NCBI GenBank assembly: GCA_019308905.1
Contig: JAFDHF010000003.1
Coordinates: forward strand, 10,282 to 74,281
Length of the DNA stretch: 64,000 bases
From: Deltaproteobacteria bacterium
GTDB taxonomy: Bacteria > Desulfobacterota > BSN033 > WVXP01
Reading direction: 5' to 3'
Shown here: positions 1 to 64,000 of the stretch, piece after piece
How the letters are laid out: the number at the start of each line of letters is the position of its first letter
Numbering within the stretch: the first letter of the stretch is position 1
Program-made: the position numbers and the translations under genes
The notes under the pieces: model-generated
What the model was told of the DNA's origin: nothing
Seen by the model: the letters and a program-made list of their open reading frames with translations, nothing else
Databases searched by the model: none

Positions 1-1021
1 TGCCGATATCCAGGGTGTCAGGTCCAATCAACTGGTGGGCTACGGCCTCGTCATCGGCCTCGACGGAACAGGGGACAACCAGGGGACGGAGTTTACCATT
101 CAGAGTCTGGTCAGCATGCTGAAACGGATGGGAATTCAGGTGGACCGCTCCAAGGTCAAGGTGGACAACGTGGCTGCCGTAATGGTGACGGCGGACCTGC
201 CGCCCTTTGCAAGGGCAGGAACCCGCATCGACGCCCTGGTTTCGTCTATCGGCGACGCCGAGAGCCTACAGGGAGGAACCCTCGTGCTGACCTCCCTGAA
301 GGGACCGGATGGGTTGGTCTACGCTGTAGCCCAGGGCCCCGTTTCCATCGGCGGAGGATTCACGGTCTCGGGTGCAGCGGCAAAGGCACAGAAGAACCAT
401 CCCACGGTCGGGCGTGTCGTGAACGGAGCATTGATCGAAAGGGAGATTCCCTTCCGGTTCGGAAACAGGAGGGAGATCAGCATCAATCTCAGGCGCCCGG
501 ATTTTACCACGGCTTTGCGCCTTGCTCGGGTCGTCAATTCCGCCTTGGATGGAGAATTCGCCACGCCCATAGACGGCGGCACGGTGAGGGTGGAGCTGCC
601 TTCCGAATATGCGGACGACGTTGTGGGACTCGTTGCCTCTATTGAGGGACTGGACGTAACCCCGGACAGGATTGCAAAGGTGGTTCTCGATGAAAGAACC
701 GGTACGGTGGTGATCGGAGAGGAGGTACGGATCTCCGCCGTGGCTATCTCCCATGGCAATCTCAGCATCGTGATCAAGGAAAGGCCCGAGGTCTCACAGC
801 CCATGCCCTTTGCGAGGAGGGGAGAGACGGTCGTTACGCCCAAGACCGAGCTCAGGGTCAAAGAGGAGAAGCAGAAGGTGATGCTCATGCCCGAGGGCGT
901 CAGTATACAGGAGGTGGTCAAAGCCCTCAACGCCATCGGTGTTTCACCTAGAGATCTCATCGCCATCTTCCAGGCCCTCAAGCAGGCCGGAGCCCTTCAG
1001 GCTGAGTTGGAGATCATGTAG
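1..1021 (+). CDS. flgI: Flagellar P-ring protein FlgI (5' end outside window)
   Basis: Translation in this frame reads ...NQLVGYGLVIGLDGTGD... with a conserved FlgI C-terminus. The frame is open from base 2, so the N-terminus is cut by the window edge. Confidence 0.9.
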   Translation, partial: ADIQGVRSNQLVGYGLVIGLDGTGDNQGTEFTIQSLVSMLKRMGIQVDRSKVKVDNVAAVMVTADLPPFARAGTRIDALVSSIGDAESLQGGTLVLTSLKGPDGLVYAVAQGPVSIGGGFTVSGAAAKAQKNHPTVGRVVNGALIEREIPFRFGNRREISINLRRPDFTTALRLARVVNSALDGEFATPIDGGTVRVELPSEYADDVVGLVASIEGLDVTPDRIAKVVLDERTGTVVIGEEVRISAVAISHGNLSIVIKERPEVSQPMPFARRGETVVTPKTELRVKEEKQKVMLMPEGVSIQEVVKALNAIGVSPRDLIAIFQALKQAGALQAELEIM

Positions 1022-1068
1022 TTCGAAGCTGTCAGAAACAAGGGAATGAACCTGTTGGTGGAGTTGGA

Positions 1069-1566
1069 GTGGAACGAGTTTTCCCCCTTAGCGGTATGGT
1101 CGAGAAGGAGTTGCCCGGCGCTTCTCCACGTTTTTTGCCCGTGAGAGGCGGTGACCGCCCGGGGATGACCGACAAACCGGGTCGTCTGCGGAGGGCCTGC
1201 CAGGATTTTGAGTCGATCTTTATCTACACCCTGCTCAAAACCATGCGAGCCGGCCTTGCACAACCCCAGGGAATGGGCCTGCACAGCGGGTTGTATACAT
1301 CGATGGGCGACCTTGAAGTTGCACGCTTCCTGGCCCGCGGCCGGGGTATAGGCCTGGCGGATCTCGTCTTCGAACAACTCAACGCCTCCTTAGACGAGCC
1401 GGGTGCCGGGGCAGGGAAGCGGGTTGCTCCCTACAAACCGGGTACGGTCTGGAATGTCCAGCGGGTGAGCGGAGGAGGGGGTGTCACCTTTGCGGGATCG
1501 CGTCCCCGCGATGGAGAATCGACCGGAGAAGACCGGAAGGGCCCGGCGGAGCGCCGGAATGGCTAA
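1069..1566 (+). CDS. Rod-binding / FlgJ N-terminal-like protein
   Basis: FESIFIYTLLKTM matches the Rod_binding (FlgJ N-terminal) motif. No muramidase domain is present. GTG start with GGTGGAG 5 nt upstream. Position between flgI and flgM fits. Confidence 0.65.
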   Translation: MERVFPLSGMVEKELPGASPRFLPVRGGDRPGMTDKPGRLRRACQDFESIFIYTLLKTMRAGLAQPQGMGLHSGLYTSMGDLEVARFLARGRGIGLADLVFEQLNASLDEPGAGAGKRVAPYKPGTVWNVQRVSGGGGVTFAGSRPRDGESTGEDRKGPAERRNG

Positions 1567-1591
1567 AGTTTTGCTTGTCGGCTGTCGATAG
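1564..1591 (+). promoter_or_regulatory. Sigma-28 (FliA) type promoter upstream of flgM
   Basis: TAAAGTTT (exact consensus -35 box) at 1564-1571, then 12 nt, then GTCGATAG (6/8 to the GCCGATAA -10 box) at 1584-1591. Lies 44 nt upstream of the flgM ATG. flgM is a classical sigma-28 target. Confidence 0.55.
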
Positions 1592-1634
1592 GTGTGGTAG
1601 ACACGGTTTAGAGTCTGTGGAAGGAGTCGCGGCT

Positions 1635-1952
1635 ATGAAGATTTCCGGGGACAAACCCTATGTGCTCGAGCCCTATATCAAAAGGGCGGGAGAGAAGGAG
1701 AAAGCCTCACAAGGGCGAGGGCCTGACAAACAGTCATCCAGGCTCGATAGGGTCGAGATTTCAAGGGCAGCGCGGGAGAGGGAGACCCAGGAAATAACAC
1801 AAAAGGTGAAAGGACTTCTGGAGAAGGTCCCTGATGTTCGAGAGGATAAAGTGGTCGGCCTCAAAAGGGCGATCGAGGCAGGGACATACTCTGTGAAGGG
1901 CGAAGATGTCGCCCGGAAGATGATAAAAGAGGGGATTGATGAGTTTGCCTAG
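1635..1952 (+). CDS. flgM: Anti-sigma-28 factor FlgM
   Basis: C-terminal ...VVGLKRAIEAGTYSVKGEDVARKMI... matches the FlgM sigma-binding helix. AAGGAG RBS at 1621-1626 ahead of the ATG at 1635. The ORF track's 1575 start is probably too early. Confidence 0.8.
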   Translation: MKISGDKPYVLEPYIKRAGEKEKASQGRGPDKQSSRLDRVEISRAARERETQEITQKVKGLLEKVPDVREDKVVGLKRAIEAGTYSVKGEDVARKMIKEGIDEFA

Positions 1953-1997
1953 ACCCTCCTCTTTTGTGTCTGAAACGCGGGCAACGGGAAAAATACC

Positions 1998-2498
1998 TTG
2001 GAATTCATCCTCACCGATTTATCGGATCTTCTGGCCAGGGAACTGGAAATCTATCGCTCCCTCCTCTCTCTTCTCCAGCAGGAGAGAAGGATCGTCGTTG
2101 ACTGTTCCATACCCGAACTGATACAGGCCACCAAGGAGAAGGAGAATCTCGTCCTCAAGATACGGATACTGGAGCAGTCTCGACAGGCCATACTCCAGGA
2201 TCTGGCCGGGAGAATGGGGCTCTCCCCCGATGAGCTGACCCTTTCGGCCCTGGAAGCGCGGCTCGAAGAGCCTCTGGCAGGGCGGCTGAGGAGCCTCCGG
2301 TCGAATCTGTCGGCGATCCTGAGGAGTATCCAGGAGGCGAACGAAGAGAACCGGGTGTTCCTCCAGCATTCTGCGGACTTTGTCAGGGGGTCTCTCGCCC
2401 TGATCCGGTATCTCGCGGTGTCGAGTCCGAAGTATGCTGCCTCCGGGGTCTTGGACGGTGACCGAGGCGGCGGCCGATTCCTTTCGGAGAAAGCTTAG
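1998..2498 (+). CDS. flgN: FlgN-family flagellar export chaperone
   Basis: Coiled-coil protein (…LARELEIYRSLLSLLQQERRIV…) with FlgN-like architecture, sitting directly upstream of flgK-flgL. TTG start is uncertain. Confidence 0.55.
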   Translation: MEFILTDLSDLLARELEIYRSLLSLLQQERRIVVDCSIPELIQATKEKENLVLKIRILEQSRQAILQDLAGRMGLSPDELTLSALEARLEEPLAGRLRSLRSNLSAILRSIQEANEENRVFLQHSADFVRGSLALIRYLAVSSPKYAASGVLDGDRGGGRFLSEKA

Positions 2499-2510
2499 GG
2501 CGGGTTTGAA

Positions 2511-4211
2511 ATGTCGACCATATATGCCATCATGAACACGGCCAAATGGGCCCTTCTGACCCATCAGAAGTCCCTCCAGGTTGCGAGCCACAACATCGCA
2601 AATGTGGGGACACCGGGCTTTTCCCGGCAGGAGGTGATCCTCGAGACGGCCACGCCCCTCTCTTCCAATCCAGGACAGATCGGAACCGGAGTCCGTGCGG
2701 AGGAGGTGCGGAGGGTCTACGACCGGTTCCTCCAGTCTCAACTCGCAAAGGAGTCCCAGATCCTGGGCAGATGGCAGGCCCGCAAGGGGGCCGTAGGCCA
2801 GGTTGCCGCGATTTTCGATGAGACCTCCGAGACAGGCCTGAGTGCACGGATGACCGAATTCTGGAATGCCTGGCAAGAGTTGGCCAATAATCCGTCAGGC
2901 CAGGCCGAGAGAACAGATCTTGTCCTGAAGGCCACCTCCATGGCGGAGATGTTCAACCGTGCTTACTCGAACCTGTCCGACCTCCGGGATCAGATGGACG
3001 ACTTGGTTTCAGATGGATTAGACACCGTCAATACCATTTCCACCCAGATTGCCAACCTGAACGAGAAAATAGCCTCCGTCGAGGTGACCGGGCAAAACGC
3101 CAACGACTACAGGGACCAGAGAGACCAACTCCTGAAAGACCTCTCCGAGATGATCGATTTCAACAGCTTCGAGAGTTCAGACGGGATGGTGACCGTTTTT
3201 GTCGCCGGGGGCAAGCCGATCGTCCAGGGTAAGATCAGTTTTTCTCTCCAAGGCGAGACGAACAGCTCGGGCTTTTACGATGTAATGTGGAACGACGGCA
3301 AGGATAACCTGACCGACATCACCTCAAAGATCGAGCAGGGGAAGCTCGGGGCATGGCTTGAGATGCGGGATGATACGATAGCGGGGTACATCGACCAGTT
3401 GAACACCCTCGCCCAATCGATGATAGGCGAGGTCAACCGGCTCCACAGCTCGGGGGTGGGGCTCAGCTACCACACTTCTCTTACGACCTCGTACGAGGCC
3501 GACCCGGCAGCCTCTCTCGCCTCGTCCGCGTCGGGCCTCCCTTTCTGGGACGAAATAGTGGAAGGCAACGGTTTTTCTCTCTGGGTGTACAATACGGCTA
3601 CACAAGGGGAGACAGAGACGTCGATAACCGTGGACCCAGGGGATACGCTCCAGGACCTCGGGCAGAAGGTCGACGCGGTGACCGGGGTTTCTGCAACGGT
3701 CTCGGGAGGCTACATGACGATCAGCGCGGATAGCGGGTATGAGTTTCATTTCTCAGATGACCAGAGTGACGTCCTCATGGCCCTGGGGTTGAACGGTTTC
3801 TTTGACGGGACCGGTGCTTCGGACATGGCGGTAAACTCCGTCATCCAGAACGATGTGAGTAAAATCGCCGCAGCCACGGACCACCGGGCCCTGCCCGGAG
3901 ACAACCGGAATGCTCTTGCCATCGCCGATCTTCAGAATGCCAACCTCCTCGCCGGCAACACGGCCACCTTCGACGGGTATTACAACAGCCTTGTTGGTTC
4001 GGTGGGTGCCTCTCTGTCGGACGCCAAGACTGCCACGGACCATCAAGAATCCATGGTCGAACATATCGAGAACCGGAGGGAGGAGGTTTCAGGCGTCTCC
4101 CTGGACGAGGAGATGACGAATCTGATGGAATTCCAGCAGGCCTACGAGGCATCGGCTCAGATGATTCGTGTGGTGGGAGAGATGCTGGATACTGTTATGA
4201 GTCTGGTGTGA
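2511..4211 (+). CDS. flgK: Flagellar hook-associated protein 1 FlgK
   Basis: N-terminus MSTIYAIMNTAKWALLTHQKSLQVASHNIANVGTPGFSRQ matches FlgK. The conserved C-terminal rod/hook domain (NLMEFQQAYEASAQMIRV) is also present. Confidence 0.92.
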   Translation: MSTIYAIMNTAKWALLTHQKSLQVASHNIANVGTPGFSRQEVILETATPLSSNPGQIGTGVRAEEVRRVYDRFLQSQLAKESQILGRWQARKGAVGQVAAIFDETSETGLSARMTEFWNAWQELANNPSGQAERTDLVLKATSMAEMFNRAYSNLSDLRDQMDDLVSDGLDTVNTISTQIANLNEKIASVEVTGQNANDYRDQRDQLLKDLSEMIDFNSFESSDGMVTVFVAGGKPIVQGKISFSLQGETNSSGFYDVMWNDGKDNLTDITSKIEQGKLGAWLEMRDDTIAGYIDQLNTLAQSMIGEVNRLHSSGVGLSYHTSLTTSYEADPAASLASSASGLPFWDEIVEGNGFSLWVYNTATQGETETSITVDPGDTLQDLGQKVDAVTGVSATVSGGYMTISADSGYEFHFSDDQSDVLMALGLNGFFDGTGASDMAVNSVIQNDVSKIAAATDHRALPGDNRNALAIADLQNANLLAGNTATFDGYYNSLVGSVGASLSDAKTATDHQESMVEHIENRREEVSGVSLDEEMTNLMEFQQAYEASAQMIRVVGEMLDTVMSLV

Positions 4212-4255
4212 AGGAAGACGAGAGAAACCCAGGCAGATCCATCAAGGAGTGATCT

Positions 4256-5140
4256 ATGCGGGTTACCAACAGAATGGCCTACAATCTGATCGGTAAGGGC
4301 CTTTCCCAGAGAGCGGAGAGGATCATGAGGGTTCACGAGTCGATCTCCTCTGGGAAGCGCGTCAACGACCTCTCTGACGATCCGCTGGCCTTGACCCGGA
4401 TCCTGGACCACCGGAGGAGTCTGGCCTCCCTGGATCAGTATACGGAGAATATCGACCAGGCCACCTCCTGGCTGAAGGCGACCGAATCGAGCCTCTACGA
4501 TGTCAATAAGCTCCTGGCGAGAACCAAGGAGCTGGTTCTCGGTCAGACAACAGGGACGGCCACGGATGAGACAAGGCAGGCCGTGGCCGAGGAGGTGGAC
4601 AGGATTTTCGAACATGCCATTCAACTGGCCGACCTCCGTCTGGGAGACAGATACGTCTTCTCGGGTTTCAAGACAGATACACTGCCATTTTCTTCGACTT
4701 CTGACTACACCTATCAAGGAGACACGGGATCGATTCAGGTGGAGATCGCCAGGGATCAGAAGGTAACGATCAACCTGAACGGGGCGGAGGTCTTTACCAG
4801 TGGTTCCATCAATGTATTCTCGGTTTTTGACAACGTGGTCACCCATCTGGGAAGCAACGACGTCTCGGGCCTCCAGGCAGACCTAGCCGATCTTGACACA
4901 GCCATGGACCAGATTCTTGGAAAACTGGCCGAAGTGGGAGCCAAGGCAAACCAACTGGAGTCGACCAAACAGAGCCTCCTGGATCTCAAACTCAACATTA
5001 CCGGAATGGTCTCGGAGTTGGAGGATACGGACCTGGCAGATGCCGTGGCCGAACTCTCACTCCAGGAGACGGCCTATCAGGCCTCCCTGGCTTCTTCCGT
5101 TAGGTTGATGGAGACAAACCTGTTGGACTTCTTGAAATAG
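4256..5140 (+). CDS. flgL: Flagellar hook-associated protein 3 FlgL
   Basis: [10 protein letters not shown]... N-terminus is flagellin-like, and the C-terminus ([25 protein letters not shown]) is FlgL-like. GGAG RBS upstream. Confidence 0.9.
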
Positions 5141-5180
5141 AACTGCTCGCGAGGCGGGTCCAATCCCTTCGCCATACACC

Positions 5181-5429
5181 ATGGAGGGTGGAGTGCTGAT
5201 CTTGACAAGGAAGTCAGGTGAGAGGATCACTATTGGCGATCGGATCCGGGTAACGGTCGTCGAGATCAAGGGGAAACAGGTTCGTCTGGGTATCGAGGCC
5301 CCACCGGATACCAAGGTTCACCGGGAAGAGATATTCCAGAAGATCCAGCACGAAAACGAGGTGGCAGCCAGCAGCGGTGTGAAGGCCCTGGAAACCCTGG
5401 CCCGCTTCTGGCAGGAGAAGTCCGAGTGA
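5181..5429 (+). CDS. csrA: Carbon storage regulator CsrA
   Basis: [47 protein letters not shown] is the canonical CsrA sequence. The true start may be the GTG at 5193. Confidence 0.92.
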
Positions 5430-5556
5430 AGACCGGCGGCAGCGGGTTTTCCCGGGCCAGGCGGGTTGAGGCAGAAGGTATGAGAGGTGGCAACTCTTCA
5501 TTGAGCCGAGAATCCCGGAGGAGCATGCATCGTGCCGGAGAGGCTTGGCGGTTGCC

Positions 5557-5594
5557 CGCCGACGGGGGAACCCCGTCGGCGAGGACTCCTCGCC
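5557..5594 (+). promoter_or_regulatory. Strong GC hairpin pair in the csrA-fliW intergenic region
   Basis: CGCCGACGGGG-gaa-CCCCGTCGGCG forms a perfect 11-bp stem at 5557-5581. It overlaps a second hairpin, GCGAGG-act-CCTCGC, at 5579-5593. No U-tract follows. Confidence 0.4.
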
Positions 5595-5635
5595 TCAGGG
5601 CAAGCAGCCGCTCTCAGGAGAGCAAGGCGCGGACC

Positions 5636-6070
5636 ATGAAGCTCATTTCCAAGAAGCTCGGCGAGGTTTGCTACAGGGAAGACGAGGTAATCACTTTCCC
5701 AGAGGGTCTGCTCGGTTTTCCAGAAAAGAAGCGCTACGTCTTTGTCGAGCACCGAGGGGGAAGCCCCCTGAAGTGGCTCCAGTGCCTCGATGATCCGTCG
5801 CTCAGCTTCGTAGTCGTCAATCCTCTGCTTTTCAAGAGGGATTACGAGGTGCGGGTTGACAAGAGGGATCTCGCCCTTGTGGGGGATTCCGATCCCGCCC
5901 ATATCACCATCTGGACCCTGATCTCCTTCACTCCCGACGCTCCCGAAGCCAGTACGGCCAATCTCCTGGGTCCCCTGGCCATCAACTGTGCAACCCGTCT
6001 CGGAAAGCAACTGGTCCTCGATCCCTCCAAGTACGATCTCCGGTATCCCATCTTCAAGAACAAGAGATGA
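5636..6070 (+). CDS. fliW: Flagellar assembly factor FliW (CsrA antagonist)
   Basis: MKLISKKLGEVCYREDEVITFPEGLLGFPEKKRYVFVEH... is typical FliW, about 145 aa. The ORF-track N-terminal extension from 5426 is low-complexity Arg/Ser-rich and probably not translated. Confidence 0.85.
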   Translation: MKLISKKLGEVCYREDEVITFPEGLLGFPEKKRYVFVEHRGGSPLKWLQCLDDPSLSFVVVNPLLFKRDYEVRVDKRDLALVGDSDPAHITIWTLISFTPDAPEASTANLLGPLAINCATRLGKQLVLDPSKYDLRYPIFKNKR

Positions 6071-6148
6071 AAGGCGCAGGATCGTTCTTGCCTGGTGAAC
6101 CCCCTCCGGTAAGCCGCCGGGCATCCGCGTGAAGGCGAGTGAAAAGGC

Positions 6149-6176
6149 TAAAGTCCTCCCTCCAATCGACCGATAA
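6149..6176 (+). promoter_or_regulatory. Sigma-28 type promoter upstream of flagellin
   Basis: TAAAGTCC (6149-6156), then 12 nt, then ACCGATAA (6169-6176; 7/8 to GCCGATAA). The N12 spacer matches the flgM promoter in this window. About 185-nt leader to the fliC ATG. Confidence 0.55.
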
Positions 6177-6286
6177 CTCAACTGAATACGAGAGGGTCTC
6201 TCAAGGACCCGGAAAAAGACCGGAGAGAAAGGGGGGATGAAAGCGCGATGTCAGGTTCTCACAAGGCAACAAATGTGAGGACCCAG

Positions 6287-6304
6287 CAGGGTAAGGATAC
6301 CCTG
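6287..6304 (+). promoter_or_regulatory. CsrA-type binding hairpin in the fliC leader (GGA in loop)
   Basis: CAGGGT-AAGGAT-ACCCTG: a 6-bp stem with AAGGAU in the loop. A second GGA overlaps the Shine-Dalgarno sequence ACAAGGAGG at 6342-6350. This two-site arrangement is what CsrA needs to repress hag in Bacillus subtilis. Confidence 0.5.
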
Positions 6305-6361
6305 ACTATTAAGACACGGACGGCCCAAGGCCGGCCGCAACAGGACAAGGAGGTTTGAATC

Positions 6362-7204
6362 ATGGCACTTCGTATCAACCACAACGTAATGGCTCTCAAT
6401 TCCTACCGGCACCTGAGCATCACCCAGGGCAAGCTGTCCAAGTCGATCGAGAAGCTCTCGTCTGGTCTCAGGATCGTCCGGGCAGCCGATGACGCCGCAG
6501 GCCTCGCGATTTCCGAGAAGATGCGGGCCGACATCCGCGGTTTCAATCAAGCGGTTCGGAATGCCAACGACGGTGTGAGCATGCTCCAGACCGCTGAAGG
6601 GGCTCTGAACGAGATCAGTGGCATGCTGACCCGAATGAGGGAGCTTGCCGAGCAGGCGGCAACGGGTACCGTGGGGACGAGCCAGAAGGGAACCCTGGAT
6701 CAGGAATTCCAGGCCCTGGTGAGCGAGATCAACCGGATCGCCGACGCTACGGAGTTCAACGGCACCAAGCTGATCAACGGTGCTCTCTCTTCCGGGTCCG
6801 CCACCGCGGCGACCTTCCAGATCGGTATCGGCAACAACTCGAGCACAGACAGGTTGAGCATCGGCATCAGCGGCATGCACGCGGCATCCATCGGCCTCAG
6901 CGGCATCTCCATAAGCGCCACCGCCAATGCTCTGACCGCTCTGGCGGCCGTCGACACGGCTATTGCCAATGTGGCCAGCCAGCGAGGCGATATCGGTGCG
7001 GTTCAGAACAGGCTCGAGAGCACCATAGCCAACCTCAATATCTCGGCAGAGAACCTGACGGCGGCCGAGTCTCAGATCCGTGATGTGGACATGGCGCTCG
7101 AGATGGCCAATTTCACCAAGAATCAGATCATGACCCAGGCTGGAACAGCCATGTTGGCCCAGGCGAACCTGGCCAACCAGTCGGTTCTGACGCTTCTTGG
7201 TTAA
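6362..7204 (+). CDS. fliC: Flagellin (short, 280 aa)
   Basis: MALRINHNVMALNSYRHLSITQGKLSKSIEKLSSGLRIVRAADDAAGLAISEKM... N-terminus and LLG C-terminus are flagellin D0/D1. AGGAGG RBS upstream. There is no hypervariable domain. The central segment is Ser/Thr/Ala-rich. Confidence 0.95.
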   Translation: MALRINHNVMALNSYRHLSITQGKLSKSIEKLSSGLRIVRAADDAAGLAISEKMRADIRGFNQAVRNANDGVSMLQTAEGALNEISGMLTRMRELAEQAATGTVGTSQKGTLDQEFQALVSEINRIADATEFNGTKLINGALSSGSATAATFQIGIGNNSSTDRLSIGISGMHAASIGLSGISISATANALTALAAVDTAIANVASQRGDIGAVQNRLESTIANLNISAENLTAAESQIRDVDMALEMANFTKNQIMTQAGTAMLAQANLANQSVLTLLG

Positions 7205-7215
7205 TCGGTATCGAG

Positions 7216-7245
7216 ATGCCTGGAGGGGAGTTCTCCTCCAGGCAT
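7216..7245 (+). terminator. Stem-loop immediately downstream of fliC
   Basis: ATGCCTGGAGG-ggagttct-CCTCCAGGCAT: a perfect 11-bp stem starting 12 nt after the fliC stop. There is no obvious U-tract. Confidence 0.5.
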
Positions 7246-7264
7246 TACCGCCGAGAGGTGAACC

Positions 7265-7642
7265 ATGAAGCCCTTTGATGGTATTGGATCCATAGAAGCT
7301 TCCTCAGTTCAGTCCGTGGAGGGCTACCCCTCTCAGGAACGGGGAAAGACCCCCCAGGTGGCCGGGCCTGAAAGGGCGACCCGGGACGCAGAGGCGTTGA
7401 ATGAGAGGAGACAGGCCGAGAGGGAGCAGGCAAGGAGGATCGCCGACCATCTGAACCGCACGAGCCGCGTCTTTGACAGGAGAATCCACTTCGAGGTACC
7501 GTCTGACAGCAGGGAAGTGATCGTGAAAATCGTCGACCGTGAGACAGGGCATGTCATCCGTCAGATTCCGCCGGCCGAACTCGTGAAACTGGCAAAACAG
7601 ATGGACGAGATCTGTGAGACCATCTTCAGTTCCAAGCTGTAG
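7265..7642 (+). CDS. flaG: Flagellar protein FlaG
   Basis: C-terminal ...REVIVKIVDRETGHVIRQIPPAELVKLAKQMDEI matches the FlaG family. Position between fliC and fliD is conserved. Confidence 0.75.
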   Translation: MKPFDGIGSIEASSVQSVEGYPSQERGKTPQVAGPERATRDAEALNERRQAEREQARRIADHLNRTSRVFDRRIHFEVPSDSREVIVKIVDRETGHVIRQIPPAELVKLAKQMDEICETIFSSKL

Positions 7643-7664
7643 TCAAAAGGGAGAATGATCGATC

Positions 7665-9575
7665 ATGGCAACATCTACTGTGAGCGGCTTGGCTTCGGGG
7701 ATCAACTGGACGGACATAATAAGCCAGTTGATGGAAATCGAACGCCGCCCCATCACACTTCTTGAGAGCAGGAAGTCCGACTACCAGGAGAAGCTCTCCG
7801 CGTGGCAGACGATCAATACGCGTCTTTTGTCTCTCAAGAGCGAAGCCGACTCCCTGAAAACCGCCTCCGATTTTCTAGCAAAGACCGCCTCGTCCAGCGA
7901 CGAGGACATCCTTACGGTCTCCGCCACCAGCTCCGCTGTGGCAGGCAGTTACTCGGTAACGGTCAACCGGCTTGCCCAGTCCCACAAGATCGGCTCTCAA
8001 GGTTGGGAGGACGAGGACAGTACGGCTGTGGCCAGCAGCTCCGGGACCTTCACATTCTCGGTGGGGTCCGGTGACAGCGTGGAGATATCGGTGGATTCCA
8101 CCACCACCCTGCTCGATCTCAGGGATGCCATCAACGGAGCCGACGGCGGCCTCACCGCTACGATCCTCAATGACGGTTCGGCAACCAATCCTTACCGTCT
8201 GGTACTGACGGCCGACGAATCCGGAGAGGAAAATGCCATCACGATCTCAAATAACGACACTTCTCTCAACTTCAGCACAAAGAGTATCGAGACGGCCGCG
8301 GCCGACAGCGACAACACCTTTGACGGTACCGTAACCTCTTCCGGCACGTACACCGGTACGGAAAACAAGACCTATCTGATCGAGATCACCACTGGAGGGG
8401 CTCTAGGGGCAGCCAAATTCAAAGTTTCCGAGGACGGTGGAGTAACCTGGGGTGCTGCCGATGCGTACACGACCAGTGCGACCGCCACGTCGATTTTCGA
8501 CGAGCTCCACAGCACAGATCAGGGGGTGGATGTGGCCTTCGGAGCCGGAACCCAGGATTTCGCCGTGGGAGACCGCTTTACCATTGACGTATTCAACCCC
8601 ACCCTTCAGGCTGCACAGGACGCGAGCCTCGAGGTGGACAACATCAGCATGACCAAGAGCTCCAATACAATCACCGATGTGATCGAGGGAATGACCCTCA
8701 ACCTTCTCTCCGCAGATTCCAGCAGTCCGGTTTCCGTCACTGTCTCGAACGACACGTCGACGGTCATGTCCAATATCAGCGATTTTGTGGAGGCTTACAA
8801 CAGCGCCCTTTCCCTTATCGATGAGCAGTTTCAGTACGATAGCGACAACGATACTTCGGGTCCCCTCAACGGGGACGCAACTCTGCGCAATATCCAACAG
8901 CAGCTCAGGAGCATTATCAGCACATCCATCGATGGGCTCACCGGCGACTATGTGGTTCTCTCCCAGATCGGAATCAAGACCGGAAGCGACGGGCAACTCG
9001 CGATCGACGAATCTGATCTCTCTGACGCCCTTTCTGACGATTTTGTGGGGGTCAGCCGGATTTTCGTTGGTCACGGCAGCACGAGCCACGGTTCCGTCTC
9101 CTACCTCTCCCACACCGATGACACCGAGGCCGGCACTTACGATATCCGTATTTCCGGCAACACCTTGCAGTTCAGAGTGTCCGGCGGGGATACATGGTAC
9201 GATGCCCCAGAGGCGGTGGACAGTTCGGATGTTTTTACCGGGCCAGAAGACAGTCCCATGGAGGGCTTGAGAATCCAGACAGCGGCGTCGACTCCCGGCG
9301 ACTATGGGACAGTGACCATTACCCGTGGGGTGGCCGCCCAGCTGAGCAGGCAACTGGATTATCTCACCGACTCGTACACGGGTACGATTCACTACCAGGA
9401 AAAGGGCATCGAGGACCACATGGACTATCTGGACGACCGGATCGCCGATCTCGAAGTCCGGATGGACCAGATTGAGGCGAGGTACACCAGGCAGTTTTCT
9501 GTTCTGGAAGCCCTGCTCGGTCGGATGCAGAGCCAGAGTGACTGGTTGACCAACCAGGTGGTGAGATTGCGTTAG
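7665..9575 (+). CDS. fliD: Flagellar filament cap protein FliD
   Basis: MATSTVSGLASGINWTDIISQLMEIERRPITLLESRKSDYQEKLSAWQ... is a FliD N-terminus. The conserved C-terminal coiled coil is present. 636 aa. Confidence 0.9.
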   Translation: MATSTVSGLASGINWTDIISQLMEIERRPITLLESRKSDYQEKLSAWQTINTRLLSLKSEADSLKTASDFLAKTASSSDEDILTVSATSSAVAGSYSVTVNRLAQSHKIGSQGWEDEDSTAVASSSGTFTFSVGSGDSVEISVDSTTTLLDLRDAINGADGGLTATILNDGSATNPYRLVLTADESGEENAITISNNDTSLNFSTKSIETAAADSDNTFDGTVTSSGTYTGTENKTYLIEITTGGALGAAKFKVSEDGGVTWGAADAYTTSATATSIFDELHSTDQGVDVAFGAGTQDFAVGDRFTIDVFNPTLQAAQDASLEVDNISMTKSSNTITDVIEGMTLNLLSADSSSPVSVTVSNDTSTVMSNISDFVEAYNSALSLIDEQFQYDSDNDTSGPLNGDATLRNIQQQLRSIISTSIDGLTGDYVVLSQIGIKTGSDGQLAIDESDLSDALSDDFVGVSRIFVGHGSTSHGSVSYLSHTDDTEAGTYDIRISGNTLQFRVSGGDTWYDAPEAVDSSDVFTGPEDSPMEGLRIQTAASTPGDYGTVTITRGVAAQLSRQLDYLTDSYTGTIHYQEKGIEDHMDYLDDRIADLEVRMDQIEARYTRQFSVLEALLGRMQSQSDWLTNQVVRLR

Positions 9576-9586
9576 AATACCGGACA

Positions 9587-10039
9587 ATGAAGGGAGTATG
9601 TCACATGGATCTGAACTATTCCTTTACCCAGTACCAGAAGACCCGCTTTGTCACGGCGGACCAGGGCAGGCTGATTCTCATGATGTATGACGGGGCTATC
9701 CGGTTCATTGAACAGGCAAAGACGAAGATGGAAAGGGGAGACATCCCGGGCAAGGGGATTGCCATTGCAAGGGCCCAGGGTATAATTTCCGAATTGAACG
9801 GCAGCCTGAACCGAGAAAAGGGAGGCCAGTTGGCCCTTTCTCTGGAAACCCTTTATCTGTACATCAACAATCAGCTCTCCATGGCCAACCTCAAGAACAG
9901 CCAAGAACACCTGGACGACGCACTCAAGGTTATTCGGGAACTGTTGACCGGGTGGAAGGCGATTATCCAACGGCCCAACTCCCAGAGGCTCCACAGGGCA
10001 GCAAGAGATTTCAGGCCTGAGACCGCATCGGCTCTGTAG
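9587..10039 (+). CDS. fliS: Flagellin-specific chaperone FliS
   Basis: FTQYQKTRFVTADQGRLILMMYDGAIRFIEQAK...LYLYINNQL is the FliS four-helix-bundle signature. Start may be 9587 or the ATG at 9605. Confidence 0.85.
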   Translation: MKGVCHMDLNYSFTQYQKTRFVTADQGRLILMMYDGAIRFIEQAKTKMERGDIPGKGIAIARAQGIISELNGSLNREKGGQLALSLETLYLYINNQLSMANLKNSQEHLDDALKVIRELLTGWKAIIQRPNSQRLHRAARDFRPETASAL

Positions 10040-10126
10040 GGAAGGTTGCAGGAAACCCCAAGGTTGTTCCTTTCTGAAAGGGGCGAGGCAGATCTTTCCT
10101 CTCCTGCCGGAGTTGCCCGCACCCGG

Positions 10127-10141
10127 GGTTGATACCTTGCA
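10127..10141 (+). promoter_or_regulatory. Possible sigma-54 -24/-12 element upstream of the island
   Basis: GGTTGATACCTTGCA: GG and TTGC at the correct 12-nt register. The -24 box is a weak match to TGGCAC. Confidence 0.25.
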
Positions 10142-10147
10142 GGGTCC

Positions 10148-13100
10148 GTGGTCCGGGGATACGCCTCCCCGCCTTTGCTCCCGAATAACAACAAAAGACA
10201 TCCATGGGTACCTTGCCTCACCGGCCCGGTCTCCGTCTCAGGCATGGGTTGGTACGGCCTTTGCTTCCAAGGCGGTGGATATTTCCCTGACCGGAAAAGC
10301 AAACTGGAGGACGGGGTGGCTACCGGGTCGTGTCTCAATATCCTCACCTTCAACTGGCATGAGGCTTATCTGACGATGCTCGCCCGAACAGGGCATCTTT
10401 TCCACGCGGTGGAGGTCGCCAAGGGGGGACACTTCGGGTGGCAATACAACATGCGACCTCTCCCTGAAAACATCACCCTCCTGCAGGAGGCGGAGGCCCT
10501 CGCAAGGCTCCGGGCAGGGGATTTCGACCTCGTGGTATGCCATAACATGAGGGACCTTCTGGCAGTCGAAGGGGTCGATATCCCCAAGATCCTCGTGTTT
10601 CACAACAAGATCTCCACCGAAATCGCCCTGGGAGGCCACAGGGCCACAGCCGAACAGTACCGTACCGGGATCCGTGACCTTGCGGCAAGAAACCGTCTGA
10701 CCCTTGTCTTTATCTCCGAGTCTAAGCGGGAGAACTGCGCACTGGAAGGACCCGTGATCCTCCCAGGGATCGACCTGAATCACTACGGCGGGTATAAGGG
10801 GGAGGTGGAGCGGGTTCTCAGGGTGGGCAACCTCATGAAAGAACGGGACATCATGCTCGGGTTCTCATGGCAGGAGGAGATCCTGAGGGGTATCCCCTCC
10901 ACCCTTGTAGGAATCAATCCTACGGTTGCCGAGTCGAGAGTGTCGGAAAGCTGGCAGGATCTGAAGAACCACTATCAGAGCCACCGCCTTTTTCTCAACT
11001 CCACCCTCCATCCGTGGGAAGACGGGTACAACCTGGCCATGCTGGAGGCCATGGCCACGGGGATGCCTGTTGTCTCCATTGCGAACCCGACATCCCCGAT
11101 CGTGGACGGCATAAATGGTTACATTTCTCAGGACACGGCTTATCTGAGGCATAGGATCGAAGAACTTCTCTCGGACAGGGAAAAGGCCTCCGAACTCGGG
11201 AGGCAAGCCCGGAAGACTGTGGAGAAGCGGTTTCCCATGGCCCGGTTCGTCCGAGGCTGGAACCGTCTTTTCGAAAAGGTCATGGAGAGATCGACGAATC
11301 CCGCGATCCCCCGCTGGCGGAGAAATCCCGAGTGGTGTCGAGGCGGTCGCTCTCGGTCCACGAGGGAAAACACTGTTGGGATGAAAAACGTCCTTCTCTG
11401 CTATACCTCCAACCCGACTACGACGGGATGCTACCTGGAGAGAAGCTTCAGAAGGCATCACAACGTTATCACCTGTGGTCCTGCTATCAGCCGGGAAATG
11501 ATCCGCGCCTGGAACCTTGAAAACATGAAGGAGAAGCCCAGGACTCATGATTTTTCCTCGGCTTCAGTGGATCTGAGGGTTGTCATGGGATCCGTGGGCA
11601 AGGTTTGGCGCCCCGACTTCTTGCTCTGGGTCGAGACGGGGATCTGGTTTCCCCTGGAGGGGCTCGATTCACTCGACTGCCCCAGGGCCTGTTACCTCAT
11701 CGACACCCATCTGCACAGGGATCTCCATCTCAGGTGGGCCAGAAACTTCGATGTGGTCTTTCTGGCCCAGCGGGCCTATATCCCGATTTTCCAGGAGGCA
11801 GGGATAGAAAGGGTCTACTGGCTTCCTCTGGCCTGTGATCGTGATATCCACGGCAGGAAGAGGGTAAAGAAGCGCTATGATATTGGGTTCGTAGGGAGCA
11901 TCACCGCTGGAAACCAGAGGAGAATCGTTCTTCTCGATCGGCTTTCAAAGCGTTTTGATCTTCATGTTGAGAGATGTTTTCTCAAGGACATGGCCCGTGT
12001 TTTCAGTGCTTCGAGAATCGTCTTCAACAACGCCATCAAAGATGATCTCAACATGCGTATTTTCGAGGTCCTTGCCAGTGGAAGCCTTCTCCTTACCGAC
12101 AGGGCCAGGGGGAGCGGGCTCGAGGACCTCTTCCAGGACAGGGTCCACCTGGTGATCTACGAGGACGAGAGTCTGGAAGATATCGCCGGATACTATCTCG
12201 ACCATGAGGAAGAGCGGGAGGCCATAGCGGCCAGGGGAAGAAGAGAGGTCCTGATGAGGCATACCTACGACCACAGGGTTCGGGAGATCATCAACAGGCT
12301 CGGGGACGTGAGCCAACAGGGCAGTCGGAGGGCTTCCTGGAGGGCAATGAGAGGATTCAGGCGGAGGCCTCAGCAGGGGCCGAGCCCCGCGAGTTCGATT
12401 CCAGGTGAGAAACTCGAAGAGAAGGGCTGCCTGACCGAAGCGAGAGAGCGATATTGGGAGCGGTTGAAGAGAGACCCATCAGACAGAAGGGCGCTCATGG
12501 GGCTCGGCAGGATCTCCATCCGGTTTCAGAAGTGGCAGGCCGCAGAGTCATACCTCCAGAGGGCGGTTGATGTGGAGGAGGATTGGGAGTCGCTCTTTCT
12601 CCTGGCGAGGTGCAAGATGAATTCTGGAAAGCAGTCAGAGGCACTGGCCTATCTCGACAGAGCCAGGGATCAGGACGGCCGGGATCCCCGTCGTCGGACG
12701 GCGGTGCTCAGCGCCATGGGGGAGTGCCTGGGACAATTGGGTGATTACGAAAGAGCAGAGGCGAGCTTTGTCGAGGCCGCCGGTGTGGACCCCTCTTCCG
12801 ATGAGGCCTGGACCGGCTTGGGAGAGGTCGAAAGTATGAGAGGGAATCACGAAAAAGCAGAAGGGGCCTTTCGAAAGGCCGTCGGTATCAACTCGAAGAA
12901 CGATCGTGCCCGGTGCGGCCTGGGACTCGCCGTGTGGGAGCGGGGCAAAAGGGACGAGGCCATCGAAATACTCCAAAGGGCTCTCGACATAAACCCCGAA
13001 AACCTGGTCTGCCTGAACCGTCTTCTCGGATGCTGCCGCGAGGAGGGGATGTTCAATGTGGCGGAGAGGTATCTCAAGGAGTACCTGAGGGTCCATCCCT

Positions 13101-13333
13101 TGAATTGCGAGGTTCTTTACGGCTTGGGCTCGCTCTACTACGAGTGGGGGCGGTACGAGGAAGCCAGGAGAGCGGCGGAGACGATCCTCATGTTCGAGCC
13201 GAACCACAAAGGAGCAAATGAGATGACAGCCCTCCTCGCGGGCAAGGAGGAAAAGGGAAGTGAGGGGCGGCCCCCTCTGCCCGATCCGGGGGGTCCCGGG
13301 TCCTGGAAAAAGCAAGACCGGCCTATGCCTTGA
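10148..13333 (+). CDS. Multidomain glycosyltransferase: GT4-like + CgeB-like (Glyco_trans_1_2/DUF3880) + C-terminal TPR
   Basis: N-terminal part has EDGYNLAMLEAMATGMPVV (GT4 E-x7-E). The middle part has FEVLASGSLLLTD...HTYDHRVREI, CgeB-like. C-terminal about 300 aa are TPR repeats. Start uncertain (10148 or ATG 10244). Confidence 0.7.
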   Translation: MVRGYASPPLLPNNNKRHPWVPCLTGPVSVSGMGWYGLCFQGGGYFPDRKSKLEDGVATGSCLNILTFNWHEAYLTMLARTGHLFHAVEVAKGGHFGWQYNMRPLPENITLLQEAEALARLRAGDFDLVVCHNMRDLLAVEGVDIPKILVFHNKISTEIALGGHRATAEQYRTGIRDLAARNRLTLVFISESKRENCALEGPVILPGIDLNHYGGYKGEVERVLRVGNLMKERDIMLGFSWQEEILRGIPSTLVGINPTVAESRVSESWQDLKNHYQSHRLFLNSTLHPWEDGYNLAMLEAMATGMPVVSIANPTSPIVDGINGYISQDTAYLRHRIEELLSDREKASELGRQARKTVEKRFPMARFVRGWNRLFEKVMERSTNPAIPRWRRNPEWCRGGRSRSTRENTVGMKNVLLCYTSNPTTTGCYLERSFRRHHNVITCGPAISREMIRAWNLENMKEKPRTHDFSSASVDLRVVMGSVGKVWRPDFLLWVETGIWFPLEGLDSLDCPRACYLIDTHLHRDLHLRWARNFDVVFLAQRAYIPIFQEAGIERVYWLPLACDRDIHGRKRVKKRYDIGFVGSITAGNQRRIVLLDRLSKRFDLHVERCFLKDMARVFSASRIVFNNAIKDDLNMRIFEVLASGSLLLTDRARGSGLEDLFQDRVHLVIYEDESLEDIAGYYLDHEEEREAIAARGRREVLMRHTYDHRVREIINRLGDVSQQGSRRASWRAMRGFRRRPQQGPSPASSIPGEKLEEKGCLTEARERYWERLKRDPSDRRALMGLGRISIRFQKWQAAESYLQRAVDVEEDWESLFLLARCKMNSGKQSEALAYLDRARDQDGRDPRRRTAVLSAMGECLGQLGDYERAEASFVEAAGVDPSSDEAWTGLGEVESMRGNHEKAEGAFRKAVGINSKNDRARCGLGLAVWERGKRDEAIEILQRALDINPENLVCLNRLLGCCREEGMFNVAERYLKEYLRVHPLNCEVLYGLGSLYYEWGRYEEARRAAETILMFEPNHKGANEMTALLAGKEEKGSEGRPPLPDPGGPGSWKKQDRPMP

Positions 13334-14558
13334 TCCTCAGGGGAGAGCGGTGTCAACCCATACTGGCAAGGTCAGCCTTTACATACCCTGCCGAAACGCA
13401 GAGAAGCATCTGGAAAAGACTCTGAGGAGTGTCTTCTCCCAAACCCACCCGCTTCTCGAGGTCATCGCGGTGGACGACGGGTCCGAAGATCGTACGGGGG
13501 AGATTCTCGAGTCTTACGGGGTCAGAGTCGTCAGGCATCAAGAGCCCATGGGGATCACCCGGGCGCGCAATACCGCCCTCCACCATGCCAGAGGGGAATT
13601 CCTCGCCTCTGTCGATGCGGATGTCGTGCTCGAACCGGACTGGTTGGAGAAAATCATGACCAACTTCTCCGAAGGGTTTGTGGGGGGTGTTGGAGGGAGA
13701 ATCGTCGAAAGGAACGTCGATTCTCTGGTGGGGAGGTGGATCCTCGCCCACCGGAATCCAGACAAGGGAGAGACAAAACTGGTACCCCCGGCCCTTCCGA
13801 CCACGGCCGTGGTCTACAGGAGAAAGACCCTCCTGGAGATCGGCGGGTTCAACGACGATAAGCGTTACGACCACTCCGACCTCGACGCCTCAATGCGGGC
13901 GGTCATGATCGGATACAGGCTCGTCTATGAACCCGAAGCCACGTGCTATCACTACTTTCAGGGAGACATACGAAGGCTCTTTGACGGGATGTGGCGGTTC
14001 AAGAAAGACGCCTATGTGAACTGCGGGCTTTTTGTCAACCCCTTTGGTTTGAGAAGAAAGGTCGAAATAAACCTTGGCGAGTTTTACCAGATGCTGATGG
14101 ACGATTTCGGCGCTGGAAGGCGCACCATCATGCCTCTGGATATTATCGGGGCATTGCGTCATTCCCTCATGGACATCCGGCTTTATTGCAGACTCCACCC
14201 AGACCACATCAGAGGTCTTGAAGGGGACACCTTTGGAGCCCTGAAACTCGGGCTCCGATACATTCTGGAGCAAAAGGAGGCTGTCTCCGGCCCGCTGGCA
14301 GCGGATATTCTGAGAGAGATCTGGGACATTTCCGTGGACTCCGCAAGAGAGGGGGCGTTGTCCGAGTCCGCAGGGGGAAATGGGAATGTCGGCCTCTCCG
14401 GTTTTCTCAGGGCCCGGTTTCCAAGGGCCGATCTGGAGAGGGTCTCGGAGTGGCTGACCATGTTCCTGGGCTTCCTGAACAGTTTTCCCGACGAGATATG
14501 GGAAAGCATGAATAGACCGGCCGAGCAAGCAGGCCGGAGTATGACGGATCAGGGTTGA
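13260..14558 (+). CDS. GT2-family glycosyltransferase
   Basis: SLYIPCRNAEKHLEKTLRSVFSQTHPLLEVIAVDDGSEDRT...SVDADVVLEPDW is a GT-A DxD fold. Start uncertain (ATG 13260 overlapping the upstream gene, or GTG 13350). Confidence 0.8.
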   Translation: MRGGPLCPIRGVPGPGKSKTGLCLDPQGRAVSTHTGKVSLYIPCRNAEKHLEKTLRSVFSQTHPLLEVIAVDDGSEDRTGEILESYGVRVVRHQEPMGITRARNTALHHARGEFLASVDADVVLEPDWLEKIMTNFSEGFVGGVGGRIVERNVDSLVGRWILAHRNPDKGETKLVPPALPTTAVVYRRKTLLEIGGFNDDKRYDHSDLDASMRAVMIGYRLVYEPEATCYHYFQGDIRRLFDGMWRFKKDAYVNCGLFVNPFGLRRKVEINLGEFYQMLMDDFGAGRRTIMPLDIIGALRHSLMDIRLYCRLHPDHIRGLEGDTFGALKLGLRYILEQKEAVSGPLAADILREIWDISVDSAREGALSESAGGNGNVGLSGFLRARFPRADLERVSEWLTMFLGFLNSFPDEIWESMNRPAEQAGRSMTDQG

Positions 14559-16084
14559 GGGCAGAGCATATGGAAAAGACGATGGCTGAAACCGCAAGCT
14601 GGAAGGCAGGGGAAGGCGACGTCAGGGTCTTCGACACCCACCCGGAAGCCGTTGCCCTTCAGCCTTTTTGTGTGGGAAAGGGTGTGGACGTGGGGTGCGG
14701 CTTCAGGAAGACACACCCCGACGCGATCGGTATCGATTTGCTGGGAAAAGGTGAGATAGGGCAGTACGGTTGCATGGAGGGAATGCCCTCTGTTGCAGAC
14801 ATAAAGGCATCAGGGGACGATCTCTACATGTTCAAAGACGGGGAACTCGACTACGTGGTGAACAGGCATAATCTCGAGCACTATGTGGACGTCGTCAAGA
14901 CTCTTTGGGAATGGAAGCGGGTGCTTAAGATCGGAGGAGTGCTGGGCATGGTCCTTCCCGATGAGACCAGACTCGATACCATAGCTCTCGATCCCACCCA
15001 TAAGCATGTTTTCACGCCCGAAAGCATAACGAACCTACTTGTATTGATCGGTGGGTTTCGGGTGGAGAAGGTCGAGGTCGTAATTCCCGACTGGTCATTC
15101 CTCGTGGTCGCAAGGAGGGTCGAGGAGAAGGGGGCGCTGGGTAAAACGTTACCGAGTGGGCTGTTCGGAGAACTTCGGTCTTGCCTTCCGGAGCGGCGCG
15201 GATCCTTGCAGCAGGAAGACTCGGATTCGGCTTGTGAAGGATCTGCCGTGGCGACAAGTACGTACAGCCATATACCCACAATTATCCGTTTCCTGAAAAA
15301 GACAAGGCCTTCGTCGATTCTCGACGTGGGCGTTGGAAACGGGAAGATCGGCTTTGTTGCGAGGGACTACCTCGATGTGATGCTGGGCCAGAGAAACAGG
15401 AGAAAAGACTGGAGAGTGAGGATAGACGGAATCGAGATATTCTCTGACTATATCCAGGAACATCAGAAGGCCGTTTACGACAGTATCTTCATCGGTGACG
15501 CCTTGGATGTCATCCAGAAGCTGGAAAGATACGATGTTGTCATCCTCGGCGACGTGGTCGAGCATCTCGAGAAAGAAAGGGCAATGGATCTGCTGGACGC
15601 ATGTGCTTCTCGGTGCGGTTACATGATTCTGGCCATGCCACTGGGAAGGAACTGGAAACAACCCGCCGTGTACGGCTACCCCTCCGAGGAGTGCTGCTCC
15701 TTTTGGCAATACGAGGAGTTCAAGCCTTTTGTCTGTGATGAGGAGCTCTTCTCGTTTTCCGGTACCGGTGACTACGGGTGCTTTCTCGTGCAAACCGAGG
15801 ATTATCTTCACCATCGTACAAGGGAGAAGGCGGACGCCCTCTTCTCGGAAGGAAAGAGGGATCAGGCCGTGGCGTACATGGAGAATTCGATCCGTCAACT
15901 TCCCCCAAACGTGGAGAGTGAGTATATCCTGGTGGACCTGCTTCTCAAGAGCGGCAGGATCCGGGAGGCGGTGGATCGCCTCAAAGGGATTCTGAATGTA
16001 TTCCCCGAGAACAGGGCGGCCAAGCGGTATCTTGGCATGCTTGCCGAAAAGACTACGGTAGCTTCCCAACCGGGGAACCAGTGA
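14555..16084 (+). CDS. Tandem class I SAM-dependent methyltransferase domains + C-terminal TPR
   Basis: Two motif-I glycine loops (VDVGCGFRK... and ILDVGVGNGKIG...), each followed by acidic motifs. TPR-like C-terminus. ATGA overlap with the upstream gene. Confidence 0.75.
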   Translation: MRAEHMEKTMAETASWKAGEGDVRVFDTHPEAVALQPFCVGKGVDVGCGFRKTHPDAIGIDLLGKGEIGQYGCMEGMPSVADIKASGDDLYMFKDGELDYVVNRHNLEHYVDVVKTLWEWKRVLKIGGVLGMVLPDETRLDTIALDPTHKHVFTPESITNLLVLIGGFRVEKVEVVIPDWSFLVVARRVEEKGALGKTLPSGLFGELRSCLPERRGSLQQEDSDSACEGSAVATSTYSHIPTIIRFLKKTRPSSILDVGVGNGKIGFVARDYLDVMLGQRNRRKDWRVRIDGIEIFSDYIQEHQKAVYDSIFIGDALDVIQKLERYDVVILGDVVEHLEKERAMDLLDACASRCGYMILAMPLGRNWKQPAVYGYPSEECCSFWQYEEFKPFVCDEELFSFSGTGDYGCFLVQTEDYLHHRTREKADALFSEGKRDQAVAYMENSIRQLPPNVESEYILVDLLLKSGRIREAVDRLKGILNVFPENRAAKRYLGMLAEKTTVASQPGNQ

Positions 16085-16123
16085 GGTGGAAGCCCGGTCG
16101 CTCGATCCCATGGAGAGATACCA

Positions 16124-17821
16124 TTGGCGAAGTTGGTCTGGGCCAGCCTGGATGACTACCTGCCCCCTGGCAAGGGTTTTGGGTGTGTGGGCAGAAGCGT
16201 GGCAAACCACGCCTTCTTCCAGGCTCTCATGAGATACGGCCGTTTCGACGAATACCACTTTTTCCTCGCAAACGGGAGTCACAGGAGGGCCTTCGAGACG
16301 GGCCACGGAGGCTTTCTGGAATCCGTGGGTGCGAGCAAGAAGGTGAGACTATTCGACCGCTTGGACCTACCGGAGCAGGTGAGCAAGTACGACTATACGG
16401 TCTTTCATCAGGGCGATCACATAACCTACTTCAACTCTCTCTGCCACTTTCGTAACCGATCGGCTTCCTTCCCTGTCACGGCTTTCATCCACTCGTTGAG
16501 CTATCAGAGCTTTATGAGCACCTACCTCCAGATGACCCTCGGGGGGGTGACATGCTCTGATGCGTTGATTTGTTCGTCCGTGAGTGGGAAAAAGGTACTC
16601 GAAAACTGTTTTGGACACATTGCCCGTCAGTTGAAAAGAGAGCCCCCCTCCGTTCAGATGGAGGTCATTCCGCTCGGGGTGGACGGCGGGGGCATGTACA
16701 AACTCAGCCGGCGTGCTGCCAGGAAGCGGCTCGGGCTTGATGAGAAGGAAGTGATCGGGCTCTGTTTCGGCAGATTCTCAGACTACGACAAGATGGATCT
16801 CTTCCCACTGTTGCAGGCCTTCCAGATGATTCTGAGAGCGGGCCGGCCGTGGAGACTGATCCTGGCCGGGGCCGTTCACGTGGAGGCCTATCTTGAAATC
16901 TTGAAGCTATGGGCCAGGGTTTTGGGAGTTTCCAATAGGGTGACTTTTCTCACCAACCTCTCAGAGGAGGAGAAGGCAGCTGTCTACGGGGCTGCCGACT
17001 TCTTTACTTCCGTCAGCGACAACCCCCAGGAGACCTTCGGGATTACCCTTCTGGAGGCCATGGGATGGGGGCTCCCCCTCCTTGTCTCCGACTTTGACGG
17101 ATACAGGGAGATCGTCACCGAGGATGTGGGAAGGAGAATCGCGACCACATGGGGCGACTTTGAACCCTTCTGGAAGCTGAGCCCTCTGATGGACGAGGTC
17201 ACCCTCCATCGATATCTCGGCCAGTCGGTCTGTGTGGACGTGGAGGGACTGGCCGACGGCCTGGAGTTCTTCTTCTCGGACCCGGATCGCTGCCGGGAAA
17301 TGGGAATGGCAGCCAGAGAACGATTCTTGAGGCTCTACGACTCACGCGTGATCATTCCACGGTTGGAAGCCCTCTGGACGAGGCTGAAAGAGGGTTTTCG
17401 TCCCGGCCCCGGAGCTTCCTGCGAAGACCCTCTGGCCATGAAGGCCTTTCCCTGCTTCTCGCACTATGTGACCCAGACTCTGAGTCACGAGATGAGGATA
17501 AGAACCACCCGGTTTGGGCGGAGCCTGCTGGCTTCAGAAGTGCGGTATCCCCTGCTCTCGGGGATGGGCCGTCTGGTAGATCCTGAAGAAACAGGTCTTG
17601 TTATGGCCCAGGCAATGGACCCCTGTTCGGTCGGCCAGATTTTGAGGAGCGCCGAGCACCAAGAGTGGAAGAGGCGCTATCTGATACTGTGGATGCTCAA
17701 ACACGGCCTCTTGCAGTTTGTTCCGCATACTGATCGAGAAGGGAACAGACATGCCCCGGAACAGGATGAAACGAGTCCGCTGCTCTTTGCAGGAGACACA
17801 GGGCGTACGGTCCATCGGTAG
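16124..17821 (+). CDS. GT4-family glycosyltransferase
   Basis: C-terminal half ...ETFGITLLEAMGWGLPLLVSDFDGYREIV is a Glycos_transf_1 signature. TTG start. Confidence 0.75.
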   Translation: MAKLVWASLDDYLPPGKGFGCVGRSVANHAFFQALMRYGRFDEYHFFLANGSHRRAFETGHGGFLESVGASKKVRLFDRLDLPEQVSKYDYTVFHQGDHITYFNSLCHFRNRSASFPVTAFIHSLSYQSFMSTYLQMTLGGVTCSDALICSSVSGKKVLENCFGHIARQLKREPPSVQMEVIPLGVDGGGMYKLSRRAARKRLGLDEKEVIGLCFGRFSDYDKMDLFPLLQAFQMILRAGRPWRLILAGAVHVEAYLEILKLWARVLGVSNRVTFLTNLSEEEKAAVYGAADFFTSVSDNPQETFGITLLEAMGWGLPLLVSDFDGYREIVTEDVGRRIATTWGDFEPFWKLSPLMDEVTLHRYLGQSVCVDVEGLADGLEFFFSDPDRCREMGMAARERFLRLYDSRVIIPRLEALWTRLKEGFRPGPGASCEDPLAMKAFPCFSHYVTQTLSHEMRIRTTRFGRSLLASEVRYPLLSGMGRLVDPEETGLVMAQAMDPCSVGQILRSAEHQEWKRRYLILWMLKHGLLQFVPHTDREGNRHAPEQDETSPLLFAGDTGRTVHR

Positions 17822-17858
17822 ATGATGGAGATCGGGCGAGTCACGGGCGGTTTGTATT

Positions 17859-18842
17859 ATGCAAGGGCCGAAGATATTCTACTTCTGCTATGACCACCAG
17901 AACCCCACAGGGGGGCAGAAACAGGTATACAGACATGTGGACATCCTCAACGGCCACGGCCGTCAGGCCTTTGTGCTCCATCTGGAGAGAGGATTTAGGC
18001 TCACCTGGTTCGACAACACGACCCGGGCGATCAGCCTGGACGAATTCAAGGGGACCTACCAGGCCGACAGGGACGTACTGGTTATTCCAGAGGATCTGGG
18101 TGAGAGGATCCTCGCATTCCCGGGCCGAAAGGTCATTTTCAACCAGAACTGCTACTACGGGTTCTCCTGTTTCGGTCTCCGGGAGCCCGAGATCTACCCG
18201 TACCTACACCCTGACATAATAGGCGTGTTCGTGGTATCGGATCATAACCGGGAATATCTGAGTTTTGCCTATCCTCGGTTGAAGATTCACCGGGTCTACT
18301 ATGGAATAGATCCGGAGAGATTCGCCTATCGGCCTCTGAAGGAAAAGAAGAAAATGATAGCCTGCCTCCCGGCCAAGAACTCTATGGAGGTTGCACAGGT
18401 TTATCACCAACTGATTTCCAGATCGAAACAGGCTCTGAACGTACTGGAGGACTATGAATGGGTTTTTATCCAAAATCGATCCGAGACAGAGGTGACCAGA
18501 ATACTCGGAGACGCCTTGCTGTTTATCTTTTTGAGCACGAATGAGGGCTTCGGGCTCATGCCCCTCGAGGCTATGGCCTCCGGGAGTCTGGTTGTTGCTT
18601 ACGATTCTGGCGCTTCGTCGGAATTCCTTGGCCCCTCGAACTCGTTTCTTTCTGCACCGGGCGATGTGTTGGGTATCGTAAGGACTGTGGAGCGAATCAC
18701 TTCTCTCTTCCCCGGCGATACGCGGGAACTGCAAGCGGTGAGCGAGGCAGCCCTGAGAGGGGCACGTGAATACTCGCTCCAGAGAGAGATCGAAAGCGTG
18801 GTCGCAGCGTGGCAAGAGATCACAGGAGAAATCCGCCCTTGA
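17859..18842 (+). CDS. GT4-like glycosyltransferase
   Basis: FLSTNEGFGLMPLEAMASGSLVVAYDSGASSEF is the E-x7-E retaining GT-B motif. Confidence 0.7.
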   Translation: MQGPKIFYFCYDHQNPTGGQKQVYRHVDILNGHGRQAFVLHLERGFRLTWFDNTTRAISLDEFKGTYQADRDVLVIPEDLGERILAFPGRKVIFNQNCYYGFSCFGLREPEIYPYLHPDIIGVFVVSDHNREYLSFAYPRLKIHRVYYGIDPERFAYRPLKEKKKMIACLPAKNSMEVAQVYHQLISRSKQALNVLEDYEWVFIQNRSETEVTRILGDALLFIFLSTNEGFGLMPLEAMASGSLVVAYDSGASSEFLGPSNSFLSAPGDVLGIVRTVERITSLFPGDTRELQAVSEAALRGAREYSLQREIESVVAAWQEITGEIRP

Positions 18843-19095
18843 GACGGGGACGACATGATCGGATCTGCACCCGGCTCGGCAAGGCGTTCCGTCTTTCCGA
18901 TGTGAATGGCCATCGCTTTCCTGGAGCGAGGATTTCTCGCCTCGCGGGAGGGAGGAACGATCTTCCCAGGGGTTGTCAAGGGGCCGGCCTCGGATGTCAA
19001 TAACCCGTACGGGTGACTCTCTGCTTTTCTGATCAATTTCCTCCTCGGCCAGACTTCTTTGGCCTTCCGGTCTTCCGTGGTGAACAGCCCCCAGT

Positions 19096-19111
19096 GGCAC
19101 ACTAATTGCTT
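19096..19111 (+). promoter_or_regulatory. Sigma-54 (RpoN) -24/-12 promoter
   Basis: TGGCAC-actaa-TTGCT is an exact match to consensus TGGCAC-N5-TTGCW. It lies 42 nt upstream of the NusG-paralog start. Confidence 0.6.
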
Positions 19112-19120
19112 TTCCACTCA

Positions 19121-19135
19121 CTGAATGGACAGTTG
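19121..19135 (+). promoter_or_regulatory. Leader motif ACTGAATGGACAGTT (first of three TGAATGGA copies)
   Basis: TGAATGGA(C/T)(A/G)GT recurs at 19896-19909 and 20057-20070. GGGACGA(A/C)(G/A)TG recurs at 18847-18858, 19777-19789 and 19977-19989. Together these define three degenerate tandem units in untranslated leaders. Confidence 0.35.
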
Positions 19136-19152
19136 GGTTTCAGTCGGGCGTA

Positions 19153-19713
19153 TTGGCTATGCCGCGAAGTGTCGAGGAATATCCACGGATCAGCTTTCCT
19201 GAGGATGTGCTGGAGCACCGGGTTGACGGCGAGCTATGGTGGGTGGCTCACACCAAGAGCAGGAGGGAAAAGGCGCTTGCCGTTTTGCTGGAGAGGCAGA
19301 GAATCGGGTACTTCCTGCCCCTGATGAAAAAGCGTTACCGGAGCAGTGGCCGGGCCAGAATATCCATAGTTCCCATGTTTTCGGGATATGCCTTTTTCAA
19401 AGGTTCGAGATTGGACCGCTATCATGCTTTGAAGACCGGTCATGTTGCCAACGTTCTCGAGGTCTCTGACCAGCAGCAACTGGTCAGGGAGCTGAAGCAG
19501 ATTCAAAAGGCAATCTGTCTGGATGCCCCGGTTGAACCCTTCCCTTTTGTGAAGCAGGGAAACAGGGTGAGGGTGGTTGATGGACCCTTCATGGGGCTCG
19601 AAGGGGTCATTGAGAGGCGCAAGAGGTCGGACCGGCTGATCCTGTCTGTCGATACCATCAGACGGTCAGTCGCCCTCGAAATCGACGCGGATAGTGTCGA
19701 ACCGGTTTCCTGA
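19153..19713 (+). CDS. NusG-paralog transcription antiterminator (UpxY/LoaP/TaA-like; NGN + KOW)
   Basis: NGN-type N-terminus (WWVAHTKSRREKALAVLLERQRIGYFLPL...). KOW-like C-terminus (VRVVDGPFMGLEGVIER). 186 aa is too short for housekeeping NusG, and the gene sits at the head of a polysaccharide-type locus. Confidence 0.7.
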   Translation: MAMPRSVEEYPRISFPEDVLEHRVDGELWWVAHTKSRREKALAVLLERQRIGYFLPLMKKRYRSSGRARISIVPMFSGYAFFKGSRLDRYHALKTGHVANVLEVSDQQQLVRELKQIQKAICLDAPVEPFPFVKQGNRVRVVDGPFMGLEGVIERRKRSDRLILSVDTIRRSVALEIDADSVEPVS

Positions 19714-20086
19714 GAACCACCTTCCACGATCCATCGATGCCTACAACGCAAGGGTTTTGACAAACTCTGACATCGAAGGGGACGAAGTGCAGCCAGGCAG
19801 TGCGTGGTGGTATCGAAAGATGGGCCGCAGGGCACCTTTCTTCTCAGCCAAAGGGGCTCAAGTGGGACCTGATTCCTGCCGATAATGACCATATAGTGAA
19901 TGGACGGTCGGCTGTCCATCTCCAGTACGATCTCAGAATTTCTCCCGCGGACTGCAACACCCAAAGGTACAGCGAAAGGGACGAAGTGTGTTCCCCCGGC
20001 GCCGTTAGGAACGGTATTGTCGACCGAGACATCTCTCTTTCCAGGGTAACCATGTAGTGAATGGATAGTCTCTTCAAGGAAGCGAA

Positions 20087-20707
20087 ATGATAAACGGAGA
20101 ATCGAGATTTTTCGTACCCAGCAAGCTCCTGAGGACTCTGCATGTTTTGACCGAGATAGGGCGGCAACCCGACATCAGCCAGCACCAGCTTGCGTTGCGG
20201 GCCAGACTGAGCAGCTCGCAAATCAACAACTACGTCAAAGAACTGAAGGCCAAGGGCCTGGTCAATACCAAGGGCAATACGAACCGGACGATGCGCTATC
20301 TCCTGACTCCTGAAGGGCATCGGACGAGATCTTCGCTGCTGGTGGCATACTCGGTGGATGTGATTCAGCTTTACTCCCGGGTGAAGAGGGAATTCGCGGC
20401 AAAATTGCAGCAGATCTTCGACGAGGGATTGGCCAGGGTCATTCTCTTTGGGGCTGCAGAAACCGGGGAGTTGGCTTTGACCGCCTCGAGGGAAACTGAT
20501 CTGGACGTCATCGGTATTTCCGACAACGACCCGCTGAAACACGGTAAACCCTTCGGAGATCTGAGGATCATCCCTCCTTCGGAAATAGAGGGTTTGAACC
20601 CGGATGGAATCGTCATTACTTCCTTTGGACGGTTGGGAGAAATCCTCGAGAGCCTGCGGTTCTTGGAGAAAAAGGGGATAGCCATGAGGAGCCTCACTGA
20701 TGAATAG
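20087..20707 (+). CDS. Winged-helix regulator with C-terminal Rossmann-like (PglD/NeuD-N-like, Rex-like architecture) domain
   Basis: N-terminus is MarR/wHTH-like (ISQHQLALRARLSSSQINNYVKELKAKGLV). C-terminus RVILFGAAETGELAL...DVIGISDNDPLKHGKPFGDLRIIP...DGIVITS resembles the NeuD/PglD N-terminal nucleotide-binding fold. Confidence 0.55.
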   Translation: MINGESRFFVPSKLLRTLHVLTEIGRQPDISQHQLALRARLSSSQINNYVKELKAKGLVNTKGNTNRTMRYLLTPEGHRTRSSLLVAYSVDVIQLYSRVKREFAAKLQQIFDEGLARVILFGAAETGELALTASRETDLDVIGISDNDPLKHGKPFGDLRIIPPSEIEGLNPDGIVITSFGRLGEILESLRFLEKKGIAMRSLTDE

Positions 20708-20749
20708 ACACTGCCCGGAAGAGCACCCCGGGGTGACAGGAAAGAGGCC

Positions 20750-22276
20750 ATGAAGGGAATGGACAAGATTAGAGTTTTTGTAATGGATTGCGACGGCGTC
20801 CTTACGGACGGGACGATTTATTACGGCAAAGACGGGGAGAGCCTGAGGAAGTTCAACACGAGGGACGGCATGGCGATCGAATTACTCCGGCGACACAATG
20901 TCCGGACTGCCCTCGTTTCCGGCGAGGACTCTGCCGCCATCTCGCAGAGGGCTGAAAAGCTTCGGATCGACAGGATATGGCTGGGGGTGAAGGACAAGAA
21001 AGGGGTATTGCGAGAGCTGGAGAGAACCTTCGATGTTTGTGCAGAAGAGATTGCCTACATCGGTGACGACATCAATGACATAGAGCTCATGAAATCAGTC
21101 GGCTTCCCCATTGCCGTAGCCGATGCCAGCCCCAAAGTCAAGAATGTGGCGACCTATGTCACCAGGGCGGCCGGGGGCCGTGGCGCGGTTCGGGAGGCGA
21201 TCGAACTCCTCCTGGATGAGAGGGCGAAGAAGGCCATCGATGTGGCGGGTCGTCTGATCGGTGAATCGCAACCGTGCTTTCTGATAGCCGAAATCGGAAA
21301 CAACCACCAAGGAGAGGTCGAACTGGCCAGGACATTGATCGACATATCCGGCGAGGCGGGAGTGGACGCGGTCAAATTCCAAAAGAGAGACAATCGAACC
21401 CTCTTGACCCGGGAGGGGTTTCACAAATCCTACGGGGGAACCCATAGCTTCGGCAGGACCTACGGCCAACACCGGGAATATCTGGAACTGAGCAAGGATG
21501 ATTTCGCCTCTCTGAAGGAATACGCCGAATCCAAAGGTCTCATATTCTTCTCGTCGGTCTGGGACGAAAAGAGTGTGGATGTCCTGGAATCGATCGGTGT
21601 TGCCCTCTATAAGATTCCCTCTGCCGATCTCACCAATATCAGGCTCGTGGAGAAGGTCGCCGAGATCGGGAAGCCTACCATACTCTCCACGGGCATGAGC
21701 TTCCTCCATGAGATCGACTCCGCTGTGCACCTCTTTCTCAAGAGGAACGAAAACCTCATCCTGATGCACTGTGTAAGCGTCTATCCTCATCCACCGGCCC
21801 TGGCGAACATGAGAGTCATCGAGACCCTGAGACAGCGGTATCATCTCCCGGTTGGGTATTCTTCGCACGAGGAGGGTATTCTCGTGACCAGCGCCGCTCC
21901 GCTCCTCGGTGCTGTTGCGATAGAGAAGCACGTTACCCTGGACCGGAATATGAGAGGGAGTGACCACAGGGCCTCGATCGAAAAGGAGGAACTGGTCAGG
22001 ATGGTGAGCCTGATCCGCCTCTACGACAAGGCTCGGGGGGATGGAATCAAGACTCTCCTGCCCGATGAGATTGAATCGAGAAAAAAGCTCGGCAAAAGCA
22101 TCGTTGCCAAAAGGGACATCGAGAAGGGTGAGGTACTCAACTGGAGGAACATCACCTACAGATGCGCCAACAACGGGATGTACACCCTGGATTTGAAGGA
22201 CGTCCTTGGCAAGGTCAGCTCTTGCAACATCAAGCGTGACGAGTTGATAAGCGAAAGGGTGATCGCCAATCCATGA
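20750..22276 (+). CDS. Bifunctional KdsC-type HAD phosphatase :: NeuB-family nonulosonate synthase (with SAF domain)
   Basis: Residues 1-165 match KDO-8-P phosphatase (VMDCDGVLTDG...GDDINDIELMK...TRAAGGRGAVREAIELLL). The remainder matches NeuB/PseI (CFLIAEIGNNHQG...VDAVKFQK..., C-terminal SAF). Confidence 0.85.
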   Translation: MKGMDKIRVFVMDCDGVLTDGTIYYGKDGESLRKFNTRDGMAIELLRRHNVRTALVSGEDSAAISQRAEKLRIDRIWLGVKDKKGVLRELERTFDVCAEEIAYIGDDINDIELMKSVGFPIAVADASPKVKNVATYVTRAAGGRGAVREAIELLLDERAKKAIDVAGRLIGESQPCFLIAEIGNNHQGEVELARTLIDISGEAGVDAVKFQKRDNRTLLTREGFHKSYGGTHSFGRTYGQHREYLELSKDDFASLKEYAESKGLIFFSSVWDEKSVDVLESIGVALYKIPSADLTNIRLVEKVAEIGKPTILSTGMSFLHEIDSAVHLFLKRNENLILMHCVSVYPHPPALANMRVIETLRQRYHLPVGYSSHEEGILVTSAAPLLGAVAIEKHVTLDRNMRGSDHRASIEKEELVRMVSLIRLYDKARGDGIKTLLPDEIESRKKLGKSIVAKRDIEKGEVLNWRNITYRCANNGMYTLDLKDVLGKVSSCNIKRDELISERVIANP

Positions 22277-23229
22277 AGATCATTCACTTTGCCATCAACG
22301 ATCCAGCAGGAGCCGCCATCGCTTTCGTGAAGGCCATCAACCGGTACACTCCCCACCGGGCAAGGCTCGTCACCTGGGAGATTCGGTACAACTTCATGTT
22401 CGAAAAGGATTTTCACATTCCCTGGATGGACAAACAGGCCCTCGAGTTTCTCTATGAAGAGATGTGGGAGGCGGACATCTTCCACTTCCACATGCTTATC
22501 GACGAAACCCATCCTGTGGGCGGGTTCAGAATCTCCGATTTTGCCAATTGTAAGAAAATCCTCCACCACCACCACGGCCATCCGGATTTCAGAGCGAATC
22601 CCGACAAGTACAGGAAGAAGTACCGAAATCCGAAAAGAAGGGTCTTAGCCAGTACTCCCGACCTACTGCACCTTATCCCTGAGGCGCTGTGGCAACCCAA
22701 TCTGGTTCCGATCAACGACCATTCCTACCTGCCTGCGTGCGATTCCAACAACGGCGTCGTGAAGGTAGGCCAGGCACCGACGCGGAAGGATCTGAAGAAC
22801 ACGGCGGAGTTGGTTCGGGTCGCGAGCAGGCTCCGATCGGCCGTAGGCCAGTCAAGGCTGGAACTGGAGATCATCGAGAATTGCCTCCACAGGGATTGCC
22901 TGGAGAGAAAGAAGCGGTGCGACATCATCTTTGATCACATGCAGGGTTACTACGGGGTCTCATCCTTGGAATCCCTGAGCCAGGGCAAACCTGTGATAGC
23001 GGGCTTGGACGATTGGAACGCGGGATGGATCAAAAAGTTCGCGGAGTCAAGTGATCTGCCCTGGGTTTTGGCCCGGAATCAGGACGAACTCGAGGGACAG
23101 CTCTTGAGGCTTGTAGAAGACCCGGACCTGCGCGTTGAAATCGGCTGCAAAAGCAGGAGGTTCATGGAGGAACACTGGACCGAAAAGCAGGTGCTCAAAC
23201 CCCTTTTGGAGGTCTATGCATCTCTTTGA
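22273..23229 (+). CDS. Hypothetical protein, GT-B-like glycosyltransferase fold (possible HP-motif transferase)
   Basis: No strong family signature. Rossmann-like halves; His-rich HHHHGHP segment. ATGA overlap with the upstream synthase gene. Confidence 0.4.
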   Translation: MKIIHFAINDPAGAAIAFVKAINRYTPHRARLVTWEIRYNFMFEKDFHIPWMDKQALEFLYEEMWEADIFHFHMLIDETHPVGGFRISDFANCKKILHHHHGHPDFRANPDKYRKKYRNPKRRVLASTPDLLHLIPEALWQPNLVPINDHSYLPACDSNNGVVKVGQAPTRKDLKNTAELVRVASRLRSAVGQSRLELEIIENCLHRDCLERKKRCDIIFDHMQGYYGVSSLESLSQGKPVIAGLDDWNAGWIKKFAESSDLPWVLARNQDELEGQLLRLVEDPDLRVEIGCKSRRFMEEHWTEKQVLKPLLEVYASL

Positions 23230-23348
23230 GAGGGCGTTATCAAGAGGTTGAAGGCCTTGGTCCAGCACGGAGATTTCACCGCTTATCGGAATCCACCTCT
23301 TCTGGCAGTGAATTCCTCACCTCACCACTTTGCATAGGAGTCGATGCG

Positions 23349-24032
23349 ATGGCAACGCCCCGCCGAGTCACAGAGAGCGAGGAATACACCTTTACCGATC
23401 TCGAGAAACACTTTACAGAAACACTCTGTGTAAGAGACTATGGAGCCCGGTACCTTTCCTATCTGGCCGACCTGATGGTACGTGTTGATCTGCAAGCGGT
23501 AGAAAACATCACGGATGTTCTCGTCGAGGCCGGAGAGCGGGGCAACACGATTTATTCCATTGGAAACGGCGGCAGTGCTGCCACGGCCTCCCACTTTGTC
23601 AATGACATCACCATCGGCACAAGAACCAGGGGATCGAAACCCATCAGAGCTTACAGCTTGGCCGACAACCTGCCGGCTCTGACCGCCCTTGCCAACGATG
23701 AGGGATACCCCAGTGTTTTTGTCAGGCAGTTAGAAGGTCTGTTGCAACCCGGAGATGTGGTCATCGCTTTTTCGGTGAGTGGGAATTCGAGAAATATCCT
23801 GGAAGCCTTGAGATATGCCAAGCAGCACCTAGCCATCACAATCGGTTTGACAGGGTTTGACGGTGGCCGGATGCTCGAAATCGCGGATATGACTCTGCAT
23901 ATTCCGACTCGCCCCGGCGAGTATGGACCGGCAGAGGATCTGTTCACGGTTCTGACCCATCTCATTTGCAGCTACATAAGGCTCGACCGGGAGGCTGCTC
24001 TGCGGCCTTTACAGAGTGAGCAGAGGCATTGA
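23349..24032 (+). CDS. SIS-domain sugar-phosphate isomerase, GmhA (sedoheptulose-7-P isomerase)-like
   Basis: IYSIGNGGSAATASHFVNDI and VIAFSVSGNSRNILEAL are GmhA-type SIS motifs. ATG 23349 with AGGAG 8 nt upstream. The ORF-track start at 23226 is less likely. Confidence 0.75.
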   Translation: MATPRRVTESEEYTFTDLEKHFTETLCVRDYGARYLSYLADLMVRVDLQAVENITDVLVEAGERGNTIYSIGNGGSAATASHFVNDITIGTRTRGSKPIRAYSLADNLPALTALANDEGYPSVFVRQLEGLLQPGDVVIAFSVSGNSRNILEALRYAKQHLAITIGLTGFDGGRMLEIADMTLHIPTRPGEYGPAEDLFTVLTHLICSYIRLDREAALRPLQSEQRH

Positions 24033-24126
24033 GCACATCCGGGTTTTCCGAGCTTGTCCCTTGCCCTGATCAAGGTCCGCGAGTGGTCGATAGCCATGTA
24101 CTGGCCTGGATAAGAGGAATCCTCCC

Positions 24127-24774
24127 GTGAATATTGTTTCGTTCATTCCCGCCAGAGGCGCCTCCAAGGGGGTCCCGGGAAAGAACAAGAAGATTCTCGG
24201 CAACAAGCCTCTTGTCGCCTGGACGGTGGAGGATGCCTTGGAGAGTGAACTCATCGATAGGGTCGTCGTGTCGACCGAGGACGAGGAGATTTCGAGAATC
24301 GCAAGAAAGTGGGGGGCAGAAGTCATCCCCAGGCCCAAAGAACTTGCCACCGACACGGCGGACCTCCAGGATGCCGTCGAGTTCACCCTGAACAGGTTGC
24401 GGGAGAACGGTTATGACCCGGACTACATGGTTGCGATGTTTCCGACTTCGCCTTTCAGGAGAAGAGGGCTTGTCGACTCGGCCATCAGGATGGCCTTGGA
24501 CAATCCCGACATCTGCTATGTCCATTCCCTGAAGCGTGTCGATTTCGATTTGGAGGATCTCGTCGATTCCGATGGGACTCCTTACATGTCCCATGAGGTC
24601 GCAAGGGATCTCAGGGGTTGCGTCTTTTCCACGAAGATGAACTTTGGGGTCGAGAGGATGCGTGAGGGGCCGGCGGGGAGGCGTGGGATCATCCTGCTCC
24701 CGGACGAATCGATAGACATCGATCTGCCCCGAGACTGGGAAGCCGCCGAAAGGGCATGTGCGAGATGGCTGTGA
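24127..24774 (+). CDS. NeuA-like acylneuraminate (nonulosonate) cytidylyltransferase (CMP-sugar synthetase)
   Basis: IVSFIPARGASKGVPGKNKKILGNKPLVAWTVEDA is the CTP_transf_3 signature. GTG start. Confidence 0.8.
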   Translation: MNIVSFIPARGASKGVPGKNKKILGNKPLVAWTVEDALESELIDRVVVSTEDEEISRIARKWGAEVIPRPKELATDTADLQDAVEFTLNRLRENGYDPDYMVAMFPTSPFRRRGLVDSAIRMALDNPDICYVHSLKRVDFDLEDLVDSDGTPYMSHEVARDLRGCVFSTKMNFGVERMREGPAGRRGIILLPDESIDIDLPRDWEAAERACARWL

Positions 24775-25214
24775 AGCGGATTGAGATCGATTTCGGGAAA
24801 ATAGGGAAACCCCTCAGGCTCCGCGTCAGGCAATGGGTCAGGCAGCAAGGGATCACCCCCCCTTGTCTACTCGTCGGCAGGGGTGTCGCCATCCCGGAAG
24901 AGACGCTGAACGATTGGGAGTCATGGGGATACAATCTCATGTCAGCCGTCCCGGCTCCTGATCACCCCTTTCTTTTTGCCAAGCAGGACCTCGAGACAGG
25001 AGAGATCTCATTCCCCTTCAGAAAAGACATCGGGAAGGGAAAGAGACGACAGGATCTGGAGCCTGTCTACCTCTTCGTAGAGGGCTTTGCCTTCATTCAC
25101 GAGATAGAAGCGCCTTTCAGACCTCTTGTTGTGTCCGGCGAGGTGCCGGCACCTGAAGATTACGGTTGCCAGGAGATTCACCTCCCCGCGCTCCTAGAAA
25201 TGGAAGCGGTGTAA
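24756..25214 (+). CDS. Hypothetical protein (152 aa)
   Basis: Fills the NeuA-AsnB gap. No recognisable motif; coding status uncertain. Confidence 0.35.
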   Translation: MCEMAVKRIEIDFGKIGKPLRLRVRQWVRQQGITPPCLLVGRGVAIPEETLNDWESWGYNLMSAVPAPDHPFLFAKQDLETGEISFPFRKDIGKGKRRQDLEPVYLFVEGFAFIHEIEAPFRPLVVSGEVPAPEDYGCQEIHLPALLEMEAV

Positions 25215-25217
25215 TAC

Positions 25218-27098
25218 ATGTGTGGAATTTGCGGCTATACGAGATCCCACAGGGATATTCCCGAGGGAATCATAGACGATATGAAGGATGCCCTTGTTCA
25301 CCGGGGACCGGACGAGGAGGGTACCTATGCGGATGACCAAATCGTTCTCGGCCATAGGAGGCTTTCCATCATAGACCTCGAAGGGGGGCGCCAGCCCATG
25401 GCCAGCGAGGACGGAAGGATCATCGTGGTATGCAATGGAGAGATATACAACTATGTGGAACTGAGAAAGTTCCTTGAACAGCGGGGACATCGGTTTTCCA
25501 GTCGATGCGATACGGAAATCCTCGTCCATCTTTTCGAAGAATACGGGATTGACATGGTCAGGCGGCTCACCGGGATGTTCGCAATGGCCGTCTGGGACTC
25601 CGGGGACCGGGCCCTCGTGCTCGTCCGGGACCGCTTCGGTCAGAAACCCCTGTACTATGCGGAAAGGGACGGGCAACTGATCTTCGCCTCGGAACTCGGA
25701 TCCCTTGTCAAACATCCCGGGATCGAGAAGAAGATCGACAAGACCGCGTTGAGCCGGTACCTCGCATACCAGTATGTTCCGGCCCCGTTCTCCATATACG
25801 AGGGGGTCTACAAGTTGGACGCCGGATCGTGTCTGGAATGGAAGCGTGGGAAAGTACGGACTTTCCGTTACTGGGATTTCCCGGTGGGTCGTTCCAACTT
25901 CGACGGGACGATCGACGAGTGCTGCTCGGAACTGTCGAGGCTGCTCGGTGATTCTGTCCGCCGGAGATTGATAAGCGATGTGCCGATCGGCGTCTTCCTC
26001 AGCGGCGGGGTCGATTCTACCGCGATCGTGGCCCTTATGGCTCGGCACATGCCTCCGCAGGCGATCAAGACCTTTTCGATCGGTTTTACCGAAAAGAGGT
26101 TTGATGAGTCGGCCTATGCCCGGTCCGTGGCCCGGTACTTCGGCACCGCCCACGAAGAGGAGATCCTGGAAGGCACGGATCTGATAGACATGCTCCCGAA
26201 GGTGGCCGAAGCCTATGACGAGCCCTTTGCAGATCCTTCTGCCATACCGACCTATCTGCTTTCGCGGTTTGCACGCCGTCACGTTATCGTGGCCCTGGGC
26301 GGCGACGGGGGAGACGAGCTCTTTGCGGGGTACGAGGCTTTTATCGGTCACCGGATTGCCAGGCTTTTCGAGTACCTACCGGACTCTCTCAGGAGAGGGG
26401 TTTTCCCCAGGTTGGCCGGCTTGTTCCCACCCTCTGACGGAAACATGAGTTTTCCCTTTGCGGCCAGACGGTTCTTCAGCCACCTCGAAGCCGACTCCGT
26501 GAGGAGGAACCAGCTTTGGCTGGGTGCGTTCGACTATGATTCGCAGAAAGAGCTGCTGGCGGGGGAGTTTTCGTCCGGTCTGGCCGATCCTTTCGACGAC
26601 GAGCGCAGGGACAACGAACGACTTCATTACCTCGATGCAGTGGCTTACTCCTACATCAGGACCTACCTCCAGGAAGACATACTCACCAAGGTCGACAGAG
26701 CGAGCATGGCCCACGGCCTCGAGGTGAGGGCCCCTTTCCTCGACCACGAATTCGGTGAGTTTGCCGGGTCGATACCCATGAGATGGAAGCTAAAGGGCTT
26801 GACGCCCAAGTACCTTCTCAAACGTGCAATGAGCGGTCTAATCCCGGGGGAGGTCCTGAAACGAAGGAAGAGGGGCTTTGCAATTCCAAGGTCCAAGTGG
26901 CTCAGGGAAGATCTGGGCCAGTGTCTCAGGGACTTGTTCACCGAGGAGAGGGTCAAGGAACAGGGCACATTCTCTTATACCTATGTTAGAAGACTCATGG
27001 AAGAGCATTTTGACCGGAAAAGCGATCATCAGAAGGAACTATGGACGCTTCTGATGTTCGAAATGTGGCGCGGCAAGCACGGCGGGAGCATGTCTTGA
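25218..27098 (+). CDS. Asparagine synthetase family glutamine amidotransferase (AsnB-like; likely sugar amidotransferase)
   Basis: MCGICGY... Ntn Cys2, then the full AsnB glutaminase domain and the synthetase domain (SGGVDSTAI). Confidence 0.9.
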   Translation: MCGICGYTRSHRDIPEGIIDDMKDALVHRGPDEEGTYADDQIVLGHRRLSIIDLEGGRQPMASEDGRIIVVCNGEIYNYVELRKFLEQRGHRFSSRCDTEILVHLFEEYGIDMVRRLTGMFAMAVWDSGDRALVLVRDRFGQKPLYYAERDGQLIFASELGSLVKHPGIEKKIDKTALSRYLAYQYVPAPFSIYEGVYKLDAGSCLEWKRGKVRTFRYWDFPVGRSNFDGTIDECCSELSRLLGDSVRRRLISDVPIGVFLSGGVDSTAIVALMARHMPPQAIKTFSIGFTEKRFDESAYARSVARYFGTAHEEEILEGTDLIDMLPKVAEAYDEPFADPSAIPTYLLSRFARRHVIVALGGDGGDELFAGYEAFIGHRIARLFEYLPDSLRRGVFPRLAGLFPPSDGNMSFPFAARRFFSHLEADSVRRNQLWLGAFDYDSQKELLAGEFSSGLADPFDDERRDNERLHYLDAVAYSYIRTYLQEDILTKVDRASMAHGLEVRAPFLDHEFGEFAGSIPMRWKLKGLTPKYLLKRAMSGLIPGEVLKRRKRGFAIPRSKWLREDLGQCLRDLFTEERVKEQGTFSYTYVRRLMEEHFDRKSDHQKELWTLLMFEMWRGKHGGSMS

Positions 27099-28270
27099 AG
27101 AGGACGACAGGACTCTTCGTCTGCAATTGTTACTATCCTCTATCCGCAGGAGTGGGAAACGCCACCGCCAATCTGTGCCGTGCCCTGAAGGAGTATGGGG
27201 GCATCGATCCAGTGGTTATTACCCCGAAACGGTCGCAGAGCCCCGATCGGGAGGTGCACCAGGGGGTCACCGTTATACGTGTTCCAGGCGGAGTCTGGGC
27301 CGGAAATCCTGTGCTTTCCTTTCTTTACTATCCCTGGTTCGCAATCCATCTCCTACGGGAGGTGGTCAGGTACAAGCCCCTTTTTGTGCTTTTTCAGACA
27401 GCATGGGAAGGCGGCCCGCTCATTCCCCTTGTCCGCATGGTCAGCAAAACGCTCGTTGTCGTTCATACCCACGCGGATGTCCACTATGCCAGTCGATTTG
27501 AATCTTGGGCCCGGTTAGCCTATGGCAGGGCAGACATAGTCATGGGCACCACCACGCAGTACCTGCGAGACGTGGAATCCCGTTACATGCGCGCCGACGC
27601 GGTTCTTCTGCCGAACGCTTACTATGCCCCGCGACTTCCCGAAAGCCGAGAGGAACTGCGCAGCCGCTATGGATACTCCCCCGGGTTTGTTCATGTGACC
27701 GCCGTCGGCAGAATGGTTTATGAACTCGATTTGGAGACAAAAGGATTCAGCCATCTGATCGAAGCAGCAGCCAAGGTACCGGGGGTTTGGCTTCACATGT
27801 TCGGCACAGGTCCGGCCAGGCAGAGATATGAGCGGATGGCCGAGAACCTGGGGGTTGCCCTCAGATGCACTTTCTATGGCCACCAGCCCGGGGATGTCCT
27901 CTTGCGGCACCTGAAGGCCGGGGATGTGCTGGTTATTTCTTCCCTCAACGAAGGCCTAAGTATGGCCCTCATCGAGGCCTTGTGCCTTGGGGTTCCGATA
28001 ATCGCCACCAGAACCGCCGGAGCCTTGGACTATATCCGCAATGGTTATAACGGGCTCCTCATCCCTCCGGGAGACACCGCCTCGCTGGTAGAAGCCCTTG
28101 AGTATGCCACGAGAGAACCGGACAGACTCGCCCGGATGGGCAGAGAGGGTAGGCTCACCTTTGAGCGGAGTTTTGCCCCACCCGTCATTGCATCGGAATT
28201 CGTGCAGGTGATCTCGCGTGTATTGGAGTCCCGACGGATGAGAACAAGAACCCCTGTAGAAACCACATGA
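27041..28270 (+). CDS. GT4-family glycosyltransferase
   Basis: ISSLNEGLSMALIEALCLGVPIIATRTAGALDYIRNGYNGLL is the E-x7-E motif. Start uncertain (overlaps the AsnB 3' end). Confidence 0.8.
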   Translation: MDASDVRNVARQARREHVLKRTTGLFVCNCYYPLSAGVGNATANLCRALKEYGGIDPVVITPKRSQSPDREVHQGVTVIRVPGGVWAGNPVLSFLYYPWFAIHLLREVVRYKPLFVLFQTAWEGGPLIPLVRMVSKTLVVVHTHADVHYASRFESWARLAYGRADIVMGTTTQYLRDVESRYMRADAVLLPNAYYAPRLPESREELRSRYGYSPGFVHVTAVGRMVYELDLETKGFSHLIEAAAKVPGVWLHMFGTGPARQRYERMAENLGVALRCTFYGHQPGDVLLRHLKAGDVLVISSLNEGLSMALIEALCLGVPIIATRTAGALDYIRNGYNGLLIPPGDTASLVEALEYATREPDRLARMGREGRLTFERSFAPPVIASEFVQVISRVLESRRMRTRTPVETT

Positions 28271-29703
28271 AAGCGGTTGTCTATCGGCCCAACGACGGCT
28301 TTCTCTGCGAAGAGAACGGGACCAGTGCACCGACCACGTACAGGGTCTTCCCATACTCCCTTGCCGTTTGCGCGGCTTCCCTGGAGGAATCCGGCGTGGA
28401 GGTGGGGGTGGTGGATGCCGCGGCAGGACGGCTGGGGTGGCAGAAGGCGATCGGCCTGGTCGAGAAGGAGAGGCCCGAGGTGGTGATAGTGGCCGTGAAC
28501 AACATTGCAGCAGGCCTCGATATGCAGGGGATAGAGCAGATGAAGTCCCGCCTGGCCATACCTGTGGTGGCCCTCATGACACACCCCATGGAAGAGGAGA
28601 CGATCCGTTCCTACCCCTTCCTGGACGTGGCGATTCGGAGGGAATGGAGTTCGACTGCGGTCGACGTCCTAAAGGCCTTGGCGGGAAGAAAAGACCTTGC
28701 CCTTGTTCCCGGTGTGACCCTGGTCCGTGACGGCGAAGTGGTCAGGACGGAAGGGCGTCCCCATCAGGGATTGGACGAAAGGCCTGTTCCCGCCTTACAC
28801 CTCTTCCCCATGAAACAGTATGACTCTTATCAGATAGCCATGTCAGAGGGGTGCAATTACCACTGCTCCTTTTGTTGGTTTTGCGGCTATCCACCATCAG
28901 GTTGGTCGGGCAGGAATATCGACCGCGTCCTGGAGGAACTCCGGAGGTTGAAGAGCTACGGGAGTAAGCCGGTTTTCACCATAGACGACGAGTTGACCTT
29001 CGACCCGGAGTACGCGAAACGGGTGTGCCAAGGCATCGTCAAGGCCAAGATCAACATGATGTTCTCGGCAAACACCCGGGCAGACAGAGCAGAGGACGAA
29101 CTACTTGAAATGATGTCTCGCGCCGGATTCTTCAATCTGCAGTTCGGCGTGGAATCAGGATGCCAGGAGATCCTGGACAGGAACGGGACCAGAAAGACCC
29201 TGGAGCAAGCAAAGGCGGCCTTCGCCTTGCTGGAGAAACACCGGATCGCTTCGAAGGTATTTTTCTTGATCGGCTTGCTCCACGAGACCAGGGAGACCGT
29301 ACAGCAGACCTTTCGTTTTGTCAGGGAGGAGCTCAACCACTACGATGCCTCCTTTGATATCGCCATCCCGTACCCGGGTACGAGCATGCACAGATTCCTC
29401 AAACGGAAGGGGTGGATTCGAACCCTCGACCCGGAGAACCTCTCGTGGATCTATTTCCATGTATACGGCTGCAGGCAGCTCGCAGGGACACCCATGAGGA
29501 AACCTTTCTGGCGGATTGGAAAGATGACCTTTGACGACTTGTACGAGATGGAGAGGAAGTTCTACCGTTATGTCCCTCGGGGCGGTCTGGTGCCGCAGCT
29601 CAAGCGTCTGATGTTCAATCGTGCTTTTCGAAGGACGACCAGGGATCTGCTCTGGCACGAACCGGGCGAGCTCCTCGGGCTGGCCGCCCGCCTCCTCAGT
29701 TAG
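28267..29703 (+). CDS. B12-binding (class B) radical SAM enzyme
   Basis: N-terminal cobalamin-binding Rossmann domain, then CNYHCSFC (CxxxCxxC) and the radical SAM core. Confidence 0.8.
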   Translation: MKAVVYRPNDGFLCEENGTSAPTTYRVFPYSLAVCAASLEESGVEVGVVDAAAGRLGWQKAIGLVEKERPEVVIVAVNNIAAGLDMQGIEQMKSRLAIPVVALMTHPMEEETIRSYPFLDVAIRREWSSTAVDVLKALAGRKDLALVPGVTLVRDGEVVRTEGRPHQGLDERPVPALHLFPMKQYDSYQIAMSEGCNYHCSFCWFCGYPPSGWSGRNIDRVLEELRRLKSYGSKPVFTIDDELTFDPEYAKRVCQGIVKAKINMMFSANTRADRAEDELLEMMSRAGFFNLQFGVESGCQEILDRNGTRKTLEQAKAAFALLEKHRIASKVFFLIGLLHETRETVQQTFRFVREELNHYDASFDIAIPYPGTSMHRFLKRKGWIRTLDPENLSWIYFHVYGCRQLAGTPMRKPFWRIGKMTFDDLYEMERKFYRYVPRGGLVPQLKRLMFNRAFRRTTRDLLWHEPGELLGLAARLLS

Positions 29704-29748
29704 ACCTAGCAACCCGCTCTTTATTTCAAGGTTTTTCCGCGAGGACAT

Positions 29749-31095
29749 ATGAAGATCCTTATGGCAGGAGCAGGACTGGCGAATCTGAGTGCCGCCTATC
29801 ACCTGAAACTCGGGCAGGCCGGGCAGTTGGAATGCAGAATCTTCGAACAAGGGAATCGAGTGGGCGGACTATGCAGGACCGTTCTCAAGGACGGTTTTGC
29901 CTTCGACCTCACGGGGCACCTGCTCCATTTTCGAACGGACTACTGCCGGGAATTGGTGACGGCCCTGCTCGGCGACAACCTCCGCAGACTCGAAAGAAAG
30001 GCGTGGGTCTACTCGCACGGCCGATATATCCGGTATCCCTTCCAGGCAAATCTGCACGGTTTGCCGCCGGAGATAGTGCGGGAGTGTGTGAAGGGTTTTA
30101 TGGAGGCCGACCGTCGGCATGGAGGGGTGACACCCGGTGAGCTCTTGGAAATGAGTTTCAAGGAATGGGTCACCGGCAGGTTCGGTCGGGGTATCGCCCG
30201 GCATTTCATGATCCCCTATAACCGAAAGCTCTGGACCGTTGACCCCGGCGAGCTGACCTGCGACTGGATGGGTAGGTACGTCCCGTGCCCGACCGTGGAA
30301 GAGGTGATCGCGGGTGCTGCCGGCGAGAACGTCAGGCAGTACGGCTACAACGCCCACTTCTGGTATCCCCTGAAAGGTGGCATCCAATCCCTTTCGGACG
30401 CTTTGGCTCAAGGTGCGGGCGATATTCGGCTGAACAAGGAGGTGGTCTGTGTCGACCTCTCCTCGAAGACGATCGAGTTCCAGGACGGGGATGGGGCCGA
30501 CTATGAGATCCTGGTATCGGCGATTCCCCTCAAGAAGATGATCGGCTTGTGCCGCGGAGTGCCCGAGGGACTGAAGAAAGCCGCCTCCGGCCTGAGATAC
30601 GCCTCTGTTCTCGATATCAATCTGGGCATTGATAGGGCGAAGATCTCCGAAAAGCACTGGATCTATTTCCCAGAGGGGAGATTTGTCTTCTATCGGGTCG
30701 GATTCCCCATGAATTTCTCCCCTTACGTCTGCCCGCCGGGCTCGAGCTCCGTTTACGTGGAGGTCGCCCTCACTCCGGGGAACTCTGTAGATGAAGAGGA
30801 TACGGCAAGAGTCGCCGTGGACCAGCTCGTCGAAACCGGCCTGCTTCGAAATCGGAAAGAGGTGGTGGTCACTCATATCCAACGCATTCCTTTCGCGTAT
30901 GCAATCTATGACCAACATCGCCGCCGGGCAGTGCCGGCCTTGCTCTCCTTTCTGAGGGAGTACTCAGTGTATTCGATAGGGCGGTATGGTGCCTGGGAGT
31001 ATTCGGCGATGGAGGACGCCCTCCTTGCCGGAAGAAATGTAGCCAGAGAGATCGTCGCGTCCCGGTTGGTCAGCCGGGGCTCCAGGGCCGCGTGA
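29749..31095 (+). CDS. FAD/NAD(P)-binding oxidoreductase (amine-oxidase / UDP-galactopyranose-mutase-like)
   Basis: MKILMAGAGLANLSAAYHL...GNRVGGL dinucleotide-binding motif. FWYPLKGGIQSL is the mutase/oxidase family motif. Confidence 0.7.
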   Translation: MKILMAGAGLANLSAAYHLKLGQAGQLECRIFEQGNRVGGLCRTVLKDGFAFDLTGHLLHFRTDYCRELVTALLGDNLRRLERKAWVYSHGRYIRYPFQANLHGLPPEIVRECVKGFMEADRRHGGVTPGELLEMSFKEWVTGRFGRGIARHFMIPYNRKLWTVDPGELTCDWMGRYVPCPTVEEVIAGAAGENVRQYGYNAHFWYPLKGGIQSLSDALAQGAGDIRLNKEVVCVDLSSKTIEFQDGDGADYEILVSAIPLKKMIGLCRGVPEGLKKAASGLRYASVLDINLGIDRAKISEKHWIYFPEGRFVFYRVGFPMNFSPYVCPPGSSSVYVEVALTPGNSVDEEDTARVAVDQLVETGLLRNRKEVVVTHIQRIPFAYAIYDQHRRRAVPALLSFLREYSVYSIGRYGAWEYSAMEDALLAGRNVAREIVASRLVSRGSRAA

Positions 31096-31132
31096 AGAGC
31101 ATGGAGCCGCGAGACGGTACCGAAGGTCACCC

Positions 31133-32062
31133 ATGGAGATAGTCCGGATAGACGACATGCAGGCCTGGGAAACCATAAGGGCAGCCACATCGGATCTTCG
31201 TGGTTATTCCTTCAGTTACAGATGGCTCAGCTTCCAGGCCGCCTGGACCGGGGGGAAAAGGATAACGGTTGCACTGTACGGTGATGACGGGAGGCTCCTG
31301 GATGTCTTTGCAGGTGTGGAAAGGGGAGGAGTCGTACTGGCCGGGCCGGAAAAGGCGCCCGGGGGATGCATCGACCCGTGTCATCTGACCGCCTTCTCCG
31401 AGTACTTCTCGAAGAAGAAGATGTACCTTACCTCCCTGCGCCGATTTCCCTTCAGGCACGACGAAAACTACGAACTGGTAATCGATCTGAAGGGCATTGA
31501 ATCCCTGGATCAGTTCGTGAGAGAGAGGGTTTCCAGAGATGCAAGGCAGCGTTACGGGAAGGCGAGGAGGAAGGGGTACGAGGTGAGGCCCGGCCTTGTC
31601 GACGACTTCATGGAGTGCTACTTGGAGTTGAGCCGAAGAAAACGGGTCACCTCTCCATTTCCGAAAGACTATTTCGAAAGGATGATGAACCACCTAGGCG
31701 ACGAAGCGATCTTGAAGTCCTTCTGGCTGGGAGAGGAGCTCATGGGTTCGTCGCTCCTTTTCGTAACCCCGGCACAGATCCATTCCTATTTCCTCCTGTC
31801 GAAGCAGAAGGCCTTCAAGGACGGCCTCTCAGCGCTTATCTATCTCGACATGGTGGCAGAAGCCCTCAGGCGGGGCAAGGGCACGGCCAATTGCGGTCCC
31901 TCTTCGCCATGGGACGGCACCTTCGCGTTCAAGAGACGGTTCGGTGCAAGGCCGCGCAGGGTTTTTTCTTACATCGTAAACGGCGGTTTCCTGGAAAGAA
32001 TGCTCTTCCTGGCAAAGACCAAAGTGAAGCAACACGGCAATGGTTCACCGTTCACTGCTTAG
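31133..32062 (+). CDS. FemAB-family / GNAT-fold acyl(aminoacyl)transferase
   Basis: C-terminal ...FAFKRRFGARP is characteristic of FemAB/Acetyltransf_6. Size about 300 aa. Confidence 0.55.
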   Translation: MEIVRIDDMQAWETIRAATSDLRGYSFSYRWLSFQAAWTGGKRITVALYGDDGRLLDVFAGVERGGVVLAGPEKAPGGCIDPCHLTAFSEYFSKKKMYLTSLRRFPFRHDENYELVIDLKGIESLDQFVRERVSRDARQRYGKARRKGYEVRPGLVDDFMECYLELSRRKRVTSPFPKDYFERMMNHLGDEAILKSFWLGEELMGSSLLFVTPAQIHSYFLLSKQKAFKDGLSALIYLDMVAEALRRGKGTANCGPSSPWDGTFAFKRRFGARPRRVFSYIVNGGFLERMLFLAKTKVKQHGNGSPFTA

Positions 32063-33032
32063 GAGACTCAAGGTCGGAACGAAACATCTCCTGGATCACA
32101 TCCGGCCGTATTTTCTCTTGACCGGGATTTCGCCCATACCCGGATACACGGCGCGGCAGTTCGGGAGCCTTATTCACAGAGAAGCCTCGGTCCGAGGCCG
32201 GCTGGGTCTCTGTGAGCCTGCGTGGTTTCAGATGAACCGGGGCGCCTTCTGCAGAAACATCAGGGTGCCGGGCAAACACTTTTGCTATGTAGGTGAGGAC
32301 TCTTCCCTTCTGGACAGAACCGTCCGATCCCATACGATGGTCTTTGACGGAGCAATACTGGAAGGCAGGGAATGCCCCGCAAGGGGGATCACCGTCTCGG
32401 TGGATCTGGAGGGGAATACCGCCTCGAGTTGTGATGGCTCGGCCGGAGAACGGGAAGTTCAAAGGGAGGCTGCCGAACGGGCCAGGATCATCCATTCGAT
32501 ATTCCAAGATCTGGGGCTGAGAACCGTCTGGTATGTCGTGGGGTCTCTGTTTGAGGATCGAGAAATGAAATCGCTCTGTGAGGAGATCATGGACGACCCA
32601 AACATCGAGATCGGTTGGCATACCCAGAACCACATAAACTACTTCGATGCGGACGAGGACGCGGTGAAGAGAGACATGGAATGCGCCGACACGATACGCC
32701 ACAGATACTCTCTCGACATGACCGCGATGGCCTTTCCGTACAACGCGGTCGGCTACGTGGAAGAGGTGATCGCAAACGGGTTCACGAAACTGAGAGGATA
32801 CGTGGGACAGTACAGCCTTCCCTTCACCGTCGATTTCGGCATGTTCCTGTTCTGCGGGACGACTCTGTACCTGGGCCCACACACGGTGGCCGCATCTCGT
32901 CGCGCCTTGAGCGCGATCAAGGGAGGCTCGAACATATTCCTGCATCCGGTAGACTGGATCGGGTGTGACCTCGACCCTCTCAGACACGCCCTGGAGAGCC
33001 TCCGGGCCACATTCAATCAGGCCGAATCCTGA
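32040..33032 (+). CDS. Polysaccharide deacetylase (CE4/NodB)-like protein
   Basis: ITVSVDLEG (Asp motif) and GWHTQNH (H-T-x-x-H) are consistent with CE4. Start uncertain. Confidence 0.5.
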   Translation: MVHRSLLRRLKVGTKHLLDHIRPYFLLTGISPIPGYTARQFGSLIHREASVRGRLGLCEPAWFQMNRGAFCRNIRVPGKHFCYVGEDSSLLDRTVRSHTMVFDGAILEGRECPARGITVSVDLEGNTASSCDGSAGEREVQREAAERARIIHSIFQDLGLRTVWYVVGSLFEDREMKSLCEEIMDDPNIEIGWHTQNHINYFDADEDAVKRDMECADTIRHRYSLDMTAMAFPYNAVGYVEEVIANGFTKLRGYVGQYSLPFTVDFGMFLFCGTTLYLGPHTVAASRRALSAIKGGSNIFLHPVDWIGCDLDPLRHALESLRATFNQAES

Positions 33033-33041
33033 CGTTCTTCA

Positions 33042-34598
33042 ATGAGACTCATGACTGACCCATTGGTCCTCATTTCAGGCCTGGCCTTGGCCTGCATCGG
33101 CTACAACTCCCTCTGGTATGCCCGCTTCAGGGATTCCCTTGAGGACACTGATTTTGGGTATGCCAGCTACCACGGGTGCAAGGCCGGGAAGGAGGGGAAT
33201 CGCAGAGTCCTCTCAGAGGCCGGAGACTTTCCGTCTTTCAAGACGATCCTGTACTACTTCTTCTATTGGTCATATGGGCTTTCCAGGTCACCGGTTCGGG
33301 CTCCGCGGATTCTCTTCTGCATCGTCGATACCTTCGGCGTGATCTTCTTCTCCCTGGCTCTCTATCTGCTCTCCCGTTCACCATCTCAGACGATCATGGG
33401 CACATTGGTTTTCTGTGTCCTCTCTTCGGCCCCGCAACTCGGAGGGTTGTATCTCCAATCCGAGTTCTGGGCCCTCACGTTTACCTCCGCCGCCCTTGCC
33501 CTCATTTTGTCGAACAATCCCTTCTCCGCCTTTGCCGGGGGAATGTGTCTCGCCGTAAATCCTCTCTCTGTGAAGCCCGTCTATCTCGTGGAATCCATGG
33601 TTCTTATCTCCTTGGCGCCGGGAGATCTCAAAGCACCTGTGGGAACTGGTTTTGTTGCTTGTGCCTGTCTCATCCTATTGCTATACGGGAAGGACGGTTT
33701 CCTGGGATGGATTCCCTTCCATCTCAAGGACCGGGGGATGCTCAAGTATTTCTTGAAGTTCAACAGAAGGGGCTCAGGCAGGAGGAGGATCCGGAACCTG
33801 ATCGTATTTTTCCCTGTCTTTTTCACGGTCTTTCCACCACTGATCGCCCCTGCGTTGTCGAACCCGCAGGCCTTACCGACAAGGCTCTGGGCTTTGGCTG
33901 TTGCAGAAGGGCTTATCGTGGTGGTGCAGTTTCGGTTTTTCAGGTATCACTTCGTCACGCTTCTCCCCGGTTGGGTCTTGCTGTTTGCATGCGCCCCCTT
34001 TTCGGTTCTTCACCTCCCCGGGTTCATCCCCGTGGCGTACACCCTATCTTTCCTTTTCTTCAAGAGCAGGGAAGGCCTCGACCGGCGCCTGAACGGTGTG
34101 ATAGTCCACTACCACACGAGGAACTGTGCCGCGCGGCCTATTGCCGAATGGATCAGGGAGAACACGAGCCCCCGGGATCGCATACTGGTTGTTGGGAGTA
34201 CTTTTCAGATATACGTGCATAGCGAGAGGCTCTCTATGTATCCACGGCTGTTTTTCACACCTGAAGTTACTTACAGCAACCCACAGTCAATACGGCTCAT
34301 GGAGAAGACGTTGGCCGGAGCGCCTCCAAAGGCGATCGTCCTCGATCAGAACTGTCTGAACTGGAAGATGGTCGAGTATCTTACAGGGTCGCGCTACAGA
34401 TTCGCAAAGGGTTTCCGATGGAACTCTGAATTTTTCCCCATATACATGAAGGCAGAAAGCGTCGATCGAAAGGCCCCGGAAAACAGAGAACTCTTCATAG
34501 AGTGCCTCCATGTAACCGAGAAACGCCTTTTGTGGAATCCGATGCCGCGACCCGGAGGTATCGATCCCAACCCCACGGCTTTCTGTGAGAGCACGTGA
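33042..34598 (+). CDS. Polytopic membrane protein, GT-C-like (ArnT/PMT-type) glycosyltransferase candidate
   Basis: Many hydrophobic helices in the N-terminal 350 aa, soluble C-terminal domain. No stronger signature. Confidence 0.5.
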   Translation: MRLMTDPLVLISGLALACIGYNSLWYARFRDSLEDTDFGYASYHGCKAGKEGNRRVLSEAGDFPSFKTILYYFFYWSYGLSRSPVRAPRILFCIVDTFGVIFFSLALYLLSRSPSQTIMGTLVFCVLSSAPQLGGLYLQSEFWALTFTSAALALILSNNPFSAFAGGMCLAVNPLSVKPVYLVESMVLISLAPGDLKAPVGTGFVACACLILLLYGKDGFLGWIPFHLKDRGMLKYFLKFNRRGSGRRRIRNLIVFFPVFFTVFPPLIAPALSNPQALPTRLWALAVAEGLIVVVQFRFFRYHFVTLLPGWVLLFACAPFSVLHLPGFIPVAYTLSFLFFKSREGLDRRLNGVIVHYHTRNCAARPIAEWIRENTSPRDRILVVGSTFQIYVHSERLSMYPRLFFTPEVTYSNPQSIRLMEKTLAGAPPKAIVLDQNCLNWKMVEYLTGSRYRFAKGFRWNSEFFPIYMKAESVDRKAPENRELFIECLHVTEKRLLWNPMPRPGGIDPNPTAFCEST

Positions 34599-36901
34599 TG
34601 TCATCGGTATCCATACTCATCGGTATCGTAACAGTACAATCCCTGGTGCGGATCGTGTATTCTCTCAGGCTCTTCTTCGAGGCTGACTACTGTATGAATT
34701 CCCAATACGACGTGGTCCTTCAAAGTGGGGGCAAGCCAGGGCGGGATTTCGAAATCTGCTGGGGGGCAAAAATCGTATCGTACTTTGGATGCCGGTTGGC
34801 GAGGCGCCTGCTCCCCTTCGGTATATATGCACCACGCATCGCCCTCGTGTTTGTTCAGGTCTTGACAACCGTCGTCGTGTTTATCCTCACCCTTCACGTT
34901 TCAAATTCCCATGTCGGTGCGGTGAGTGCAGCAGCCATATACGCTGTGGTTTCGTCTCTGATCCACACCGGGACATACGTCTGTAGTCCCGAGAACTTCG
35001 ATGTAATGGCCTTGGCGGTTCTCGCCTCGTGCCTTGTCTTTCCATCGGTCGCGACGGCGGCACTGGCAGGTCTGGTGCTTGCCCTCATGATTTCGTGGTC
35101 AAAGATGGTCGACGCCTTCCATGCGGGTCCTGTGTTCTTTTTATACTGGATCAACGGTCGCAGGGGCCTGTCCTTCGTTTTTCTGGGATCGCTGGCTGTC
35201 TTCCTTGCAGCCTCGGTCGTCCATTACAGGATGAGTCCTTACTATCAGCCCCTCTCAGGGATCCTTAGGAAGGCGTATCGCTATGCTACCCGGACACAGG
35301 ACAGATCGAAGAAGAAGCTGTTCCACATCAGTCTGACAGGAGCCGAAAGGCTTCTCTGGAGGGGGCTGCTCAGGGAGATCCCGGTCGTTCTGTTCGCCCT
35401 TGCGCTCGGCCCCTTGTTCCTCTACCAGTCAGCTTCGGGCAGGGCTGTGGCGTTGCTCGCCTGGAGCGCGGTTTTTGTGATGGTCCTTCAAAACAAGCTC
35501 TGGCCGGTCCACTTCTATCCCGTGCTCTCCCTGGCCTCCGTGCTGGGCGGCTTCCTTGTGGGGGTTCCACCCCTTTGGTATGCCGTTGTCTTTCTTTTCG
35601 GAGTTTCGGTGTATCACTTCCTGAAGCCGCTATCCATACCCGGACACTTGCTTTCAAAGTATTTCTGGCGTGAAGGGACCGGCGCCCTCCATTACCTCGA
35701 TGAGGAAGCCAGCATAGAGGCGGCGGAGTGGATAAGAAGAGACTCTCCCGAGGTGAAGCGGGTTCTCTGCTGGGGGATGCAGACACAACTATATACGCTC
35801 TTGGAGATTATGGGACCAAGACCGATCCAGCATTTCAATCGAGAAACATTGACCATTCCTTCAAGGAGGGAAGAGCTCCTGAGGTGGTTCACCGAATCTC
35901 CACCGGAGTATGTATTCTTCTCCGACCCGTATTTCAGGTACTTTCCGATCCCGATTCTGGAAGGGCTCGCCGGAAAGGAATACCAGAGAGTGGCGATTCT
36001 GGGAGAAGGCTGTTTTCCCCTTTACCGGCTGACCGAAAAACCGGTCGAACAATGGAAGAGACAGGTTGCGGAGTCTGTTGGATTCGACCCGGAAAAGGTC
36101 GACTTCGTTGATCCCTTCTGCAGCAGACAGGCGATCAAAGCCGGGTTCCTCGAAGAAACCCTCGGCAGAATGAAGGGAGCCGGGATACGTTCGGTATATC
36201 TCTACGGTCGGTGTGATCAGGAGAGGATCGCGGAGGAGGCGGCCAAGAGGGGTATCGATATCATCGGCGTCGTTGAAACGGAGCCTTCAAGGGGATCCGG
36301 GGTGTTCTCTCCAAGAGAGGTTGCCTGGCCGGTGGGTGAAGAAACAGGATTTCTGATCACGGCAAGGAGTTACAATTCCATATCCCAGATCAGAGAGCTG
36401 GTAACCGAAAGGCAGCCCGGCGCGAAAATCTTCACGGTTGTGGACGAGTCTCCACTGGTAGACTGGCTCTCCGAGGAATCCAGGGAGAAACCCCTGACGG
36501 TCTACGCCCTGGGGGACAGGGGCCGGTATGTCCTGAATCTCTGCCTTTGCCGGGGTATCCGGACCGTTGGGTTCTTCGACGAAGCGGAGAAGGTCTTTCA
36601 CGGAAGGGGCAACGGTCAGGCCCGGTTCGAAGAATTGAGAGCTCTTCCACTGGATCAGGTCATTCACGGGGAGGGTACCATACTCCTTGGAGGAGCTCCA
36701 TCCACAAACGTCGCGATCTACTTTTCTCTTATCGCAAAAGGGGTGGTGGAATCGAGACTCAAGGATTTTGGAGCGATCTTCGGGCGGTGCTGTCTTCCGG
36801 GGAATTCGAGCGAGGTGAGGGTAGGGCGTTTAGATCCGGAGCGGCGGTCAAAAGATCTCTTGCCCGGGGCCGGTGAGTTCGCATCCCCCCTCTGCCCCTG
36901 A
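34595..36901 (+). CDS. Membrane protein (GT-C-like N-terminus) with two C-terminal Rossmann-like PglD/NeuD-N-like modules
   Basis: About 330-aa hydrophobic N-terminus. C-terminal IRSVYLYGRCDQ...GIDIIGVVE and VYALGDRGRYVL...GIRTVGFFDE segments repeat the module seen in three other island genes. Confidence 0.5.
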   Translation: MMSSVSILIGIVTVQSLVRIVYSLRLFFEADYCMNSQYDVVLQSGGKPGRDFEICWGAKIVSYFGCRLARRLLPFGIYAPRIALVFVQVLTTVVVFILTLHVSNSHVGAVSAAAIYAVVSSLIHTGTYVCSPENFDVMALAVLASCLVFPSVATAALAGLVLALMISWSKMVDAFHAGPVFFLYWINGRRGLSFVFLGSLAVFLAASVVHYRMSPYYQPLSGILRKAYRYATRTQDRSKKKLFHISLTGAERLLWRGLLREIPVVLFALALGPLFLYQSASGRAVALLAWSAVFVMVLQNKLWPVHFYPVLSLASVLGGFLVGVPPLWYAVVFLFGVSVYHFLKPLSIPGHLLSKYFWREGTGALHYLDEEASIEAAEWIRRDSPEVKRVLCWGMQTQLYTLLEIMGPRPIQHFNRETLTIPSRREELLRWFTESPPEYVFFSDPYFRYFPIPILEGLAGKEYQRVAILGEGCFPLYRLTEKPVEQWKRQVAESVGFDPEKVDFVDPFCSRQAIKAGFLEETLGRMKGAGIRSVYLYGRCDQERIAEEAAKRGIDIIGVVETEPSRGSGVFSPREVAWPVGEETGFLITARSYNSISQIRELVTERQPGAKIFTVVDESPLVDWLSEESREKPLTVYALGDRGRYVLNLCLCRGIRTVGFFDEAEKVFHGRGNGQARFEELRALPLDQVIHGEGTILLGGAPSTNVAIYFSLIAKGVVESRLKDFGAIFGRCCLPGNSSEVRVGRLDPERRSKDLLPGAGEFASPLCP

Positions 36902-37766
36902 GAGACCATTGCTCAGGCGCACCGTGTTGTTTTCGAACATCCATTACATAGTTCTGCGGGTGCTGAGAAGATTCGTCTTCCGCGGACGTCTTCTGTCCGT
37001 TTTCGAGAGGAACCTGCCGTACTACAGGACGAATTTCAACGAGATTTCACCCTCTACAGTAGCTGAGAAGTATTCGAAGTACTGTTCCGTTGTGGACATG
37101 AGCCCCAGAGGTAAGAACGTCCTTGAGATTGGAATCGGTGTTACAAACAGTTGTGGTTACGAAATAGTAGCGCAAGGGGCGCGCCGGTGTTGGGGTTATG
37201 AACCGTTTGAGAAGTTCAACGCGGAGCGGGACAGGGCTAGGCTCGACGACGCGGTGCAAAGACACGTGCGAGATTACGACTTCTTTCGTCACAGGTTCAC
37301 CAGAATCGACACTCTGGCCGACCTCGAGGAAGGCTCGATAGAGCTGGTTCTTTCACACAATGTCCTGGAACACGTTACTGCACTTTCAGAGCTGGTGGAC
37401 GAACTGGAGAGGCTGCTGACGAGGGACGGGTGCATGATTCATATAGTCGACTACCGTGACCATTTCTTTGAGTACCCTTATCATTTCCTGCAGTTTTCAG
37501 ACAAGACGTGGAACAGGTTCTTGAACCCCGGCCACTTGCCCAGGTACCGGCTGGACGATCACGTCGAGGCTTTCAGGAGCAAGGGGTTCACGGTTGAGAT
37601 CCTGGAGACGTCGACCGACAATGGGGAGTTTGCGAAGGTTCGCGAAAGAATCAGCCAGAAGTTCAAGGAATACAGCGAGAGGTCGTTGGCAGTGACAACG
37701 GCCGTATTGGCAGTCAGTCGCTCGAAGAACCGGCGGATCCCGGAATATCCGGGATGTGACTTTTGA
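36873..37766 (+). CDS. Class I SAM-dependent methyltransferase
   Basis: VLEIGIGVTNSCGYEIV is motif I. Downstream ELVLSHNVLEHV is motif II/III. Confidence 0.65.
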   Translation: MSSHPPSAPERPLLRRTVLFSNIHYIVLRVLRRFVFRGRLLSVFERNLPYYRTNFNEISPSTVAEKYSKYCSVVDMSPRGKNVLEIGIGVTNSCGYEIVAQGARRCWGYEPFEKFNAERDRARLDDAVQRHVRDYDFFRHRFTRIDTLADLEEGSIELVLSHNVLEHVTALSELVDELERLLTRDGCMIHIVDYRDHFFEYPYHFLQFSDKTWNRFLNPGHLPRYRLDDHVEAFRSKGFTVEILETSTDNGEFAKVRERISQKFKEYSERSLAVTTAVLAVSRSKNRRIPEYPGCDF

Positions 37767-38964
37767 CTCTGGTGGTACGGGATGTCCGGTTGGAGTGTCG
37801 AGCAAGTCGTTTCGGGATGAATGCGTAATGGTCCAGGAAGTCGTTCTCAGGAGCCTTATGCGAAAGGCAATCATGCCTTTCGGGAAATACGACGGGAAAA
37901 AGGTCTTCAACTTCACCCTCAATGTTTTGGAACGCTTCATGCGGAGGAGAAGGCTCGTGTCTTTTCCGATAGGGATCGATCTGATCAGCACGACCAGGTG
38001 TAATCTCAAATGTTTCTATTGCAAGAAGTACGACTGGGGAGGGAAACAGGATTTCACGAGGGACGACTTCGAGTTTGTTGCAAAGACGTTTTTTCCGAGA
38101 CTGTTGTATGTGAAGTTTGGATCTGCAGGTGAAGCGCTGGTCAACAGGGATCTGGGTTTTATGCTCGAGAAATGTCGTGAGTATGGCGTCTCCGTGGTAA
38201 TGAATTCGAACGGCTCCCTCCTCGATGAGGAAAAAATCGAGATGCTCTTCGAGCAGGACGTGAAGATCTTCGGGATATCACTCGACGGGGCCACAAGGGA
38301 GACGGCAGAGGGGATTCGAAGGGGCCTCGATTTTGAGCTATTGATCGAAAAGATCAGAATGATCAGAGACTTGAAGGAACGGTACGGGCGGAAGTACCCG
38401 ATCTTGACGGTCAACTTCGCCGTGATGAGACGGAATATCACGGAACTCCCGTCGTTTGTCGGCCTCATGTCGGACCTGGGAGTATCTGCCGTCCGTGTGA
38501 TGTTCCTCTACGTCCACGAGTTCATGGATCCTGGGGAATCCCTGTTCCTGCATCGGGAGCTGGTGGAGAAGTATTTTGCCTTGGCCGGGAAAAGTGCGAG
38601 GGCCTCCGGCATCAGGCTGCTCTTGCCCCCTGGGTTGGAGGGAAGAAACGGGGACAGGATGTGCTTTTTCCCCTATCACGAGATAGGACTGAGTCCTGAC
38701 GGGTCGGTCGCCTTTTGCTGTAATGCATGGGGTGAAGAGAAGATGGGGAATGTTTTCAAGCAGGATTTCATGAGTGAAATCTGGAACTCCGGGAGATACC
38801 AGGAGTTGAGGCGGCGGGTGAACAGTTCCAGGCCGATGCATACCCTCTGCCGAGAGTGCTCGGCCCTGGACAGAGGGGTCGGTGGGATCTCGAGGCATTT
38901 TGCCCGAGAGCACCACACCCGTGTAAGGGAGATGATTTTATCCCAATACGGGCGGCCTGTTTGA
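37756..38964 (+). CDS. Radical SAM / SPASM-domain protein
   Basis: CNLKCFYC (CxxxCxxC) and a C-terminal Cys cluster (CCNAWGE...CRECSALD) fit a SPASM/twitch auxiliary cluster. Probable start is ATG 37828. Confidence 0.75.
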   Translation: MTFDSGGTGCPVGVSSKSFRDECVMVQEVVLRSLMRKAIMPFGKYDGKKVFNFTLNVLERFMRRRRLVSFPIGIDLISTTRCNLKCFYCKKYDWGGKQDFTRDDFEFVAKTFFPRLLYVKFGSAGEALVNRDLGFMLEKCREYGVSVVMNSNGSLLDEEKIEMLFEQDVKIFGISLDGATRETAEGIRRGLDFELLIEKIRMIRDLKERYGRKYPILTVNFAVMRRNITELPSFVGLMSDLGVSAVRVMFLYVHEFMDPGESLFLHRELVEKYFALAGKSARASGIRLLLPPGLEGRNGDRMCFFPYHEIGLSPDGSVAFCCNAWGEEKMGNVFKQDFMSEIWNSGRYQELRRRVNSSRPMHTLCRECSALDRGVGGISRHFAREHHTRVREMILSQYGRPV

Positions 38965-39010
38965 TACAGGACATGCGCCCTTTTGGGGCCGGTGGAGGCG
39001 GTCCCTGGCC

Positions 39011-40510
39011 ATGAAAGTCGTACTCATCAATCCTCCCCAGGTATTTTCGAAGTCACAGGTTGCAGCCGGTGTCATCCCCCCCTTGGGTCTGCTCTACCTA
39101 GCCGCTGCTTTGAGGCAGTCAGGGCATGTGCCCCTGATAATCGATTCTGTTGTCGAGGCCGCAACAAATATCTACAGGATCAGCGGCAGTATTGCCTGCA
39201 GGGGGCTTGAGATCGACGAGATCGTCGCCCGTATACCGAAAGATACGGGTTTGGTGGGGGTAAGCAATCTCTTTTCTTTCGCCTTCCCGGTCGTGAAGAG
39301 GCTTACAGAGCAGATCAAGAGGGTCCGCCCGGATGTGGGAATCGCCGTGGGCGGCGCCCACCCATCGGCCTTGCCCTTGGAGACCGTGTCCGAGAAGTCG
39401 ATCGACTTTGTGGTCATAAGCGAAGGCGAGGAAACACTCACCAAACTCCTAAACAATCTGGGAGACCATGAAGCTTACAGGGGGATAGATGGGTTGGCCT
39501 ACAAGGGCAGGGAGGGAATTCCCTGCGTCAATCAGAAGGCCGAGTTTATCGAGGATCTAGATGGTCTTCCCTTCCCTGCGAGGGACCTGGTTCCCCTAGA
39601 GAAGTACTATGAGATAGGCGAGGCCCATGGTCCGACCCAGGGCAGGAGGTGGACGCCGATTCTCTCGTCAAGGGGCTGCCCGTACCAGTGTACCTTCTGT
39701 ACCCCGAGGCTGTGGGGAAGAAGATACCGCGTTAGATCGGCCGAGAACGTGCTGGCCGAGATAGAGGAGTGCCAGAGGGAGTACGGAATAAGGGAGTTTC
39801 ATTTCGAGGACGAGAACCTGACGATAGACAAGAGAAGACTCATGGAGATTTGCAATGGGATCATCGAACGAGGCCTGGAGATAAGATGGCAGACTCCCAA
39901 CGGAATAAGAGCATCTGTTACCGATGTGGAAATGCTCGATCTGATGAAGGAGTCGGGGTGCTGTCACGTCACCGTGGCTCCTGAATCAGGCTCCGAAAGG
40001 GTTCTCAACGAAATAATAAGAAAGCGGCAGGACCTCGCAAAGGTGACGCGCCTTGTCAGGCATGCCCACCGGAGGGGCCTAAAGACCGCAGCCTATTTTA
40101 TCATGGGCCTACCCGGTGAGACCAGGAAGGACGTGGAGATGTCGATCGATTATGCCTGCCGCCTGGCAAAGGCAGGACTGGACGAGGTCGTTTTCTCGAA
40201 TTTTGTTGCTCTTCCGGGTTCGGAACTTTTCGACAGGCTTCTAAAGGAGGGAAGATTCCACGGGGATTGGTCGAGACTCGTGGCCATGGGTGATATTTCG
40301 ACTGCAGAATCCTGGTCCGAGGGAATCACCTCCAGAGAGCTCAAGGCGCTGAGAAGGAAGGCCTATCTGAAGTTCCACTTGGTCAAAGCCTTTTGGTACC
40401 CACTGAAGGCCATGAGATCGGTTCTGAACGTTCTGAGAAAAAGGGAAGAGCTCAAGACAGAGAGGGTGTTGATAACCTTTATCAAGAGGATCGGCTTGAG
40501 AACGGGTTGA
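39011..40510 (+). CDS. B12-binding (class B) radical SAM enzyme
   Basis: N-terminal B12-binding fold (VVLINPP...GHVPLIID), then CPYQCTFC and the radical SAM core. Confidence 0.8.
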   Translation: MKVVLINPPQVFSKSQVAAGVIPPLGLLYLAAALRQSGHVPLIIDSVVEAATNIYRISGSIACRGLEIDEIVARIPKDTGLVGVSNLFSFAFPVVKRLTEQIKRVRPDVGIAVGGAHPSALPLETVSEKSIDFVVISEGEETLTKLLNNLGDHEAYRGIDGLAYKGREGIPCVNQKAEFIEDLDGLPFPARDLVPLEKYYEIGEAHGPTQGRRWTPILSSRGCPYQCTFCTPRLWGRRYRVRSAENVLAEIEECQREYGIREFHFEDENLTIDKRRLMEICNGIIERGLEIRWQTPNGIRASVTDVEMLDLMKESGCCHVTVAPESGSERVLNEIIRKRQDLAKVTRLVRHAHRRGLKTAAYFIMGLPGETRKDVEMSIDYACRLAKAGLDEVVFSNFVALPGSELFDRLLKEGRFHGDWSRLVAMGDISTAESWSEGITSRELKALRRKAYLKFHLVKAFWYPLKAMRSVLNVLRKREELKTERVLITFIKRIGLRTG

Positions 40511-40634
40511 ATTAGGTGGTCGAATCCCGATTCTGAGGGTTTGCGGGTTCAGCGTGTTGCCGGCTCGACAGAGGGTCGGCCGGTTTGACAACCAATCTGC
40601 CGCCGGCACTCGGTTCAGAAGGAGGACATAGCTG

Positions 40635-42065
40635 ATGAACGAAATCAAGGACGGCAACCCGAGCTTTCTTCTGATCGGGCACTACCGGTGCGGCACCTCT
40701 CTGCTGAGGCACGTGATCAACCGCCACTCCAGACTGCTACTGACGACGGAGGCTCATTGGCTCCCCCAGGTGTTTCAGGCCGGGGCGGTCTTCCAGAAAT
40801 TCTTCGAGGTTAACCCCGTTGAGTTTGAACTGAACGAGTTGCCCCTGCAGAGAACTTCCCGCTGGTATCATGGGATTCGTGCATTGCACTCGGCTCTTTT
40901 CGAAGAACATCGGGACAAGATATGGGGCATGACAGTAATCGGCCACGGAAACGCCGCATACGCCGATTATCTGTTTACCCTGTATGGGGAAGCCAAGTAC
41001 GTCCTGGCGATTCGTGATCCGAGGGATATTTACCTTTCATATCTTCGAACCAATATCGGGGGGGAATACGGTGCGTATACGTTGAAGACCTTCTTGAACC
41101 ATCTCAATATGAACGGCTTGCCGTACCTTGTAGTTCGATATGAGGACATGGTCATTGACCCGAGGAGACAGATAGAGAGGCTGTGCTGTTTTCTCGGGGT
41201 GGACTATGAACCGGGTATGCTGGAGCCACTGACTCGCAGACTGTCCGGGAACTTGACGCCGGCCCTCCAAAGGGCCGCTTTGAACGAGGAGTATCCGGTG
41301 GGAAATCGGGCACTGGTCGAAAGGTGGAAGTCCCAATTGACCGACGAGGCACTCCTGAGACTGAACGATCAGGTGGATGCCATCGATCAGTTGGGATACC
41401 CGGTCGTCAGGGCCGAGGGTGCCGGGTTGCGCCACAGCATCAGAGACGAGGTCTCGGGGACCTTGATCGGCATGAAGGACTCCCTTACCAAAAGGGATTG
41501 TTTCTCGGGTGCCCTTCCTGAAAGGGTCGACATTCTTTCGGCAGGGGCGTTCGGGATCCGATTTCAGAACCGGCCTGGCAACGGCACGGCAAGAATCAGA
41601 ATCGATGGTTTCGGAGAACTCGCTGAGAGCATGGAGTCGCCCCTGCTTTACTACCATGCCGTCTACGGATCTCCTTTACCCTTCCATCCTGTCTATGGGG
41701 AGTCTTTTCCCACTGAGAGGAAGTGGAAGTATCTGTTGAAACAGAACAAGAGGAGGCTCCTGCTCTTTTCCGCCGGAGGTGCGACCAGGGCGTTTTTATC
41801 AGGGCAAACGATCCCGACCTCGGAATTCGAGATCGTAGGCGTGATCGACAATCACAAAAGGGGATTCATGGACCATGGGGGCAAGCGGTACAGGATCTAC
41901 CCGCTCAAGAAGGCACTGGAAGTCGACCACGATGCGATTCTCATCACCTCTCCCACCTTCCGTCATGAGATAAAGGAGTGTTTGGTCAAATGCGGGCTCA
42001 GGGAGAACAGGGATTTCTACTGCTTTTTCCCAAGCCGGTGTGCGGGGAGTGGAAAGTTCGAATGA
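40635..42065 (+). CDS. Sulfotransferase (P-loop 5'-PSB type) fused to Rossmann-like PglD/NeuD-N-like module
   Basis: FLLIGHYRCGTSLLRHVINRH is the PAPS 5'-phosphosulfate-binding loop. C-terminal RLLLFSAGGATRAFL...FEIVGVIDNHKRGFMDHGGKRYRIYP...DAILITS is the repeated module. Confidence 0.7.
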   Translation: MNEIKDGNPSFLLIGHYRCGTSLLRHVINRHSRLLLTTEAHWLPQVFQAGAVFQKFFEVNPVEFELNELPLQRTSRWYHGIRALHSALFEEHRDKIWGMTVIGHGNAAYADYLFTLYGEAKYVLAIRDPRDIYLSYLRTNIGGEYGAYTLKTFLNHLNMNGLPYLVVRYEDMVIDPRRQIERLCCFLGVDYEPGMLEPLTRRLSGNLTPALQRAALNEEYPVGNRALVERWKSQLTDEALLRLNDQVDAIDQLGYPVVRAEGAGLRHSIRDEVSGTLIGMKDSLTKRDCFSGALPERVDILSAGAFGIRFQNRPGNGTARIRIDGFGELAESMESPLLYYHAVYGSPLPFHPVYGESFPTERKWKYLLKQNKRRLLLFSAGGATRAFLSGQTIPTSEFEIVGVIDNHKRGFMDHGGKRYRIYPLKKALEVDHDAILITSPTFRHEIKECLVKCGLRENRDFYCFFPSRCAGSGKFE

Positions 42066-42128
42066 AGACGTGTTTCCCTGTTCCCGTCGGAATGCACCAC
42101 GAAAATCGAACACTATAGAGGTGGAATC

Positions 42129-43211
42129 ATGATCAGCGTAGTCATACCTGTTTACAATGAAGAGAAGAACATCGATCTACTGTACGATCGGCTCTCCTCT
42201 GTTCTGTCTCAGCTAAAGTATGACTGGGAGATCATCTTTGTGAACGACGGGAGTGAAGATAATTCTCTCGAGATACTGAAAAGGTACGCAAGCCAGGACA
42301 GAAGAGTAAAAATCATAAGTCTCAGCAGGAATTTCGGCCATCAGGTCGCACTGAGCGCAGGAATGCGGGAGGCAAGGGGTGTCGTGTGTGTCACCATGGA
42401 TTGTGATCTCCAGGATCCTCCTGAGCTGATTCCAGCCATGATAAGAAAATACGAAGAAGGGAACAATATTGTCTATGCGAGGAGAACGAACAGATCCGAC
42501 GGTTTCCTGAAGAAGCTGACCGCAAGGGTCTATTACAAGATATTGGATTTGATCTCCGAGGTCCGCGTCCCCCAAAACGTCGGGGACTTCAGGTTGGTCG
42601 ACAGGAAGGTTTTGACGGTCCTGAACAACCTGCCGGAGAAATGCAGGTACCTTAGAGGTATGGTCAGTTGGGTCGGATTCAAGCAGGCCTTTGTGGAATT
42701 CGACAGGCCCAACAGATGCAATGGGAAGACCAGTTACACCTGGATAAGGATGCTTGAACTCGCTGCAGCCGGTATTCTGAGCTCCTCGCTCCTGCCACTA
42801 AAGTTGGGGATGTACATTGGAATGCTCTCGATGATTGTGGGTTTTGGGTTTCTCATATACATGATCGGAGACACTCTTGTATTCAACACCGTGTACCCTC
42901 TGTACAGGTGGCTCATGGTAGTCGTCTTTGTCTTCTTCGGGCTCAGTTTTATTCTCATTTGGATAATGGCGGAATATATAGGAAGGATCTACAAGGAAGA
43001 AACTGGAAGGCCGCTTTACATCATCGACGAGAAGACAAATCTTGAAACTCAAGTCAGTGAAGATAATCAATTGTACAGTCCCGTATGTGATTGCTCCTGG
43101 GTGGAGATGGGTGAACGGACGTTGAACGGCGACCGTGTCGATTACGGATCTGACCCTCTTGCGGCCGGGCCTGATGGAGAGAGTCTCGAAGTCGCTCACT
43201 CATTGCAGTAA
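42129..43211 (+). CDS. GT2 polyprenyl-phosphate sugar transferase (ArnC/GtrB/DPM1-like)
   Basis: MISVVIPVYNEEKNIDLLYDRL...EIIFVNDGSEDNS...DCDLQDPP, plus two C-terminal TM helices, as in ArnC/GtrB. Confidence 0.8.
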   Translation: MISVVIPVYNEEKNIDLLYDRLSSVLSQLKYDWEIIFVNDGSEDNSLEILKRYASQDRRVKIISLSRNFGHQVALSAGMREARGVVCVTMDCDLQDPPELIPAMIRKYEEGNNIVYARRTNRSDGFLKKLTARVYYKILDLISEVRVPQNVGDFRLVDRKVLTVLNNLPEKCRYLRGMVSWVGFKQAFVEFDRPNRCNGKTSYTWIRMLELAAAGILSSSLLPLKLGMYIGMLSMIVGFGFLIYMIGDTLVFNTVYPLYRWLMVVVFVFFGLSFILIWIMAEYIGRIYKEETGRPLYIIDEKTNLETQVSEDNQLYSPVCDCSWVEMGERTLNGDRVDYGSDPLAAGPDGESLEVAHSLQ

Positions 43212-43230
43212 ATATGCCGAAGCGACGGAT

Positions 43231-44379
43231 ATGGAGAAGAACATACTGATCATCAACAACGAATTTCCGCCGATCGGAGGGGGTGCCGGAAATGCCTCTT
43301 TCTACCTTGCCAAAAATCTCTCGAAACTCGGGCATAGAGTCAGGGTTGTAACTGCGGGGTTCCGTGACCTCCCTCCCAGGGAGGAGGAGGGCGGAGTCAC
43401 AATCAACCGTGTGAAATGCAGCAGAAGGAAACGGTTTGAGTCGGGGCTTTGGGAACTTCTGTCATATGCTGGAAGCGCCGTGAGATTCATATCCCGGGAA
43501 TTGAAGGCCGGCGGAGAAAGGTATGATATCTCGATATGCTTCCACACCCTTCCAGCAGGGATGGTGAGTTATGCCTTGCTAAGAAACTCGAATGTACCGT
43601 ACATAGTCATGCTGCGAGGGGGGGACGTGCCGGGTTTTCTTCCCGAGAGGTTCAGATACTACCACATGGTTTCCATGCCGGTGATCAAGGCTGTGTGGAA
43701 GAACGCACGGCACGTGGTGGCGAACTCGAAAGGACTGGGGGAGCTGGCTGGAAGAACGGCATGCAGGATCGGCCGGGAGGTCCTGGTCATAGAGAACGGC
43801 GTCGATCTTTCCTCATTTCAAGCCCGAAGCAGACACCGGTTCGATGGAACCCTGAGAATGCTCTTTGTGGGCCGGTTGGAGAAACAGAAGGGCATTCCCT
43901 ATCTGATAGAGGCCGTGTCTCTGCTCGCAGTGGAAGACCGCGAAAGGGTCAGAGTCGATCTGATCGGAGAAGGACCCGAAAGGGCGGTTTTGGAAGAGAT
44001 GATAGAGGAGAGAGGGCTCCGCAATTTCAGGTTCCTGGGGTATTTCCCTCATGACAGAATCAGCACGCGATTCGGGGAGGCGGATCTGTTCGTCCTCCCA
44101 TCCCTTTACGAAGGAATGCCGAATGCCCTTCTCGAGGCGATGGCAGGAGGGCTTCCTGCATTGGTAACGGATATCATGGGCAACAATGAATTGGTTGAGA
44201 ATGAAATAAACGGTTTTCTGGTCCCCCCTGCTGATCCGTGGGCGCTGAGGGCTGCCATAATGAGATTCCTGGAACGCCCCGAGTTGCTCTCAGAATTCCG
44301 AGAAAACACCCTGTGCAGGGTACGGAAATTCGATTGGATGAAGGCGACACAAGAGTTGAACAACCTGATAATGAGCTAG
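43231..44379 (+). CDS. GT4-family glycosyltransferase
   Basis: ILIINNEFPPIGGGAGNASFYLAKNL N-terminus and PSLYEGMPNALLEAMAGGLPALVTD (E-x7-E). ATG 43231. Confidence 0.85.
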   Translation: MEKNILIINNEFPPIGGGAGNASFYLAKNLSKLGHRVRVVTAGFRDLPPREEEGGVTINRVKCSRRKRFESGLWELLSYAGSAVRFISRELKAGGERYDISICFHTLPAGMVSYALLRNSNVPYIVMLRGGDVPGFLPERFRYYHMVSMPVIKAVWKNARHVVANSKGLGELAGRTACRIGREVLVIENGVDLSSFQARSRHRFDGTLRMLFVGRLEKQKGIPYLIEAVSLLAVEDRERVRVDLIGEGPERAVLEEMIEERGLRNFRFLGYFPHDRISTRFGEADLFVLPSLYEGMPNALLEAMAGGLPALVTDIMGNNELVENEINGFLVPPADPWALRAAIMRFLERPELLSEFRENTLCRVRKFDWMKATQELNNLIMS

Positions 44380-45437
44380 TGCCCGTCCGGAAAGCCCCTG
44401 TTCACGTCCGATCAGTTCAGAAAAAAGACTCGAGTCTCTGGGATTTCCTCGAACCACCCGACAGTCAAGAATCAAACCCGAACGGCCGCCTGTCAGATAG
44501 ACCTTATGACCGTAACACGGCTCACGTCCCCCTTTTTCGATGATGCCGGTATGATCTTCAAAAAACGAAACCACCTTCTCAGAGGCTGCAACCTTCTCCC
44601 CCCGAATCACCCGACGCTCGGTCTGATCGATCACTCGCCCGAAGATCATCAGCTCCCGCTCCAGCTTCTCCATCAATACCCGAGCCCGGCAAAACTCTCC
44701 TACATCATCGCTCTGAAAATGATCCAATGCCGATATGGCCTCTGTAGTATAACCCACAACCCGACGAGCCACCCCGAGAAGCTCTCGGTAAGCCTTCTGG
44801 CGAACTTTGCTGCTCCTGCTGTTGACAATGGCCATGACTCGCCTGTTTGCCACCCGTCGGTGGTCCGAAAACCGATACCCAGGCACAGGCCGAAGCCGTT
44901 TTCCCTCAATCAAAAGCCGAGTGATAAGCCGGATGCCATCCTCCAGAAGCCTGGAGTCCGTAGGATAATGGATATTGCTCTCAATGGCCGTGGAGTCGAG
45001 CCGAACCGTACGACCCTTCTTGAACCCTTAAACCACAGCGTATCGGATGAGCAGCCTGTTGACCGCCTCCCGGGTACCGGGCCTAAGTTGCTTGATGTTT
45101 TATTGAAGGGTCGATACCCCAGCCGCTGCCCCATCCCAAGCCGACAAGAGGCCCGAAAGGACTGAGAATCCTCCAGATGAAAGGCCAGCTCCTCATAGCT
45201 CAAATTGCGATACTGCTTCAATATGGTACATCGAAGGACCTGCTCGGCCGTCATCCCCTCACGCCCCGTGTCAGGACGCTTGGCCCGAACCATATCCCGA
45301 TAAACAAGATCATAGATGCCTGGATTGTCATCGAGAACTCTCGAAATGGCCTCCAGTTCTCGGGCGACCTGGTTGCGCGGCATGGTGTGGAAAATACTCA
45401 GTTGAGAAATCCGTTTTTCACGCATCTTTATCCCCAC
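44290..45437 (-). pseudogene. IS5/ISNCY-type transposase, frameshifted and 3'-degenerate
   Basis: N-terminal fragment (44910-45437) has a DUF772/InsH-N-like segment (...GREGMTAEQVLRCTILKQYRNLSYEELAFHL...). It continues in another frame (44290-44913) into a DDE-region remnant. The tail overlaps the upstream GT4 gene, so the reading frame is not intact. Confidence 0.65.
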
Positions 45438-45580
45438 AGAATAGAGATTTGTCTAACTATTTCAAGACCTTATTGTGAGGATGATACACCGAATAACATG
45501 AAAATACAACACAAAAATGACCACATATTCAATTAAATCAATCAATTAGAGTTTCCGGATGGAGTCTATCTACCTGCAAT
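44380..45580 (-). mobile_element. Degenerate insertion-sequence remnant with AT-rich junction
   Basis: The only minus-strand coding signal in the window. Base composition drops sharply at 45440-45580 (runs of A/T such as ATTCAATTAAATCAATCAATTAG). No intact terminal inverted repeats were identified by eye. Confidence 0.5.
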
Positions 45581-45581
45581 C

Positions 45582-46850
45582 ATGATCTTTCCAAAGGACA
45601 AGACGGCCGCTCCCGGGATACACCCGACCGATTCCGGGGATTTTGTCTCCCGTGCCTGTGGAGATCCCGCAGATGTATACGTGGCCGAAGACTCTGATGG
45701 CCTGTTCATGGGGGACCTGATGACCAAAACCGGAGATCCTTTCTATGAAGGATCGAGCATCTTGAAGGTTTCATACTGGTACAAGAAGTCTTTGGTGGTT
45801 CCCCGCTTCAACCTCGTCCTCTTGGAGAAGAAGATCCGGTTCCACTTGGTGGACATCTCTTCCGCGTGGAAGAAGGTAGAAGAGCAATCGGATAGGGTGG
45901 TAACGTCGATTCTTTCTACGTTTGACTTCTTTGAGAGGTCTCCCGATGCAATGGAGGATTTTGGCCGGCTCCTTGGCGACTACTACAGCAGAAAGGGTGT
46001 CGAGCTGGATAAGATGGGTCGCTCCGAAGAGGCAAAGGCGGCGATGCTTACCTCGATCTCCTGTTTCCTGAATCAGGCCGACGTGCATCGGAATCTCGCG
46101 GTGATTCTCGCCCGGCAGGGCGAGCTGGAAAGAGCCGTCCGCTACATCCGTGGTGCTTTACAAATCGATCCACGAAAAGAGGAGTACTGGTCTCTTCTGA
46201 TCGCACTGTTGAACAGATGCGGGCTCGACTCGGAAGGGATCGACTGGATGAGGAAGATGGAGGGGGTGATCCCGCCTGATCCGGGATTGCTCAGAGCCCT
46301 TGGGGCATTGGGGTTGACCTATCACCAGGAAGATATGATCGCCATTGTGCTCGGCTTGATCGAGAAGATTGAGCCAGAGGATGCCATGATAGGTCCCTTG
46401 AAATCAGCCCTGGAAGGCGATCTGAGTGAGGCGGTCAGGCAATATGAGGCACTGCCCACGAAACCGGGCAGCAGGAGCATCCCCCGGGATCTCTCAACGG
46501 CAGGGTGTGAAAGGCCCTTTTCCAACCAAGAGATGCTGAAAACGTTGAGATGTCTCCTTCCGGAGGGGAGACGGCGAATCGCGCTCTACACGGCAGGAGG
46601 AGCTACCAGATCTCTCTTGGAAAGGACCTCCTTTGCCGGCTTCGAGATTGTTTGCATCATCGACAGGGACCGTTCCGGAGGCACACTTAACGGCTATCCG
46701 ATTGTGACACTCAGCACGGCGCTGGAACAAGGAGTGGACTATATCATCGTCTCCAGCCCTGCTTTCTATAGCGAAATCAAGCCGAAACTACAGGCAAGGG
46801 GCCTTAGAGAATTCAACGATTTCAGCCCCCTCCCGCCCCACTCTTCTTGA
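45582..46850 (+). CDS. TPR-like protein fused to Rossmann-like PglD/NeuD-N-like module
   Basis: Central helical/TPR-like repeats. C-terminal RIALYTAGGATRSLL...FEIVCIIDRDRSGGTLNGYPIV...DYIIVSS is the repeated module. Start uncertain. Confidence 0.5.
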   Translation: MIFPKDKTAAPGIHPTDSGDFVSRACGDPADVYVAEDSDGLFMGDLMTKTGDPFYEGSSILKVSYWYKKSLVVPRFNLVLLEKKIRFHLVDISSAWKKVEEQSDRVVTSILSTFDFFERSPDAMEDFGRLLGDYYSRKGVELDKMGRSEEAKAAMLTSISCFLNQADVHRNLAVILARQGELERAVRYIRGALQIDPRKEEYWSLLIALLNRCGLDSEGIDWMRKMEGVIPPDPGLLRALGALGLTYHQEDMIAIVLGLIEKIEPEDAMIGPLKSALEGDLSEAVRQYEALPTKPGSRSIPRDLSTAGCERPFSNQEMLKTLRCLLPEGRRRIALYTAGGATRSLLERTSFAGFEIVCIIDRDRSGGTLNGYPIVTLSTALEQGVDYIIVSSPAFYSEIKPKLQARGLREFNDFSPLPPHSS

Positions 46851-46896
46851 AGGCGGGCATAGGTCTCGAGAAGCCGGATCAGAGGAGAATCGAATC

Positions 46897-47859
46897 ATGC
46901 CTTCGTTTATTTGCGATTTCTTGAAGGAGATCGTCGTCTTGTCCGACGGTGGTGTGACAACCTGCTGCATGGATCCCCTGGGAATGAACCGTTTCGGCAG
47001 CATTTACAGGGACAGCTTTGAAGATATCCAGGCAAGATATATGAGCGTCCGCCGGAGAATAACGAAAGATGTTCTCCTTATGCCCCGATGTTCCAGGTGC
47101 TTCAATAAGATCAAGGAACAAGGCTTTCCCGAGACGGGGACTTACAAGGTCGATCCGGATTCAGCAGAAATCAGGAGGTTTATCGACAGAGGAAGGGACG
47201 ATGTATTTCAGCTCGTGATCGAGCTTTCTTCCAAATGCAACCTCAAGTGTAATGGCTGCATGCAGAGCCGGGTGAATTTTGAAGAATACAGGGCCGATCC
47301 TTTCCTCGACGTCGACTATCTGCAGTCATGGGTGGGCCGATACTGGGGCGAAGTCAAGAAGATACGCCTCTACAATTACGGTGAGACTTTCATGCACCCG
47401 GGGGCACTGGGATTCTGCTCTTTTGTCAAGAAACACGGTCCTGACACCGTGGTTGAGATTGCGACCAACGGAATGCTGCTGGATACGCACGAAAAGAGAA
47501 GGGAAATCGTCTTGTCCGGGGTCGACGATATCGTCTTTTCGATTCACGGAAGCAGCCAAGAGATCATACAGAAGTATATGACCAGGAAGTTCTCTTTTGA
47601 AAAGGTTCTGGATACCTTGAAGGACCTTGCAGCGATCAAGCATGAGCTCGGCTTCTCGAAGCCGAGATTGTTCTGGAAGTATCTCCTCTTTGAATGGAAC
47701 GACTCGGACGAGGAGATAACGAGGGCTAGAACCTTATCCAGGGAAATCGGGCTTGAGGGCGTGATCTTCGGCCTGGTGGGATTTCCGGCCCCTTCAAGAC
47801 GTTTTACACGACACAGCGAAGAGTGGAAACGCCTCGTGAGGGAATCCCAGGCTCTTTGA
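46897..47859 (+). CDS. Radical SAM domain protein
   Basis: SSKCNLKCNGC (CxxxCxxC). An additional N-terminal Cys pair/cluster (TTCCMDP...CSRC). Confidence 0.65.
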   Translation: MPSFICDFLKEIVVLSDGGVTTCCMDPLGMNRFGSIYRDSFEDIQARYMSVRRRITKDVLLMPRCSRCFNKIKEQGFPETGTYKVDPDSAEIRRFIDRGRDDVFQLVIELSSKCNLKCNGCMQSRVNFEEYRADPFLDVDYLQSWVGRYWGEVKKIRLYNYGETFMHPGALGFCSFVKKHGPDTVVEIATNGMLLDTHEKRREIVLSGVDDIVFSIHGSSQEIIQKYMTRKFSFEKVLDTLKDLAAIKHELGFSKPRLFWKYLLFEWNDSDEEITRARTLSREIGLEGVIFGLVGFPAPSRRFTRHSEEWKRLVRESQAL

Positions 47860-47902
47860 GACTAGGTGGCGATTCTCTCAGTTCTTTGTGAAAGGGTAGG
47901 TC

Positions 47903-49057
47903 ATGGAGGAATGGTCTCCGCCGAAGAGATGGAATCCTTTCAACAGCAACAAACTCCTAGCCCAGGTATACCGGTGGCGCCTGATAAAGAGGGGAGCCTC
48001 TCTGCCTCAACCGGTTCTCGTCACGGTCGACCCGATAAACGCATGTAACCTGAGATGCACGTGGTGCAATTCCCGGTTCGTGTTGAGAAATCGGAACGGA
48101 ATGATAGATCGAGAAGCGCTGATGGAAATCGCAGAGGGTCTGGCCCGCTGGCAGGGCAGTCCTGACTGGCCGGCCGGGGTTGAGGCGGTCTGCATCGCGG
48201 GTGGAGGGGAACCTCTCCTGCATCCTGATGTTGGCGCTTTTATCGAATCCTGCATCGACAATGGGATCGAGGTGGGGGTGGTTACCAACGGAGTCAATAT
48301 CGACAGGTTCATCCCCCAGCTCGCCCTCTGCACTTGGGTAGGGGTTTCGGTGGATGCCGGTTCTCGCAAGACGTTCGAATCACTCAAAGGGAGGGACCTT
48401 TTCAACGAGGTCTGCAGGAACATGAGGAGTCTGTCGGACTATCTGTCGCGGAATGCCTGTACCTTAGGCCGCGAAGGCTCGGGCCGGGGGGTGAGCTACA
48501 AGTATCTACTGTACGACGGGAATATCGACGAGGTTTTCGAGGCAGCGAGGATAGCAAAGGAGGTGGGGGCCAAGAACTTTCATCTCCGTCCCGCAGGAAC
48601 CCCGTGGCATCTTCTCCCTGGGAGAAGTGGGTCGGTTTTTCACGGAGATGCCAAGATGAGACTCGGTGAGCAGATTGACAAGGCCCGTGAGCTCGAAGAT
48701 GAAACCTTCGGTGTCTATGCGATTACGCATAAGTTCGGTCCCGAGTTGGAGATCGCGAACAACTTCGACACATGCCATGCTATCTTCATGACAGCGGTTT
48801 TCATGCCGCCGAGGGATGAGAGAAGAGAGAGGTTTTGCGTGAGCTGCTGCTGTGACAGGCGCGGCGACCCCAGGCTGGAGTTTGGAGAATCTCTCAGGGA
48901 ATTCAAACAGGTGGAAGAGTTGTGGGGATCCGAGAAACACTGGCAGATATTCGACCGGATCGATCTGAAAGATTGCCCGCGGTGTACTTACGCACCCCAT
49001 AATCAGATGTTCACCCAGGTCATAGAGAGAGATGACATGACCTATAAGTTCATCTAG
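47903..49057 (+). CDS. Radical SAM / SPASM-domain protein
   Basis: NACNLRCTWC, and a C-terminal CVSCCCDRRG...DCPRCTY Cys cluster. Confidence 0.75.
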   Translation: MEEWSPPKRWNPFNSNKLLAQVYRWRLIKRGASLPQPVLVTVDPINACNLRCTWCNSRFVLRNRNGMIDREALMEIAEGLARWQGSPDWPAGVEAVCIAGGGEPLLHPDVGAFIESCIDNGIEVGVVTNGVNIDRFIPQLALCTWVGVSVDAGSRKTFESLKGRDLFNEVCRNMRSLSDYLSRNACTLGREGSGRGVSYKYLLYDGNIDEVFEAARIAKEVGAKNFHLRPAGTPWHLLPGRSGSVFHGDAKMRLGEQIDKARELEDETFGVYAITHKFGPELEIANNFDTCHAIFMTAVFMPPRDERRERFCVSCCCDRRGDPRLEFGESLREFKQVEELWGSEKHWQIFDRIDLKDCPRCTYAPHNQMFTQVIERDDMTYKFI

Positions 49058-49104
49058 CGGTCACCGAAGAATGCGCCTTTCAAACCCTATCTGGATATGA
49101 GGCT

Positions 49105-49923
49105 ATGGAGAAGGTAAGCATTGTCATTCCGAATTATAACCAGGTGAAATACCTCCCCGCATGTATCGACAGTTGCTATTTTCAAACCTATCCGAATATC
49201 GAGCTGATCATTGTCGACGGGGGGTCGACCGACGGAACAAAAGAATATCTGGCAGGCCTTGAGCAGAGGATCGAAAGCGAGAAGGTCGCTCCTGTACTCT
49301 ATATGGACGGGAACGGAGAGATAGTCTACAAGGAGTGCCTGGCCTACCATGAAGACACCCATGCCGAACATCCGAAACGTGAAATAAAGATATTTTCTTT
49401 TCGTGAAAACCTGGGCAGGACGCGCTCTTATAATGTGGGTTTCAAAGAAGTCACGGGTAGATACTGCACATATGTCGTCGGGGATGACATTGCGCATCCC
49501 CATATGATAGAAGAACTCGTTTCGGCGATAGAGGCAAGTAACGCGGATGTGGTCTATTCCGATTTCAATATAGTCGATGATACAGGGCACATCCTCCGTC
49601 TCGTGCGCAAACCGGACTACGATTTTGAGGAATGTCTTGCCAAGTGGTTCCATCTAGGCGTTTCCCGCCTTCACCGGTCGTCATGGTTCAAAAAAGTGGG
49701 ATTCATGGATGAGGACTTCCGGGTGGCCAACGATTACAGCTTCTTCCTCAAGATGGCCAAAGCCGGGGCGACCTTTCATCACGTCGCGAGGGTCCTGTAT
49801 TCGGTCCGCTTCCACGGTGCCGAAACGGACCTGGAGGAATCTAAGAAGCTCGCTTTAGAGGCAAGGCGATTCATCTGTTCAGGCGGGAGGAAAGAGGAGC
49901 AACTCCACCTTAACGGTGTATAG
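49105..49923 (+). CDS. GT2-family glycosyltransferase
   Basis: VSIVIPNYNQVKYLPACIDSCYFQTYPNIELIIVDGGSTDGT is the GT-A signature. Confidence 0.85.
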   Translation: MEKVSIVIPNYNQVKYLPACIDSCYFQTYPNIELIIVDGGSTDGTKEYLAGLEQRIESEKVAPVLYMDGNGEIVYKECLAYHEDTHAEHPKREIKIFSFRENLGRTRSYNVGFKEVTGRYCTYVVGDDIAHPHMIEELVSAIEASNADVVYSDFNIVDDTGHILRLVRKPDYDFEECLAKWFHLGVSRLHRSSWFKKVGFMDEDFRVANDYSFFLKMAKAGATFHHVARVLYSVRFHGAETDLEESKKLALEARRFICSGGRKEEQLHLNGV

Positions 49924-50998
49924 AGACACGGCAATGACAAGACTGAGAAGACTCGTGATCGAAGTTAGCAATCGATGCAATCTGAGATGCAGGACTTGTA
50001 CGGATAGGCCCCTGAACGGTCCCATTATTCAGCCTGAGGCCTTTGAGGGGATCCTGAAGAAAGTCTCCAGTCCGGATGACATCGAACTTGTCAGGTTTGT
50101 AGGGGCTGGTGAGACATTACTGGTACCCTATTTTGACGAAATGGTCGCCAGGGCGACCAAGGCGTTTCAAGACACGGAGGTGAACTTCTTCACCAACGGG
50201 ATGCTACTGGAACACAGGCTGGTAGAATCCCTTCTAAGACGGAACGTGAGGGCATACATCACCCTATCGATGGATGCCGCTACACCTCATGTGTTCGAGT
50301 ACATCAGGCGAGGGGCTTCTTTCGACAGGATTCTAAAGAACATAGAGAATATCGGCAAACTGAAAGAGGACTATGGCTCCAGATATCCTGTATTGAAAAT
50401 CAACTTCACCATGTTGAAGCACAACGTCAAAGAGATTCCCAAGATGGTCAAATTAGCCAGTGATCTCAACATCGCGGAGATCGTATTCTCGCAGATGGGA
50501 GTCAATGAATCGATTGAATTCGCGAGGATCGACCAGCATCCATTCTATGGAGACAACAGGAAAGCAACCAAACAGGCCCTGCTGGAGGCGCGGGAGTTGG
50601 CACAAGCCTGTGGAGTCGTAGTCACCGCCACGTGGCCACAGGTTTTCGGTTGGACGGAACAGTACTCGGACCGGCACGAACTCGCAGAAGGACTGGGTGT
50701 GGAGTTGAGATATGAACCGTGTGTGTGGGCATTGTCGGCTTTACTGGTGAACATCAGGGGGGACGTATATCCCTGTTGCCGGCACAGTACCGCGTTTGGA
50801 AACATCAAGGATCGCGATGACCTGATCGCTCTGTTCGATTCGGATGAGGCGGAGAGCCTGAGACACAGGTTGTTGAACGGACAGGCCGTAAGGGAATGTG
50901 ACAACTGCATCTGGTACAACCGCTATTCGTTCAGGCATGATAATGAGTACTATTGGATATCGGAAAGCATGTTCGGCAACACAGTCAACATACGATGA
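49916..50998 (+). CDS. Radical SAM / SPASM-domain protein (paralog of 37756-38964)
   Basis: VSNRCNLRCRTC, and a C-terminal Cys cluster (CVWAL...YPCCRHS...CDNCIWY). Collinear similarity to the 37756 gene product. Confidence 0.75.
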   Translation: MYRDTAMTRLRRLVIEVSNRCNLRCRTCTDRPLNGPIIQPEAFEGILKKVSSPDDIELVRFVGAGETLLVPYFDEMVARATKAFQDTEVNFFTNGMLLEHRLVESLLRRNVRAYITLSMDAATPHVFEYIRRGASFDRILKNIENIGKLKEDYGSRYPVLKINFTMLKHNVKEIPKMVKLASDLNIAEIVFSQMGVNESIEFARIDQHPFYGDNRKATKQALLEARELAQACGVVVTATWPQVFGWTEQYSDRHELAEGLGVELRYEPCVWALSALLVNIRGDVYPCCRHSTAFGNIKDRDDLIALFDSDEAESLRHRLLNGQAVRECDNCIWYNRYSFRHDNEYYWISESMFGNTVNIR

Positions 50999-51073
50999 AT
51001 GGAGTTTTGTCCCGCCCCGTGGTGCCGGACCTGTGTGATCAGGCGGGAATAGGATTTGCTTCGCTTCGGAATC

Positions 51074-52627
51074 ATGGAGACCGTGGAGACGGATGTGCTC
51101 GTTATCGGGGCGGGTGCTGCCGGAATTCGCGCGGCCCTGGCCGCTTCAGAGCGTGGGAGTAAAGTGGTCGTCGTTGCCAAGGGCGGCCTGACGCACTGCG
51201 GCTCCACGTTTTCCCCGCTTTCCGAGGGGTGGGGATTCCAGGCTCTGATCGGTGCGGAGAGGACGGAAGCGAATCTCGAGGCCTTCTTCGACGATATTGT
51301 TCGAGTGGGCCTGGGGCGGTGTAACGAGGGGCTGGCCCGCCTTCTCGTTGAGGAATCGGGCCCGCGTTTTGAGGATCTGGTCGCCCACGGACTGGAATTC
51401 AGAAAGGATTCCCAGGGGCGCTACCTGCGGGTGAGAGGCTGTTTCAGCGACCACGAACGTGCTTTCGTAACGGATCCTTCCAGGAGCATGAAAGGGGTGT
51501 TCGGGCGGATTCTGGAGCGTTCCCGTGCCCTGCTCATCACGGGCTGCGCGGCAGAGTTGATCGTGGAGGACGGGAATTGTTGGGGAGCCTGGATTCTCAC
51601 ACAAGGGGAAGAACTGCTAAGGATGCGTGCGAGAGCGACGATTCTGGCCACAGGTGGCGGAGCCGGTATCTTCCGGGACAACCTGGTCAGCGACGGCCAG
51701 ATCGGTGACGGGTATGCTCTGGCCCACAGAGCAGGAGCGGAGTTGAGAAACCTCGAGTTTGTCCAGTTCATGCTGGGCCTGACCGAGAACGGGGGGCGCC
51801 GTTTCCTCCCCCTTTCGGACTTGGACAGGGCGGGTGTCTTGACCGATTATGAGGGCAATGACCTCCTCGAGCTGACTATGCCGAACCCCCGGGCAAGGGC
51901 TGAGGCGGTCCGCCAGCGGCAGAAGCACGCCCCCTTCAGTTCTCGCGACGAATCGTACCTGATCGATGTTGCCGTGGCTCGGAGCCTCAAAGGGAGGAAG
52001 GAGATCTTCTGGCGTGGAGACCCCGGGAGGAGGGGCCAGGAGATGTGCAGGGTCCGGCATTTCGCCCATGCCTTCAACGGCGGCATCGAGATCGACGAGA
52101 GGGCGGAGTCGACGATCCCCGGCCTCTTTGCCGCGGGTGAAGTGGCGGCCGGCCCTCATGGAGCGGATCGTATCGGCGGGTGCATGATGACTGCTACACA
52201 GGTCTTCGGTGAGAGAGCCGGACGTGAAGCGGCCCGAAGGGCAATGTCACTGAAAGACGTGAGCTTTCCGGATTCTGTGGCAGGAGGCGATATCGAGTGG
52301 GCGAAACGGACGGCCGGGATGGGTACTGCCAAGCCTCCTCGCGCTATCGGATCCGGGATCAGGGAGGCGGTGAATAGATACTCCATGGTTCTGAGGTCGA
52401 AAAAAGGGCTGGAAAGGTGCGGAGAGATTCTCCATGATTCCCAACAGGAGCTTACGAGAATGAGGAGGGCAGGACAGATCTCGCCGGGAAGATTCTTTGA
52501 GATGCGAAATATGATTCTCACGGCCATGCTGGTCACAGAAGCCGCGCTTGACAGGGATAGAAGCCTCGGTCCCCACTTCAGGGAAGATACCGCCATGATT
52601 CGAGAAAAGGAGCGGGCCGGGCTCTAA
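51074..52627 (+). CDS. FAD-binding oxidoreductase (succinate DH/fumarate reductase/L-aspartate oxidase flavoprotein-like)
   Basis: METVETDVLVIGAGAAGIRAALAA is the FAD_binding_2 N-terminus. ...ADRIGGCMMTATQVFGERAG is the active-site region. A TTG at 51056 is an alternative start. Confidence 0.75.
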   Translation: METVETDVLVIGAGAAGIRAALAASERGSKVVVVAKGGLTHCGSTFSPLSEGWGFQALIGAERTEANLEAFFDDIVRVGLGRCNEGLARLLVEESGPRFEDLVAHGLEFRKDSQGRYLRVRGCFSDHERAFVTDPSRSMKGVFGRILERSRALLITGCAAELIVEDGNCWGAWILTQGEELLRMRARATILATGGGAGIFRDNLVSDGQIGDGYALAHRAGAELRNLEFVQFMLGLTENGGRRFLPLSDLDRAGVLTDYEGNDLLELTMPNPRARAEAVRQRQKHAPFSSRDESYLIDVAVARSLKGRKEIFWRGDPGRRGQEMCRVRHFAHAFNGGIEIDERAESTIPGLFAAGEVAAGPHGADRIGGCMMTATQVFGERAGREAARRAMSLKDVSFPDSVAGGDIEWAKRTAGMGTAKPPRAIGSGIREAVNRYSMVLRSKKGLERCGEILHDSQQELTRMRRAGQISPGRFFEMRNMILTAMLVTEAALDRDRSLGPHFREDTAMIREKERAGL

Positions 52628-52634
52628 CGAGAGG

Positions 52635-55049
52635 GTGATGAATCTGGAACTGCTGGCCATAGAGTATTCCTCCCGTATGGCGAAGAGGTGGTATCTCCAT
52701 CCTGATTTCGCCTCTATCGGGTTGTACGAGGGCGTCCATCTCGGAGAGTGCAGCGAGTACACGGTATTCCGTGAGTTGATGCGGATTGTCAAGTTCAAGC
52801 TCCTGACCTGCCGGCCCGGTGGCCCAGGAGCCCTGCCGCCGGAAAGCATGGAAGGGCCGTCACTGAGAAAGGCAAGGCAATCCCGCCTGCTCTCTTTCGA
52901 ACAATTGGCCGCCTCTGCTCGCATCACAGACCAGGATTCGCCAAGGCCCGCCATCCTCCTCAGCGTTCGAGCCCAGAATCTGGCCCTCGCCCGTGCCCTG
53001 GACAGCAGCGGTGTTTTCGACCTCGTTGTCGAGGGCAACAGAGAAGCCATATCCCGGCCCCTGATCCGGAACGGGATCGACTACGAGAGATTCGAAGACT
53101 TCCTCACCCCTGAGATAAGGCTCGCGTGTGAGGCAAGGTTTGCGGCTCTCATGCCCCTTTGGATGGAGGCCGTTGAAGGTAAGTCCTTCCAGGCCCAGTT
53201 TTCATTGGGAGAGACGAGCCTTTTCCCTGAAATCGGGGACAGCCTCCGGAACCTCTTTCAAGGGGAGTTCCTGCAAGAGGCGCTGTACATCGAAACCCTC
53301 AAGCATCTTGTCCGGCAGCGGCGGCTCGTGATGGTTCTGGTCTGGAATGACAGCCTGCCCCTTCACAGGGCACTGGTGCTCTTTGCACAGGAAGCCGGGG
53401 TCCCGGTGCTCCACGTTGCTCACGCGATTTACGGAATGGAACCTACAAACGAAGTCGTCTATGCCGACAGAATCGCCGTTTACGGGGACCACAGCAAGGA
53501 GCTCTATGTGGGGAGGGGAAATCCACCCGAAAAGGTGGTCGTTACCGGGAACCCGGACTGGGACAAGTACAAGTACCTGCACACGGTACTGAGTAGAGCC
53601 GAAGTCTGCCGATCCCTCGGGCTTGACCGGAGAAAACGGATCGTCCTGTTTGCTACGTTCTTTGTTGCCGGTCCCATGGCGGCGGCAGACTCTTCGCTGC
53701 CGAAGAGGTTCTTCCAGACTCTCCTCAGGTCGATAAAGCGGCTAGGGTCTCGGTATCAGATGCAGCTCGCAGTCAAACTCCACCCGGCCGAACGGGACAG
53801 GGGATCCTGGTACCGGAGGATTGCAGCCCAAGAGGATATGGGAGACGTGGTGGTCGAAGCAGGCCATTTGGAAGAACTCCTCTTTGTCAGTGATCTTCTC
53901 ATATGTCGGGGATCGAACATCGGTTTCGAGGCCCTCTTGCTGGGCAAGCCCGTCATTTCCTATGGTTTGCCTGTGCGAGGCGAGGAAGAGGCGGTGACGA
54001 TCGTCAAAGACTCTTCCGAACTCACCCGTGCGATCGAAAAGAGCCTTTTTGACTATACCTACCGGGAAGCACTGGAGAAGAAAAGAGAAAAAGCAATATA
54101 CAGATTTAATTACCTGTGGGATGGCAGGGCAACCCATCGGGTGCTGGGTCTGATCGAGGAGATGACCGGTATCGATATAAGGATTCCGGATGACTTTGTT
54201 CCATTCACCCTCTCCGGATCTGGAGGAGTGGGGGATGACGGCAAACCGAAAGAAGAGTTCGGAGCGCCCTTGCTGGAGGAGGGTGACTACGCCGATGCCA
54301 GAGGAGAGTTTGAAAAAGCATTGGACATCTATCGGACGGCTCAGAAGATGTATCCATCCTCGCCGGAGCTTCTCAAACGGCTCGGCAGGACCCTGCTCAA
54401 GACCGGGCGCCTTGATGAAGGGATGGAAAGTCTGAGTGCCCTTATCCGGATAGACCCTGAAAACATGGAAGGCCATCTGCTGATGGCCCTGGCTTTGTAT
54501 TCCCAGGGAAGGCACTCCTCGGCGTTGAATCACCTGAGGTCGGTCCTCGGTTCGAAGCGGTCCACAGAGGAAGAGCGGAGATTGGCTTACCTTCACACCG
54601 GACGGTGCAAGAGGGCGATGGGGGACCTCGAAGGTGCAGAGGACGGCTACCGGGAGTGCCTTCTGCTTGACCCTGATTCAAGAGAGATCCTAAAGGAACT
54701 AGGCAGTCTCTATTTTGAAACGGCAAGATTCGACCTGGCACACAGTGCTCTTCGTAGAGTTGTCGCAGAGGATCCGGGTGATACAGAGGCACTCAGTGAT
54801 TTGGGGGTCGTGCTCTTTCACATGGGGGAGGTTGAAGAGGGAAAGTCATACCTGAGAAAGGCTCTGGAGCGAGACCCGGACCGCTTCGAAACCATGGCCA
54901 ATCTGGCGGAGGTCGAAAGAGCGGAGGGACACCTCGAGAACGCTCTGGCCCTTGTAGGTAGATTCCTCGAGAGAAATCCCGATATGGAGAGGGCACGGCG
55001 GATATACGATGAGCTCCATGCAGAAAGTTCTGGTGATTCAACTGGCTAG
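52635..55049 (+). CDS. GT-B-like transferase (KLHP/HP-motif, CMP-sugar-type candidate) with C-terminal TPR repeats
   Basis: Central ...HVAHAIYG...VVVTGNPDWDKY...AVKLHPAERD... resembles the capsule-synthesis/sialyl-type HP motif. The C-terminal 250 aa are TPR repeats. Confidence 0.5.
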   Translation: MMNLELLAIEYSSRMAKRWYLHPDFASIGLYEGVHLGECSEYTVFRELMRIVKFKLLTCRPGGPGALPPESMEGPSLRKARQSRLLSFEQLAASARITDQDSPRPAILLSVRAQNLALARALDSSGVFDLVVEGNREAISRPLIRNGIDYERFEDFLTPEIRLACEARFAALMPLWMEAVEGKSFQAQFSLGETSLFPEIGDSLRNLFQGEFLQEALYIETLKHLVRQRRLVMVLVWNDSLPLHRALVLFAQEAGVPVLHVAHAIYGMEPTNEVVYADRIAVYGDHSKELYVGRGNPPEKVVVTGNPDWDKYKYLHTVLSRAEVCRSLGLDRRKRIVLFATFFVAGPMAAADSSLPKRFFQTLLRSIKRLGSRYQMQLAVKLHPAERDRGSWYRRIAAQEDMGDVVVEAGHLEELLFVSDLLICRGSNIGFEALLLGKPVISYGLPVRGEEEAVTIVKDSSELTRAIEKSLFDYTYREALEKKREKAIYRFNYLWDGRATHRVLGLIEEMTGIDIRIPDDFVPFTLSGSGGVGDDGKPKEEFGAPLLEEGDYADARGEFEKALDIYRTAQKMYPSSPELLKRLGRTLLKTGRLDEGMESLSALIRIDPENMEGHLLMALALYSQGRHSSALNHLRSVLGSKRSTEEERRLAYLHTGRCKRAMGDLEGAEDGYRECLLLDPDSREILKELGSLYFETARFDLAHSALRRVVAEDPGDTEALSDLGVVLFHMGEVEEGKSYLRKALERDPDRFETMANLAEVERAEGHLENALALVGRFLERNPDMERARRIYDELHAESSGDSTG

Positions 55050-56685
55050 AATGGGGGACGTCCTCCAATCATCGGCGCTCGTCCAGGGCATCAGGGAGAA
55101 GAACCCGGATGCCATGGTCACCTTTCTGACAAGTGAGAAGACAAGGGACGTGGCCAGCAGTATAGGTGGTGTTGACGACGTCATCAGTCTCGATTTTGGC
55201 CAGGCTTCAGGCATTGCAAGTGACCGAGAGGCCGGGCTGTCGGAAAGGTACCGTCGCCTGTCGTCCCTCTTGAATGATCTCAAAGGGAGATGTTTTGATC
55301 TTGTCTATAATCTCAACTACTCGTGTGTGAACACCGGTCTGATGAACCTGATCCGCTACAGAAGAGCCCTCTGTTACAGCCTCGACACCAGCAGGAGGCA
55401 GATCGTGAAGAGCCCGTGGCTCAGCTACCTGTTGAGCATGCTGGGAGACAGACGGCTCAACCTGTTCAATCTCGTCGATCTGTATCTTAGGGGATCTGGA
55501 CTTTCCGTTCGGAAACCCTCCCTCTCTTTCCAGTTGGACAGAAGGGCCATGGACTCAGTCGACCGGTTCCTCACCGGGCAGGGTATCCAGCACCGGGAAC
55601 GGTTGGTGGGGTTCCAACTGGGGGCAGGCGACTCGGTCAGGTGTTGGCCCGTTGATTCCTACAGGGTTCTGGCAGATCGGTTGATCCGGAGACGGGGTGT
55701 GAGGATTCTCCTTTTCGGCACCTCCTCTGAGACGCCCCAGGCAGAGGCGCTGAAGGCGTGTTTCACGGCAGAAGGGACGGACCCGACCCGCAGGGGACTG
55801 GTCATCGATCTCGTTGGGAAGACCAGCACCAGGGAGCTGGCCTGCTTCTTGAGGCGTTGCGACCTCCTCGTAACGCCGGATACGGGCACCATGCACCTTG
55901 CCTGCGCCGTCGGCACCAGGGTTCTCGCACTTTTCATGGGATCGGCATTTCCCCATGAGACCGGCCCTTATGGCACGAATCACTTCGTTCTCCGACCGGT
56001 GCTTCCTTGCTATCCCTGTTTTGAGGGGGGGCCTTCCTGCACCAGTCAGGAGTGCAAGAGACTGATCCGGCCCGAGAAGGTGGCCCTCGTGGTGGAGAGA
56101 CTCCTGGCCGGGAACAACGGGGATCTGGAAAAGGGAGTGTCTGACTTCCTCGATTCGAACCTGATCCTTCTCCGCTCGGCAATGACACCCGATTGCGTCG
56201 GGTACAGCAGGGTCTGCCAAAGCACCGCTTCTCTTGAGGACGTCTTTGCCCTCGCATACCGCGCCATGTGGCAGGGCGTGCTCGATGAGGACCGGATCTG
56301 TGACTCCTCCGGGCAGGCGAATGTCCTGGAAGCTCTCGCCGTGCCTTTGCACGGTGGAGACCTGGTCGGTGATTTGAAGGAGGCCGAAAGGGATTTTGAC
56401 AGACTTCAAAGGATGCTCGCGGCCTACGGTGCATCGATGCGGGGTGGAAATGGCCCGTCGGGCCCAGACTTGAACCTCATGGCGGCCACCCTGAGATCAG
56501 AGGAGGACAAGAGGAGTAGGTGGGCAAAGCCGATACCGCGTTTCTTCGACGTGGAGTATGCCAATATCCGACTCTCCGGGAGAGATGTCAACAGGCGGGT
56601 GGAGAGACTGGTGGGAGGGCTTGCCTGGGGGGCCGGCTTCATGAAGGCCTTTGTCAGGCGGTTAGTGAGAACTCTCTCTTCCTGA
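55009..56685 (+). CDS. GT9-like (heptosyltransferase-fold) glycosyltransferase with C-terminal extension
   Basis: KVLVIQLARMGDVLQSSALVQGIREKNPDAMVTFL and TPDTGTMHLACAVGTRVLALF match the GT9 N-terminal and nucleotide-sugar-binding motifs. Confidence 0.7.
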   Translation: MSSMQKVLVIQLARMGDVLQSSALVQGIREKNPDAMVTFLTSEKTRDVASSIGGVDDVISLDFGQASGIASDREAGLSERYRRLSSLLNDLKGRCFDLVYNLNYSCVNTGLMNLIRYRRALCYSLDTSRRQIVKSPWLSYLLSMLGDRRLNLFNLVDLYLRGSGLSVRKPSLSFQLDRRAMDSVDRFLTGQGIQHRERLVGFQLGAGDSVRCWPVDSYRVLADRLIRRRGVRILLFGTSSETPQAEALKACFTAEGTDPTRRGLVIDLVGKTSTRELACFLRRCDLLVTPDTGTMHLACAVGTRVLALFMGSAFPHETGPYGTNHFVLRPVLPCYPCFEGGPSCTSQECKRLIRPEKVALVVERLLAGNNGDLEKGVSDFLDSNLILLRSAMTPDCVGYSRVCQSTASLEDVFALAYRAMWQGVLDEDRICDSSGQANVLEALAVPLHGGDLVGDLKEAERDFDRLQRMLAAYGASMRGGNGPSGPDLNLMAATLRSEEDKRSRWAKPIPRFFDVEYANIRLSGRDVNRRVERLVGGLAWGAGFMKAFVRRLVRTLSS

Positions 56686-56701
56686 GAAGGGATAGCGAGC
56701 C

Positions 56702-58537
56702 ATGGACCTTTTTGAAAGAAATCTCAAGATTCTCAATCGGATCGACGGTAGTCTCGCCAGGAGAATGGAAAGAACCAGGGCTCTGCCCTCAGCCGAAGTC
56801 CTCGAGGCAAAAAACGGCAGCCTGACATTGAAGGTCGATGGTGCGGCCTTGCACAGCACGTACGATCCGGTGAGAGAGGCGATGGTCTCGGTGGAGAGAT
56901 TCCTGGAAAAGGAGCCCGGGCCGGGGCCGATCTTCGTTCTGGGCCTGGGGTTCGGATACCATGTGGAGAGGCTTCATAGGGCGGCTCCCTCCTCGCCTCT
57001 GATCCTTGTCGAGCCCACTCCGGGGATCTTTCGACTCGCCCTTGAAAAGATCGAGATGGAAGGAATCCTCGCGCCGTGCCGCCGTGTTTTCGTGGGAGAG
57101 GCCGTTGATGAGGTCTTTGCCAGAATCAATGAGAAATCCCTTCTCCGAGGCGGGTACCGGGTCTTCGTGCACCCCCCGTCCCTTAAGATGAGCCGGGCCT
57201 ATCTCGACCGGCTGCTTGCCGGGCTTGAGGCAAGGGAGATTCTGGCAGGACTGAGGCTCAACATACTGGTCGTGCCACCGGTCTACGGGGGATCCCTCCC
57301 TGTCGCCGACTACTGTGTCCGAGCCCTGAGGAGAATGGGCCACACGGTCACCACGGTTGATAACTCAAAATATCTCGGACTCTTCAAGGAGATCGAAGGG
57401 GTTACGACCAATCGGTTTCACCAGCGTCAGTTGCAGGGTTCTCTCACCCAGCACCTCTCGGAGATCGTGATGGCAAGATGCCTGAACCTGAAGCCGGACT
57501 TGATCCTCGCCCTGGCCCAGGCCCCACTGACTCCTGAGATTCTTGACAGGATGAAGAGGTTTGGGATGCTCACGGCATTCTGGTTCGTGGAGGATTTCAG
57601 GGAGCTTCCCTACTGGAGAGAGGTGGCGGCTGGATATGGTCATTTTTTTGCCATCCAACGTAGAGAGGCCTTTGAAGAATCGGGCGGACTCGACGGAGTG
57701 GATTTTCACTATCTGCCCCTGGCCTGTGACCCACGTGTTCACAGGCCAGTGATACTCAATGACAGGGAGAGAAAACGCTACGGTTCTGAGGTCTCCTTTG
57801 TAGGAGCCGGCTATTACAACCGGCGCGTGTTTTTTGAGGGGCTCCTTGATTTGGATTTCAAAATTTGGGGAACAGAATGGGATCTCCTATCTCCTTTGAG
57901 CCGTGCGGTCCAGGAAGGGGGCCGGAGGGTCACAGCCCGGGAAGCCGTAAAGATCTTCAACGGGTCAGCGATCAATGTCAATCTCCATTCTTCCACATAC
58001 CACAGGGGGGTCAACCCGGCAGGGGATTTTGTCAACCCCAGAACCTTTGAGATCGCATCGAGCAGGGGGTTTCAACTCGTCGACCGCCGGTCCGACCTGG
58101 GTGAGCTGTTCCAACCCGGCCGGGAGCTCGTCTGCTTCGAGACCATAGAGGATCTCCGAGACAAAATCGCCTACTATCTGTCCCACAGAGAGGAGAGGGA
58201 AGAGATTGCGGCAAATGGCCAGAGGAGGGCCCGAAGGGATCATACCTATCAGAAGAGGATGACAAGGATTCTGGAAGCGGTAGTGGAAGGGAACCTCTCC
58301 CGTTTCAGGGAACTAAAAAGGAGCATCCAGACACCGGAGCGGTTGATCGCCGAGGCAGGGCCCGAAACGGAGCTCGGGCGATTCTTGAGGCGTTTCAGGG
58401 ACAGGGACCGCCTGACCCTGGATACGATAACCTCCGAGATCCGCCGCGGCCGGGGGAGGCTCACCGAGCCTGAGGTTATCTTCCTTTTAATGGAGGAATT
58501 CTCCAAGCAGGGCAGGAAAAGTCTGGGAGAGCAATGA
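56702..58537 (+). CDS. Maf-like (DUF115) + CgeB-like (Glyco_trans_1_2) flagellin glycosyltransferase candidate
   Basis: N-terminus MDLFERNLKILNRIDGSLARRME...IFVLGLGFGYHVERL is DUF115/Maf-like. The C-terminal half (...FEIASSRGFQLVD...REEREEIAANGQRRARRDHTYQKRM) is CgeB-like. Confidence 0.65.
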   Translation: MDLFERNLKILNRIDGSLARRMERTRALPSAEVLEAKNGSLTLKVDGAALHSTYDPVREAMVSVERFLEKEPGPGPIFVLGLGFGYHVERLHRAAPSSPLILVEPTPGIFRLALEKIEMEGILAPCRRVFVGEAVDEVFARINEKSLLRGGYRVFVHPPSLKMSRAYLDRLLAGLEAREILAGLRLNILVVPPVYGGSLPVADYCVRALRRMGHTVTTVDNSKYLGLFKEIEGVTTNRFHQRQLQGSLTQHLSEIVMARCLNLKPDLILALAQAPLTPEILDRMKRFGMLTAFWFVEDFRELPYWREVAAGYGHFFAIQRREAFEESGGLDGVDFHYLPLACDPRVHRPVILNDRERKRYGSEVSFVGAGYYNRRVFFEGLLDLDFKIWGTEWDLLSPLSRAVQEGGRRVTAREAVKIFNGSAINVNLHSSTYHRGVNPAGDFVNPRTFEIASSRGFQLVDRRSDLGELFQPGRELVCFETIEDLRDKIAYYLSHREEREEIAANGQRRARRDHTYQKRMTRILEAVVEGNLSRFRELKRSIQTPERLIAEAGPETELGRFLRRFRDRDRLTLDTITSEIRRGRGRLTEPEVIFLLMEEFSKQGRKSLGEQ

Positions 58538-60279
58538 CGTTGAACCGTGGGGGAGGCAAGAAGATACTGATCATCAATCTGGCCCGCATGGGTGATCTCC
58601 TCCAGATGACGCCCTTCCTTAAAGGATTTTGCAGGGAACGGCCTGGCGTGAGAATCACCCTTCTGGTTCTCAAGGAATTCTACGACGTCTGTAAAGGTTT
58701 TCCCTGCGTCGAAAGCGTGGAGACCTTCGATGGGGACGGCTACATTTCACGTCTGGAAGACCCGGGTTGTTCTCTTGTCGAAAACTTCAAGACGATCCAA
58801 GATCTGGTGGAGGACCTGAGAAACAGAGGGTTCGACACGGTCATCAATCTGACCTTTTCGAGACTTTCCGCTCTGCTCACCTACCTGCTCATGGTCGAGG
58901 ACGTGCGAGGAATAACGATCGACGACCATGGAAACCGCCTGGTGAAAAACCCCTGGATCAACCACTTCTACAACATGGTCACCAAACGGGAGATAAACCT
59001 CTTCAACTATGTGGATTTCATCAGGAAGGCCGGCGGATCGGATTCACCCTCTTCCATGCATGTGGACATCTCAGAGGCCGATCAGAGGTTCGCGGGAGCC
59101 TTCTACGCTCGCCGGAGCGTCTCGGATGAAGATTTTGTGGTGGGCTTTCAGCCAGGAGCCAGCAAGGAGAGCAGGAGGTGGCCCACCAGGTCCTTCGGAG
59201 ATCTGGGAGGAGCCCTGATCGAGGATGGAGCCAAGATCCTTCTCTTTGGGACTGCCGCGGAAAAAGAACTCGGGGAAGGGATCGGCCGATGCCTTTGCTG
59301 TGCCCAGGACCGTAGGGAGGGGCATCTGTTCGACATGACGGGGAAGACCTCTGTGGGACAGCTCGCTGCCCTGATCAAGAGGTGCGACCTCCTGGTTACG
59401 GGTGATACCGGCACCATGCACGTAGCCACGGCCGTGGGCACTCGAGTGGTGGCCCTCTTTTTTGGGCCCGCCTTCTATCCTGAGACCGGTCCTTACGGAG
59501 AGGACCACCTTGTCATACAGACCGATCTGCCCTGTGCACCCTGCGGTCACGACGTGCGGTGCAAGAATCCCCGGTGCCGGGAATCGATCAAGGTTTCCCA
59601 TGTCTTACAGGTGATTAGAATGATACGGGAGGGTTTTCCGGAGAGAGAGGTACAGGTCAAAGACGGCCCCGAGTGGGCGGGGATCAGCCTCTACCGGGGA
59701 GTTTTCGACGAGGAGGGGATGCTCGAGTTTCGTCCGGTGATCCGGAGGCCCCTCGCACCCATGGACCTCATCCGCCAGGTCTACCGGGAGATGTGGAAGA
59801 TCGTGCTGGACGGACGGCCCGGCAAGATCGATCCCGCCAGGGTAGGCGAGAAGGTGAAGAGCCTCTTTGCCCTGGACGGAGTCCGATTGAATCTGGATAG
59901 GGAATCGGAAATCTTCGAGAGAGTCGCCGGGCTCGCCCGTGAGGGGAGCGAGATTTCCCGAAAGCTGGTCCGATGGGCCGGAGACGTGCGAGAGCACCTC
60001 GCCTCGATAAAGAAGGCGGGAGATGTGATCCACCGCATCGACGAAGAGATCGAACTCCAGGGAATGGCCCACCCCGCATGCCATCCTCTGACCTACATGT
60101 TTCGCCAGGGCAAGGAGAACCTCGAAGAAGGGGACCTGGGCCTTTTGTCGAGAAAGACACTCGGGCTCTATGCGACCCTCCTTCGCGAGGCTGTCCTGAT
60201 GAGGTCCGGTCTGCAGGAGACCCTGGCCTGTCTCAAAGGGCCTCCACTGGGGAGAGAGACAGGAGATGGCTCTTTTTGA
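58534..60279 (+). CDS. GT9-like glycosyltransferase with C-terminal extension (paralog of 55009-56685)
   Basis: KILIINLARMGDLLQMTPFLKGF and GDTGTMHVATAVGTRVVALF. Collinear with the upstream GT9-like gene. Confidence 0.7.
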   Translation: MTLNRGGGKKILIINLARMGDLLQMTPFLKGFCRERPGVRITLLVLKEFYDVCKGFPCVESVETFDGDGYISRLEDPGCSLVENFKTIQDLVEDLRNRGFDTVINLTFSRLSALLTYLLMVEDVRGITIDDHGNRLVKNPWINHFYNMVTKREINLFNYVDFIRKAGGSDSPSSMHVDISEADQRFAGAFYARRSVSDEDFVVGFQPGASKESRRWPTRSFGDLGGALIEDGAKILLFGTAAEKELGEGIGRCLCCAQDRREGHLFDMTGKTSVGQLAALIKRCDLLVTGDTGTMHVATAVGTRVVALFFGPAFYPETGPYGEDHLVIQTDLPCAPCGHDVRCKNPRCRESIKVSHVLQVIRMIREGFPEREVQVKDGPEWAGISLYRGVFDEEGMLEFRPVIRRPLAPMDLIRQVYREMWKIVLDGRPGKIDPARVGEKVKSLFALDGVRLNLDRESEIFERVAGLAREGSEISRKLVRWAGDVREHLASIKKAGDVIHRIDEEIELQGMAHPACHPLTYMFRQGKENLEEGDLGLLSRKTLGLYATLLREAVLMRSGLQETLACLKGPPLGRETGDGSF

Positions 60280-62035
60280 GAGGAACCGGGAGGCCCTGGC
60301 AAGGACCTTTCCCAAACTGGCCGAGAGGATCGACAGGGCCCCCGATAAGAGCGGGTCTATCGATGTCTTCCCCTCCCGTCGAGGGCCGATGACCTGTAAG
60401 GCCTTGGGCTCCGACGGCCGATGGTTGACCCTCCATAGCACGGTGGATCCAGACAGGGAAGCAGTGCTCACCCTCAACAGGGTCAAGGATCTGGACAGAG
60501 GGATCGTGGTCGTACTGGGGATGGGCCTGGGGTACCCGCTTCTGGCCCTGGCAAGACGGCTGGGGAAGGGCCGGAAGGTCGTTTTCGTGGTGGAGAGAGA
60601 CCCGCTGCTGTTCCGGCTCTCCATGCAGCTGTTCGACTGGACGGGGCTCCTGGCGAGGAGAGACCTCCATCTCCTGATCGGGGATGAAGTCGACGAGATC
60701 CTCGGGACGGTCACAAGAGTCCGTATGAGATCCGGGTTTCAGGATCTGGTGGTCATTCCTCACAGGCCTTCGATCCGGAGAGATCCGGGCTTCTACGGCC
60801 CCCTGTTGGACCAGTTGCGCCTTATCGAAGCCTCGCCGCTCAGGTCCAGGCTGGACTACAGGCACCTGAGACGAGATCAGCTGACGGTTCTGGTGCTGGA
60901 TTCGCATTACTTTCTCGTCAGAGAGTGCATAAAGGCGCTCAGGAAACTAGGGCACAGGGTCCTGAGGGTTCCCCTGTCCGAGACTGGACTCGTAGGGTCG
61001 ATCCTCGGCCGGGTCGTAAGGGAGAGACCGGACTTCCTCCTCTCGGTGAATCACCTGGGCTTTGACGAAGATGGAAAACTGACCGACCTTCTCGGAGCAC
61101 TCAGGCTGCCCTACGCGGTCTGGTATGTCGACAGTCCGACCTTCATAATAAAGGACTTCAGGAGAAACATCTCCTCGTACTGTGCCCTCTTTGTCTGGGA
61201 CCGGTCGTATTTGGAACGGATGAGACAGTTTGGATTCGACCACGCCTGCTACCTCCCCCTGGCCACGGATCCTTCGGTCTTCAGGCCGATAGTGCCGAGT
61301 GCCGTGCCCGCCCGCTTCCGGGGGGCGGTCAGTTTTGTGGGCAACTCGATGAAGGAAGCCGTTGATGAGTGGTCCAGGCGGTTTCCCCATAGCGAGCGGA
61401 CAGAGGCCGTTTCACGCCTGGCTGTCGCGTTCCAGATCAGCCACCCCCATGTATCAATGGAAACGATTCTCGAGACCGTCGGCAGGGAGCAGGGCCTGCG
61501 GGTTGAGTTTGAAGATCCGGTCCACTATCTGAACTTCCAGGCCTCACTGGTATGGCGGGCCACCCTGGAGTTCCGAAAGAGGCTTGTGGAGAGCCTGGAA
61601 ACCCTGGGCATTCGGATCTTCGGAGACAGAGGGTGGCGTCAGATTCTGGACGGGAAGGTGAAAATATCCCCCCCCGTGAGTTACTACAGAGATCTACCCC
61701 TGGTTTTCAACGGTACGGAGGTGAATATCAATGCCACGAGCTTTCAGATGAATTCCGCTGTAAACCAGCGGGTCTTTGACGCGGCCTCTTGCGGAGCATT
61801 TCTCGTAACCGACTATCGACCGGATATGGACATCCTGTTCGACCGGAAACGGGAAGCGGTCTGTTACGGAGATCCGGCCGAGGCCAGGGACCAGGTGGCA
61901 TACTATTTGAAGCACGAGGGGGAAAGGATGAAGATCGCCGAAAGGGCGAGACAGAGGATCCTGGAAGAACATACCTACTGTCATCGGATTCGGGAGTTGA
62001 TAGACGTCATGAGGGAGAAGTTCGGATCTTTCTGA
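60266..62035 (+). CDS. Maf-like (DUF115) + CgeB-like glycosyltransferase candidate (paralog of 56702-58537)
   Basis: MALFERNREALARTFPKLAERID...VVVLGMGLGYPLLALARRL, and C-terminal VFDAASCGAFLVTDYRPDM...EEHTYCHRIRELI. Confidence 0.65.
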   Translation: MALFERNREALARTFPKLAERIDRAPDKSGSIDVFPSRRGPMTCKALGSDGRWLTLHSTVDPDREAVLTLNRVKDLDRGIVVVLGMGLGYPLLALARRLGKGRKVVFVVERDPLLFRLSMQLFDWTGLLARRDLHLLIGDEVDEILGTVTRVRMRSGFQDLVVIPHRPSIRRDPGFYGPLLDQLRLIEASPLRSRLDYRHLRRDQLTVLVLDSHYFLVRECIKALRKLGHRVLRVPLSETGLVGSILGRVVRERPDFLLSVNHLGFDEDGKLTDLLGALRLPYAVWYVDSPTFIIKDFRRNISSYCALFVWDRSYLERMRQFGFDHACYLPLATDPSVFRPIVPSAVPARFRGAVSFVGNSMKEAVDEWSRRFPHSERTEAVSRLAVAFQISHPHVSMETILETVGREQGLRVEFEDPVHYLNFQASLVWRATLEFRKRLVESLETLGIRIFGDRGWRQILDGKVKISPPVSYYRDLPLVFNGTEVNINATSFQMNSAVNQRVFDAASCGAFLVTDYRPDMDILFDRKREAVCYGDPAEARDQVAYYLKHEGERMKIAERARQRILEEHTYCHRIRELIDVMREKFGSF

Positions 62036-62057
62036 CCAATTCACGGGAGGAGAAAGG

Positions 62058-62714
62058 ATGCGAGTCTGTGTAGACGATCTCGAAGAAAAGATGGAGTTCC
62101 CCCCCGGGTTTTCCCTCGGGGAAATAATCAATCAGCTCTGTACCGAGAAGATCTCTCAGGACAGGGTAATCACCCGGGTTCGAGTCAACGGAGAGGAACT
62201 CGCTGAGGATGAGAGCGGCCTTTTTCCGGATGTTCCGGGCGGTGAAATAGATTCGTTGGAACTCGAAACAGAACACTCCTTTGAAACAGGGTACCGGGGA
62301 ATCGTGGATGCAAAGGAGTATCTGAAGAAACTCACCTCCGGAATTCAAGAAACGGCCGAACTCTTCCGGACGGGAGAAGAGAAGAGGGCTCACAATCGGT
62401 ATGCTCTCTGCATGGAAGGAATCAACTGGTTCATCCAAATCCTGGAAGGGGCGAGGCAGGTGATGGGCCTCGACTACGGTACGATGGTCTTCAACCGGGT
62501 TTCGGTAGACTCCTATATCGAAAACCTCCAGCATATCATCGGCGAAATGTTGTCAGCCCAATCCGATGAAGACTGGGTGATGCTGTCCGACCTTCTCGAG
62601 TATGAACTGCTGCCGACTCTGGAAGGATGGAAGGGGATCGTTCCCCTCATAGAGGAAGCGGCCAGAAAGCGGTGGGAAGAGGCAAAAGGCGGTGAAGCGA
62701 CCAGAGGGGGGTAA
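62058..62714 (+). CDS. Hypothetical protein
   Basis: 218-aa ORF following the island. No recognisable motif. GGAGG RBS upstream. Confidence 0.4.
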   Translation: MRVCVDDLEEKMEFPPGFSLGEIINQLCTEKISQDRVITRVRVNGEELAEDESGLFPDVPGGEIDSLELETEHSFETGYRGIVDAKEYLKKLTSGIQETAELFRTGEEKRAHNRYALCMEGINWFIQILEGARQVMGLDYGTMVFNRVSVDSYIENLQHIIGEMLSAQSDEDWVMLSDLLEYELLPTLEGWKGIVPLIEEAARKRWEEAKGGEATRGG

Positions 62715-63132
62715 GGGCAGAGGCCCTGAAACGAGACTTCTCCAGCTTCTCGCTCTTGCCAAGGAGCTTTGCGGTCTAACAGAGCGCCAGAGGGACGCGA
62801 TCCGATCAGGAGACTGGGAGCGCCTCAATGCGATTCTTGATCAAAAGGACCGATTGATCCATGCCTTCCAGGAGATGGAGGCGTCCGTGAAAGACGGGGA
62901 GGCGCCCGAGCAAACGGATACCTCCCCTGCGAGTGCCGAAAGCCTGCTGGCAGCCATCAAATCGAAGCTGACCGACACCCAATCCATTGAGGAGGAGTGC
63001 GAGCGCTTGCTGGTGGAAGAGAAAAACCGGACTGCCGTGACCCTCGGACAGATCAGGAGGCTCCACGACGGGATCAGGAGATTTGTGTCGCGGAGGCCTG
63101 GATCCGCAAGGTTTGTCGACCTTCGAAAATAG
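62692..63132 (+). CDS. Hypothetical coiled-coil protein (possibly FlgN/FliT-like chaperone)
   Basis: Helical, Leu/Glu-rich (LLQLLALAKELCGLTERQRDAIRSGDWERLNAILDQKDRLIHAFQEME). Assignment is tentative. Confidence 0.3.
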   Translation: MKRPEGGKGRGPETRLLQLLALAKELCGLTERQRDAIRSGDWERLNAILDQKDRLIHAFQEMEASVKDGEAPEQTDTSPASAESLLAAIKSKLTDTQSIEEECERLLVEEKNRTAVTLGQIRRLHDGIRRFVSRRPGSARFVDLRK

Positions 63133-63210
63133 ACAACCCCTTAAGTTTGGCGGGCCGACTGCCGATTAGGTTGGATAGGGAAGGAAAATCGATGGAGGGG
63201 GAGACAGGGC

Positions 63211-63444
63211 ATGGCCATCGCCGGGTTTCAGATTCAGAGCATCATCCGGACCTACCACAGAAACATTCGGCGGATGGAGAGAAGGACAGGGAACCGTGCG
63301 GAACAATCCCCGGGCCGCGATCTGGTGGAAATCTCGGTTGAGGGGAGAAAGAAACAGATCTGCAAGAAGGCGGCAGATCAAGTCATTCAAAGGCTCACTC
63401 GCGCTGCAGATCCAGGAGCCTCCCTTCCGAAGGAAAGCCGGTGA
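63211..63444 (+). CDS. Hypothetical small protein (77 aa)
   Basis: ORF between the hypothetical coiled-coil gene and the response regulator. Coding status uncertain. Confidence 0.3.
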   Translation: MAIAGFQIQSIIRTYHRNIRRMERRTGNRAEQSPGRDLVEISVEGRKKQICKKAADQVIQRLTRAADPGASLPKESR

Positions 63445-64000
63445 ATTCCCACAGAGACTCCTTGAGTATCCTCCTGGTAGATGACTATATCCCTTCAAGA
63501 AACGTGCTTCAGGAATTCCTCGAAGGGGATAGTTTCTCTATCGTCACCGCCGAAAACGGGCTCGAAGCGATTCACGCCATCGGAGAGAACCGGTTCGACC
63601 TTGTCATCACCGATCTCAAGATGCCCGGGCCTAACGGCATCGAGGTGTTGAAGAGAGCCAGGCAGGCGAATCCGGATGTGCAAGTCATCATCATTACCGG
63701 ATACGCATCCCTTGAAACCGCTATTGAGGCCGTCAAGGAGGGCGCTTACGACTATATTACCAGACCTTTCAAGCTCGACGAGATGAGAGTCGTGGTGGAG
63801 AACGCCTGCGAGAAGATCCGTCTCATCAAGGAAAACCAGAGACTGATCCGGAACCTCGAGGAGGTCTACCGGAAGATGAGGGATTTTCAGAAAGGGGGAG
63901 CGAAAGTCTCCAGAGCCGAGGAGATGGCCTCACGGGAACAGATGGAGGCCCTGGCTTCGTTTCTGGATTTCAGTTCGGTTGCGGGGGCGCGTCTTCCCCT
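63441..64000 (+). CDS. Response regulator, CheY-like receiver domain (3' end outside window)
   Basis: Not in the ORF track because there is no stop before the window end. Translation ILLVDDYIPSRNVLQEFLEGDSFSIVTAENGLEAIHAIGENRFDLVITDLKMPGPNGIEVLKRARQANPDVQVIIITGYASLETAIEAVKEGAYDYITRPF is a textbook receiver domain (DD, D, T, K positions). GTG start overlaps the upstream stop. Confidence 0.75.
   Translation, partial: MNSHRDSLSILLVDDYIPSRNVLQEFLEGDSFSIVTAENGLEAIHAIGENRFDLVITDLKMPGPNGIEVLKRARQANPDVQVIIITGYASLETAIEAVKEGAYDYITRPFKLDEMRVVVENACEKIRLIKENQRLIRNLEEVYRKMRDFQKGGAKVSRAEEMASREQMEALASFLDFSSVAGARLP

Follow-up and report, generated by a model that had tools for sequence, protein, structure and literature searches.

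Immediately downstream of fliC-flaG-fliD-fliS, in a MAG contig from an uncultured deltaproteobacterium (64 kb analysed, the window), lies a block of glycan-modification genes about 52 kb long. On which acceptor would so many enzymes act? An earlier note on this DNA proposed that the whole island decorates the flagellin. Flagellar synteny, TPR domains and the lack of an exporter speak for this proposal, whereas a periplasmic arm and the central cargo's own regulators speak against it. Judging from the sequence, we lean modestly towards a hypervariable flagellar glycosylation island, in which a conserved frame would be combined with ~41 kb of exchangeable cargo, including a periplasmic sub-module that would act on the envelope.

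Extent and borders of the island

The gene block occupies positions 10316-62035 of the plus strand, with plus-strand genes running to 62035 as previously described, and is 95.6% coding. Sixteen neighbouring gene pairs overlap, six of them by 4 nt (ATGA, GTGA or TTGA), in agreement with the start/stop overlaps noted before. The gene number was put at roughly 40; we count 37 real genes, two called ORFs being spurious. These plus-strand ORFs (44506-45165 and 45177-45536) were rejected as shadows over an ISNCY-family transposase remnant on the minus strand (44290-45437), which is frameshifted, truncated and the one break in an otherwise co-directional block. Weak terminal inverted repeats lie around the remnant (44374-44393/45552-45571), and GC drops locally. 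The first gene, g13, most likely starts at GTG 10316 rather than at 10148, since an RBS (GGAGG) precedes this codon and no homolog aligns upstream of residue 63 of the 10148 ORF; the gap behind fliS would thus measure 276 nt instead of the 109 nt given earlier.

Flagellar genes are found on both sides of the island. Upstream, the order is flgI, a flgJ-like gene, flgM, flgN, flgK, flgL, csrA, fliW, fliC, flaG, fliD and fliS. The fliC gene (6362-7204, plus strand; Pfam Flagellin_N/C) encodes a flagellin of 280 aa with D0/D1 only, in whose short central stretch (residues 135-200) 18 of 66 residues are Ser/Thr. It is preceded by a sigma-28-type promoter, TAAAGTCC-N12-ACCGATAA (6149-6176, plus strand), with csrA-fliW directly upstream of the promoter, and by a 5' UTR of ~185 nt that carries GGA motifs. 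The Pfam-assigned flaG, fliD and fliS follow (7265-10039, plus strand). The downstream flagellar border is formed by g52 and g53 (62058-63132, plus strand): g52 belongs to a family annotated DUF8042/8043 in relatives and g53 is a FlgN/FliT-like chaperone gene. Both are among what had been listed as three small hypothetical ORFs.

A conserved frame around variable cargo

A strong tie to the flagellum emerges when the interval between fliS and the downstream border is compared with that of relatives. The frame consists of g13 after fliS and of g48-g51 before the DUF8042 gene and the fliT-like chaperone gene. g13 (10316-13333, plus strand) combines, by Pfam, a GT4-like module, a DUF3880/CgeB-type GT-B module and a C-terminal TPR. 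The g48-g51 cassette (55009-62035, plus strand) comprises two GT9-like genes, g48 (558 aa) and g50 (581 aa), together with g49 (Maf-N::DUF3880::GT4-type GT-B) and g51 (Maf-N::GT4-type GT-B); the Pfam architecture of the two Maf-N proteins is Maf_N+DUF3880+Glyco_trans_1_2. Calling these proteins Maf-like was therefore right for the N-terminal domain, but they do not have the defining MAF_flag10/DUF115 domain and are fused instead to a GT4-type GT-B. No canonical flagellin glycosyltransferase (DUF115 Maf) was found within the 64-kb window.

In nine of nine readable loci, orthologs of g13 and of the GT9 and Maf-N::GT4 genes are bounded by fliS and a DUF8042/fliT-like gene or else adjoin other genes of the flagellum. 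The g13 ortholog directly follows fliS in L010-L014. In L011-L014 the order is fliC-flaG-fliD-fliS, g13 ortholog, Maf-N::GT, GT9 and g52, and only ~8 kb separate fliS from g52. L005-L007 keep g48-g53 and the response regulators but differ in the genes that precede g48, among which L006 has a true MptE/DUF115-TPR Maf. L008 (Nitrospiraceae) reads sulfotransferase-MTases-AsnB-GT/TPR-Maf-N x2-GT9-DUF8042-RR-PilZ-MotAB, and in L009 flgI...fliW-flgM-Maf-N x2 is followed by sugar genes including two rSAM-SPASM genes. At this site, relatives have a comparable tailoring set, namely sulfotransferase, AsnB, MTases and rSAM-SPASM, along with a canonical Maf(DUF115)-TPR. The frame that they conserve amounts to three genes (GT-TPR, Maf-N::GT4 and GT9) in an 8-kb interval; the other ~41 kb here are variable cargo. 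TPR domains occur on four island enzymes (g13, g15, g41 and g47; Pfam), and TPR is a flagellin-binding module in FlmG and Maf-1 (PMC7591256; bioRxiv 10.1101/2023.12.03.569772).

Gene content

Pfam/NCBIfam domain matches across the island ORFs show the earlier enzyme inventory to be almost entirely correct, the exceptions being the MTase and GT4 counts, the Maf identity and two regulators. The three GT2, the two GT9-like enzymes, the GT-TPR protein (1061-aa ORF) and the GT-C-like membrane proteins were all confirmed, as were six radical SAM (rSAM) enzymes (two B12-type, three SPASM-type, one plain), the sulfotransferase, the AsnB amidotransferase, the FemAB-like protein and two FAD enzymes; the deacetylase match is weak. 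Six GT4 had been counted; we find four stand-alone enzymes (g16, g17, g26, g38), the module in g13 and a marginal match in g21 (E 0.018). SAM-MTases amount to two genes (g15, g33) with three domains, where three genes with four domains had been claimed. The two B12-rSAMs may add to the methylases.

The remainder of the first sub-operon (g14-g17; 13260-18842, plus strand; Pfam) encodes a GT2 (g14, adjoining g13 in L010 too), a tandem SAM-MTase with TPR (g15) and two GT4 (g16, g17). The ulosonic-acid module g20-g24 (20750-25214, plus strand) comprises a KdsC-type HAD::NeuB::SAF fusion (g20; KdsC family match above cutoff, NeuB Pfam E 3e-77), a GT-B-like protein (g21), a GmhA-like SIS isomerase (g22) and a CMP-sugar synthetase (g23; CTP_transf_3), which confirms the SIS isomerase, KdsC::NeuB fusion and NeuA-like gene proposed before. 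g20, g21, g23 and g24 are colinear in L016; the stretches read from L016, L017 and L020 cover the shared cargo, without their flanks. Enzymes specific for Pse, Leg or Neu5Ac are absent from the island, and no DegT, Epimerase, Polysacc_synt_2 or NeuC-type match occurs anywhere in it (Pfam/NCBIfam). Given the fusion and the absence of Pse/Leg genes, the predicted product is more likely a KDN/Kdo-type sugar derived from a phosphosugar, although a nonulosonic-type glycan, as first suggested, is plausible. The phosphorylated route has precedent (PMC6200933).

Further downstream, all on the plus strand, lie an AsnB-type glutamine amidotransferase (g25) and a GT4 (g26; 25218-28270); g25 is closest to the XrtA/PEP-CTERM amidotransferase model (627 bits, below cutoff). 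g27-g30 (28267-33032), colinear in L016 and for g29-g30 also in L017, encode a B12-binding rSAM, an FAD amine-oxidase-family enzyme, a FemAB-like acyl/aminoacyl transferase and a polysaccharide deacetylase-like protein. g33-g36 (36873-42065) encode a SAM-MTase, an rSAM-SPASM, a B12-rSAM whose nearest type, below cutoff, is the Sden_1168 P-methyltransferase, and a sulfotransferase. The GT4 g38 (43135-44379) precedes g41-g46 (45582-52627): a TPR protein, a SPASM/twitch-rSAM, an rSAM, a GT2, an rSAM-SPASM and an FAD_binding_2 flavoprotein (NadB/fumarate-reductase-like). Finally, g47 (52635-55049), a KpsC/TagF-like GT-B with C-terminal TPR and weak GT-B matches (Capsule_synth, Glyphos_transf, BFO_1060 family), is our first choice as candidate ulosonic-acid transferase. 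The IS remnant and the EPS-type affinities of several genes show recruitment to be the origin of the cargo.

TM prediction finds three membrane proteins in the island. g31 and g32 (33042-36901, plus strand) are paralogs from an orphan family of polytopic glycosyltransferases with a GT-C fold, g32 with an extra Rossmann-like C-terminal domain. g37 (42129-43211, plus strand) is a GtrB/ArnC-type polyprenyl-phosphate glycosyltransferase (GT2 plus two C-terminal TM helices; E 2e-83 against PDB 5EKP (GtrB), 2e-40 against ArnC) with a 64% ortholog colinear in L016; it likely supplies the donor for g31/g32. The arm is conserved together with g27-g35 in one relative. No Wzx, Wzy, ABC, PGT or OPX family (flippase, polymerase, exporter, priming transferase) matches in the island. 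Glycosylation of flagellin takes place in the cytoplasm, ahead of chaperone binding, and the protein exits via the fT3SS channel. Together, g37 and g31/g32 form a lipid-carrier-dependent module that must work at the periplasmic face and is unable to modify flagellin before fT3SS export. Since such an arm would act there through a polyprenyl-phosphate sugar, its acceptor is most likely a different, envelope-located one, which would make the island functionally mosaic.

Predicted promoters and regulators

A scan of the window for the sigma-54 motif, one mismatch allowed, returned four matches, two of which sit in the two spacers heading sub-operons (~0.01 expected there by chance). These are a sigma-54-like promoter in the fliS-g13 spacer, TGGTACggcctTTGC (10250-10264, plus strand), and a perfect one, TGGCACactaaTTGC (19095-19109, plus strand), followed by the conserved motif CCAyxCAyyGAATGGAC; the ortholog locus L020 has the latter site conserved at 485-499. 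In L005, L006 and L009, the first genes of glyco-operons are preceded by analogous sites at a distance of 55-110 nt.

Two genes encode regulators rather than enzymes. g18 (19153-19713, plus strand) is a specialised NusG paralog (NGN+KOW) with its best match in the UpxY family, below cutoff, and g19 (20087-20707, plus strand; ortholog in L020) is a MarR-type wHTH regulator with a Rossmann-like C-terminal domain. Between them lies a duplicated leader unit (19763-20086, plus strand; GAArGGGACGAAGTG ... ACCATrTAGTGAATGGAyrGT), conserved in single copy in L020 and without a match in an Rfam search; its CCAT-N7-ATGG palindrome may serve as an operator or in antitermination. The g18-g19-HAD::NeuB-g21 unit is conserved in L020. 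Outside this clade, the closest g18-homolog contexts are non-flagellar: a 49% identical homolog heads a deacetylase-AsnB-...-exosortase EpsH/EpsI locus, and a 50% identical one heads a NulO/AsnB locus. Promoter and antitermination roles in the island are our reading of these sequences.

Discussion

How might frame and cargo work together? Soluble frame enzymes would use their TPR or Maf-N domains to capture flagellin while it is unfolded and still cytoplasmic, and would O-glycosylate its Ser/Thr-rich centre ahead of FliS binding and export. At least two sigma-54 promoters (10250 and 19095) may feed the island, the second probably driving g18, which would keep transcription going along the whole of the long operon that follows, with further control from g19 and the duplicated leader. 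From the cargo we would expect a non-amino ulosonic acid (KDN/Kdo type) in CMP-activated form. The NeuB domain of g20 would condense PEP with a sugar phosphate, for which g22 is a possible source; dephosphorylation of the product would fall to the KdsC-type phosphatase fused to this domain, and activation to g23. GT2/GT4 enzymes may extend the glycan, the six rSAMs may carry out C- or P-methylation and redox chemistry, and O/N-methylation, sulfation, amidation and deacetylation with re-acylation could follow. TPR-bearing g15, g41 and g47 would act directly on the flagellin-bound glycan.

Alternatively, two systems may share one flexible site, with g13-g17 and g47-g51 serving flagellin and g18-g46 modifying LPS, capsule or EPS in the manner of exosortase-EPS systems, under NusG-paralog/MarR control and with export and priming machinery elsewhere in the genome. 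We regard this as possible, if doubtful. The best match of g18, to UpxY-type capsule antiterminators, the match of g19 to the MarR_EPS family, the g25 score, the pepcterm_femAB match of g29 and the contexts of the two g18 homologs all point that way, as do the periplasmic GtrB homolog and GT-C enzymes, the 310- and 373-nt spacers and separate promoter that delimit the central block, and the sign of insertion activity. However, the EPS-family matches all fall below curated cutoffs, priming transferase, flippase, polymerase, chain-length, ABC, OPX and exosortase genes are absent from the island, and 52 kb hold only three membrane proteins. Moreover, sulfotransferase, AsnB, MTases, rSAM-SPASM and CMP-transferase adjoin Maf-N genes in the flagellar loci of relatives. 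The block has TPR-fused g41 within it and g47 at its end, is uniform with the flagellar flank in GC3, and is closely packed with the frame, reading in the same direction.

That the entire 52 kb, GT-C enzymes included, builds one glycan on the 280-aa flagellin seems improbable to us. Position, co-directionality, translational coupling, the conserved flagellar frame and the missing exporter genes would suit it, but GT-C enzymes and GtrB-type donors work on the periplasmic face and flagellin is modified in the cytoplasm; the regulators, the IS remnant and the several transcription units are also at odds with it. We give very little credence to g41-g45 (perhaps with g34/g35) being a peptide (RiPP) or cofactor maturation cassette lodged in the island. 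Its SPASM/twitch rSAMs do match maturase families best (tungsten-cofactor, peptide), far below cutoffs, and a TPR protein adjoins the stretch. Against this, no precursor-peptide ORF, protease or transporter was found in the island, the GT2 g44 is interleaved and overlaps g45, and in flagellar locus L009 the DegT/WbqC/formyltransferase sugar genes have rSAM-SPASM genes interspersed among them, as have the GTs in L016/L017.

The island had been thought to exceed the Campylobacter locus, which fails on gene number: the flagella locus of C. jejuni NCTC11168, cj1293-cj1342, has 50 genes (PMC13130089), against 37 here. In our reading, the mosaic island is a very large representative, unusual in composition, of an already known type of flagellar glycosylation locus.

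Layout and gene content of the island

The window opens on a run of late flagellar genes (flgI, a rod-binding flgJ-like gene, flgM, flgN, flgK, flgL, csrA, fliW, fliC and flaG, then fliD and fliS), in which fliC encodes a product of 280 aa. From fliS to 62035 all substantial genes lie on the plus strand. The curated island comprises 37 genes (10316-62035) and is 95.6% coding; 16 neighbouring pairs overlap, six of them by 4 nt, and only four gaps exceed 100 nt. Pfam and NCBIfam bear out almost all of the enzyme inventory proposed in the earlier note on this DNA, with some corrections. The first gene, g13, had been started at 10148; its homologs all align only from residue 63 of that ORF, and a GTG at 10316 with GGAGG 6 nt upstream is the probable start, which gives a fliS-g13 spacer of ~276 nt. 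Two supposed genes (44506-45165 and 45177-45536) are discounted, being of odd composition, without family matches and placed over minus-strand transposase ORFs. Where three SAM-methyltransferase genes had been claimed we found two, one of them a tandem domain with TPRs, and two genes of the island are regulators and not enzymes (g18, a NusG paralog, and g19, MarR-like). Nor is the size exceptional, as had been claimed: variable flagellar glycosylation islands of about 50 genes are already known (C. jejuni cj1293-cj1342; PMC13130089).

A frameshifted and truncated ISNCY-family transposase remnant lies inside the island on the minus strand (44290-45437). Its two adjacent ORFs match positions 7-103 and 173-345 of the 444 in the transposase profile, that is, the N-terminal and central parts, and weak terminal inverted repeats are found at 44374-44393/45552-45571. 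Composition does not speak for a recent horizontal origin of the island, since GC3 hardly varies and dips no more than mildly at g37-g45, near the remnant. Campylobacter-like phase variation was also rejected, since G/C runs of 7-8 nt occur in the island at about chance frequency.

A conserved frame around a variable slot

Downstream of 62035 lie g52, whose orthologs carry DUF8042/DUF8043, and then g53, FlgN/FliT-like with a Pfam match (E 2e-5) below the gathering score; by these identities the island sits between fliS and a fliT-like chaperone gene. Next comes a 77-aa ORF (63211-63441), preceded by a sigma-28-like site (TAAGTTT-N11-GCCGATTA, 63142-63168), and after it (63441 to the end of the window) a REC response regulator whose tail is a coiled coil. 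Beyond the response regulator, orthologous loci go on to encode an RR-GAF-HD-GYP-type and a PilZ protein; a c-di-GMP/motility control module thus abuts the island.

Like known flagellar glycosylation islands, the block is placed within late flagellar genes, and nine related loci, read and mapped by tblastn, have the same frame. Relatives of the last gene, g51 (Maf_N plus CgeB-type), number in the hundreds and come from MAGs that bear the labels Nitrospirota, Desulfobacca, Geobacteraceae and others; identity to the closest is 63%. In four metagenome contigs (L011-L014) the order is fliC-flaG-fliD-fliS, a g13 ortholog, a Maf-N::GT gene, a GT9 gene and a g52 ortholog; on the two that reach far enough (L011, L012), fliS to g52 spans ~8 kb with 3 genes, against 52 kb here. 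Three further loci (L005-L007) keep g48 to g53 and the response regulators at 45-64% identity, with unrelated genes upstream of g48. In L006 those upstream genes are GT2 genes and a canonical MptE/DUF115-TPR Maf (321-2414 of that locus) beside the g48-g51 cassette, so the same slot can host classical Maf systems. A complete Nitrospiraceae genome (L008) has a sulfotransferase, methyltransferases, AsnB, a GT4-MTase and a GT-TPR, then two Maf-N genes, GT9, DUF8042, a response regulator, PilZ and MotAB, and in L009 flgI...fliW, flgM and two Maf-N genes are followed by a CMP-transferase, DegT, PIG-L, WbqC, two rSAM-SPASM genes and a methyltransferase. Content thus varies between fixed flanks, as in flagellar glycosylation islands: a variable slot, holding ~41 kb here, is enclosed by a conserved frame made up of g13 on the 5' side and the GT9/Maf-N genes on the 3' side.

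Enzymes of the frame

The earlier note had called g49 and g51 Maf-like. In Pfam both carry Maf_flag10_N, DUF3880 and Glyco_trans_1_2 only: the Maf N-terminal domain (PF20157) is present, but the MAF_flag10/DUF115 catalytic domain (PF01973, MptE-like) is absent. That domain is the defining feature of Maf (bioRxiv 10.1101/2023.12.03.569772), and we therefore regard g49 and g51 as Maf-N::GT-B hybrids, not as Mafs. An AF2 model of g51 (53 sequences, pLDDT 91.8) gives the catalytic part as a GT4-type GT-B. The Maf-N domain itself (gene at 60266-62035, residues 80-165) has a Rossmann-like core in which a GxGxG motif (G85, G87, G89) and E110 are invariant among 53 homologs; the domain resembles a binding site for a nucleotide or for SAM more than a module that binds protein alone.

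The neighbouring g48 and g50 are GT9-like over residues ~9-330 (PDB 3TOV, E 1e-23; heptosyltransferase II, E 1e-16), and each ends in a C-terminal extension of ~230 residues without a family match. At the other end of the frame, g13 has two GT modules, one GT4-like and one of DUF3880/CgeB type, together with a long TPR domain. The FlmG-class pairing of TPRs with a GT-B catalytic domain is found in g13 and in the cargo gene g47, by architecture only and with the domain order reversed relative to FlmG. The TPRs on g13, g47, g41 and the tandem methyltransferase g15 point, by analogy, to a probable protein substrate.

A phosphatase-synthase fusion and the tailoring genes

Within the cargo, g20 is a fusion of an N-terminal KdsC-family HAD (TIGR01670, 165.5 bits, cutoff 107; PDB matches to KdsC, E 4e-34, and BT1713, E 2e-26) to a NeuB that is divergent and carries a SAF domain (Pfam E 3e-77, but short of the equivalog cutoffs, with NeuB 311 vs 400 and PseI 221 vs 340). 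Close by are g22, GmhA-like, and g23, a CMP-sugar synthetase (CTP_transf_3). The proposal of a nonulosonic-type sugar is plausible. The PEP-condensing synthase and CMP-synthetase of Pse/Leg/Neu5Ac pathways are present (g20, g23), but none of the 37 genes encodes their dehydratase, aminotransferase, N-acetyltransferase or hydrolase/2-epimerase, which could lie elsewhere in the genome (families sought: Polysacc_synt_2, Epimerase, DegT, Epimerase_2 and PseH-type GNAT). Of the phosphorylated routes, on the other hand, the coupling of a C0-type HAD of the KdsC/KDN-9-P phosphatase family to the synthase is found, with the two domains fused. A phosphatase with a NeuB-type synthase is the hallmark of such routes, to KDN in B. 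thetaiotaomicron and Prymnesium and to Neu5Ac in animals (PMC6200933). From this coupling we infer, by analogy, that the g20 module would make a non-amino KDN/Kdo-type acid from a sugar phosphate.

The HAD::NeuB fusion (508 aa) recurs in the related locus L020 (2019-5565), followed by a g21-like gene and a short GT9 of 316 aa; a ulosonic acid beside a heptosyltransferase-like enzyme would recall the Kdo-heptose linkage of the LPS inner core. A search of genome contigs with the NeuB fusion gave distant matches only. The best candidate transferase for the ulosonic acid is g47, which besides its TPR domain shows weak matches to Capsule_synth/KpsC, TagF-type and BFO_1060-family glycosyltransferases. 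Further tailoring genes are six radical SAM enzymes, a sulfotransferase, an AsnB amidotransferase, a FemAB-like gene, a deacetylase and two flavoproteins; a literature search for radical SAM enzymes, heptosyltransferases or sulfotransferases in flagellin glycosylation islands found nothing relevant.

A periplasmic arm

Only three proteins of the island, g31, g32 and g37, are polytopic or membrane-anchored. The last, with two TM segments, matches GtrB sll0501 (5EKP) at E 2e-83 over residues 2-306, TM hairpin included, and ArnC at E 2e-40; it is a polyprenyl-phosphate GT2 with a C-terminal TM hairpin, as in Gtr/Arn systems. The GT-C enzyme of such systems has its counterpart in g32 (MBW2056245.1, JRJ26_01985), of GT-C fold, and in its paralog g31. 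These folds were assigned through structure comparison alone, no family being found by sequence in Pfam (E up to 5), NCBIfam, a word-based search or exhaustive HMMER. The pair (33042-36901) belongs to an orphan family of 6 proteins in an exhaustive HMMER search of 1.84 billion representatives, and across an alignment of six sequences a conserved acidic motif, CSPENFD (E133), does not vary. No GtrA-type flippase, nor any multi-TM protein besides these three, is encoded in the island. Gene order is kept in relatives: g27-g35 and g37 are colinear in L016, and g29-g30...g31-g32 in L017, both loci that share the central cargo. A partial g32 copy (34595-36901), 100% identical, occurs in a second MAG on a 2.9-kb contig (JRH07_17220, MBW2123563.1), so the organism, or at least the island, has been sampled twice.

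GT-C enzymes work at the inner membrane's outer face, with polyprenyl-phosphate sugars as donors, and flagellin is reportedly modified in the cytoplasm before export. For this reason g37 and g31/g32 most likely act on an envelope-located acceptor rather than on flagellin.

Transcription and regulation

The flagellin gene has a near-consensus sigma-28 promoter (TAAAGTCC-N12-ACCGATAA, 6149-6176) and a GGA-rich leader of ~185 nt, to 6361, directly downstream of csrA-fliW (5181-6070). Such an arrangement would fit control of flagellin translation through CsrA/FliW, known from Bacillus and Campylobacter. In the whole window the sigma-54 motif TGGCAC-N5-TTGC, with one mismatch allowed, has four matches. 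Two lie in plus-strand spacers heading sub-operons: a sigma-54-like site upstream of g13 (10250-10264, TGGTACggcctTTGC) and a perfect one upstream of g18 (19095-19109, TGGCACactaaTTGC), where ~0.01 would be expected by chance in those 586 nt (shuffle mean 2.49 per 128,000 strand-positions). The 19095 site and the motif after it are kept in L020 (site at 485-499), whose g18 ortholog is 65% identical, and in L005 (4689-4703), L006 (4601-4615) and L009 (11948-11962 and 13842-13856) exact motifs precede the first glyco-genes by 55-110 nt. Given these conserved or analogous sites, sigma-54 input to the island is likely, and the motifs suggest that the glycosylation genes may belong to the RpoN-dependent flagellar tier. 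Between 5.8 and 21 kb, scanning for generic sigma-70 promoters and for terminators gave nothing above shuffles, and no terminator was found between the sub-operons. A sigma-28 scan of the island returned only a weak candidate at 19859-19885 (-10 GCCGATAA, poor -35), on which we do not rely.

The product of g18 (MBW2056231.1) has NGN and KOW domains (Pfam NusG E 4e-8, KOW E 4e-6) and is distinct from housekeeping NusG, scoring best against UpxY (77.5 bits) and 28.4 bits against nusG. It falls below the cutoff of every specialised family (UpxY 77.5 vs 100; RfaH 52.7 vs 144.5; LoaP 44.4 vs 125), and by domains and scores it is a predicted specialised NusG paralog. Such paralogs (RfaH, UpxY, LoaP) antiterminate long polysaccharide or secondary-metabolite operons. 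The 373-nt g18-g19 spacer contains two copies of the unit [GAArGGGACGAAGTG ... ACCATrTAGTGAATGGAyrGT], of which L020 has one. The leader motifs GAArGGGACGAAGTG and ACCATrwAGTkAATGGAyrGT occur at 19114-19134, 19770-19789, 19888-19909, 19969-19988 and 20049-20070, and in L020 at 500-525, 1160-1180 and 1290-1312; the exact motif AGTGAATGGA had no match in other loci, the L020 version differing by two bases. The ACCATrwAGTkAATGGAyrGT motif contains a CCAT-N7-ATGG palindrome, which could be the g19 operator or part of an antitermination element. Rfam has no match in the whole window at the gathering threshold, nor in 18.8-20.8 kb at the E-value threshold. The unit NusG paralog, MarR-like gene, HAD::NeuB and g21 is kept in L020, and g18 homologs further removed stand first in a nonulosonate/AsnB locus that is not flagellar (L018) and in an EPS locus with exosortase EpsH/EpsI (L019). 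A literature search found no paper connecting NusG paralogs with flagellin glycosylation.

What the island may decorate

We lean towards a mosaic, in which most of the island is flagellin-directed and a periplasmic side arm is not. A flagellin role for frame and cargo follows from position and conserved synteny, from relatives whose flagellar loci have the same enzyme classes next to genes for Maf-N proteins or true Mafs, from the TPR fusions, the tight packing and the uniform GC3, and from the absence of priming, flipping, polymerising and exporting genes. Position and synteny also sustain part of the single flagellin glycan proposed in the earlier note; the GtrB/GT-C arm is the main reason why that reading does not stand whole, and that everything in the island decorates flagellin is now quite improbable. 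Less probable still is a radical SAM peptide or cofactor cassette. It is possible, if doubtful, that two systems share one flexible site and that the centre is a separate envelope system. This would agree with the GtrB/GT-C arm, with the IS remnant, with the promoter and regulators that the centre has to itself, with the non-flagellar surroundings of g18 homologs, and with the likeness of g18, g19 and the cargo genes g25 and g29 to EPS families, though each scores below cutoff; the points listed for flagellin stand on the other side.

A bolder reading can also be drawn up, although as a joint proposal it is speculative and rather unlikely to hold in every part. The frame would be an undescribed class of flagellin glycosyltransferases (Maf-N::GT4 hybrids, long GT9-like partners and GT-TPR) in uncultured Deltaproteobacteria and Nitrospirota. 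With it, a captured EPS-type operon, with a NusG-paralog antiterminator on a sigma-54 promoter, would place a sulfated, methylated and amidated oligosaccharide in the style of the LPS inner core (KDN/Kdo-type acid and heptose) on a minimal flagellin, in effect replacing the missing D2/D3, while the GtrB/orphan-GT-C arm would place related sugars on the envelope.

To our knowledge, flagellin glycosylation has been elucidated in only a few pathogens and model organisms, almost all with Maf or FlmG and Pse or Leg. Flagellar glycosylation islands as such, including variable ones of about 50 genes, are already well known. What appears new is the non-Maf, non-Pse/Leg transferase frame, widespread in uncultured lineages, together with the NusG-paralog/sigma-54 control unit, the fused phosphatase-synthase, the orphan GT-C pair and the density of radical SAM genes. 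The loci point to the use of another transferase set next to fliS (Maf-N::GT4, GT9-like, GT-TPR) across much of the bacterial tree that is still uncultured, and to a variable slot that can absorb whole EPS-style operons with their regulators. If confirmed, this would enlarge the set of protein-directed glycosyltransferase families, show for the first time a flagellar glycan under NusG-paralog/sigma-54 control, and add a fused phosphatase-synthase route to a KDN/Kdo-type sugar and an orphan GT-C family. Nonetheless, island position alone is no proof that each gene acts on flagellin.

Comparison with known systems

The islands of Campylobacter jejuni, Aeromonas, Pseudomonas aeruginosa and Geobacillus are likewise large, strain-variable blocks of sugar and transferase genes among late flagellar genes, and share with this one a NeuB-type synthase and a CMP-sugar synthetase. 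In gene number, 37 here compare with 50 in C. jejuni NCTC11168 (cj1293-cj1342; PMC13130089). Unlike them, the present island has no DUF115 Maf, no Pse/Leg pathway enzymes and no homopolymer phase-variation signature, whereas it has six radical SAMs, a sulfotransferase, GT9-like enzymes, a GtrB/GT-C arm, a NusG paralog and a MarR regulator. From the Maf family (e.g. Magnetospirillum Maf, PDB 5MU5), g49 and g51 share the N-terminal domain and lack DUF115. FlmG of Caulobacter and Maf-1 of Shewanella are modular, joining flagellin-binding TPRs to a catalytic domain, and g13 and g47 likewise join GT-B to TPRs. As in Maf-1 the TPRs are C-terminal (g15 and g41 also have TPRs); the domain order is opposite to that of FlmG, which g13, with its two GT modules, resembles by architecture only. 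We know of no described counterpart for a TPR fused to a tandem methyltransferase (g15).

Of the machinery of Wzx/Wzy-, ABC- or exosortase-linked loci for surface polysaccharides, Pfam/NCBIfam found no priming phosphoglycosyl transferase, flippase, ABC transporter, polymerase, PCP/OPX or exosortase in the island. PEP-CTERM markers score below cutoff (MarR_EPS 37 vs 88; amidotransferase 1, 627 vs 817; FemAB 40 vs 260), and the deacetylase family TIGR03006 has no match in the island; judged by best hits, the likeness to PEP-CTERM loci is real but falls short of membership. With Gtr/Arn systems the island has in common a full-length GtrB homolog (g37) and GT-C enzymes (g32/g31), but it lacks GtrA, its GT-C family is an orphan, and the location within a flagellar island is unusual. 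Similar to RfaH, UpxY and LoaP, g18 has NGN and KOW domains and is the first gene of a very long glycan operon read in one direction, and a long conserved leader lies downstream of it; it differs in its sigma-54 promoter, its pairing with a MarR-like gene and its scores below all cutoffs. Finally, the KDN route of B. thetaiotaomicron (BT1714 synthase, BT1713 phosphatase) and the animal Neu5Ac-9-P route share with this island a NeuB-family synthase, a C0-type HAD and a CMP-synthetase (PMC6200933), a combination that implies a phosphorylated aldose substrate. Here, in contrast, phosphatase and synthase are fused (508 aa, also in L020) and a GmhA-like isomerase adjoins them; by analogy, the substrate of g20 may be Man-6-P (for KDN), Ara-5-P (for Kdo) or a heptose phosphate.

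Follow-up and report, generated by a model that had tools for sequence, protein, structure and literature searches.

A candidate flagellin O-glycosylation and glycan-methylation module next to fliS in a deltaproteobacterial genome

Five consecutive genes, A to E (positions 10316-18842), in the 64,000-nucleotide stretch of DNA analysed here (the window) may encode a cytoplasmic module for flagellin O-glycosylation and glycan methylation, a reading to which we give an even chance of being right. The domain composition, the intact catalytic and SAM motifs, the solubility, the synteny, and the gene fusions of the block are observed. The acceptor protein is presumed to be a 280-aa flagellin of the short type encoded 3 kb upstream, on which A to E would build and tailor an O-linked glycan before FliS hands the flagellin to the export apparatus. 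The acceptor-directed enzyme would be A, with an eight-TPR superhelix that is presumed to be the acceptor-docking module and would bind flagellin as in FlmG and Maf-1. Its two flexibly linked GT-B domains would work in sequence, the CgeB-like domain being the more likely of the two to make the priming transfer to Ser/Thr, and the GT4-like domain to add the next sugar. The chain would be lengthened by B, D, and E (one GT2 and two GT4), and C would methylate the glycan, with its first domain, MT1, as the glycan-tailoring module and its second, MT2, reaching the same glycoprotein via a short TPR tail of its own. Flagellin as the acceptor, TPR docking, the order of the reactions, and a sugar rather than a protein as the methyl acceptor are the parts of this scheme that we infer. 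The genes and domains on which it is built are as follows.

6362..7204, + strand, flagellin, short type, 280 aa (Flagellin_N + Flagellin_C), D0/D1 only with a Ser/Thr-rich centre
9587..10039, + strand, fliS, flagellin export chaperone (PF02561, 127 bits), upstream border of the island
10316..13333, + strand, gene A, 1005 aa, GT4-like GT-B, CgeB-like GT-B, and 8 TPR (Pfam, AF2)
10316..11299, + strand, GT4-like GT-B domain of A, residues 1-328 (PF00534, PF13692)
11378..12322, + strand, CgeB-like GT-B domain of A (DUF3880 + Glyco_trans_1_2), residues 355-669 (PF12996, PF13524)
12404..13255, + strand, TPR superhelix of A, residues 697-980, eight TPRs with 16 helices (Pfam TPR models, AF2)
13350..14558, + strand, gene B, 402-aa soluble GT2 (GT-A) with a C-terminal extension of ~170 aa (PF00535, 117 bits)
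14570..16084, + strand, gene C, 504-aa fusion of MT1, MT2, and a short TPR tail (Pfam)
14627..15139, + strand, MT1 of C, residues ~20-190, class I SAM methyltransferase (PF08241)
15272..15793, + strand, MT2 of C, residues ~235-408, class I SAM methyltransferase (PF13489)
15794..16066, + strand, five C-terminal helices of C (~2 TPRs; TPR_19; AF2 helices, model residues 194-284)
16124..17821, + strand, gene D, soluble GT4, 565 aa as ORF, without TM segment (PF00534, 79 bits)
17859..18842, + strand, gene E, soluble GT4, 327 aa (PF00534, 44 bits)

The first-pass annotation placed two genes in the interval 10148-16084, a 1061-aa protein with GT4, CgeB, and TPR domains and, directly after it, a double methyltransferase. 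The domains described are real, but the ORF map and inspection of start codons and ribosome-binding sites revealed three genes, A, B, and C. All three domain types of the first protein were recovered by Pfam and in the AlphaFold model, while its length was overestimated: the likely start is the GTG at 10316 with GGAGG upstream, which gives 1005 aa, the length of an NCBI protein (P0001) matched at 100%. The 402-aa GT2 gene B, with its GTG start at 13350 preceded by GGGGAGAG, sits between A and the methyltransferase gene. For the latter, the ATG at 14570 is the most likely start, giving 504 aa. The reported adjacency to fliS holds, as Pfam identifies this gene directly upstream of A, which begins 277 nt past it.

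Pfam matches in the window were judged at E <= 0.01 and against the gathering scores of the families, and the domain E-values (1e-8 to 1e-37) exclude chance by a wide margin. The ORF at 10148-13333 contains a Glycos_transf_1/Glyco_trans_1_4 match at ORF residues ~269-356, DUF3880 and Glyco_trans_1_2, and many TPR models, and the ORF at 14555-16084 contains Methyltransf_11 in its N-terminal half, Methyltransf_23/12 in its second half, and a C-terminal TPR_19. None of the NCBIfam models attained its cut-off against A, B, or C. No transmembrane segments were found in A to E, and all five proteins are predicted to be soluble, which is the expectation for cytoplasmic protein glycosylation.

The first domain of A is of the GT4 type, with Pfam scores above gathering (PF00534, 33.1 bits vs 26.4; PF13692, 41.3 vs 27), a GT-B fold that matches BshA in Foldseek, and a conserved acidic catalytic motif. 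Among 40 homologues, R169/G171/N172/R177/D178 and E235-D236...E244 are invariant in this domain. Membership in this family suggests that the earlier label of a retaining enzyme may apply. The CgeB-like domain matches PF12996 (26.3 bits vs 25.2) and PF13524 (127.1 vs 25) in order, both above the gathering score, and its NMRxFE motif (N579-M580-R581-x-F583-E584) is invariant in 40 homologues. In the Leptospirillum-type loci L004 and L005, this domain is encoded by a separate gene. The AlphaFold model of A (pLDDT 88.6) contains two complete GT-B domains and 16 TPR helices, with disordered linkers between them. In Foldseek, the superhelix matches the TPR domains of OGT and SPINDLY and an 8-repeat consensus TPR. 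The TPR domain is also the least conserved part of A, its sequence being poorly kept except for the last repeats. Since sequence comparison revealed no specific similarity between these TPRs and those of C or of the genes at 45582 and 52635, a shared docking site is unsupported.

While C does match two methyltransferase families, as the first-pass annotation proposed, its TPR portion is restricted to about two repeats (five helices), which match consensus TPR proteins. Both MT1 (PF08241, 37.6 bits vs gathering 21.2) and MT2 (PF13489, 33 bits vs gathering 27) are class I methyltransferases, MT1 by its PF08241 match and motif I, and MT2 also by a predicted Rossmann fold, which has seven strands in the AF2 model (pLDDT 87.9). 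The invariant motifs are GxDVGCGxRK...HNLEH...THxH and GxDVGCG...IGxD in the MT1 family, and LDVGxGxG...DGIE...GDVxEH in the MT2 family. MT1 is 66-76% identical to methyltransferase domains that elsewhere are fused to GT4-CgeB cores and to GT2, GT9, GT4, and Maf-N/CgeB proteins. MT2 is 58-63% identical to the proteins P0122-P0139 and is orthologous, TPR tail included, to a gene of 280 aa that stands alone in the closest relative. MT1 and MT2 occur together in just one other protein, P0121, which is 99% identical to C and stems from a different assembly. Judged by sequence comparison, the double methyltransferase is confined to the source lineage, and instead of a designed unit it represents a lineage-specific fusion of two unrelated modules.

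Methylated sugars are a plausible product of MT1, given that other genomes repeatedly join this domain to glycosyltransferases of the GT2, GT4, GT9, and CgeB types. Many homologues of A have a methyltransferase inserted between the CgeB-like domain and the TPRs. One could argue that the glycosyltransferases act on flagellin and that one or both domains of C instead methylate its amino acids (lysine or the N-terminus), with MT2 binding the protein by its TPR tail. This we consider improbable. Lysine methylation is documented for the glycosylated flagellins of Shewanella and Aeromonas (PMC9290775), but neither domain of C matches the FliB-type flagellin lysine-N-methylase family in Pfam or NCBIfam. 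The Foldseek matches of MT2 span sugar and small-molecule O-methyltransferases to protein N-methyltransferases; those to the protein N-terminal methyltransferases NTMT1 and NRMT2 would suit a protein substrate, yet matches to the ribose 2'-O-methyltransferase Hen1 and to small-molecule O-/C-methyltransferases are equally good. The TPR of MT2, and its occurrence as a stand-alone protein otherwise, also fit methylation of a protein, whereas the recurrent fusion of MT1 to glycosyltransferase domains and a TylF-type sugar O-methyltransferase encoded in a related locus speak for a sugar.

The soluble GT2 enzyme B has the DxD-type motifs DDG and DAD, and the fliS-proximal block ends with E. L040, the closest relative, shows the same order from the flagellar cluster through A, GT2, MT2+TPR, GT4, and GT4, with B, D, and E all kept at the same positions.

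Upstream of the block lies a late flagellar cluster with flgK, flgL, csrA, fliW, flagellin, flaG, fliD, and fliS, with a sigma-28-like promoter ahead of the flagellin gene at 6149-6175. Flagellins adjoining A homologues are all 279-285 aa long; the glycosylated flagellins of Caulobacter, Listeria, and Clostridioides difficile are likewise short. The homologues of A number in the hundreds and occur in Nitrospinota, Nitrospirota, and delta-type MAGs. Of the 62 loci for which 1.5 kb or more of upstream sequence is present, 29, including Leptospirillum and Nitrospirota genomes, have fliS, fliW, or flgL directly upstream (ending within 1.5 kb on the same strand), while 33 have no flagellar gene at this position. 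Downstream of the A homologue, a Maf-N/CgeB fusion followed by a long GT9 was found in 32 of 42 loci. This triad forms an isolated operon amid housekeeping genes in Nitrospinaceae, and in Lachnospiraceae, CgeB-like genes are arranged in tandem beside flagellin genes. In the window, the corresponding partners lie at the far end of a 52-kb island.

52635..55049, + strand, GT-B + TPR enzyme, Glyphos_transf/Capsule_synth-like, with ~250 aa of TPR (Pfam)
55009..62035, + strand, GT9, Maf-N/DUF3880/CgeB, GT9, and Maf-N/DUF3880/CgeB, in this order (Pfam)
62692..63132, + strand, weak FliT/FlgN-like helical protein (PF05400, 25.7 bits; PF05130, 25.5 bits; both below gathering scores)

The genes at 55009..62035 are those that usually follow A-type genes as partners, here shifted by ~42 kb. 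Maf_flag10_N was found in the window only in the neighbours at 56702 and 60266, where its partner is a CgeB-type domain and not MAF_flag10. The gene at 52635 ends in TPRs according to Pfam, as noted in the first pass; its matches to BFO_1060-type NCBIfam models and TIGR04396 are under their cut-offs, and its family is rare (15 matches). The Maf-N/CgeB fusions, the long GT9s, or this GT-B+TPR protein could be the true priming enzyme instead of A. The gene at 62692..63132 is a possible marker of the flagellar border on the downstream side of the island.

The central part of the island raises the question of a different product. Membrane proteins and a two-TM GT2 are encoded there, and a NusG-like and a MarR gene directly follow E, so some of the 52-kb region may be devoted to a lipid-linked surface polysaccharide. 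In its full form, this alternative holds that the block itself makes or decorates surface polysaccharide or LPS, that island insertion placed it beside fliS by chance, and that the TPRs keep a multi-enzyme complex together or tether it to a membrane scaffold, which we regard as unlikely. The GT9 partners are members of the heptosyltransferase family, which is typical of LPS core synthesis, and WbdA/WbdD provides a precedent for tandem GT4 polymerases with a terminating methyltransferase. However, A to E are soluble, and Pfam detected no flippase, polymerase, or ABC exporter family across the island, where the two multi-TM proteins at 33042-36901 match no family. While roughly half of the homologous loci lack a link to flagellar genes, the adjacency to fliS, fliW, or flgL in 29 loci recurs in several lineages, and the Maf N-terminal domain in the partner genes and the FliT-like gene at the island end also argue for flagellin. 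Furthermore, the core genome of the Nitrospinae encodes flagella (PMC5029188), so the unlinked loci are compatible with flagellin as the target.

If flagellin is the acceptor, the TPRs might still bind a chaperone or partner (FliS, FliW, Maf-N/CgeB, or GT9 proteins), with A as the elongating enzyme in a complex primed by another enzyme. The triad of A, Maf-N/CgeB, and GT9 is kept more strongly than the linkage to flagellin genes, and the GT9-type enzymes include the protein O-heptosyltransferases (TibC/AAH). The poor conservation of the TPR sequence of A outside the last repeats is consistent with such a complex, as is the precedent of Maf-2, which requires the adaptor GlfM for binding to flagellin; however, no conserved adaptor-like small gene was found beside A in the compared loci. 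In both systems that have been tested experimentally, the TPR contacts flagellin directly: the N-terminal TPR of FlmG and the C-terminal TPR of Maf-1 bind flagellin and are required for glycosylation (PMC7591256; bioRxiv 10.1101/2023.12.03.569772). We see only a slim chance for partner binding. Direct engagement of flagellin by the TPR-bearing glycosyltransferases, as suggested in the first pass, is partly supported, being consistent with the precedent of FlmG and Maf-1, the flagellar placement, the Maf-N partners, and the solubility.

A broader and more doubtful proposal, which we put forward tentatively, is that A-type enzymes, Maf-N/CgeB fusions, and GT9s make up a so far unrecognised class of flagellin O-glycosylation system, the third major one beside Maf and FlmG. 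Such a class would be distributed widely across Nitrospinota, Nitrospirota, and Desulfobacterota-like bacteria and would have a CgeB-only form in Lachnospiraceae. A CgeB-type GT-B domain would prime Ser/Thr, aimed by interchangeable adaptors (TPR or Maf-N), and TPR-bearing methyltransferases would tailor the glycan on the protein.

Among known systems, WbdA/WbdD of the E. coli O8/O9a O-antigen, a multi-GT4 polymerase with a terminating SAM methyltransferase, resembles A and C by mechanistic analogy only, in having tandem GT-B (GT4) modules in one chain and a methyltransferase acting on the glycan end. Unlike A to E, it is membrane-anchored, acts on a lipid-linked polysaccharide, and is not known to have TPRs or a flagellar context. 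OGT and SPINDLY also join a substrate-selecting TPR superhelix to a GT-B unit and are the best natural structural matches to the TPRs of A. However, their TPRs are N-terminal and their catalytic domain is GT41, to which A has no Pfam match, and the resemblance, confined to the superhelix, is one of analogy and not of family membership. CgeB of the Bacillus subtilis spore crust shares its Pfam families (DUF3880 + Glyco_trans_1_2) with the second GT domain of A and is proposed to O-glycosylate Thr112 of CgeA from a UDP-sugar, although its biochemistry is preliminary (PMC13577073). Unlike A, CgeB has just one domain, is 317 aa long, lacks TPRs, and targets a spore-crust protein. In Maf-1 of Shewanella oneidensis, the catalytic part is followed by a C-terminal TPR as in A, but the Maf catalytic domain is MAF_flag10/DUF115 (GT-A-like), which was absent from A, B, and C in the Pfam search (E <= 0.01).

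A close counterpart in architecture is FlmG of Caulobacter crescentus and Brevundimonas, reported only from Caulobacterales and compared with A here by its published description, which places its catalytic domain in the GT-B superfamily. Like A, it combines TPR and GT-B in one soluble polypeptide encoded with flagellar genes. Its substrates are short flagellins, modified in the cytoplasm, and its TPR binds flagellin (PMC7591256). In A, the order is reversed, with the TPR placed C-terminally behind two GT-B domains, while FlmG has an N-terminal TPR and one GT domain. FlmG transfers pseudaminic or legionaminic acid, whereas ordinary nucleotide sugars are the more probable donors for the GT4- and CgeB-type domains of A. 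Docking of glycosyltransferases onto flagellin by TPRs is already known from experiments on FlmG and Maf-1, and the A to E block is plausibly a variation on that theme.

The interval from 10148 to 16084 contains three consecutive plus-strand reading frames in the six-frame ORF list, and not the two genes described in the first-pass annotation, which overlooked the GT2 gene B. In the Pfam searches, the product of the first gene, A, contains a GT4-type domain (Glycos_transf_1/Glyco_trans_1_4) followed by DUF3880 and Glyco_trans_1_2 of the CgeB family (127 bits) and many TPR models. The second gene product, B, matches Glycos_transf_2 (117 bits), and the third, C, contains Methyltransf_11 in the first half (MT1), Methyltransf_23/12 in the second half (MT2) and TPR_19 at the end, so that the earlier description of the domains in A and C was correct. 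The length of 1061 aa previously given for A arose artificially from taking the longest ORF; the refined start is a GTG at 10316 preceded by GGAGG, which yields a product of 1005 aa that is 100% identical to the equally long database protein P0001 (“MAG: glycosyltransferase [Deltaproteobacteria bacterium]”, 1005 aa). B starts with a GTG at 13350, with GGGGAGAG ahead of it, and C likely starts with the ATG at 14570. None of A, B and C matches an NCBIfam model at cut-off. The best-supported reading is that these genes, together with the adjacent D and E, encode a cytoplasmic module for flagellin O-glycosylation and glycan tailoring, with flagellin as the presumed acceptor.

The block follows a late flagellar cluster at the opening of the window, which consists of flgI, a rod-binding protein gene, flgM, flgN, flgK, flgL, csrA, fliW, flagellin, flaG, fliD and fliS:

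5181-5429, csrA, an 82-aa ORF between flgL and fliW
5426-6070, fliW ORF, overlong at its N-terminus as listed
6362-7204, flagellin, 280 aa
9587-10039, fliS
10316-13333, plus strand, A, GT4-CgeB-TPR protein
13350-14558, plus strand, B, GT2 glycosyltransferase
14570-16084, plus strand, C, MT1-MT2-TPR protein
16124-17821, plus strand, D, GT4 glycosyltransferase
17859-18842, plus strand, E, GT4 glycosyltransferase

The Pfam match of FliW begins at residue 89, and the true start is likely near 5636. The presence of csrA, fliW and flagellin genes means that the CsrA-FliW-flagellin partner-switch set is present. A single match to a sigma-28-type promoter was found in the window (TAAA-N17-CCGATA, 6149-6175), about 190 nt 5' of the flagellin gene, while 0.11 were expected by chance. 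The gap between fliS and A contains no convincing promoter or terminator, and the window contains no Rfam match and no meaningful repeats. None of the proteins A-E has a transmembrane segment.

The AlphaFold model of A, which rests on 40 homologues (mean pLDDT 88.6), shows two complete GT-B domains (residues 1-328 and 355-669) and, behind them, eight TPRs formed by 16 helices (697-980). The GT-B domains are joined by a disordered linker (329-354), and a second linker (670-693) leads to the TPRs. Since the pTM is only 0.49, the three domains are best regarded as beads on a string. The residues that are invariant among the 40 homologues include the nucleotide-sugar and catalytic motifs of both GT domains, namely RVGN..KERD and E235-D236...E244 in the first and N579-M580-R581-x-F583-E584 in the second, so that both domains look catalytically competent. 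In Foldseek searches against the PDB, the GT-B domains resemble the GT4 enzyme BshA, and the TPR domain resembles eight-repeat consensus TPR proteins and the TPR superhelices of OGT and SPINDLY, which are protein O-glycosyltransferases. By sequence, solved relatives (TarM and BshA) were found for the C-terminal part of the first GT domain only, and none for the CgeB-like domain. Apart from its last repeats, the TPR domain of A is poorly conserved, and it lacks a clear Asn ladder. A specific TPR module common to A, C and the products of two other TPR-bearing genes of the island, 45582 and 52635, is not supported, as their identity is generic at only about 25%. The poor conservation of the TPRs and the lack of specific similarity among the TPR-bearing enzymes weaken the flagellin reading, and the TPRs might instead assemble an enzyme complex; docking onto flagellin has a precedent in FlmG, described below.

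A BLASTP comparison detects no similarity between the two halves of C (E = 0.19). Only one other sequence in a set of 5.8 billion clustered proteins combines them, P0121, which is 99% identical to C and located on a different contig of 8.3 kb, and the fusion is therefore considered real but confined to this lineage. MT2 and the TPR tail have their counterparts in a protein family whose members stand alone and measure about 280 aa (P0122-P0139; 51-63% identical), and in L040, the locus of the closest relative, such a stand-alone MT2 gene occupies the same place after the GT2 gene. The “dual methyltransferase” is a local fusion of genes and not a designed bifunctional enzyme. MT1 shares 66-76% identity with methyltransferase domains that follow the GT4-CgeB cores in fusion proteins of Nitrospirota; its other fusion partners are GT2, GT9 and GT4 enzymes and a Maf_N-CgeB protein. 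Stand-alone members of the MT1 family frequently carry N-terminal TPRs. B was also considered as an orthologue of the GT2 part of GT2-MT1 fusions (P0140-P0144); the identity is only 23-30%, for which reason no Rosetta-stone claim is made.

The MT1 and the MT2 family each have an invariant motif I and, downstream of it, an invariant acidic residue. The structure model of C covers MT2 and the tail only, because MAFFT aligned the two families with the same half of C; it displays a Rossmann fold of seven strands, after which come five helices (pLDDT 87.9). PDB profile and fold searches yielded generic class I methyltransferases: SgvM, Hen1, DnrK, NTMT1 and a glucose O-methyltransferase. The methyl acceptor of C cannot be read from the modelled structure. 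A sugar is the presumed acceptor, in line with the fusions of MT1 to glycosyltransferases, and amino acids of flagellin are the alternative target.

To place A in a broader context, the proteins of the window were mapped onto 87 loci with an A homologue, gathered from genomes and metagenomes. In total, 611 homologues of A were detected, mainly in Nitrospinota, Nitrospirota and delta-type MAGs, many of which (about 1125 aa) have a methyltransferase inserted between the CgeB-like domain and the TPRs. Flagellar linkage was counted in those loci, 62 in number, whose upstream sequence reaches 1.5 kb or more. In 29 of them, fliS (15 loci), fliW or flgL is on the same strand as the A homologue and ends no more than 1.5 kb upstream of it; Leptospirillum and another Nitrospirota genome are among these. 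The flagellins that adjoin A homologues are all short (279-285 aa). In Leptospirillum-type loci (L004, 8317-11371; L005, 9947-13307), the CgeB-like domain is encoded by a separate 347-aa gene ahead of a GT4-TPR gene, directly 3' of fliS and with the domain order swapped relative to the window, which indicates that the two catalytic modules of A are separable. Half of the loci have no flagellar linkage, which weakens the flagellin reading and leaves room for the alternative that the block serves a surface polysaccharide. CgeB-like (DUF3880/Glyco_trans_1_2) genes, up to eight in tandem, also adjoin flagellin genes in gut and rumen Firmicutes (Lachnospiraceae, Butyrivibrio; L008, L013, L014, L020, L028 and L029), where L028 belongs to Butyrivibrio sp. 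YAB3001.

Downstream sequence was sufficient in 42 loci, and in 32 of these a Maf_N/CgeB-type gene and a long GT9 gene come after A. The three genes form a triad, the conserved core, which appears to be undescribed so far. It is split in the window, with A at 10.3 kb and the partners at 55-62 kb. In the Nitrospinaceae, the triad is isolated, with housekeeping genes around it; the Nitrospinae core genome is nonetheless reported to encode flagella (PMC5029188). In the partners (also in L041, L042 and 30 other loci), a DUF3880 and CgeB-type GT-B domain replaces MAF_flag10 behind the Maf N-terminal domain, and the GT9 proteins are unusually long at about 580 aa. Locus L124 (1148-10879) encodes an MT2-type protein, a TylF-type sugar O-methyltransferase, GT2+TPR, a 906-aa GT9-GT4-CgeB fusion, GT9 and Maf_N/CgeB, and is an example of the same domains reshuffled into other fusions.

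The sugar-metabolism genes downstream of fliS form a plus-strand island of about 52 kb, in which A-E are followed by NusG-like, MarR, NeuB-KdsC fusion, GmhA-like and PseF-like genes, and further by AsnB, radical-SAM, sulfotransferase, additional GT2/GT4 and 52635 genes, and at the end by GT9, Maf_N-DUF3880-CgeB, GT9 and Maf_N-DUF3880-CgeB:

19153-20707, plus strand, NusG/KOW paralogue and MarR-type regulator, between the fliS-proximal block and the sugar-synthesis genes
20750-24774, plus strand, NeuB-type synthase fused to a KdsC/Kdn-9-P-type HAD phosphatase, GmhA-like SIS isomerase and PseF-like cytidylyltransferase
28267-29703, 37756-40510, 46897-49057, 49916-50998 and 40635-42065, plus strand, six radical-SAM enzymes (three with a SPASM and one with a B12-binding domain) and the sulfotransferase
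33042-36901, plus strand, two multi-TM proteins (518 and 768 aa) without Pfam match
42129-43211, plus strand, GT2 with two TM segments
52635-55049, plus strand, GT-B domain (Glyphos_transf/Capsule_synth-like) with TPRs
55009-62035, plus strand, GT9 and Maf_N-DUF3880-CgeB partners
62692-63132, small helical protein (146 aa) after the last glycosyltransferase, with weak FliT/FlgN matches of 25-26 bits, below gathering scores

With fliS at one end and the FliT/FlgN-like gene at the other, the island appears to have a flagellar chaperone gene on either side and may be an insertion between fliS and fliT. A separate transcription unit may begin at the NusG/KOW and MarR genes. The products of the genes at 20750-24774 all fall below the NCBIfam equivalog cut-offs, which suggests an unusual nonulosonic or octulosonic acid pathway. 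Radical-SAM/SPASM proteins in the related locus L042 are themselves TPR-bearing. The 52635 family is rare, with 15 homologues among 5.8 billion clustered proteins; a search for a relationship of its GT-B part to FlmG or nonulosonic acid transferases returned only uninformative names for these homologues and NCBIfam matches below cut-offs. The multi-TM pair and the two-TM GT2 are the sole membrane proteins of the island and hint at a lipid-linked branch or another target for its middle part. Their presence there weakens the flagellin reading and accords with the surface-polysaccharide alternative.

The reading of A-E as a flagellin module draws on directly observed domains, motifs, solubility, synteny and gene fusions. 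In the proposed mechanism, A would be guided by its TPRs as a docking site, the CgeB-like domain would prime and the GT4-like domain then extend the glycan. B, D and E would lengthen the chain, and C would methylate it. The priming enzyme could also be another enzyme of the island, which weakens the proposal. The earlier observation is confirmed in part, and the suggestion that such TPR-bearing enzymes engage flagellin is partly supported.

Flagellin glycosylation influences filament assembly, motility and immune recognition. The enzymes responsible are understood in only a few cases, namely the catalytic types Maf, FlmG and a handful of others. If correct, the proposal would add a large and so far unstudied family, with tandem GT-B domains, TPRs and Maf-N/CgeB and GT9 partners, to the flagellin glycosyltransferases, carried by environmentally important nitrite oxidisers, iron oxidisers and sulfate-reducer-like bacteria. 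It would also lend weight to the general rule that soluble enzymes which build or tailor glycans are directed to one protein by a TPR or another adaptor domain, and widen this rule from glycosyltransferases to methyltransferases. The CgeB-like genes next to flagellin genes in gut Lachnospiraceae could then be given a more useful annotation.

In Caulobacter, the N-terminal TPR domain of FlmG binds all flagellins, while its C-terminal GT-B domain alone neither binds flagellin nor complements a mutant (PMC7591256). For the flagellar islands of Clostridium, a survey from 2026 already used “GT domain plus TPR” as a criterion for candidate flagellin glycosyltransferases (PMC13317340). For CgeB of B. 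subtilis, the namesake of the second GT domain of A, O-glycosylation of the crust protein CgeA at Thr112 has been proposed (PMC13577073). Our literature search found no paper that ties CgeB, DUF3880 or Glyco_trans_1_2 to flagellin. We assign the system to the adaptor-guided type of flagellin glycosyltransferase, which is itself already known, and from which it is distinguished by two GT-B catalytic domains from families hitherto untied to flagellin, the conserved partnership with Maf_N/CgeB and GT9 proteins, and the TPR-bearing methyltransferases.

Follow-up and report, generated by a model that had tools for sequence, protein, structure and literature searches.

A probable, conserved control region at the head of a flagellin-glycosylation island, with two promoter types, a repeated palindrome and a putative ops-like site for a NusG paralog

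The question raised by this locus is how a long series of flagellin sugar-modification genes is controlled from the region at its head. The window, a 64-kb stretch of a Deltaproteobacteria contig, contains the late flagellar genes flgI-flgN-flgK-flgL-csrA-fliW-flagellin-fliD-fliS adjoining an island that encodes NeuB, a CMP-sugar-type cytidylyltransferase and proteins with a Maf N-terminal domain; these neighbors and the Maf-type proteins bear out the link between island and flagellar hierarchy drawn in the earlier note. The + strand carries the genes between 19159 and 44379 and again between 45582 and 62714, with an IS5-type transposase fragment (DUF772) on the - strand between the two runs (44290-45437). 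The earlier description of everything downstream as co-directional is mostly correct and breaks down at about 44.3-45.4 kb. The control region of the island is conserved; we put at roughly 55% the probability that the stretch from 18.97 to 20.7 kb is that region and consists of two separable modules, one for initiation and one for elongation. A metagenome scan with a single protein returned only three loci, and close relatives were then collected individually.

The first gene of the run encodes a NusG paralog (19159-19713, + strand; ATG start, 184 amino acids, matching database protein P0001), with an alternative TTG start that would give 186 amino acids (19153-19713). The NGN domain (PF02357, 34 bits, cut-off 22.2) is followed by a KOW domain (PF00467, 27 bits, cut-off 22.3), the arrangement that defines the NusG/Spt5 family. 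Among the NCBIfam models, that for UpxY scores best and is still below its cut-off (NF033644, 77.5 bits, cut-off 100), as are those for RfaH (TIGR01955, 52.7 bits, cut-off 144.5) and LoaP (NF033641, 44.4 bits, cut-off 125). What stands of the earlier assignment to an NGN and KOW protein of the UpxY, LoaP or TaA type is the pair of domains and the position of a specialised NusG paralog at the head of a long glycan gene cluster; membership of the UpxY or LoaP families is not supported by the curated models. The protein has 163 homologues, and 320 relatives were found in GTDB genomes. Its AlphaFold2 model is compact (pLDDT 90.9, pTM 0.86) and is matched by Foldseek to NusG and RfaH; the KOW domain is predicted with high confidence as a beta-barrel rather than the alpha-helical form of RfaH, a prediction compatible with a second state. 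The nearest solved structures are NusG, RfaH and 8f5g, described as a 'NusG-RNA complex', of which 8f5g is the best relative both in sequence (8f5g_A, E = 2.6e-6) and in full-length fold (TM 0.50-0.53). Because of this relative, an RNA target for the paralog is a live alternative, to which we return below.

Upstream of the paralog gene, on the + strand, lies the sigma-54 promoter TGGCACACTAATTGCT (19095-19110), an exact match to the consensus with TGGCAC at -24 and TTGCT at -12, and the only exact TGGCAC-N5-TTGCW match in 64 kb (0.01 expected). A sigma-54 site is found upstream of the paralog in seven related metagenome loci as well, and TGGCA and TTGC are invariant in the resulting alignment of eight loci. 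The perfect promoter sequence claimed by the earlier note is confirmed, with its coordinates (19096-19111) corrected by one base. Similar sites occur 5' of regulator or paralog genes in L001, L002, L009 and L097. From the canonical spacing to the -12 element, transcription is predicted to start near 19121. Further upstream are two GTCAA repeats 21 bp apart on the + strand (18975-18979 and 18996-19000), at -120 and -99 from the -24 element; a GTCAA-N16-GTCAA pair is found at -131/-110, -130/-109 and -129/-108 in L081, L086 and L090 respectively, and L087, L091 and L093 have one GTCAA at about -90. From its position, the pair may be a sigma-54 enhancer (UAS). The genes for rpoN and for an activator lie outside the 64-kb window.

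A second promoter, missed by the earlier note, is the stronger tie to flagellin expression. Between the paralog gene and the gene that follows it is the sigma-28 (FliA-type) promoter TCAAG-N15-GCCGATAA (19858-19885, + strand), whose -10 element agrees exactly with the published consensus GCCGATAA (-15 to -8, with TAAAG as the -35 element; numbering as in PMC12784957) and has no other exact match in the window. In 64 kb there are two occurrences of TMAAG-N15-RCCGATAA (0.00 expected), here and at the promoter of the window's own flagellin gene, TAAAG-N15-ACCGATAA (6149-6176), so that the two share both the -35/-10 pattern and its spacing, with a spacer 1 nt longer than that of Pseudomonas aeruginosa fliC. 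The promoter is kept in six further loci, seven with the window, and its transcript would start near 19893, as judged from promoter geometry. No sigma-70-like promoter was found in either intergenic leader, the sole match in 18700-20900 being inside the paralog gene.

Each of these promoters is overlaid by the same 17-bp palindrome, approximately TCCATTCA-N-TGAATGGA, here called motif B. The first copy, the imperfect TCCACTCA-C-TGAATGGA (19113-19129), is centred on the predicted sigma-54 start; the second, ACCATATA-G-TGAATGGA (19888-19904), overlaps the predicted sigma-28 start; and the third, ACCATGTA-G-TGAATGGA (20049-20065), ends 22 nt 5' of the start codon of the next gene, which encodes a winged-helix (wHTH) and Rossmann-like protein. 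The right half, TGAATGGAYRGT, is present in three exact copies against 0.09 expected. In the eight loci, TCCA..CA..G.ATGGA of the first copy is invariant and keeps a constant distance to the -12 element, and the L086 copy is the perfect palindrome TCCATTCAGTGAATGGA; for the second copy, AACCATATAGTGAATGGACGGTT is nearly invariant and at a fixed distance from GCCGATAA in seven loci. A counterpart of the third copy, CCATGAAGTTAATGGATGG, lies just 5' of the wHTH gene of L084. In the close clade, as in L001, L002, L005, L009 and L097, motif B is preceded by a sigma-54- or sigma-28-like promoter; in L095 and L096 it is preceded by sequences that to the eye resemble sigma-70-type hexamers. A fourth B-like copy (20748-20764) overlaps the neuB start codon, is coding and is not kept in L081, and was dismissed as a chance match.

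The protein encoded directly after the third copy (20087-20707, + strand) is proposed to bind motif B. It has a MarR-type winged helix (MarR_2 PF12802, 32.6 bits, cut-off 27; PF01047, 27.5 bits, cut-off 24.6; HTH_24, 31.4 bits) and reaches only 37 bits against the EPS-associated MarR model TIGR04176 (cut-off 88). It belongs to a rare family of 28 database clusters, and relatives of the gene adjoin flagellin, Maf and FlgM genes. In its AlphaFold2 model (pLDDT 90.1) a 38-residue helix joins the two domains, and the top full-length Foldseek matches are Rex-family repressors (E about 2e-6, about 215 aligned columns, TM 0.35), which likewise combine a winged helix and a Rossmann fold in one chain. 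The TM-score of only 0.35 indicates a domain arrangement different from that of Rex, and the NCBIfam Rex model (NF003995 and relatives) gives 17.4 bits against a cut-off of 126; the similarity to Rex is architectural only.

The palindrome and this gene tend to occur together. With a loose pattern, which also produces background matches in loci without the wHTH gene, motif B is found in 13 of the 14 loci that have the gene and in 14 of the 82 that do not, and B-type palindromes accompany the gene also in four loci that have no paralog. We read motif B as a putative operator of the wHTH-Rossmann protein. Being a palindrome, motif B could also fold. It is placed at the extreme 5' end of both predicted transcripts, contains AUGGA and shares a window with csrA and fliW, and it might serve as an RNA stem-loop at the 5' terminus, affecting mRNA stability or exerting CsrA-type translational control, and not as a DNA operator. 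Against this, canonical spacing puts both predicted starts inside or after the left arm, so that the left arm would not be transcribed; changes in the arms are uncompensated, with C.A mismatches in the window and L081; the stem would sequester the GG of GGA; and the half-sites keep their sequences whether they are separated by 1 nt or, as in other loci, by 5 nt, a behavior typical of protein half-sites. Together with the co-occurrence of palindrome and wHTH gene, these points make an RNA stem-loop improbable and favor the operator.

The second repeated element, motif A, has the consensus GGG-RCGRAGY-NYG, in which RCGRAGY forms a potential mini-hairpin. Its first copy, GAAG-GGG-ACGAAGT-GCA (19775-19791, core 19779-19791, mini-hairpin ACGAAGT 19782-19788; + strand), lies just 3' of the paralog gene and has A in place of the consensus G at the last position; it is matched by the nhmmer profile at 19770-19794 (E = 0.0027), with homologous copies in 30 other places. 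The second, GAAA-GGG-ACGAAGT-GTG (19974-19990, core 19978-19990, mini-hairpin 19981-19987; + strand), follows the sigma-28 promoter and has the full consensus, including G-11, G-10, Y-1 and G+1 (Y-1/G+1 at 19989/19990; nhmmer 19969-19993, E = 0.0002). Within the window the statistics are weak, GGGRCGRAGYG occurring twice against 0.56 expected, a count reached in 11 of 100 shuffles, and it is from the comparative data that the two copies are taken to be real. In the second iteration of the profile search at E < 1, there were 38 matches on the gene strand and one on the other strand.

Motif A lies 47-157 nt 3' of the paralog stop codon in 19 of 80 distant paralog loci (42-50% protein identity) from Desulfobacterota and Planctomycetota. 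In 57 of the 80 it was not found within 400 nt downstream of the paralog, so that it is not universal to the family, and a search of these 57 for a shared 8-mer 3' of the paralog gave nothing convincing. None of the four loci with the wHTH gene and no paralog has motif A; conversely, 15 motif A loci have neither the wHTH gene nor a B-type match, and six more have only background B matches. Judged by these distributions, motif A travels with the paralog gene across two phyla, whatever gene comes next.

These patterns bear directly on the model of the earlier note, in which the leaders contain three degenerate tandem units that act jointly as recruitment or binding modules, each with a GGGACGA... 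box on its 5' side and a TGAATGGA... box on its 3' side. Three instances of each box do lie within 1.2 kb on the + strand, all six of them within 1-2 nt of where they were placed, but the box at 18847 (GGGACGACATG) has a broken C-GNA-G core, receives no score from the family profile and lacks conservation among relatives. It also lies on the other side of the sigma-54 promoter from its supposed partner at 19122, so that one transcript would not carry both. The pairing into units does not hold elsewhere either, since order and number vary: B precedes A in L081, L082, L086 and L090, with a single copy of either motif in the intergenic region, and the order is A then B in L084 and A, B, A in L087 and L091. 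Minimum-free-energy folds of the proposed units were no better than those of shuffles (z = -0.06 to +0.77). The motif search of homologous loci thus separates A and B into independent elements with different partners, the paralog for A and the wHTH gene for B, and their joint action as unit ends is hardly credible. The two alternatives raised in the same note, an ops-type element and sites for the wHTH protein, each fit one motif, A and B respectively.

Motif A is highly constrained. In an alignment of 32 copies, GGG at -12 to -10 never varies (columns 14-15: G in 32 of 32), Y-1 (column 24) is kept in 32 of 32 and G+1 (column 25) in 26 of 32. On the non-template strand this is the G-10...Y-1 G+1 signature of the consensus pause (-10G/-1Y/+1G; PMC10268239). 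Columns 16:22 and 17:21 are paired in all 32 copies, as AU (23), GU (5) or GC (4) and as CG (31) or UA (1), and the pairing and covariation scores were reached by none of 500 shuffles. With a stem of only two Watson-Crick pairs the covariation represents few independent events, and the pairing potential, kept with compensatory changes, reads the same in sequence for DNA as for RNA. A 4-bp stem (columns 14-17 with 25-28) did not beat shuffled or slid controls; an upstream CCCC/GGGG stem did no better and is absent in the window's clade.

The ops element recognised by RfaH in Escherichia coli and its relatives offers a close comparison. In ops, G2 pairs with C9, C3 with G8 and G4 with A7 around a G5-T6 loop, with the pause at U11 and G12 in the CRE pocket (PMC11001881). 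Motif A has the same layout: G-11/G-10, a potential short hairpin in which a C:G pair stands beside a G.A pair, a short loop, two nucleotides and then Y-1/G+1. Both systems have a specialised NusG paralog for long glycan or surface-structure operons and a conserved leader element of about 12 nt on the coding strand. The two also differ. Aligned on the pause, the two elements are identical at only 5-9 of 12 positions, and the loop is G-T in ops and a single purine in motif A, so that the T6 needed by RfaH is missing. Canonical ops (GGCGGTAGnnTG) has no exact match in the window, and its three one-mismatch occurrences (2.74 expected) include none in a leader. The KOW domain is predicted as a beta-barrel here and is an alpha-hairpin in RfaH, and the paralog is encoded in cis immediately 5' of motif A, whereas rfaH forms a cistron of its own and its product works in trans (PMC7819879).

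We read motif A as a putative ops-like loading site of the NusG paralog. If it were instead read as nascent RNA and not as non-template DNA, the paralog would bind the leader RNA and then be delivered to the polymerase, as might be suggested by the NusG-RNA complex (8f5g_A) as closest solved structure, by the compact model of the paralog (pTM 0.86), by the dependence of LoaP on a leader RNA hairpin (UNCG; PMC12691694), by the G.U-type outer pair of five copies and by the CCCC-GAAA-GGGG found just 5' of many Desulfobacterota copies. The only supported pairing, however, is 2 bp closing a GNA triloop. Such a triloop closed by 2 bp is stable as a DNA mini-hairpin and weak as RNA. Two longer stems, the upstream CCCC/GGGG and the 4-bp stem, are unsupported beyond shuffles and missing in the window's clade, and the invariant G-11/G-10 with Y-1/G+1 at a fixed distance fit a pause signal read in DNA. 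Recognition as RNA is therefore a doubtful, though serious, competitor to the DNA-type loading site. No column of the paralog was found to covary with the loop base of motif A (A or G, in GAA-loop and GGA-loop loci).

Motif A might also have nothing to do with the paralog and serve the following gene as a translation or processing signal. In L001 its end and the next start codon are 5 nt apart, with GGAG as a possible Shine-Dalgarno sequence, and a GGA triloop is similar to the CsrA core. In the window, though, about 97 nt separate the second copy from the nearest start codon and no gene follows the first, with the gap at about 40 nt in L081; a Shine-Dalgarno role was rejected because this distance ranges from 5 to about 100 nt, and a CsrA site because the whole clade of the window has a GAA and not a GGA loop. 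Since the motif also tracks the paralog gene in two phyla regardless of the next gene, such a signal is a distinctly remote prospect, and the ops-like loading site is preferred.

The leaders were also searched for known regulatory structures. On the + strand of 18700-20900, outside coding sequence, no intrinsic terminator was predicted, and the prediction for the L084 leader was negative as well. A weak hairpin followed by a T7 run can be seen by eye in L084. An Rfam scan of the 64 kb gave no match to JUMPStart or any other family at the gathering score, and a scan of 18500-20400 at E up to 10 gave nothing relevant; the JUMPStart-type element considered earlier thus finds no match among the covariance models.

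Other known systems resemble the locus in part. As with UpxY in Bacteroides capsule loci, the paralog gene is the first in the glycan locus that it presumably serves, and regulation would take place in a leader (PMC7819879). The hosts differ (Desulfobacterota here, Bacteroidota for UpxY), UpxY acts in the leader 5' of upxY whereas the candidate site here is 3' of the paralog gene, the neighboring gene encodes the wHTH-Rossmann protein, with no UpxZ-like inhibitor identified, and sigma-54 and sigma-28 promoters are used here, unlike in UpxY loci. LoaP of Bacillus and Thermoanaerobacter is likewise a specialised NusG paralog adjoining its target operon with a short conserved leader element, and the nearest solved structure of the present paralog, 8f5g, is a NusG-RNA complex; the UNCG hairpin of LoaP was not seen in the leaders of the window, where no leader terminator is predicted. 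Rex and MarR repressors share with this locus palindromic sites over promoters and, in Rex, an N-terminal winged helix followed by a Rossmann-like domain, although the context of Rex is respiration and that of the wHTH-Rossmann protein is sugar biosynthesis. Both promoter consensus types of the flagellar sigma-54/sigma-28 hierarchy are present, but here they are stacked on one glycosylation operon, with the same palindrome over each and a dedicated elongation factor in addition.

What the analysis establishes are the elements in the sequence, how they are conserved and distributed among loci, and the folds of the two proteins; from these a working model can be proposed for start sites, pausing, binding partners, repression and antitermination. 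The sigma-54 promoter, with its candidate enhancer, would produce a transcript of the paralog gene and what follows, and the sigma-28 promoter a second transcript starting just 3' of the paralog gene; as the latter promoter is built like that of flagellin, the sugar-pathway genes would be made together with flagellin. A dimer of the Rex-like wHTH-Rossmann protein would bind motif B and repress both promoters and its own gene, and this repression may be modulated by a nucleotide-type ligand held in the Rossmann domain. The copy of motif A after each promoter would play the part that ops plays for RfaH. With RNA polymerase paused at the Y/G step and the C-GNA-G mini-hairpin formed in the non-template strand, the paralog would load, remain attached to the polymerase and make it resistant to pausing and termination through glycosylation genes spanning at least 24 kb. 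Because motif A directly follows the paralog's own gene, the newly made protein could load in cis. A full-text literature search, incomplete in its coverage and leaving an earlier description possible, found no paper that links a NusG paralog to flagellin glycosylation.

Only two specialised NusG paralogs have known recruitment signals, RfaH with the ops DNA and LoaP with an RNA hairpin, those of UpxY and TaA being unknown (PMC7819879). The present family would add a third with a short, sharply conserved candidate site in two phyla that has the geometry of ops and a different loop. The authors of the ops-complex structures asked whether different loop bases would let such hairpins recruit different factors (PMC11001881), a question on which motif A bears directly. 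Only tentatively do we go as far as the whole proposal, that motif A is the recruitment site of an uncharacterised NusG-paralog family, and so a second example of the ops principle with a C-GNA-G triloop, and that together with a nucleotide-sensing, Rex-like repressor acting on the sigma-54 and sigma-28 starts it makes up a complete control module for flagellin glycosylation. For the organism, the locus has the appearance of a dedicated module of this kind, in which early (sigma-54) and late (sigma-28) flagellar promoters are combined and the operator of a rare repressor of ligand-sensing type may lie over both.

The NusG-like ORF lies on the plus strand at 19153-19713 if read from a TTG start, or at 19159-19713 if read from an ATG, and the ATG form corresponds to a 184-aa database protein (P0001). 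Its NGN and KOW domains both score above the Pfam cut-offs. Among the curated families UpxY scores highest, with 77.5 bits where 100 are required, and the RfaH and LoaP models give 52.7 bits (cut-off 144.5) and 44.4 bits (cut-off 125). The UpxY/LoaP-type label suggested in the earlier note does not hold at these scores; by curated cut-offs, the protein is a specialised NusG paralog outside every named subfamily. An AlphaFold2 model based on 31 homologues has a pLDDT of 90.9, with the KOW domain predicted as a beta-barrel, and the nearest proteins by Foldseek and phmmer are NusG, RfaH and 8f5g (a 'NusG-RNA complex'). There are 163 homologues in the database and 320 relatives in GTDB genomes, the latter mostly from Desulfobacterota and Planctomycetota MAGs at 42-50% identity; relatives at 61-72% identity are found only on short metagenome contigs. 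The close-relative loci retrieved for comparison (L081, L082, L084, L086, L087, L090, L091 and L093) keep the gene order paralog, wHTH-Rossmann regulator, HAD-NeuB.

Late flagellar genes (flgI, flgN, flgK and a flgL-like gene) stand at the start of the window, and csrA (5181-5429; Pfam CsrA, 84 bits) is found with fliW directly upstream of the flagellin gene (6362-7204), which is followed by fliD and fliS. Glycosyltransferase and methyltransferase genes fill the stretch from the flagellar genes to 18842. On the 3' side of the control region are genes for a HAD-NeuB fusion, a SIS-domain protein, a cytidylyltransferase and an asparagine synthase-like protein, as well as many radical-SAM enzymes, a sulfotransferase, heptosyltransferase-like proteins and proteins with a Maf N-terminal domain. 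Given this flagellar and sugar gene content, 'flagellin-glycosylation island' is a fair description. The downstream genes had been described as all co-directional, and most of them are, but the run is broken by a minus-strand fragment of an IS5-type transposase (44290-45437; DUF772, 26 bits), followed by an AT-rich, gene-free stretch (44290-45580 region). This break divides the island in two (19.1-44.4 kb and 45.6-62.7 kb), and the distal part may require its own promoter.

Several features of the island genes are worth recording. The NeuB-type nonulosonic acid synthase (20750-22276) carries a fused N-terminal KdsC/HAD-type phosphatase, a fusion kept in L082, L084, L086 and L090; in L094 and L097 the fusion partner is instead an AP_endonuc_2 (xylose-isomerase-like) domain. 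The region 28267-50998 contains at least seven radical-SAM, B12-binding and SPASM enzymes, an unusually large number, along with a sulfotransferase, amine oxidases and a polysaccharide deacetylase-like gene, a set which suggests a heavily tailored sugar. The flagellin leader, of about 180 nt, contains a hairpin (CAGGGTA-AGGA-TACCCTG, 6287-6304) with GGA in its loop; the leader also has ACAAGGAGG over the ribosome-binding site (6345-6353). The layout looks like the known two-site CsrA/FliW control of Bacillus hag.

Two promoters are predicted in the control region. The sigma-54 consensus TGGCAC-N5-TTGCT, which the earlier note had placed one base to the right, is present as an exact match at 19095-19110, the only one in 64 kb (0.01 expected). 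TGGCAY-N5-TTGC precedes the paralog in all eight loci with upstream DNA, and TGGCA and TTGC show no variation across the alignment of this region (A4). GTCAA occurs as a conserved pair, 21 bp apart, about 100-130 bp upstream of the sigma-54 site (window copies at 18975 and 18996), at the position expected for a putative enhancer-binding activator. The second promoter, missed in the earlier note, is found between the paralog and the wHTH gene, and reads TCAAG-N15-GCCGATAA (19858-19885). GCCGATAA is the sigma-28 -10 consensus, located at -15 to -8 in Pseudomonas aeruginosa fliC (PMC12784957). The pattern TMAAG-N15-RCCGATAA occurs twice in the window (0.00 expected), here and at the flagellin promoter (6149-6176), and is kept in six further loci (alignment A5). 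Neither intergenic leader gave a sigma-70-like promoter; the one match that the scanner reported within 18700-20900 is inside the paralog gene. Canonical spacing would put the starts at approximately 19121 (sigma-54) and 19893 (sigma-28).

Other promoter-like sequences were also seen. A one-mismatch sigma-54-like site, TGGTACGGCCTTTGCT (10250-10265), is found close to where the large GT/TPR gene after fliS begins, and may be within coding sequence, depending on that gene's true start codon. Tandem sigma-28-like and sigma-54-like promoters, each followed by its own B palindrome (described below), are found upstream of the wHTH gene in L001 (2060-2400) and L097 (5690-5980).

Two short motifs recur in the leaders: motif A (19779-19791 and 19978-19990, one copy after each promoter) and motif B, a 17-bp palindrome (19113-19129, 19888-19904 and 20049-20065, the third copy being ahead of the wHTH gene). 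All six motif instances listed in the earlier note are present, but they do not form the three tandem units proposed there. The intergenic order is A, B, A, B in the window, B then A in L081, L082, L086 and L090, A then B in L084, and A, B, A in L087 and L091; since order and number vary among loci, A and B are not two ends of one repeated unit. The box at 18847 (GGGACGACATG), assigned to the first unit, is without the C-GNA-G core, has no profile score and is not kept in L081 or L086.

Motif A was sought in distant loci first by regular expression and next with an nhmmer profile, which at E < 1 gave 38 matches on the gene strand versus one on the opposite strand. The motif is located 47-157 nt past the paralog stop codon in 19 of 80 distant loci, and is present in both Desulfobacterota and Planctomycetota. 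Fifteen of the loci with motif A have neither a wHTH gene nor a B-type match, and another six have background B matches only; no motif A was found in the four loci with a wHTH gene but no paralog. It is missing from 57 of the 80 distant paralog loci, and these show no obvious alternative motif.

Thirty-two copies aligned without gaps (A3) give the consensus GA(A/C)(A/G)-GGG-R-C-G-R-A-G-Y-N-Y-G. Columns 16:22 (AU 23, GU 5, GC 4) and 17:21 (CG 31, UA 1) are paired in 64 of 64 cells, and the observed pairing or covariation score was reached by 0 of 500 shuffles, with slid controls far lower, the covariation of a two-pair stem representing few independent events. Larger stems were unsupported. Judged by sequence, the core is a two-pair stem closing a predicted G-N-A triloop; the d(GCGAAGC)-type triloop is a classic stable DNA mini-hairpin. 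No paralog residue that tracks the loop base was found, and no terminator is predicted in the window leaders. At the 3' end, Y is present in 32 of 32 copies and the following G in 26 of 32, and G is invariant at -10, -11 and -12, so that the end bases are those of a putative -10G/-1Y/+1G consensus pause (PMC10268239). The ops site of RfaH has the same plan: a hairpin from G2 to C9 (pairs G2:C9, C3:G8 and G4:A7, loop G5-T6), preceded by G1 and followed by G10 and T11, with the pause at U11 and G12 in the CRE pocket (PMC11001881). Aligned on the pause, ops and motif A have 5-9 of 12 bases in common. On the basis of the stem-triloop core, the pause signature and the ops-like plan, motif A is read as a probable pause-and-load site for this NusG-paralog family. 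It is also possible to read the hairpin as RNA rather than non-template DNA; the sequence alone fits either, and the resemblance of the paralog to an RNA-bound NusG structure makes RNA a serious alternative.

Some loci differ in setting. L085 (3595-3611) and L092 (1505-1525) contain paralog relatives with 65-66% identity and a variant motif A, GG(G)GCGGAGCTGT, about 210-230 nt downstream of the paralog; no sigma-54 site was found in the upstream DNA examined (90 nt and 185 nt, respectively), and the L085 paralog is preceded by genes for ParA-like and AAA ATPases, of a kind usual in exopolysaccharide loci. The pairing of motif A with the paralog may extend beyond flagellar islands. In four Desulfobacterales loci (L011, L015, L019 and L029), motif A has a second conserved block, CCYTTGATAGTGGGCKGAAAA, some 35 nt ahead of it. 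With its -10-like GATAGT, this block could be a promoter located after the paralog and before motif A. The L001 gene order (wHTH, neuB, paralog, A, next gene) is unlike that of the window.

Motif B in its best form, seen in L086, is the perfect palindrome TCCATTCA-G-TGAATGGA. The sigma-54 copies begin 3-6 nt past TTGCT and center on the predicted start, while in the sigma-28 copies the near-invariant AACCATATAGTGAATGGACGGTT starts 2 nt past GCCGATAA. Among distant loci, B-type palindromes follow sigma-54- or sigma-28-like promoters in L001 (both types in tandem) and in L002, L005 and L009 (one each), the half-sites being separated by either 1 nt or 5 nt, depending on the locus. Loci with a wHTH gene but no paralog were predicted to retain B. 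L095, L096 and L097 carry it directly after promoter-like sequence before the wHTH gene and once more after neuB, and in L097 it follows each of tandem sigma-28-like and sigma-54 sites adjoining flgM; L094, in which the wHTH gene is within an operon behind a Maf gene, has no B nearby. A loose B pattern is found in 13 of 14 loci with a wHTH gene versus 14 of 82 without. Changes in one arm are uncompensated in the other, the spacer varies in length while the half-site sequences are kept, and the left arm is at or upstream of the predicted starts, all of which points to a protein operator and not an RNA stem. Motif B is therefore read as the putative operator of the wHTH-Rossmann protein. Intergenic DNA upstream of the sigma-54 promoter also holds GTGAATGGCCATCG (18903-18916), in which a right half of B stands ahead of CCAT, a left-half-like sequence.

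The regulator ORF (20087-20707) encodes a protein with a winged helix of the MarR type ahead of a Rossmann-like domain, and its top full-length structural matches are Rex-family repressors (E ~2e-6, with a TM of just 0.35). A Rex-like regulator would occupy B at both starts and ahead of its own gene, and may sense a nucleotide-type ligand. Beyond the observed elements, their conservation and their co-occurrence, we infer every binding and kinetic step of the scheme. Sigma-54 holoenzyme, with an activator on the GTCAA repeats, would make the paralog transcript and read on through both A copies, and sigma-28 holoenzyme would start at about 19893, timed with flagellin expression, and pass the second copy (19978-19990). 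The paralog would load at A and sustain processive transcription over at least 24 kb.

Specialised NusG paralogs heading glycan operons are already known, as are sigma-54 and sigma-28 flagellar promoters. A full-text literature search of incomplete coverage found no report tying a NusG paralog to flagellin glycosylation, and a large survey of RfaH-like proteins mentions neither flagella nor Deltaproteobacteria or Planctomycetes. What appears to be new is a paralog family that has an ops-like site of its own just behind its gene, the use of this family in a flagellin-glycosylation island, and a wHTH-Rossmann regulator with proposed operators on both starts.
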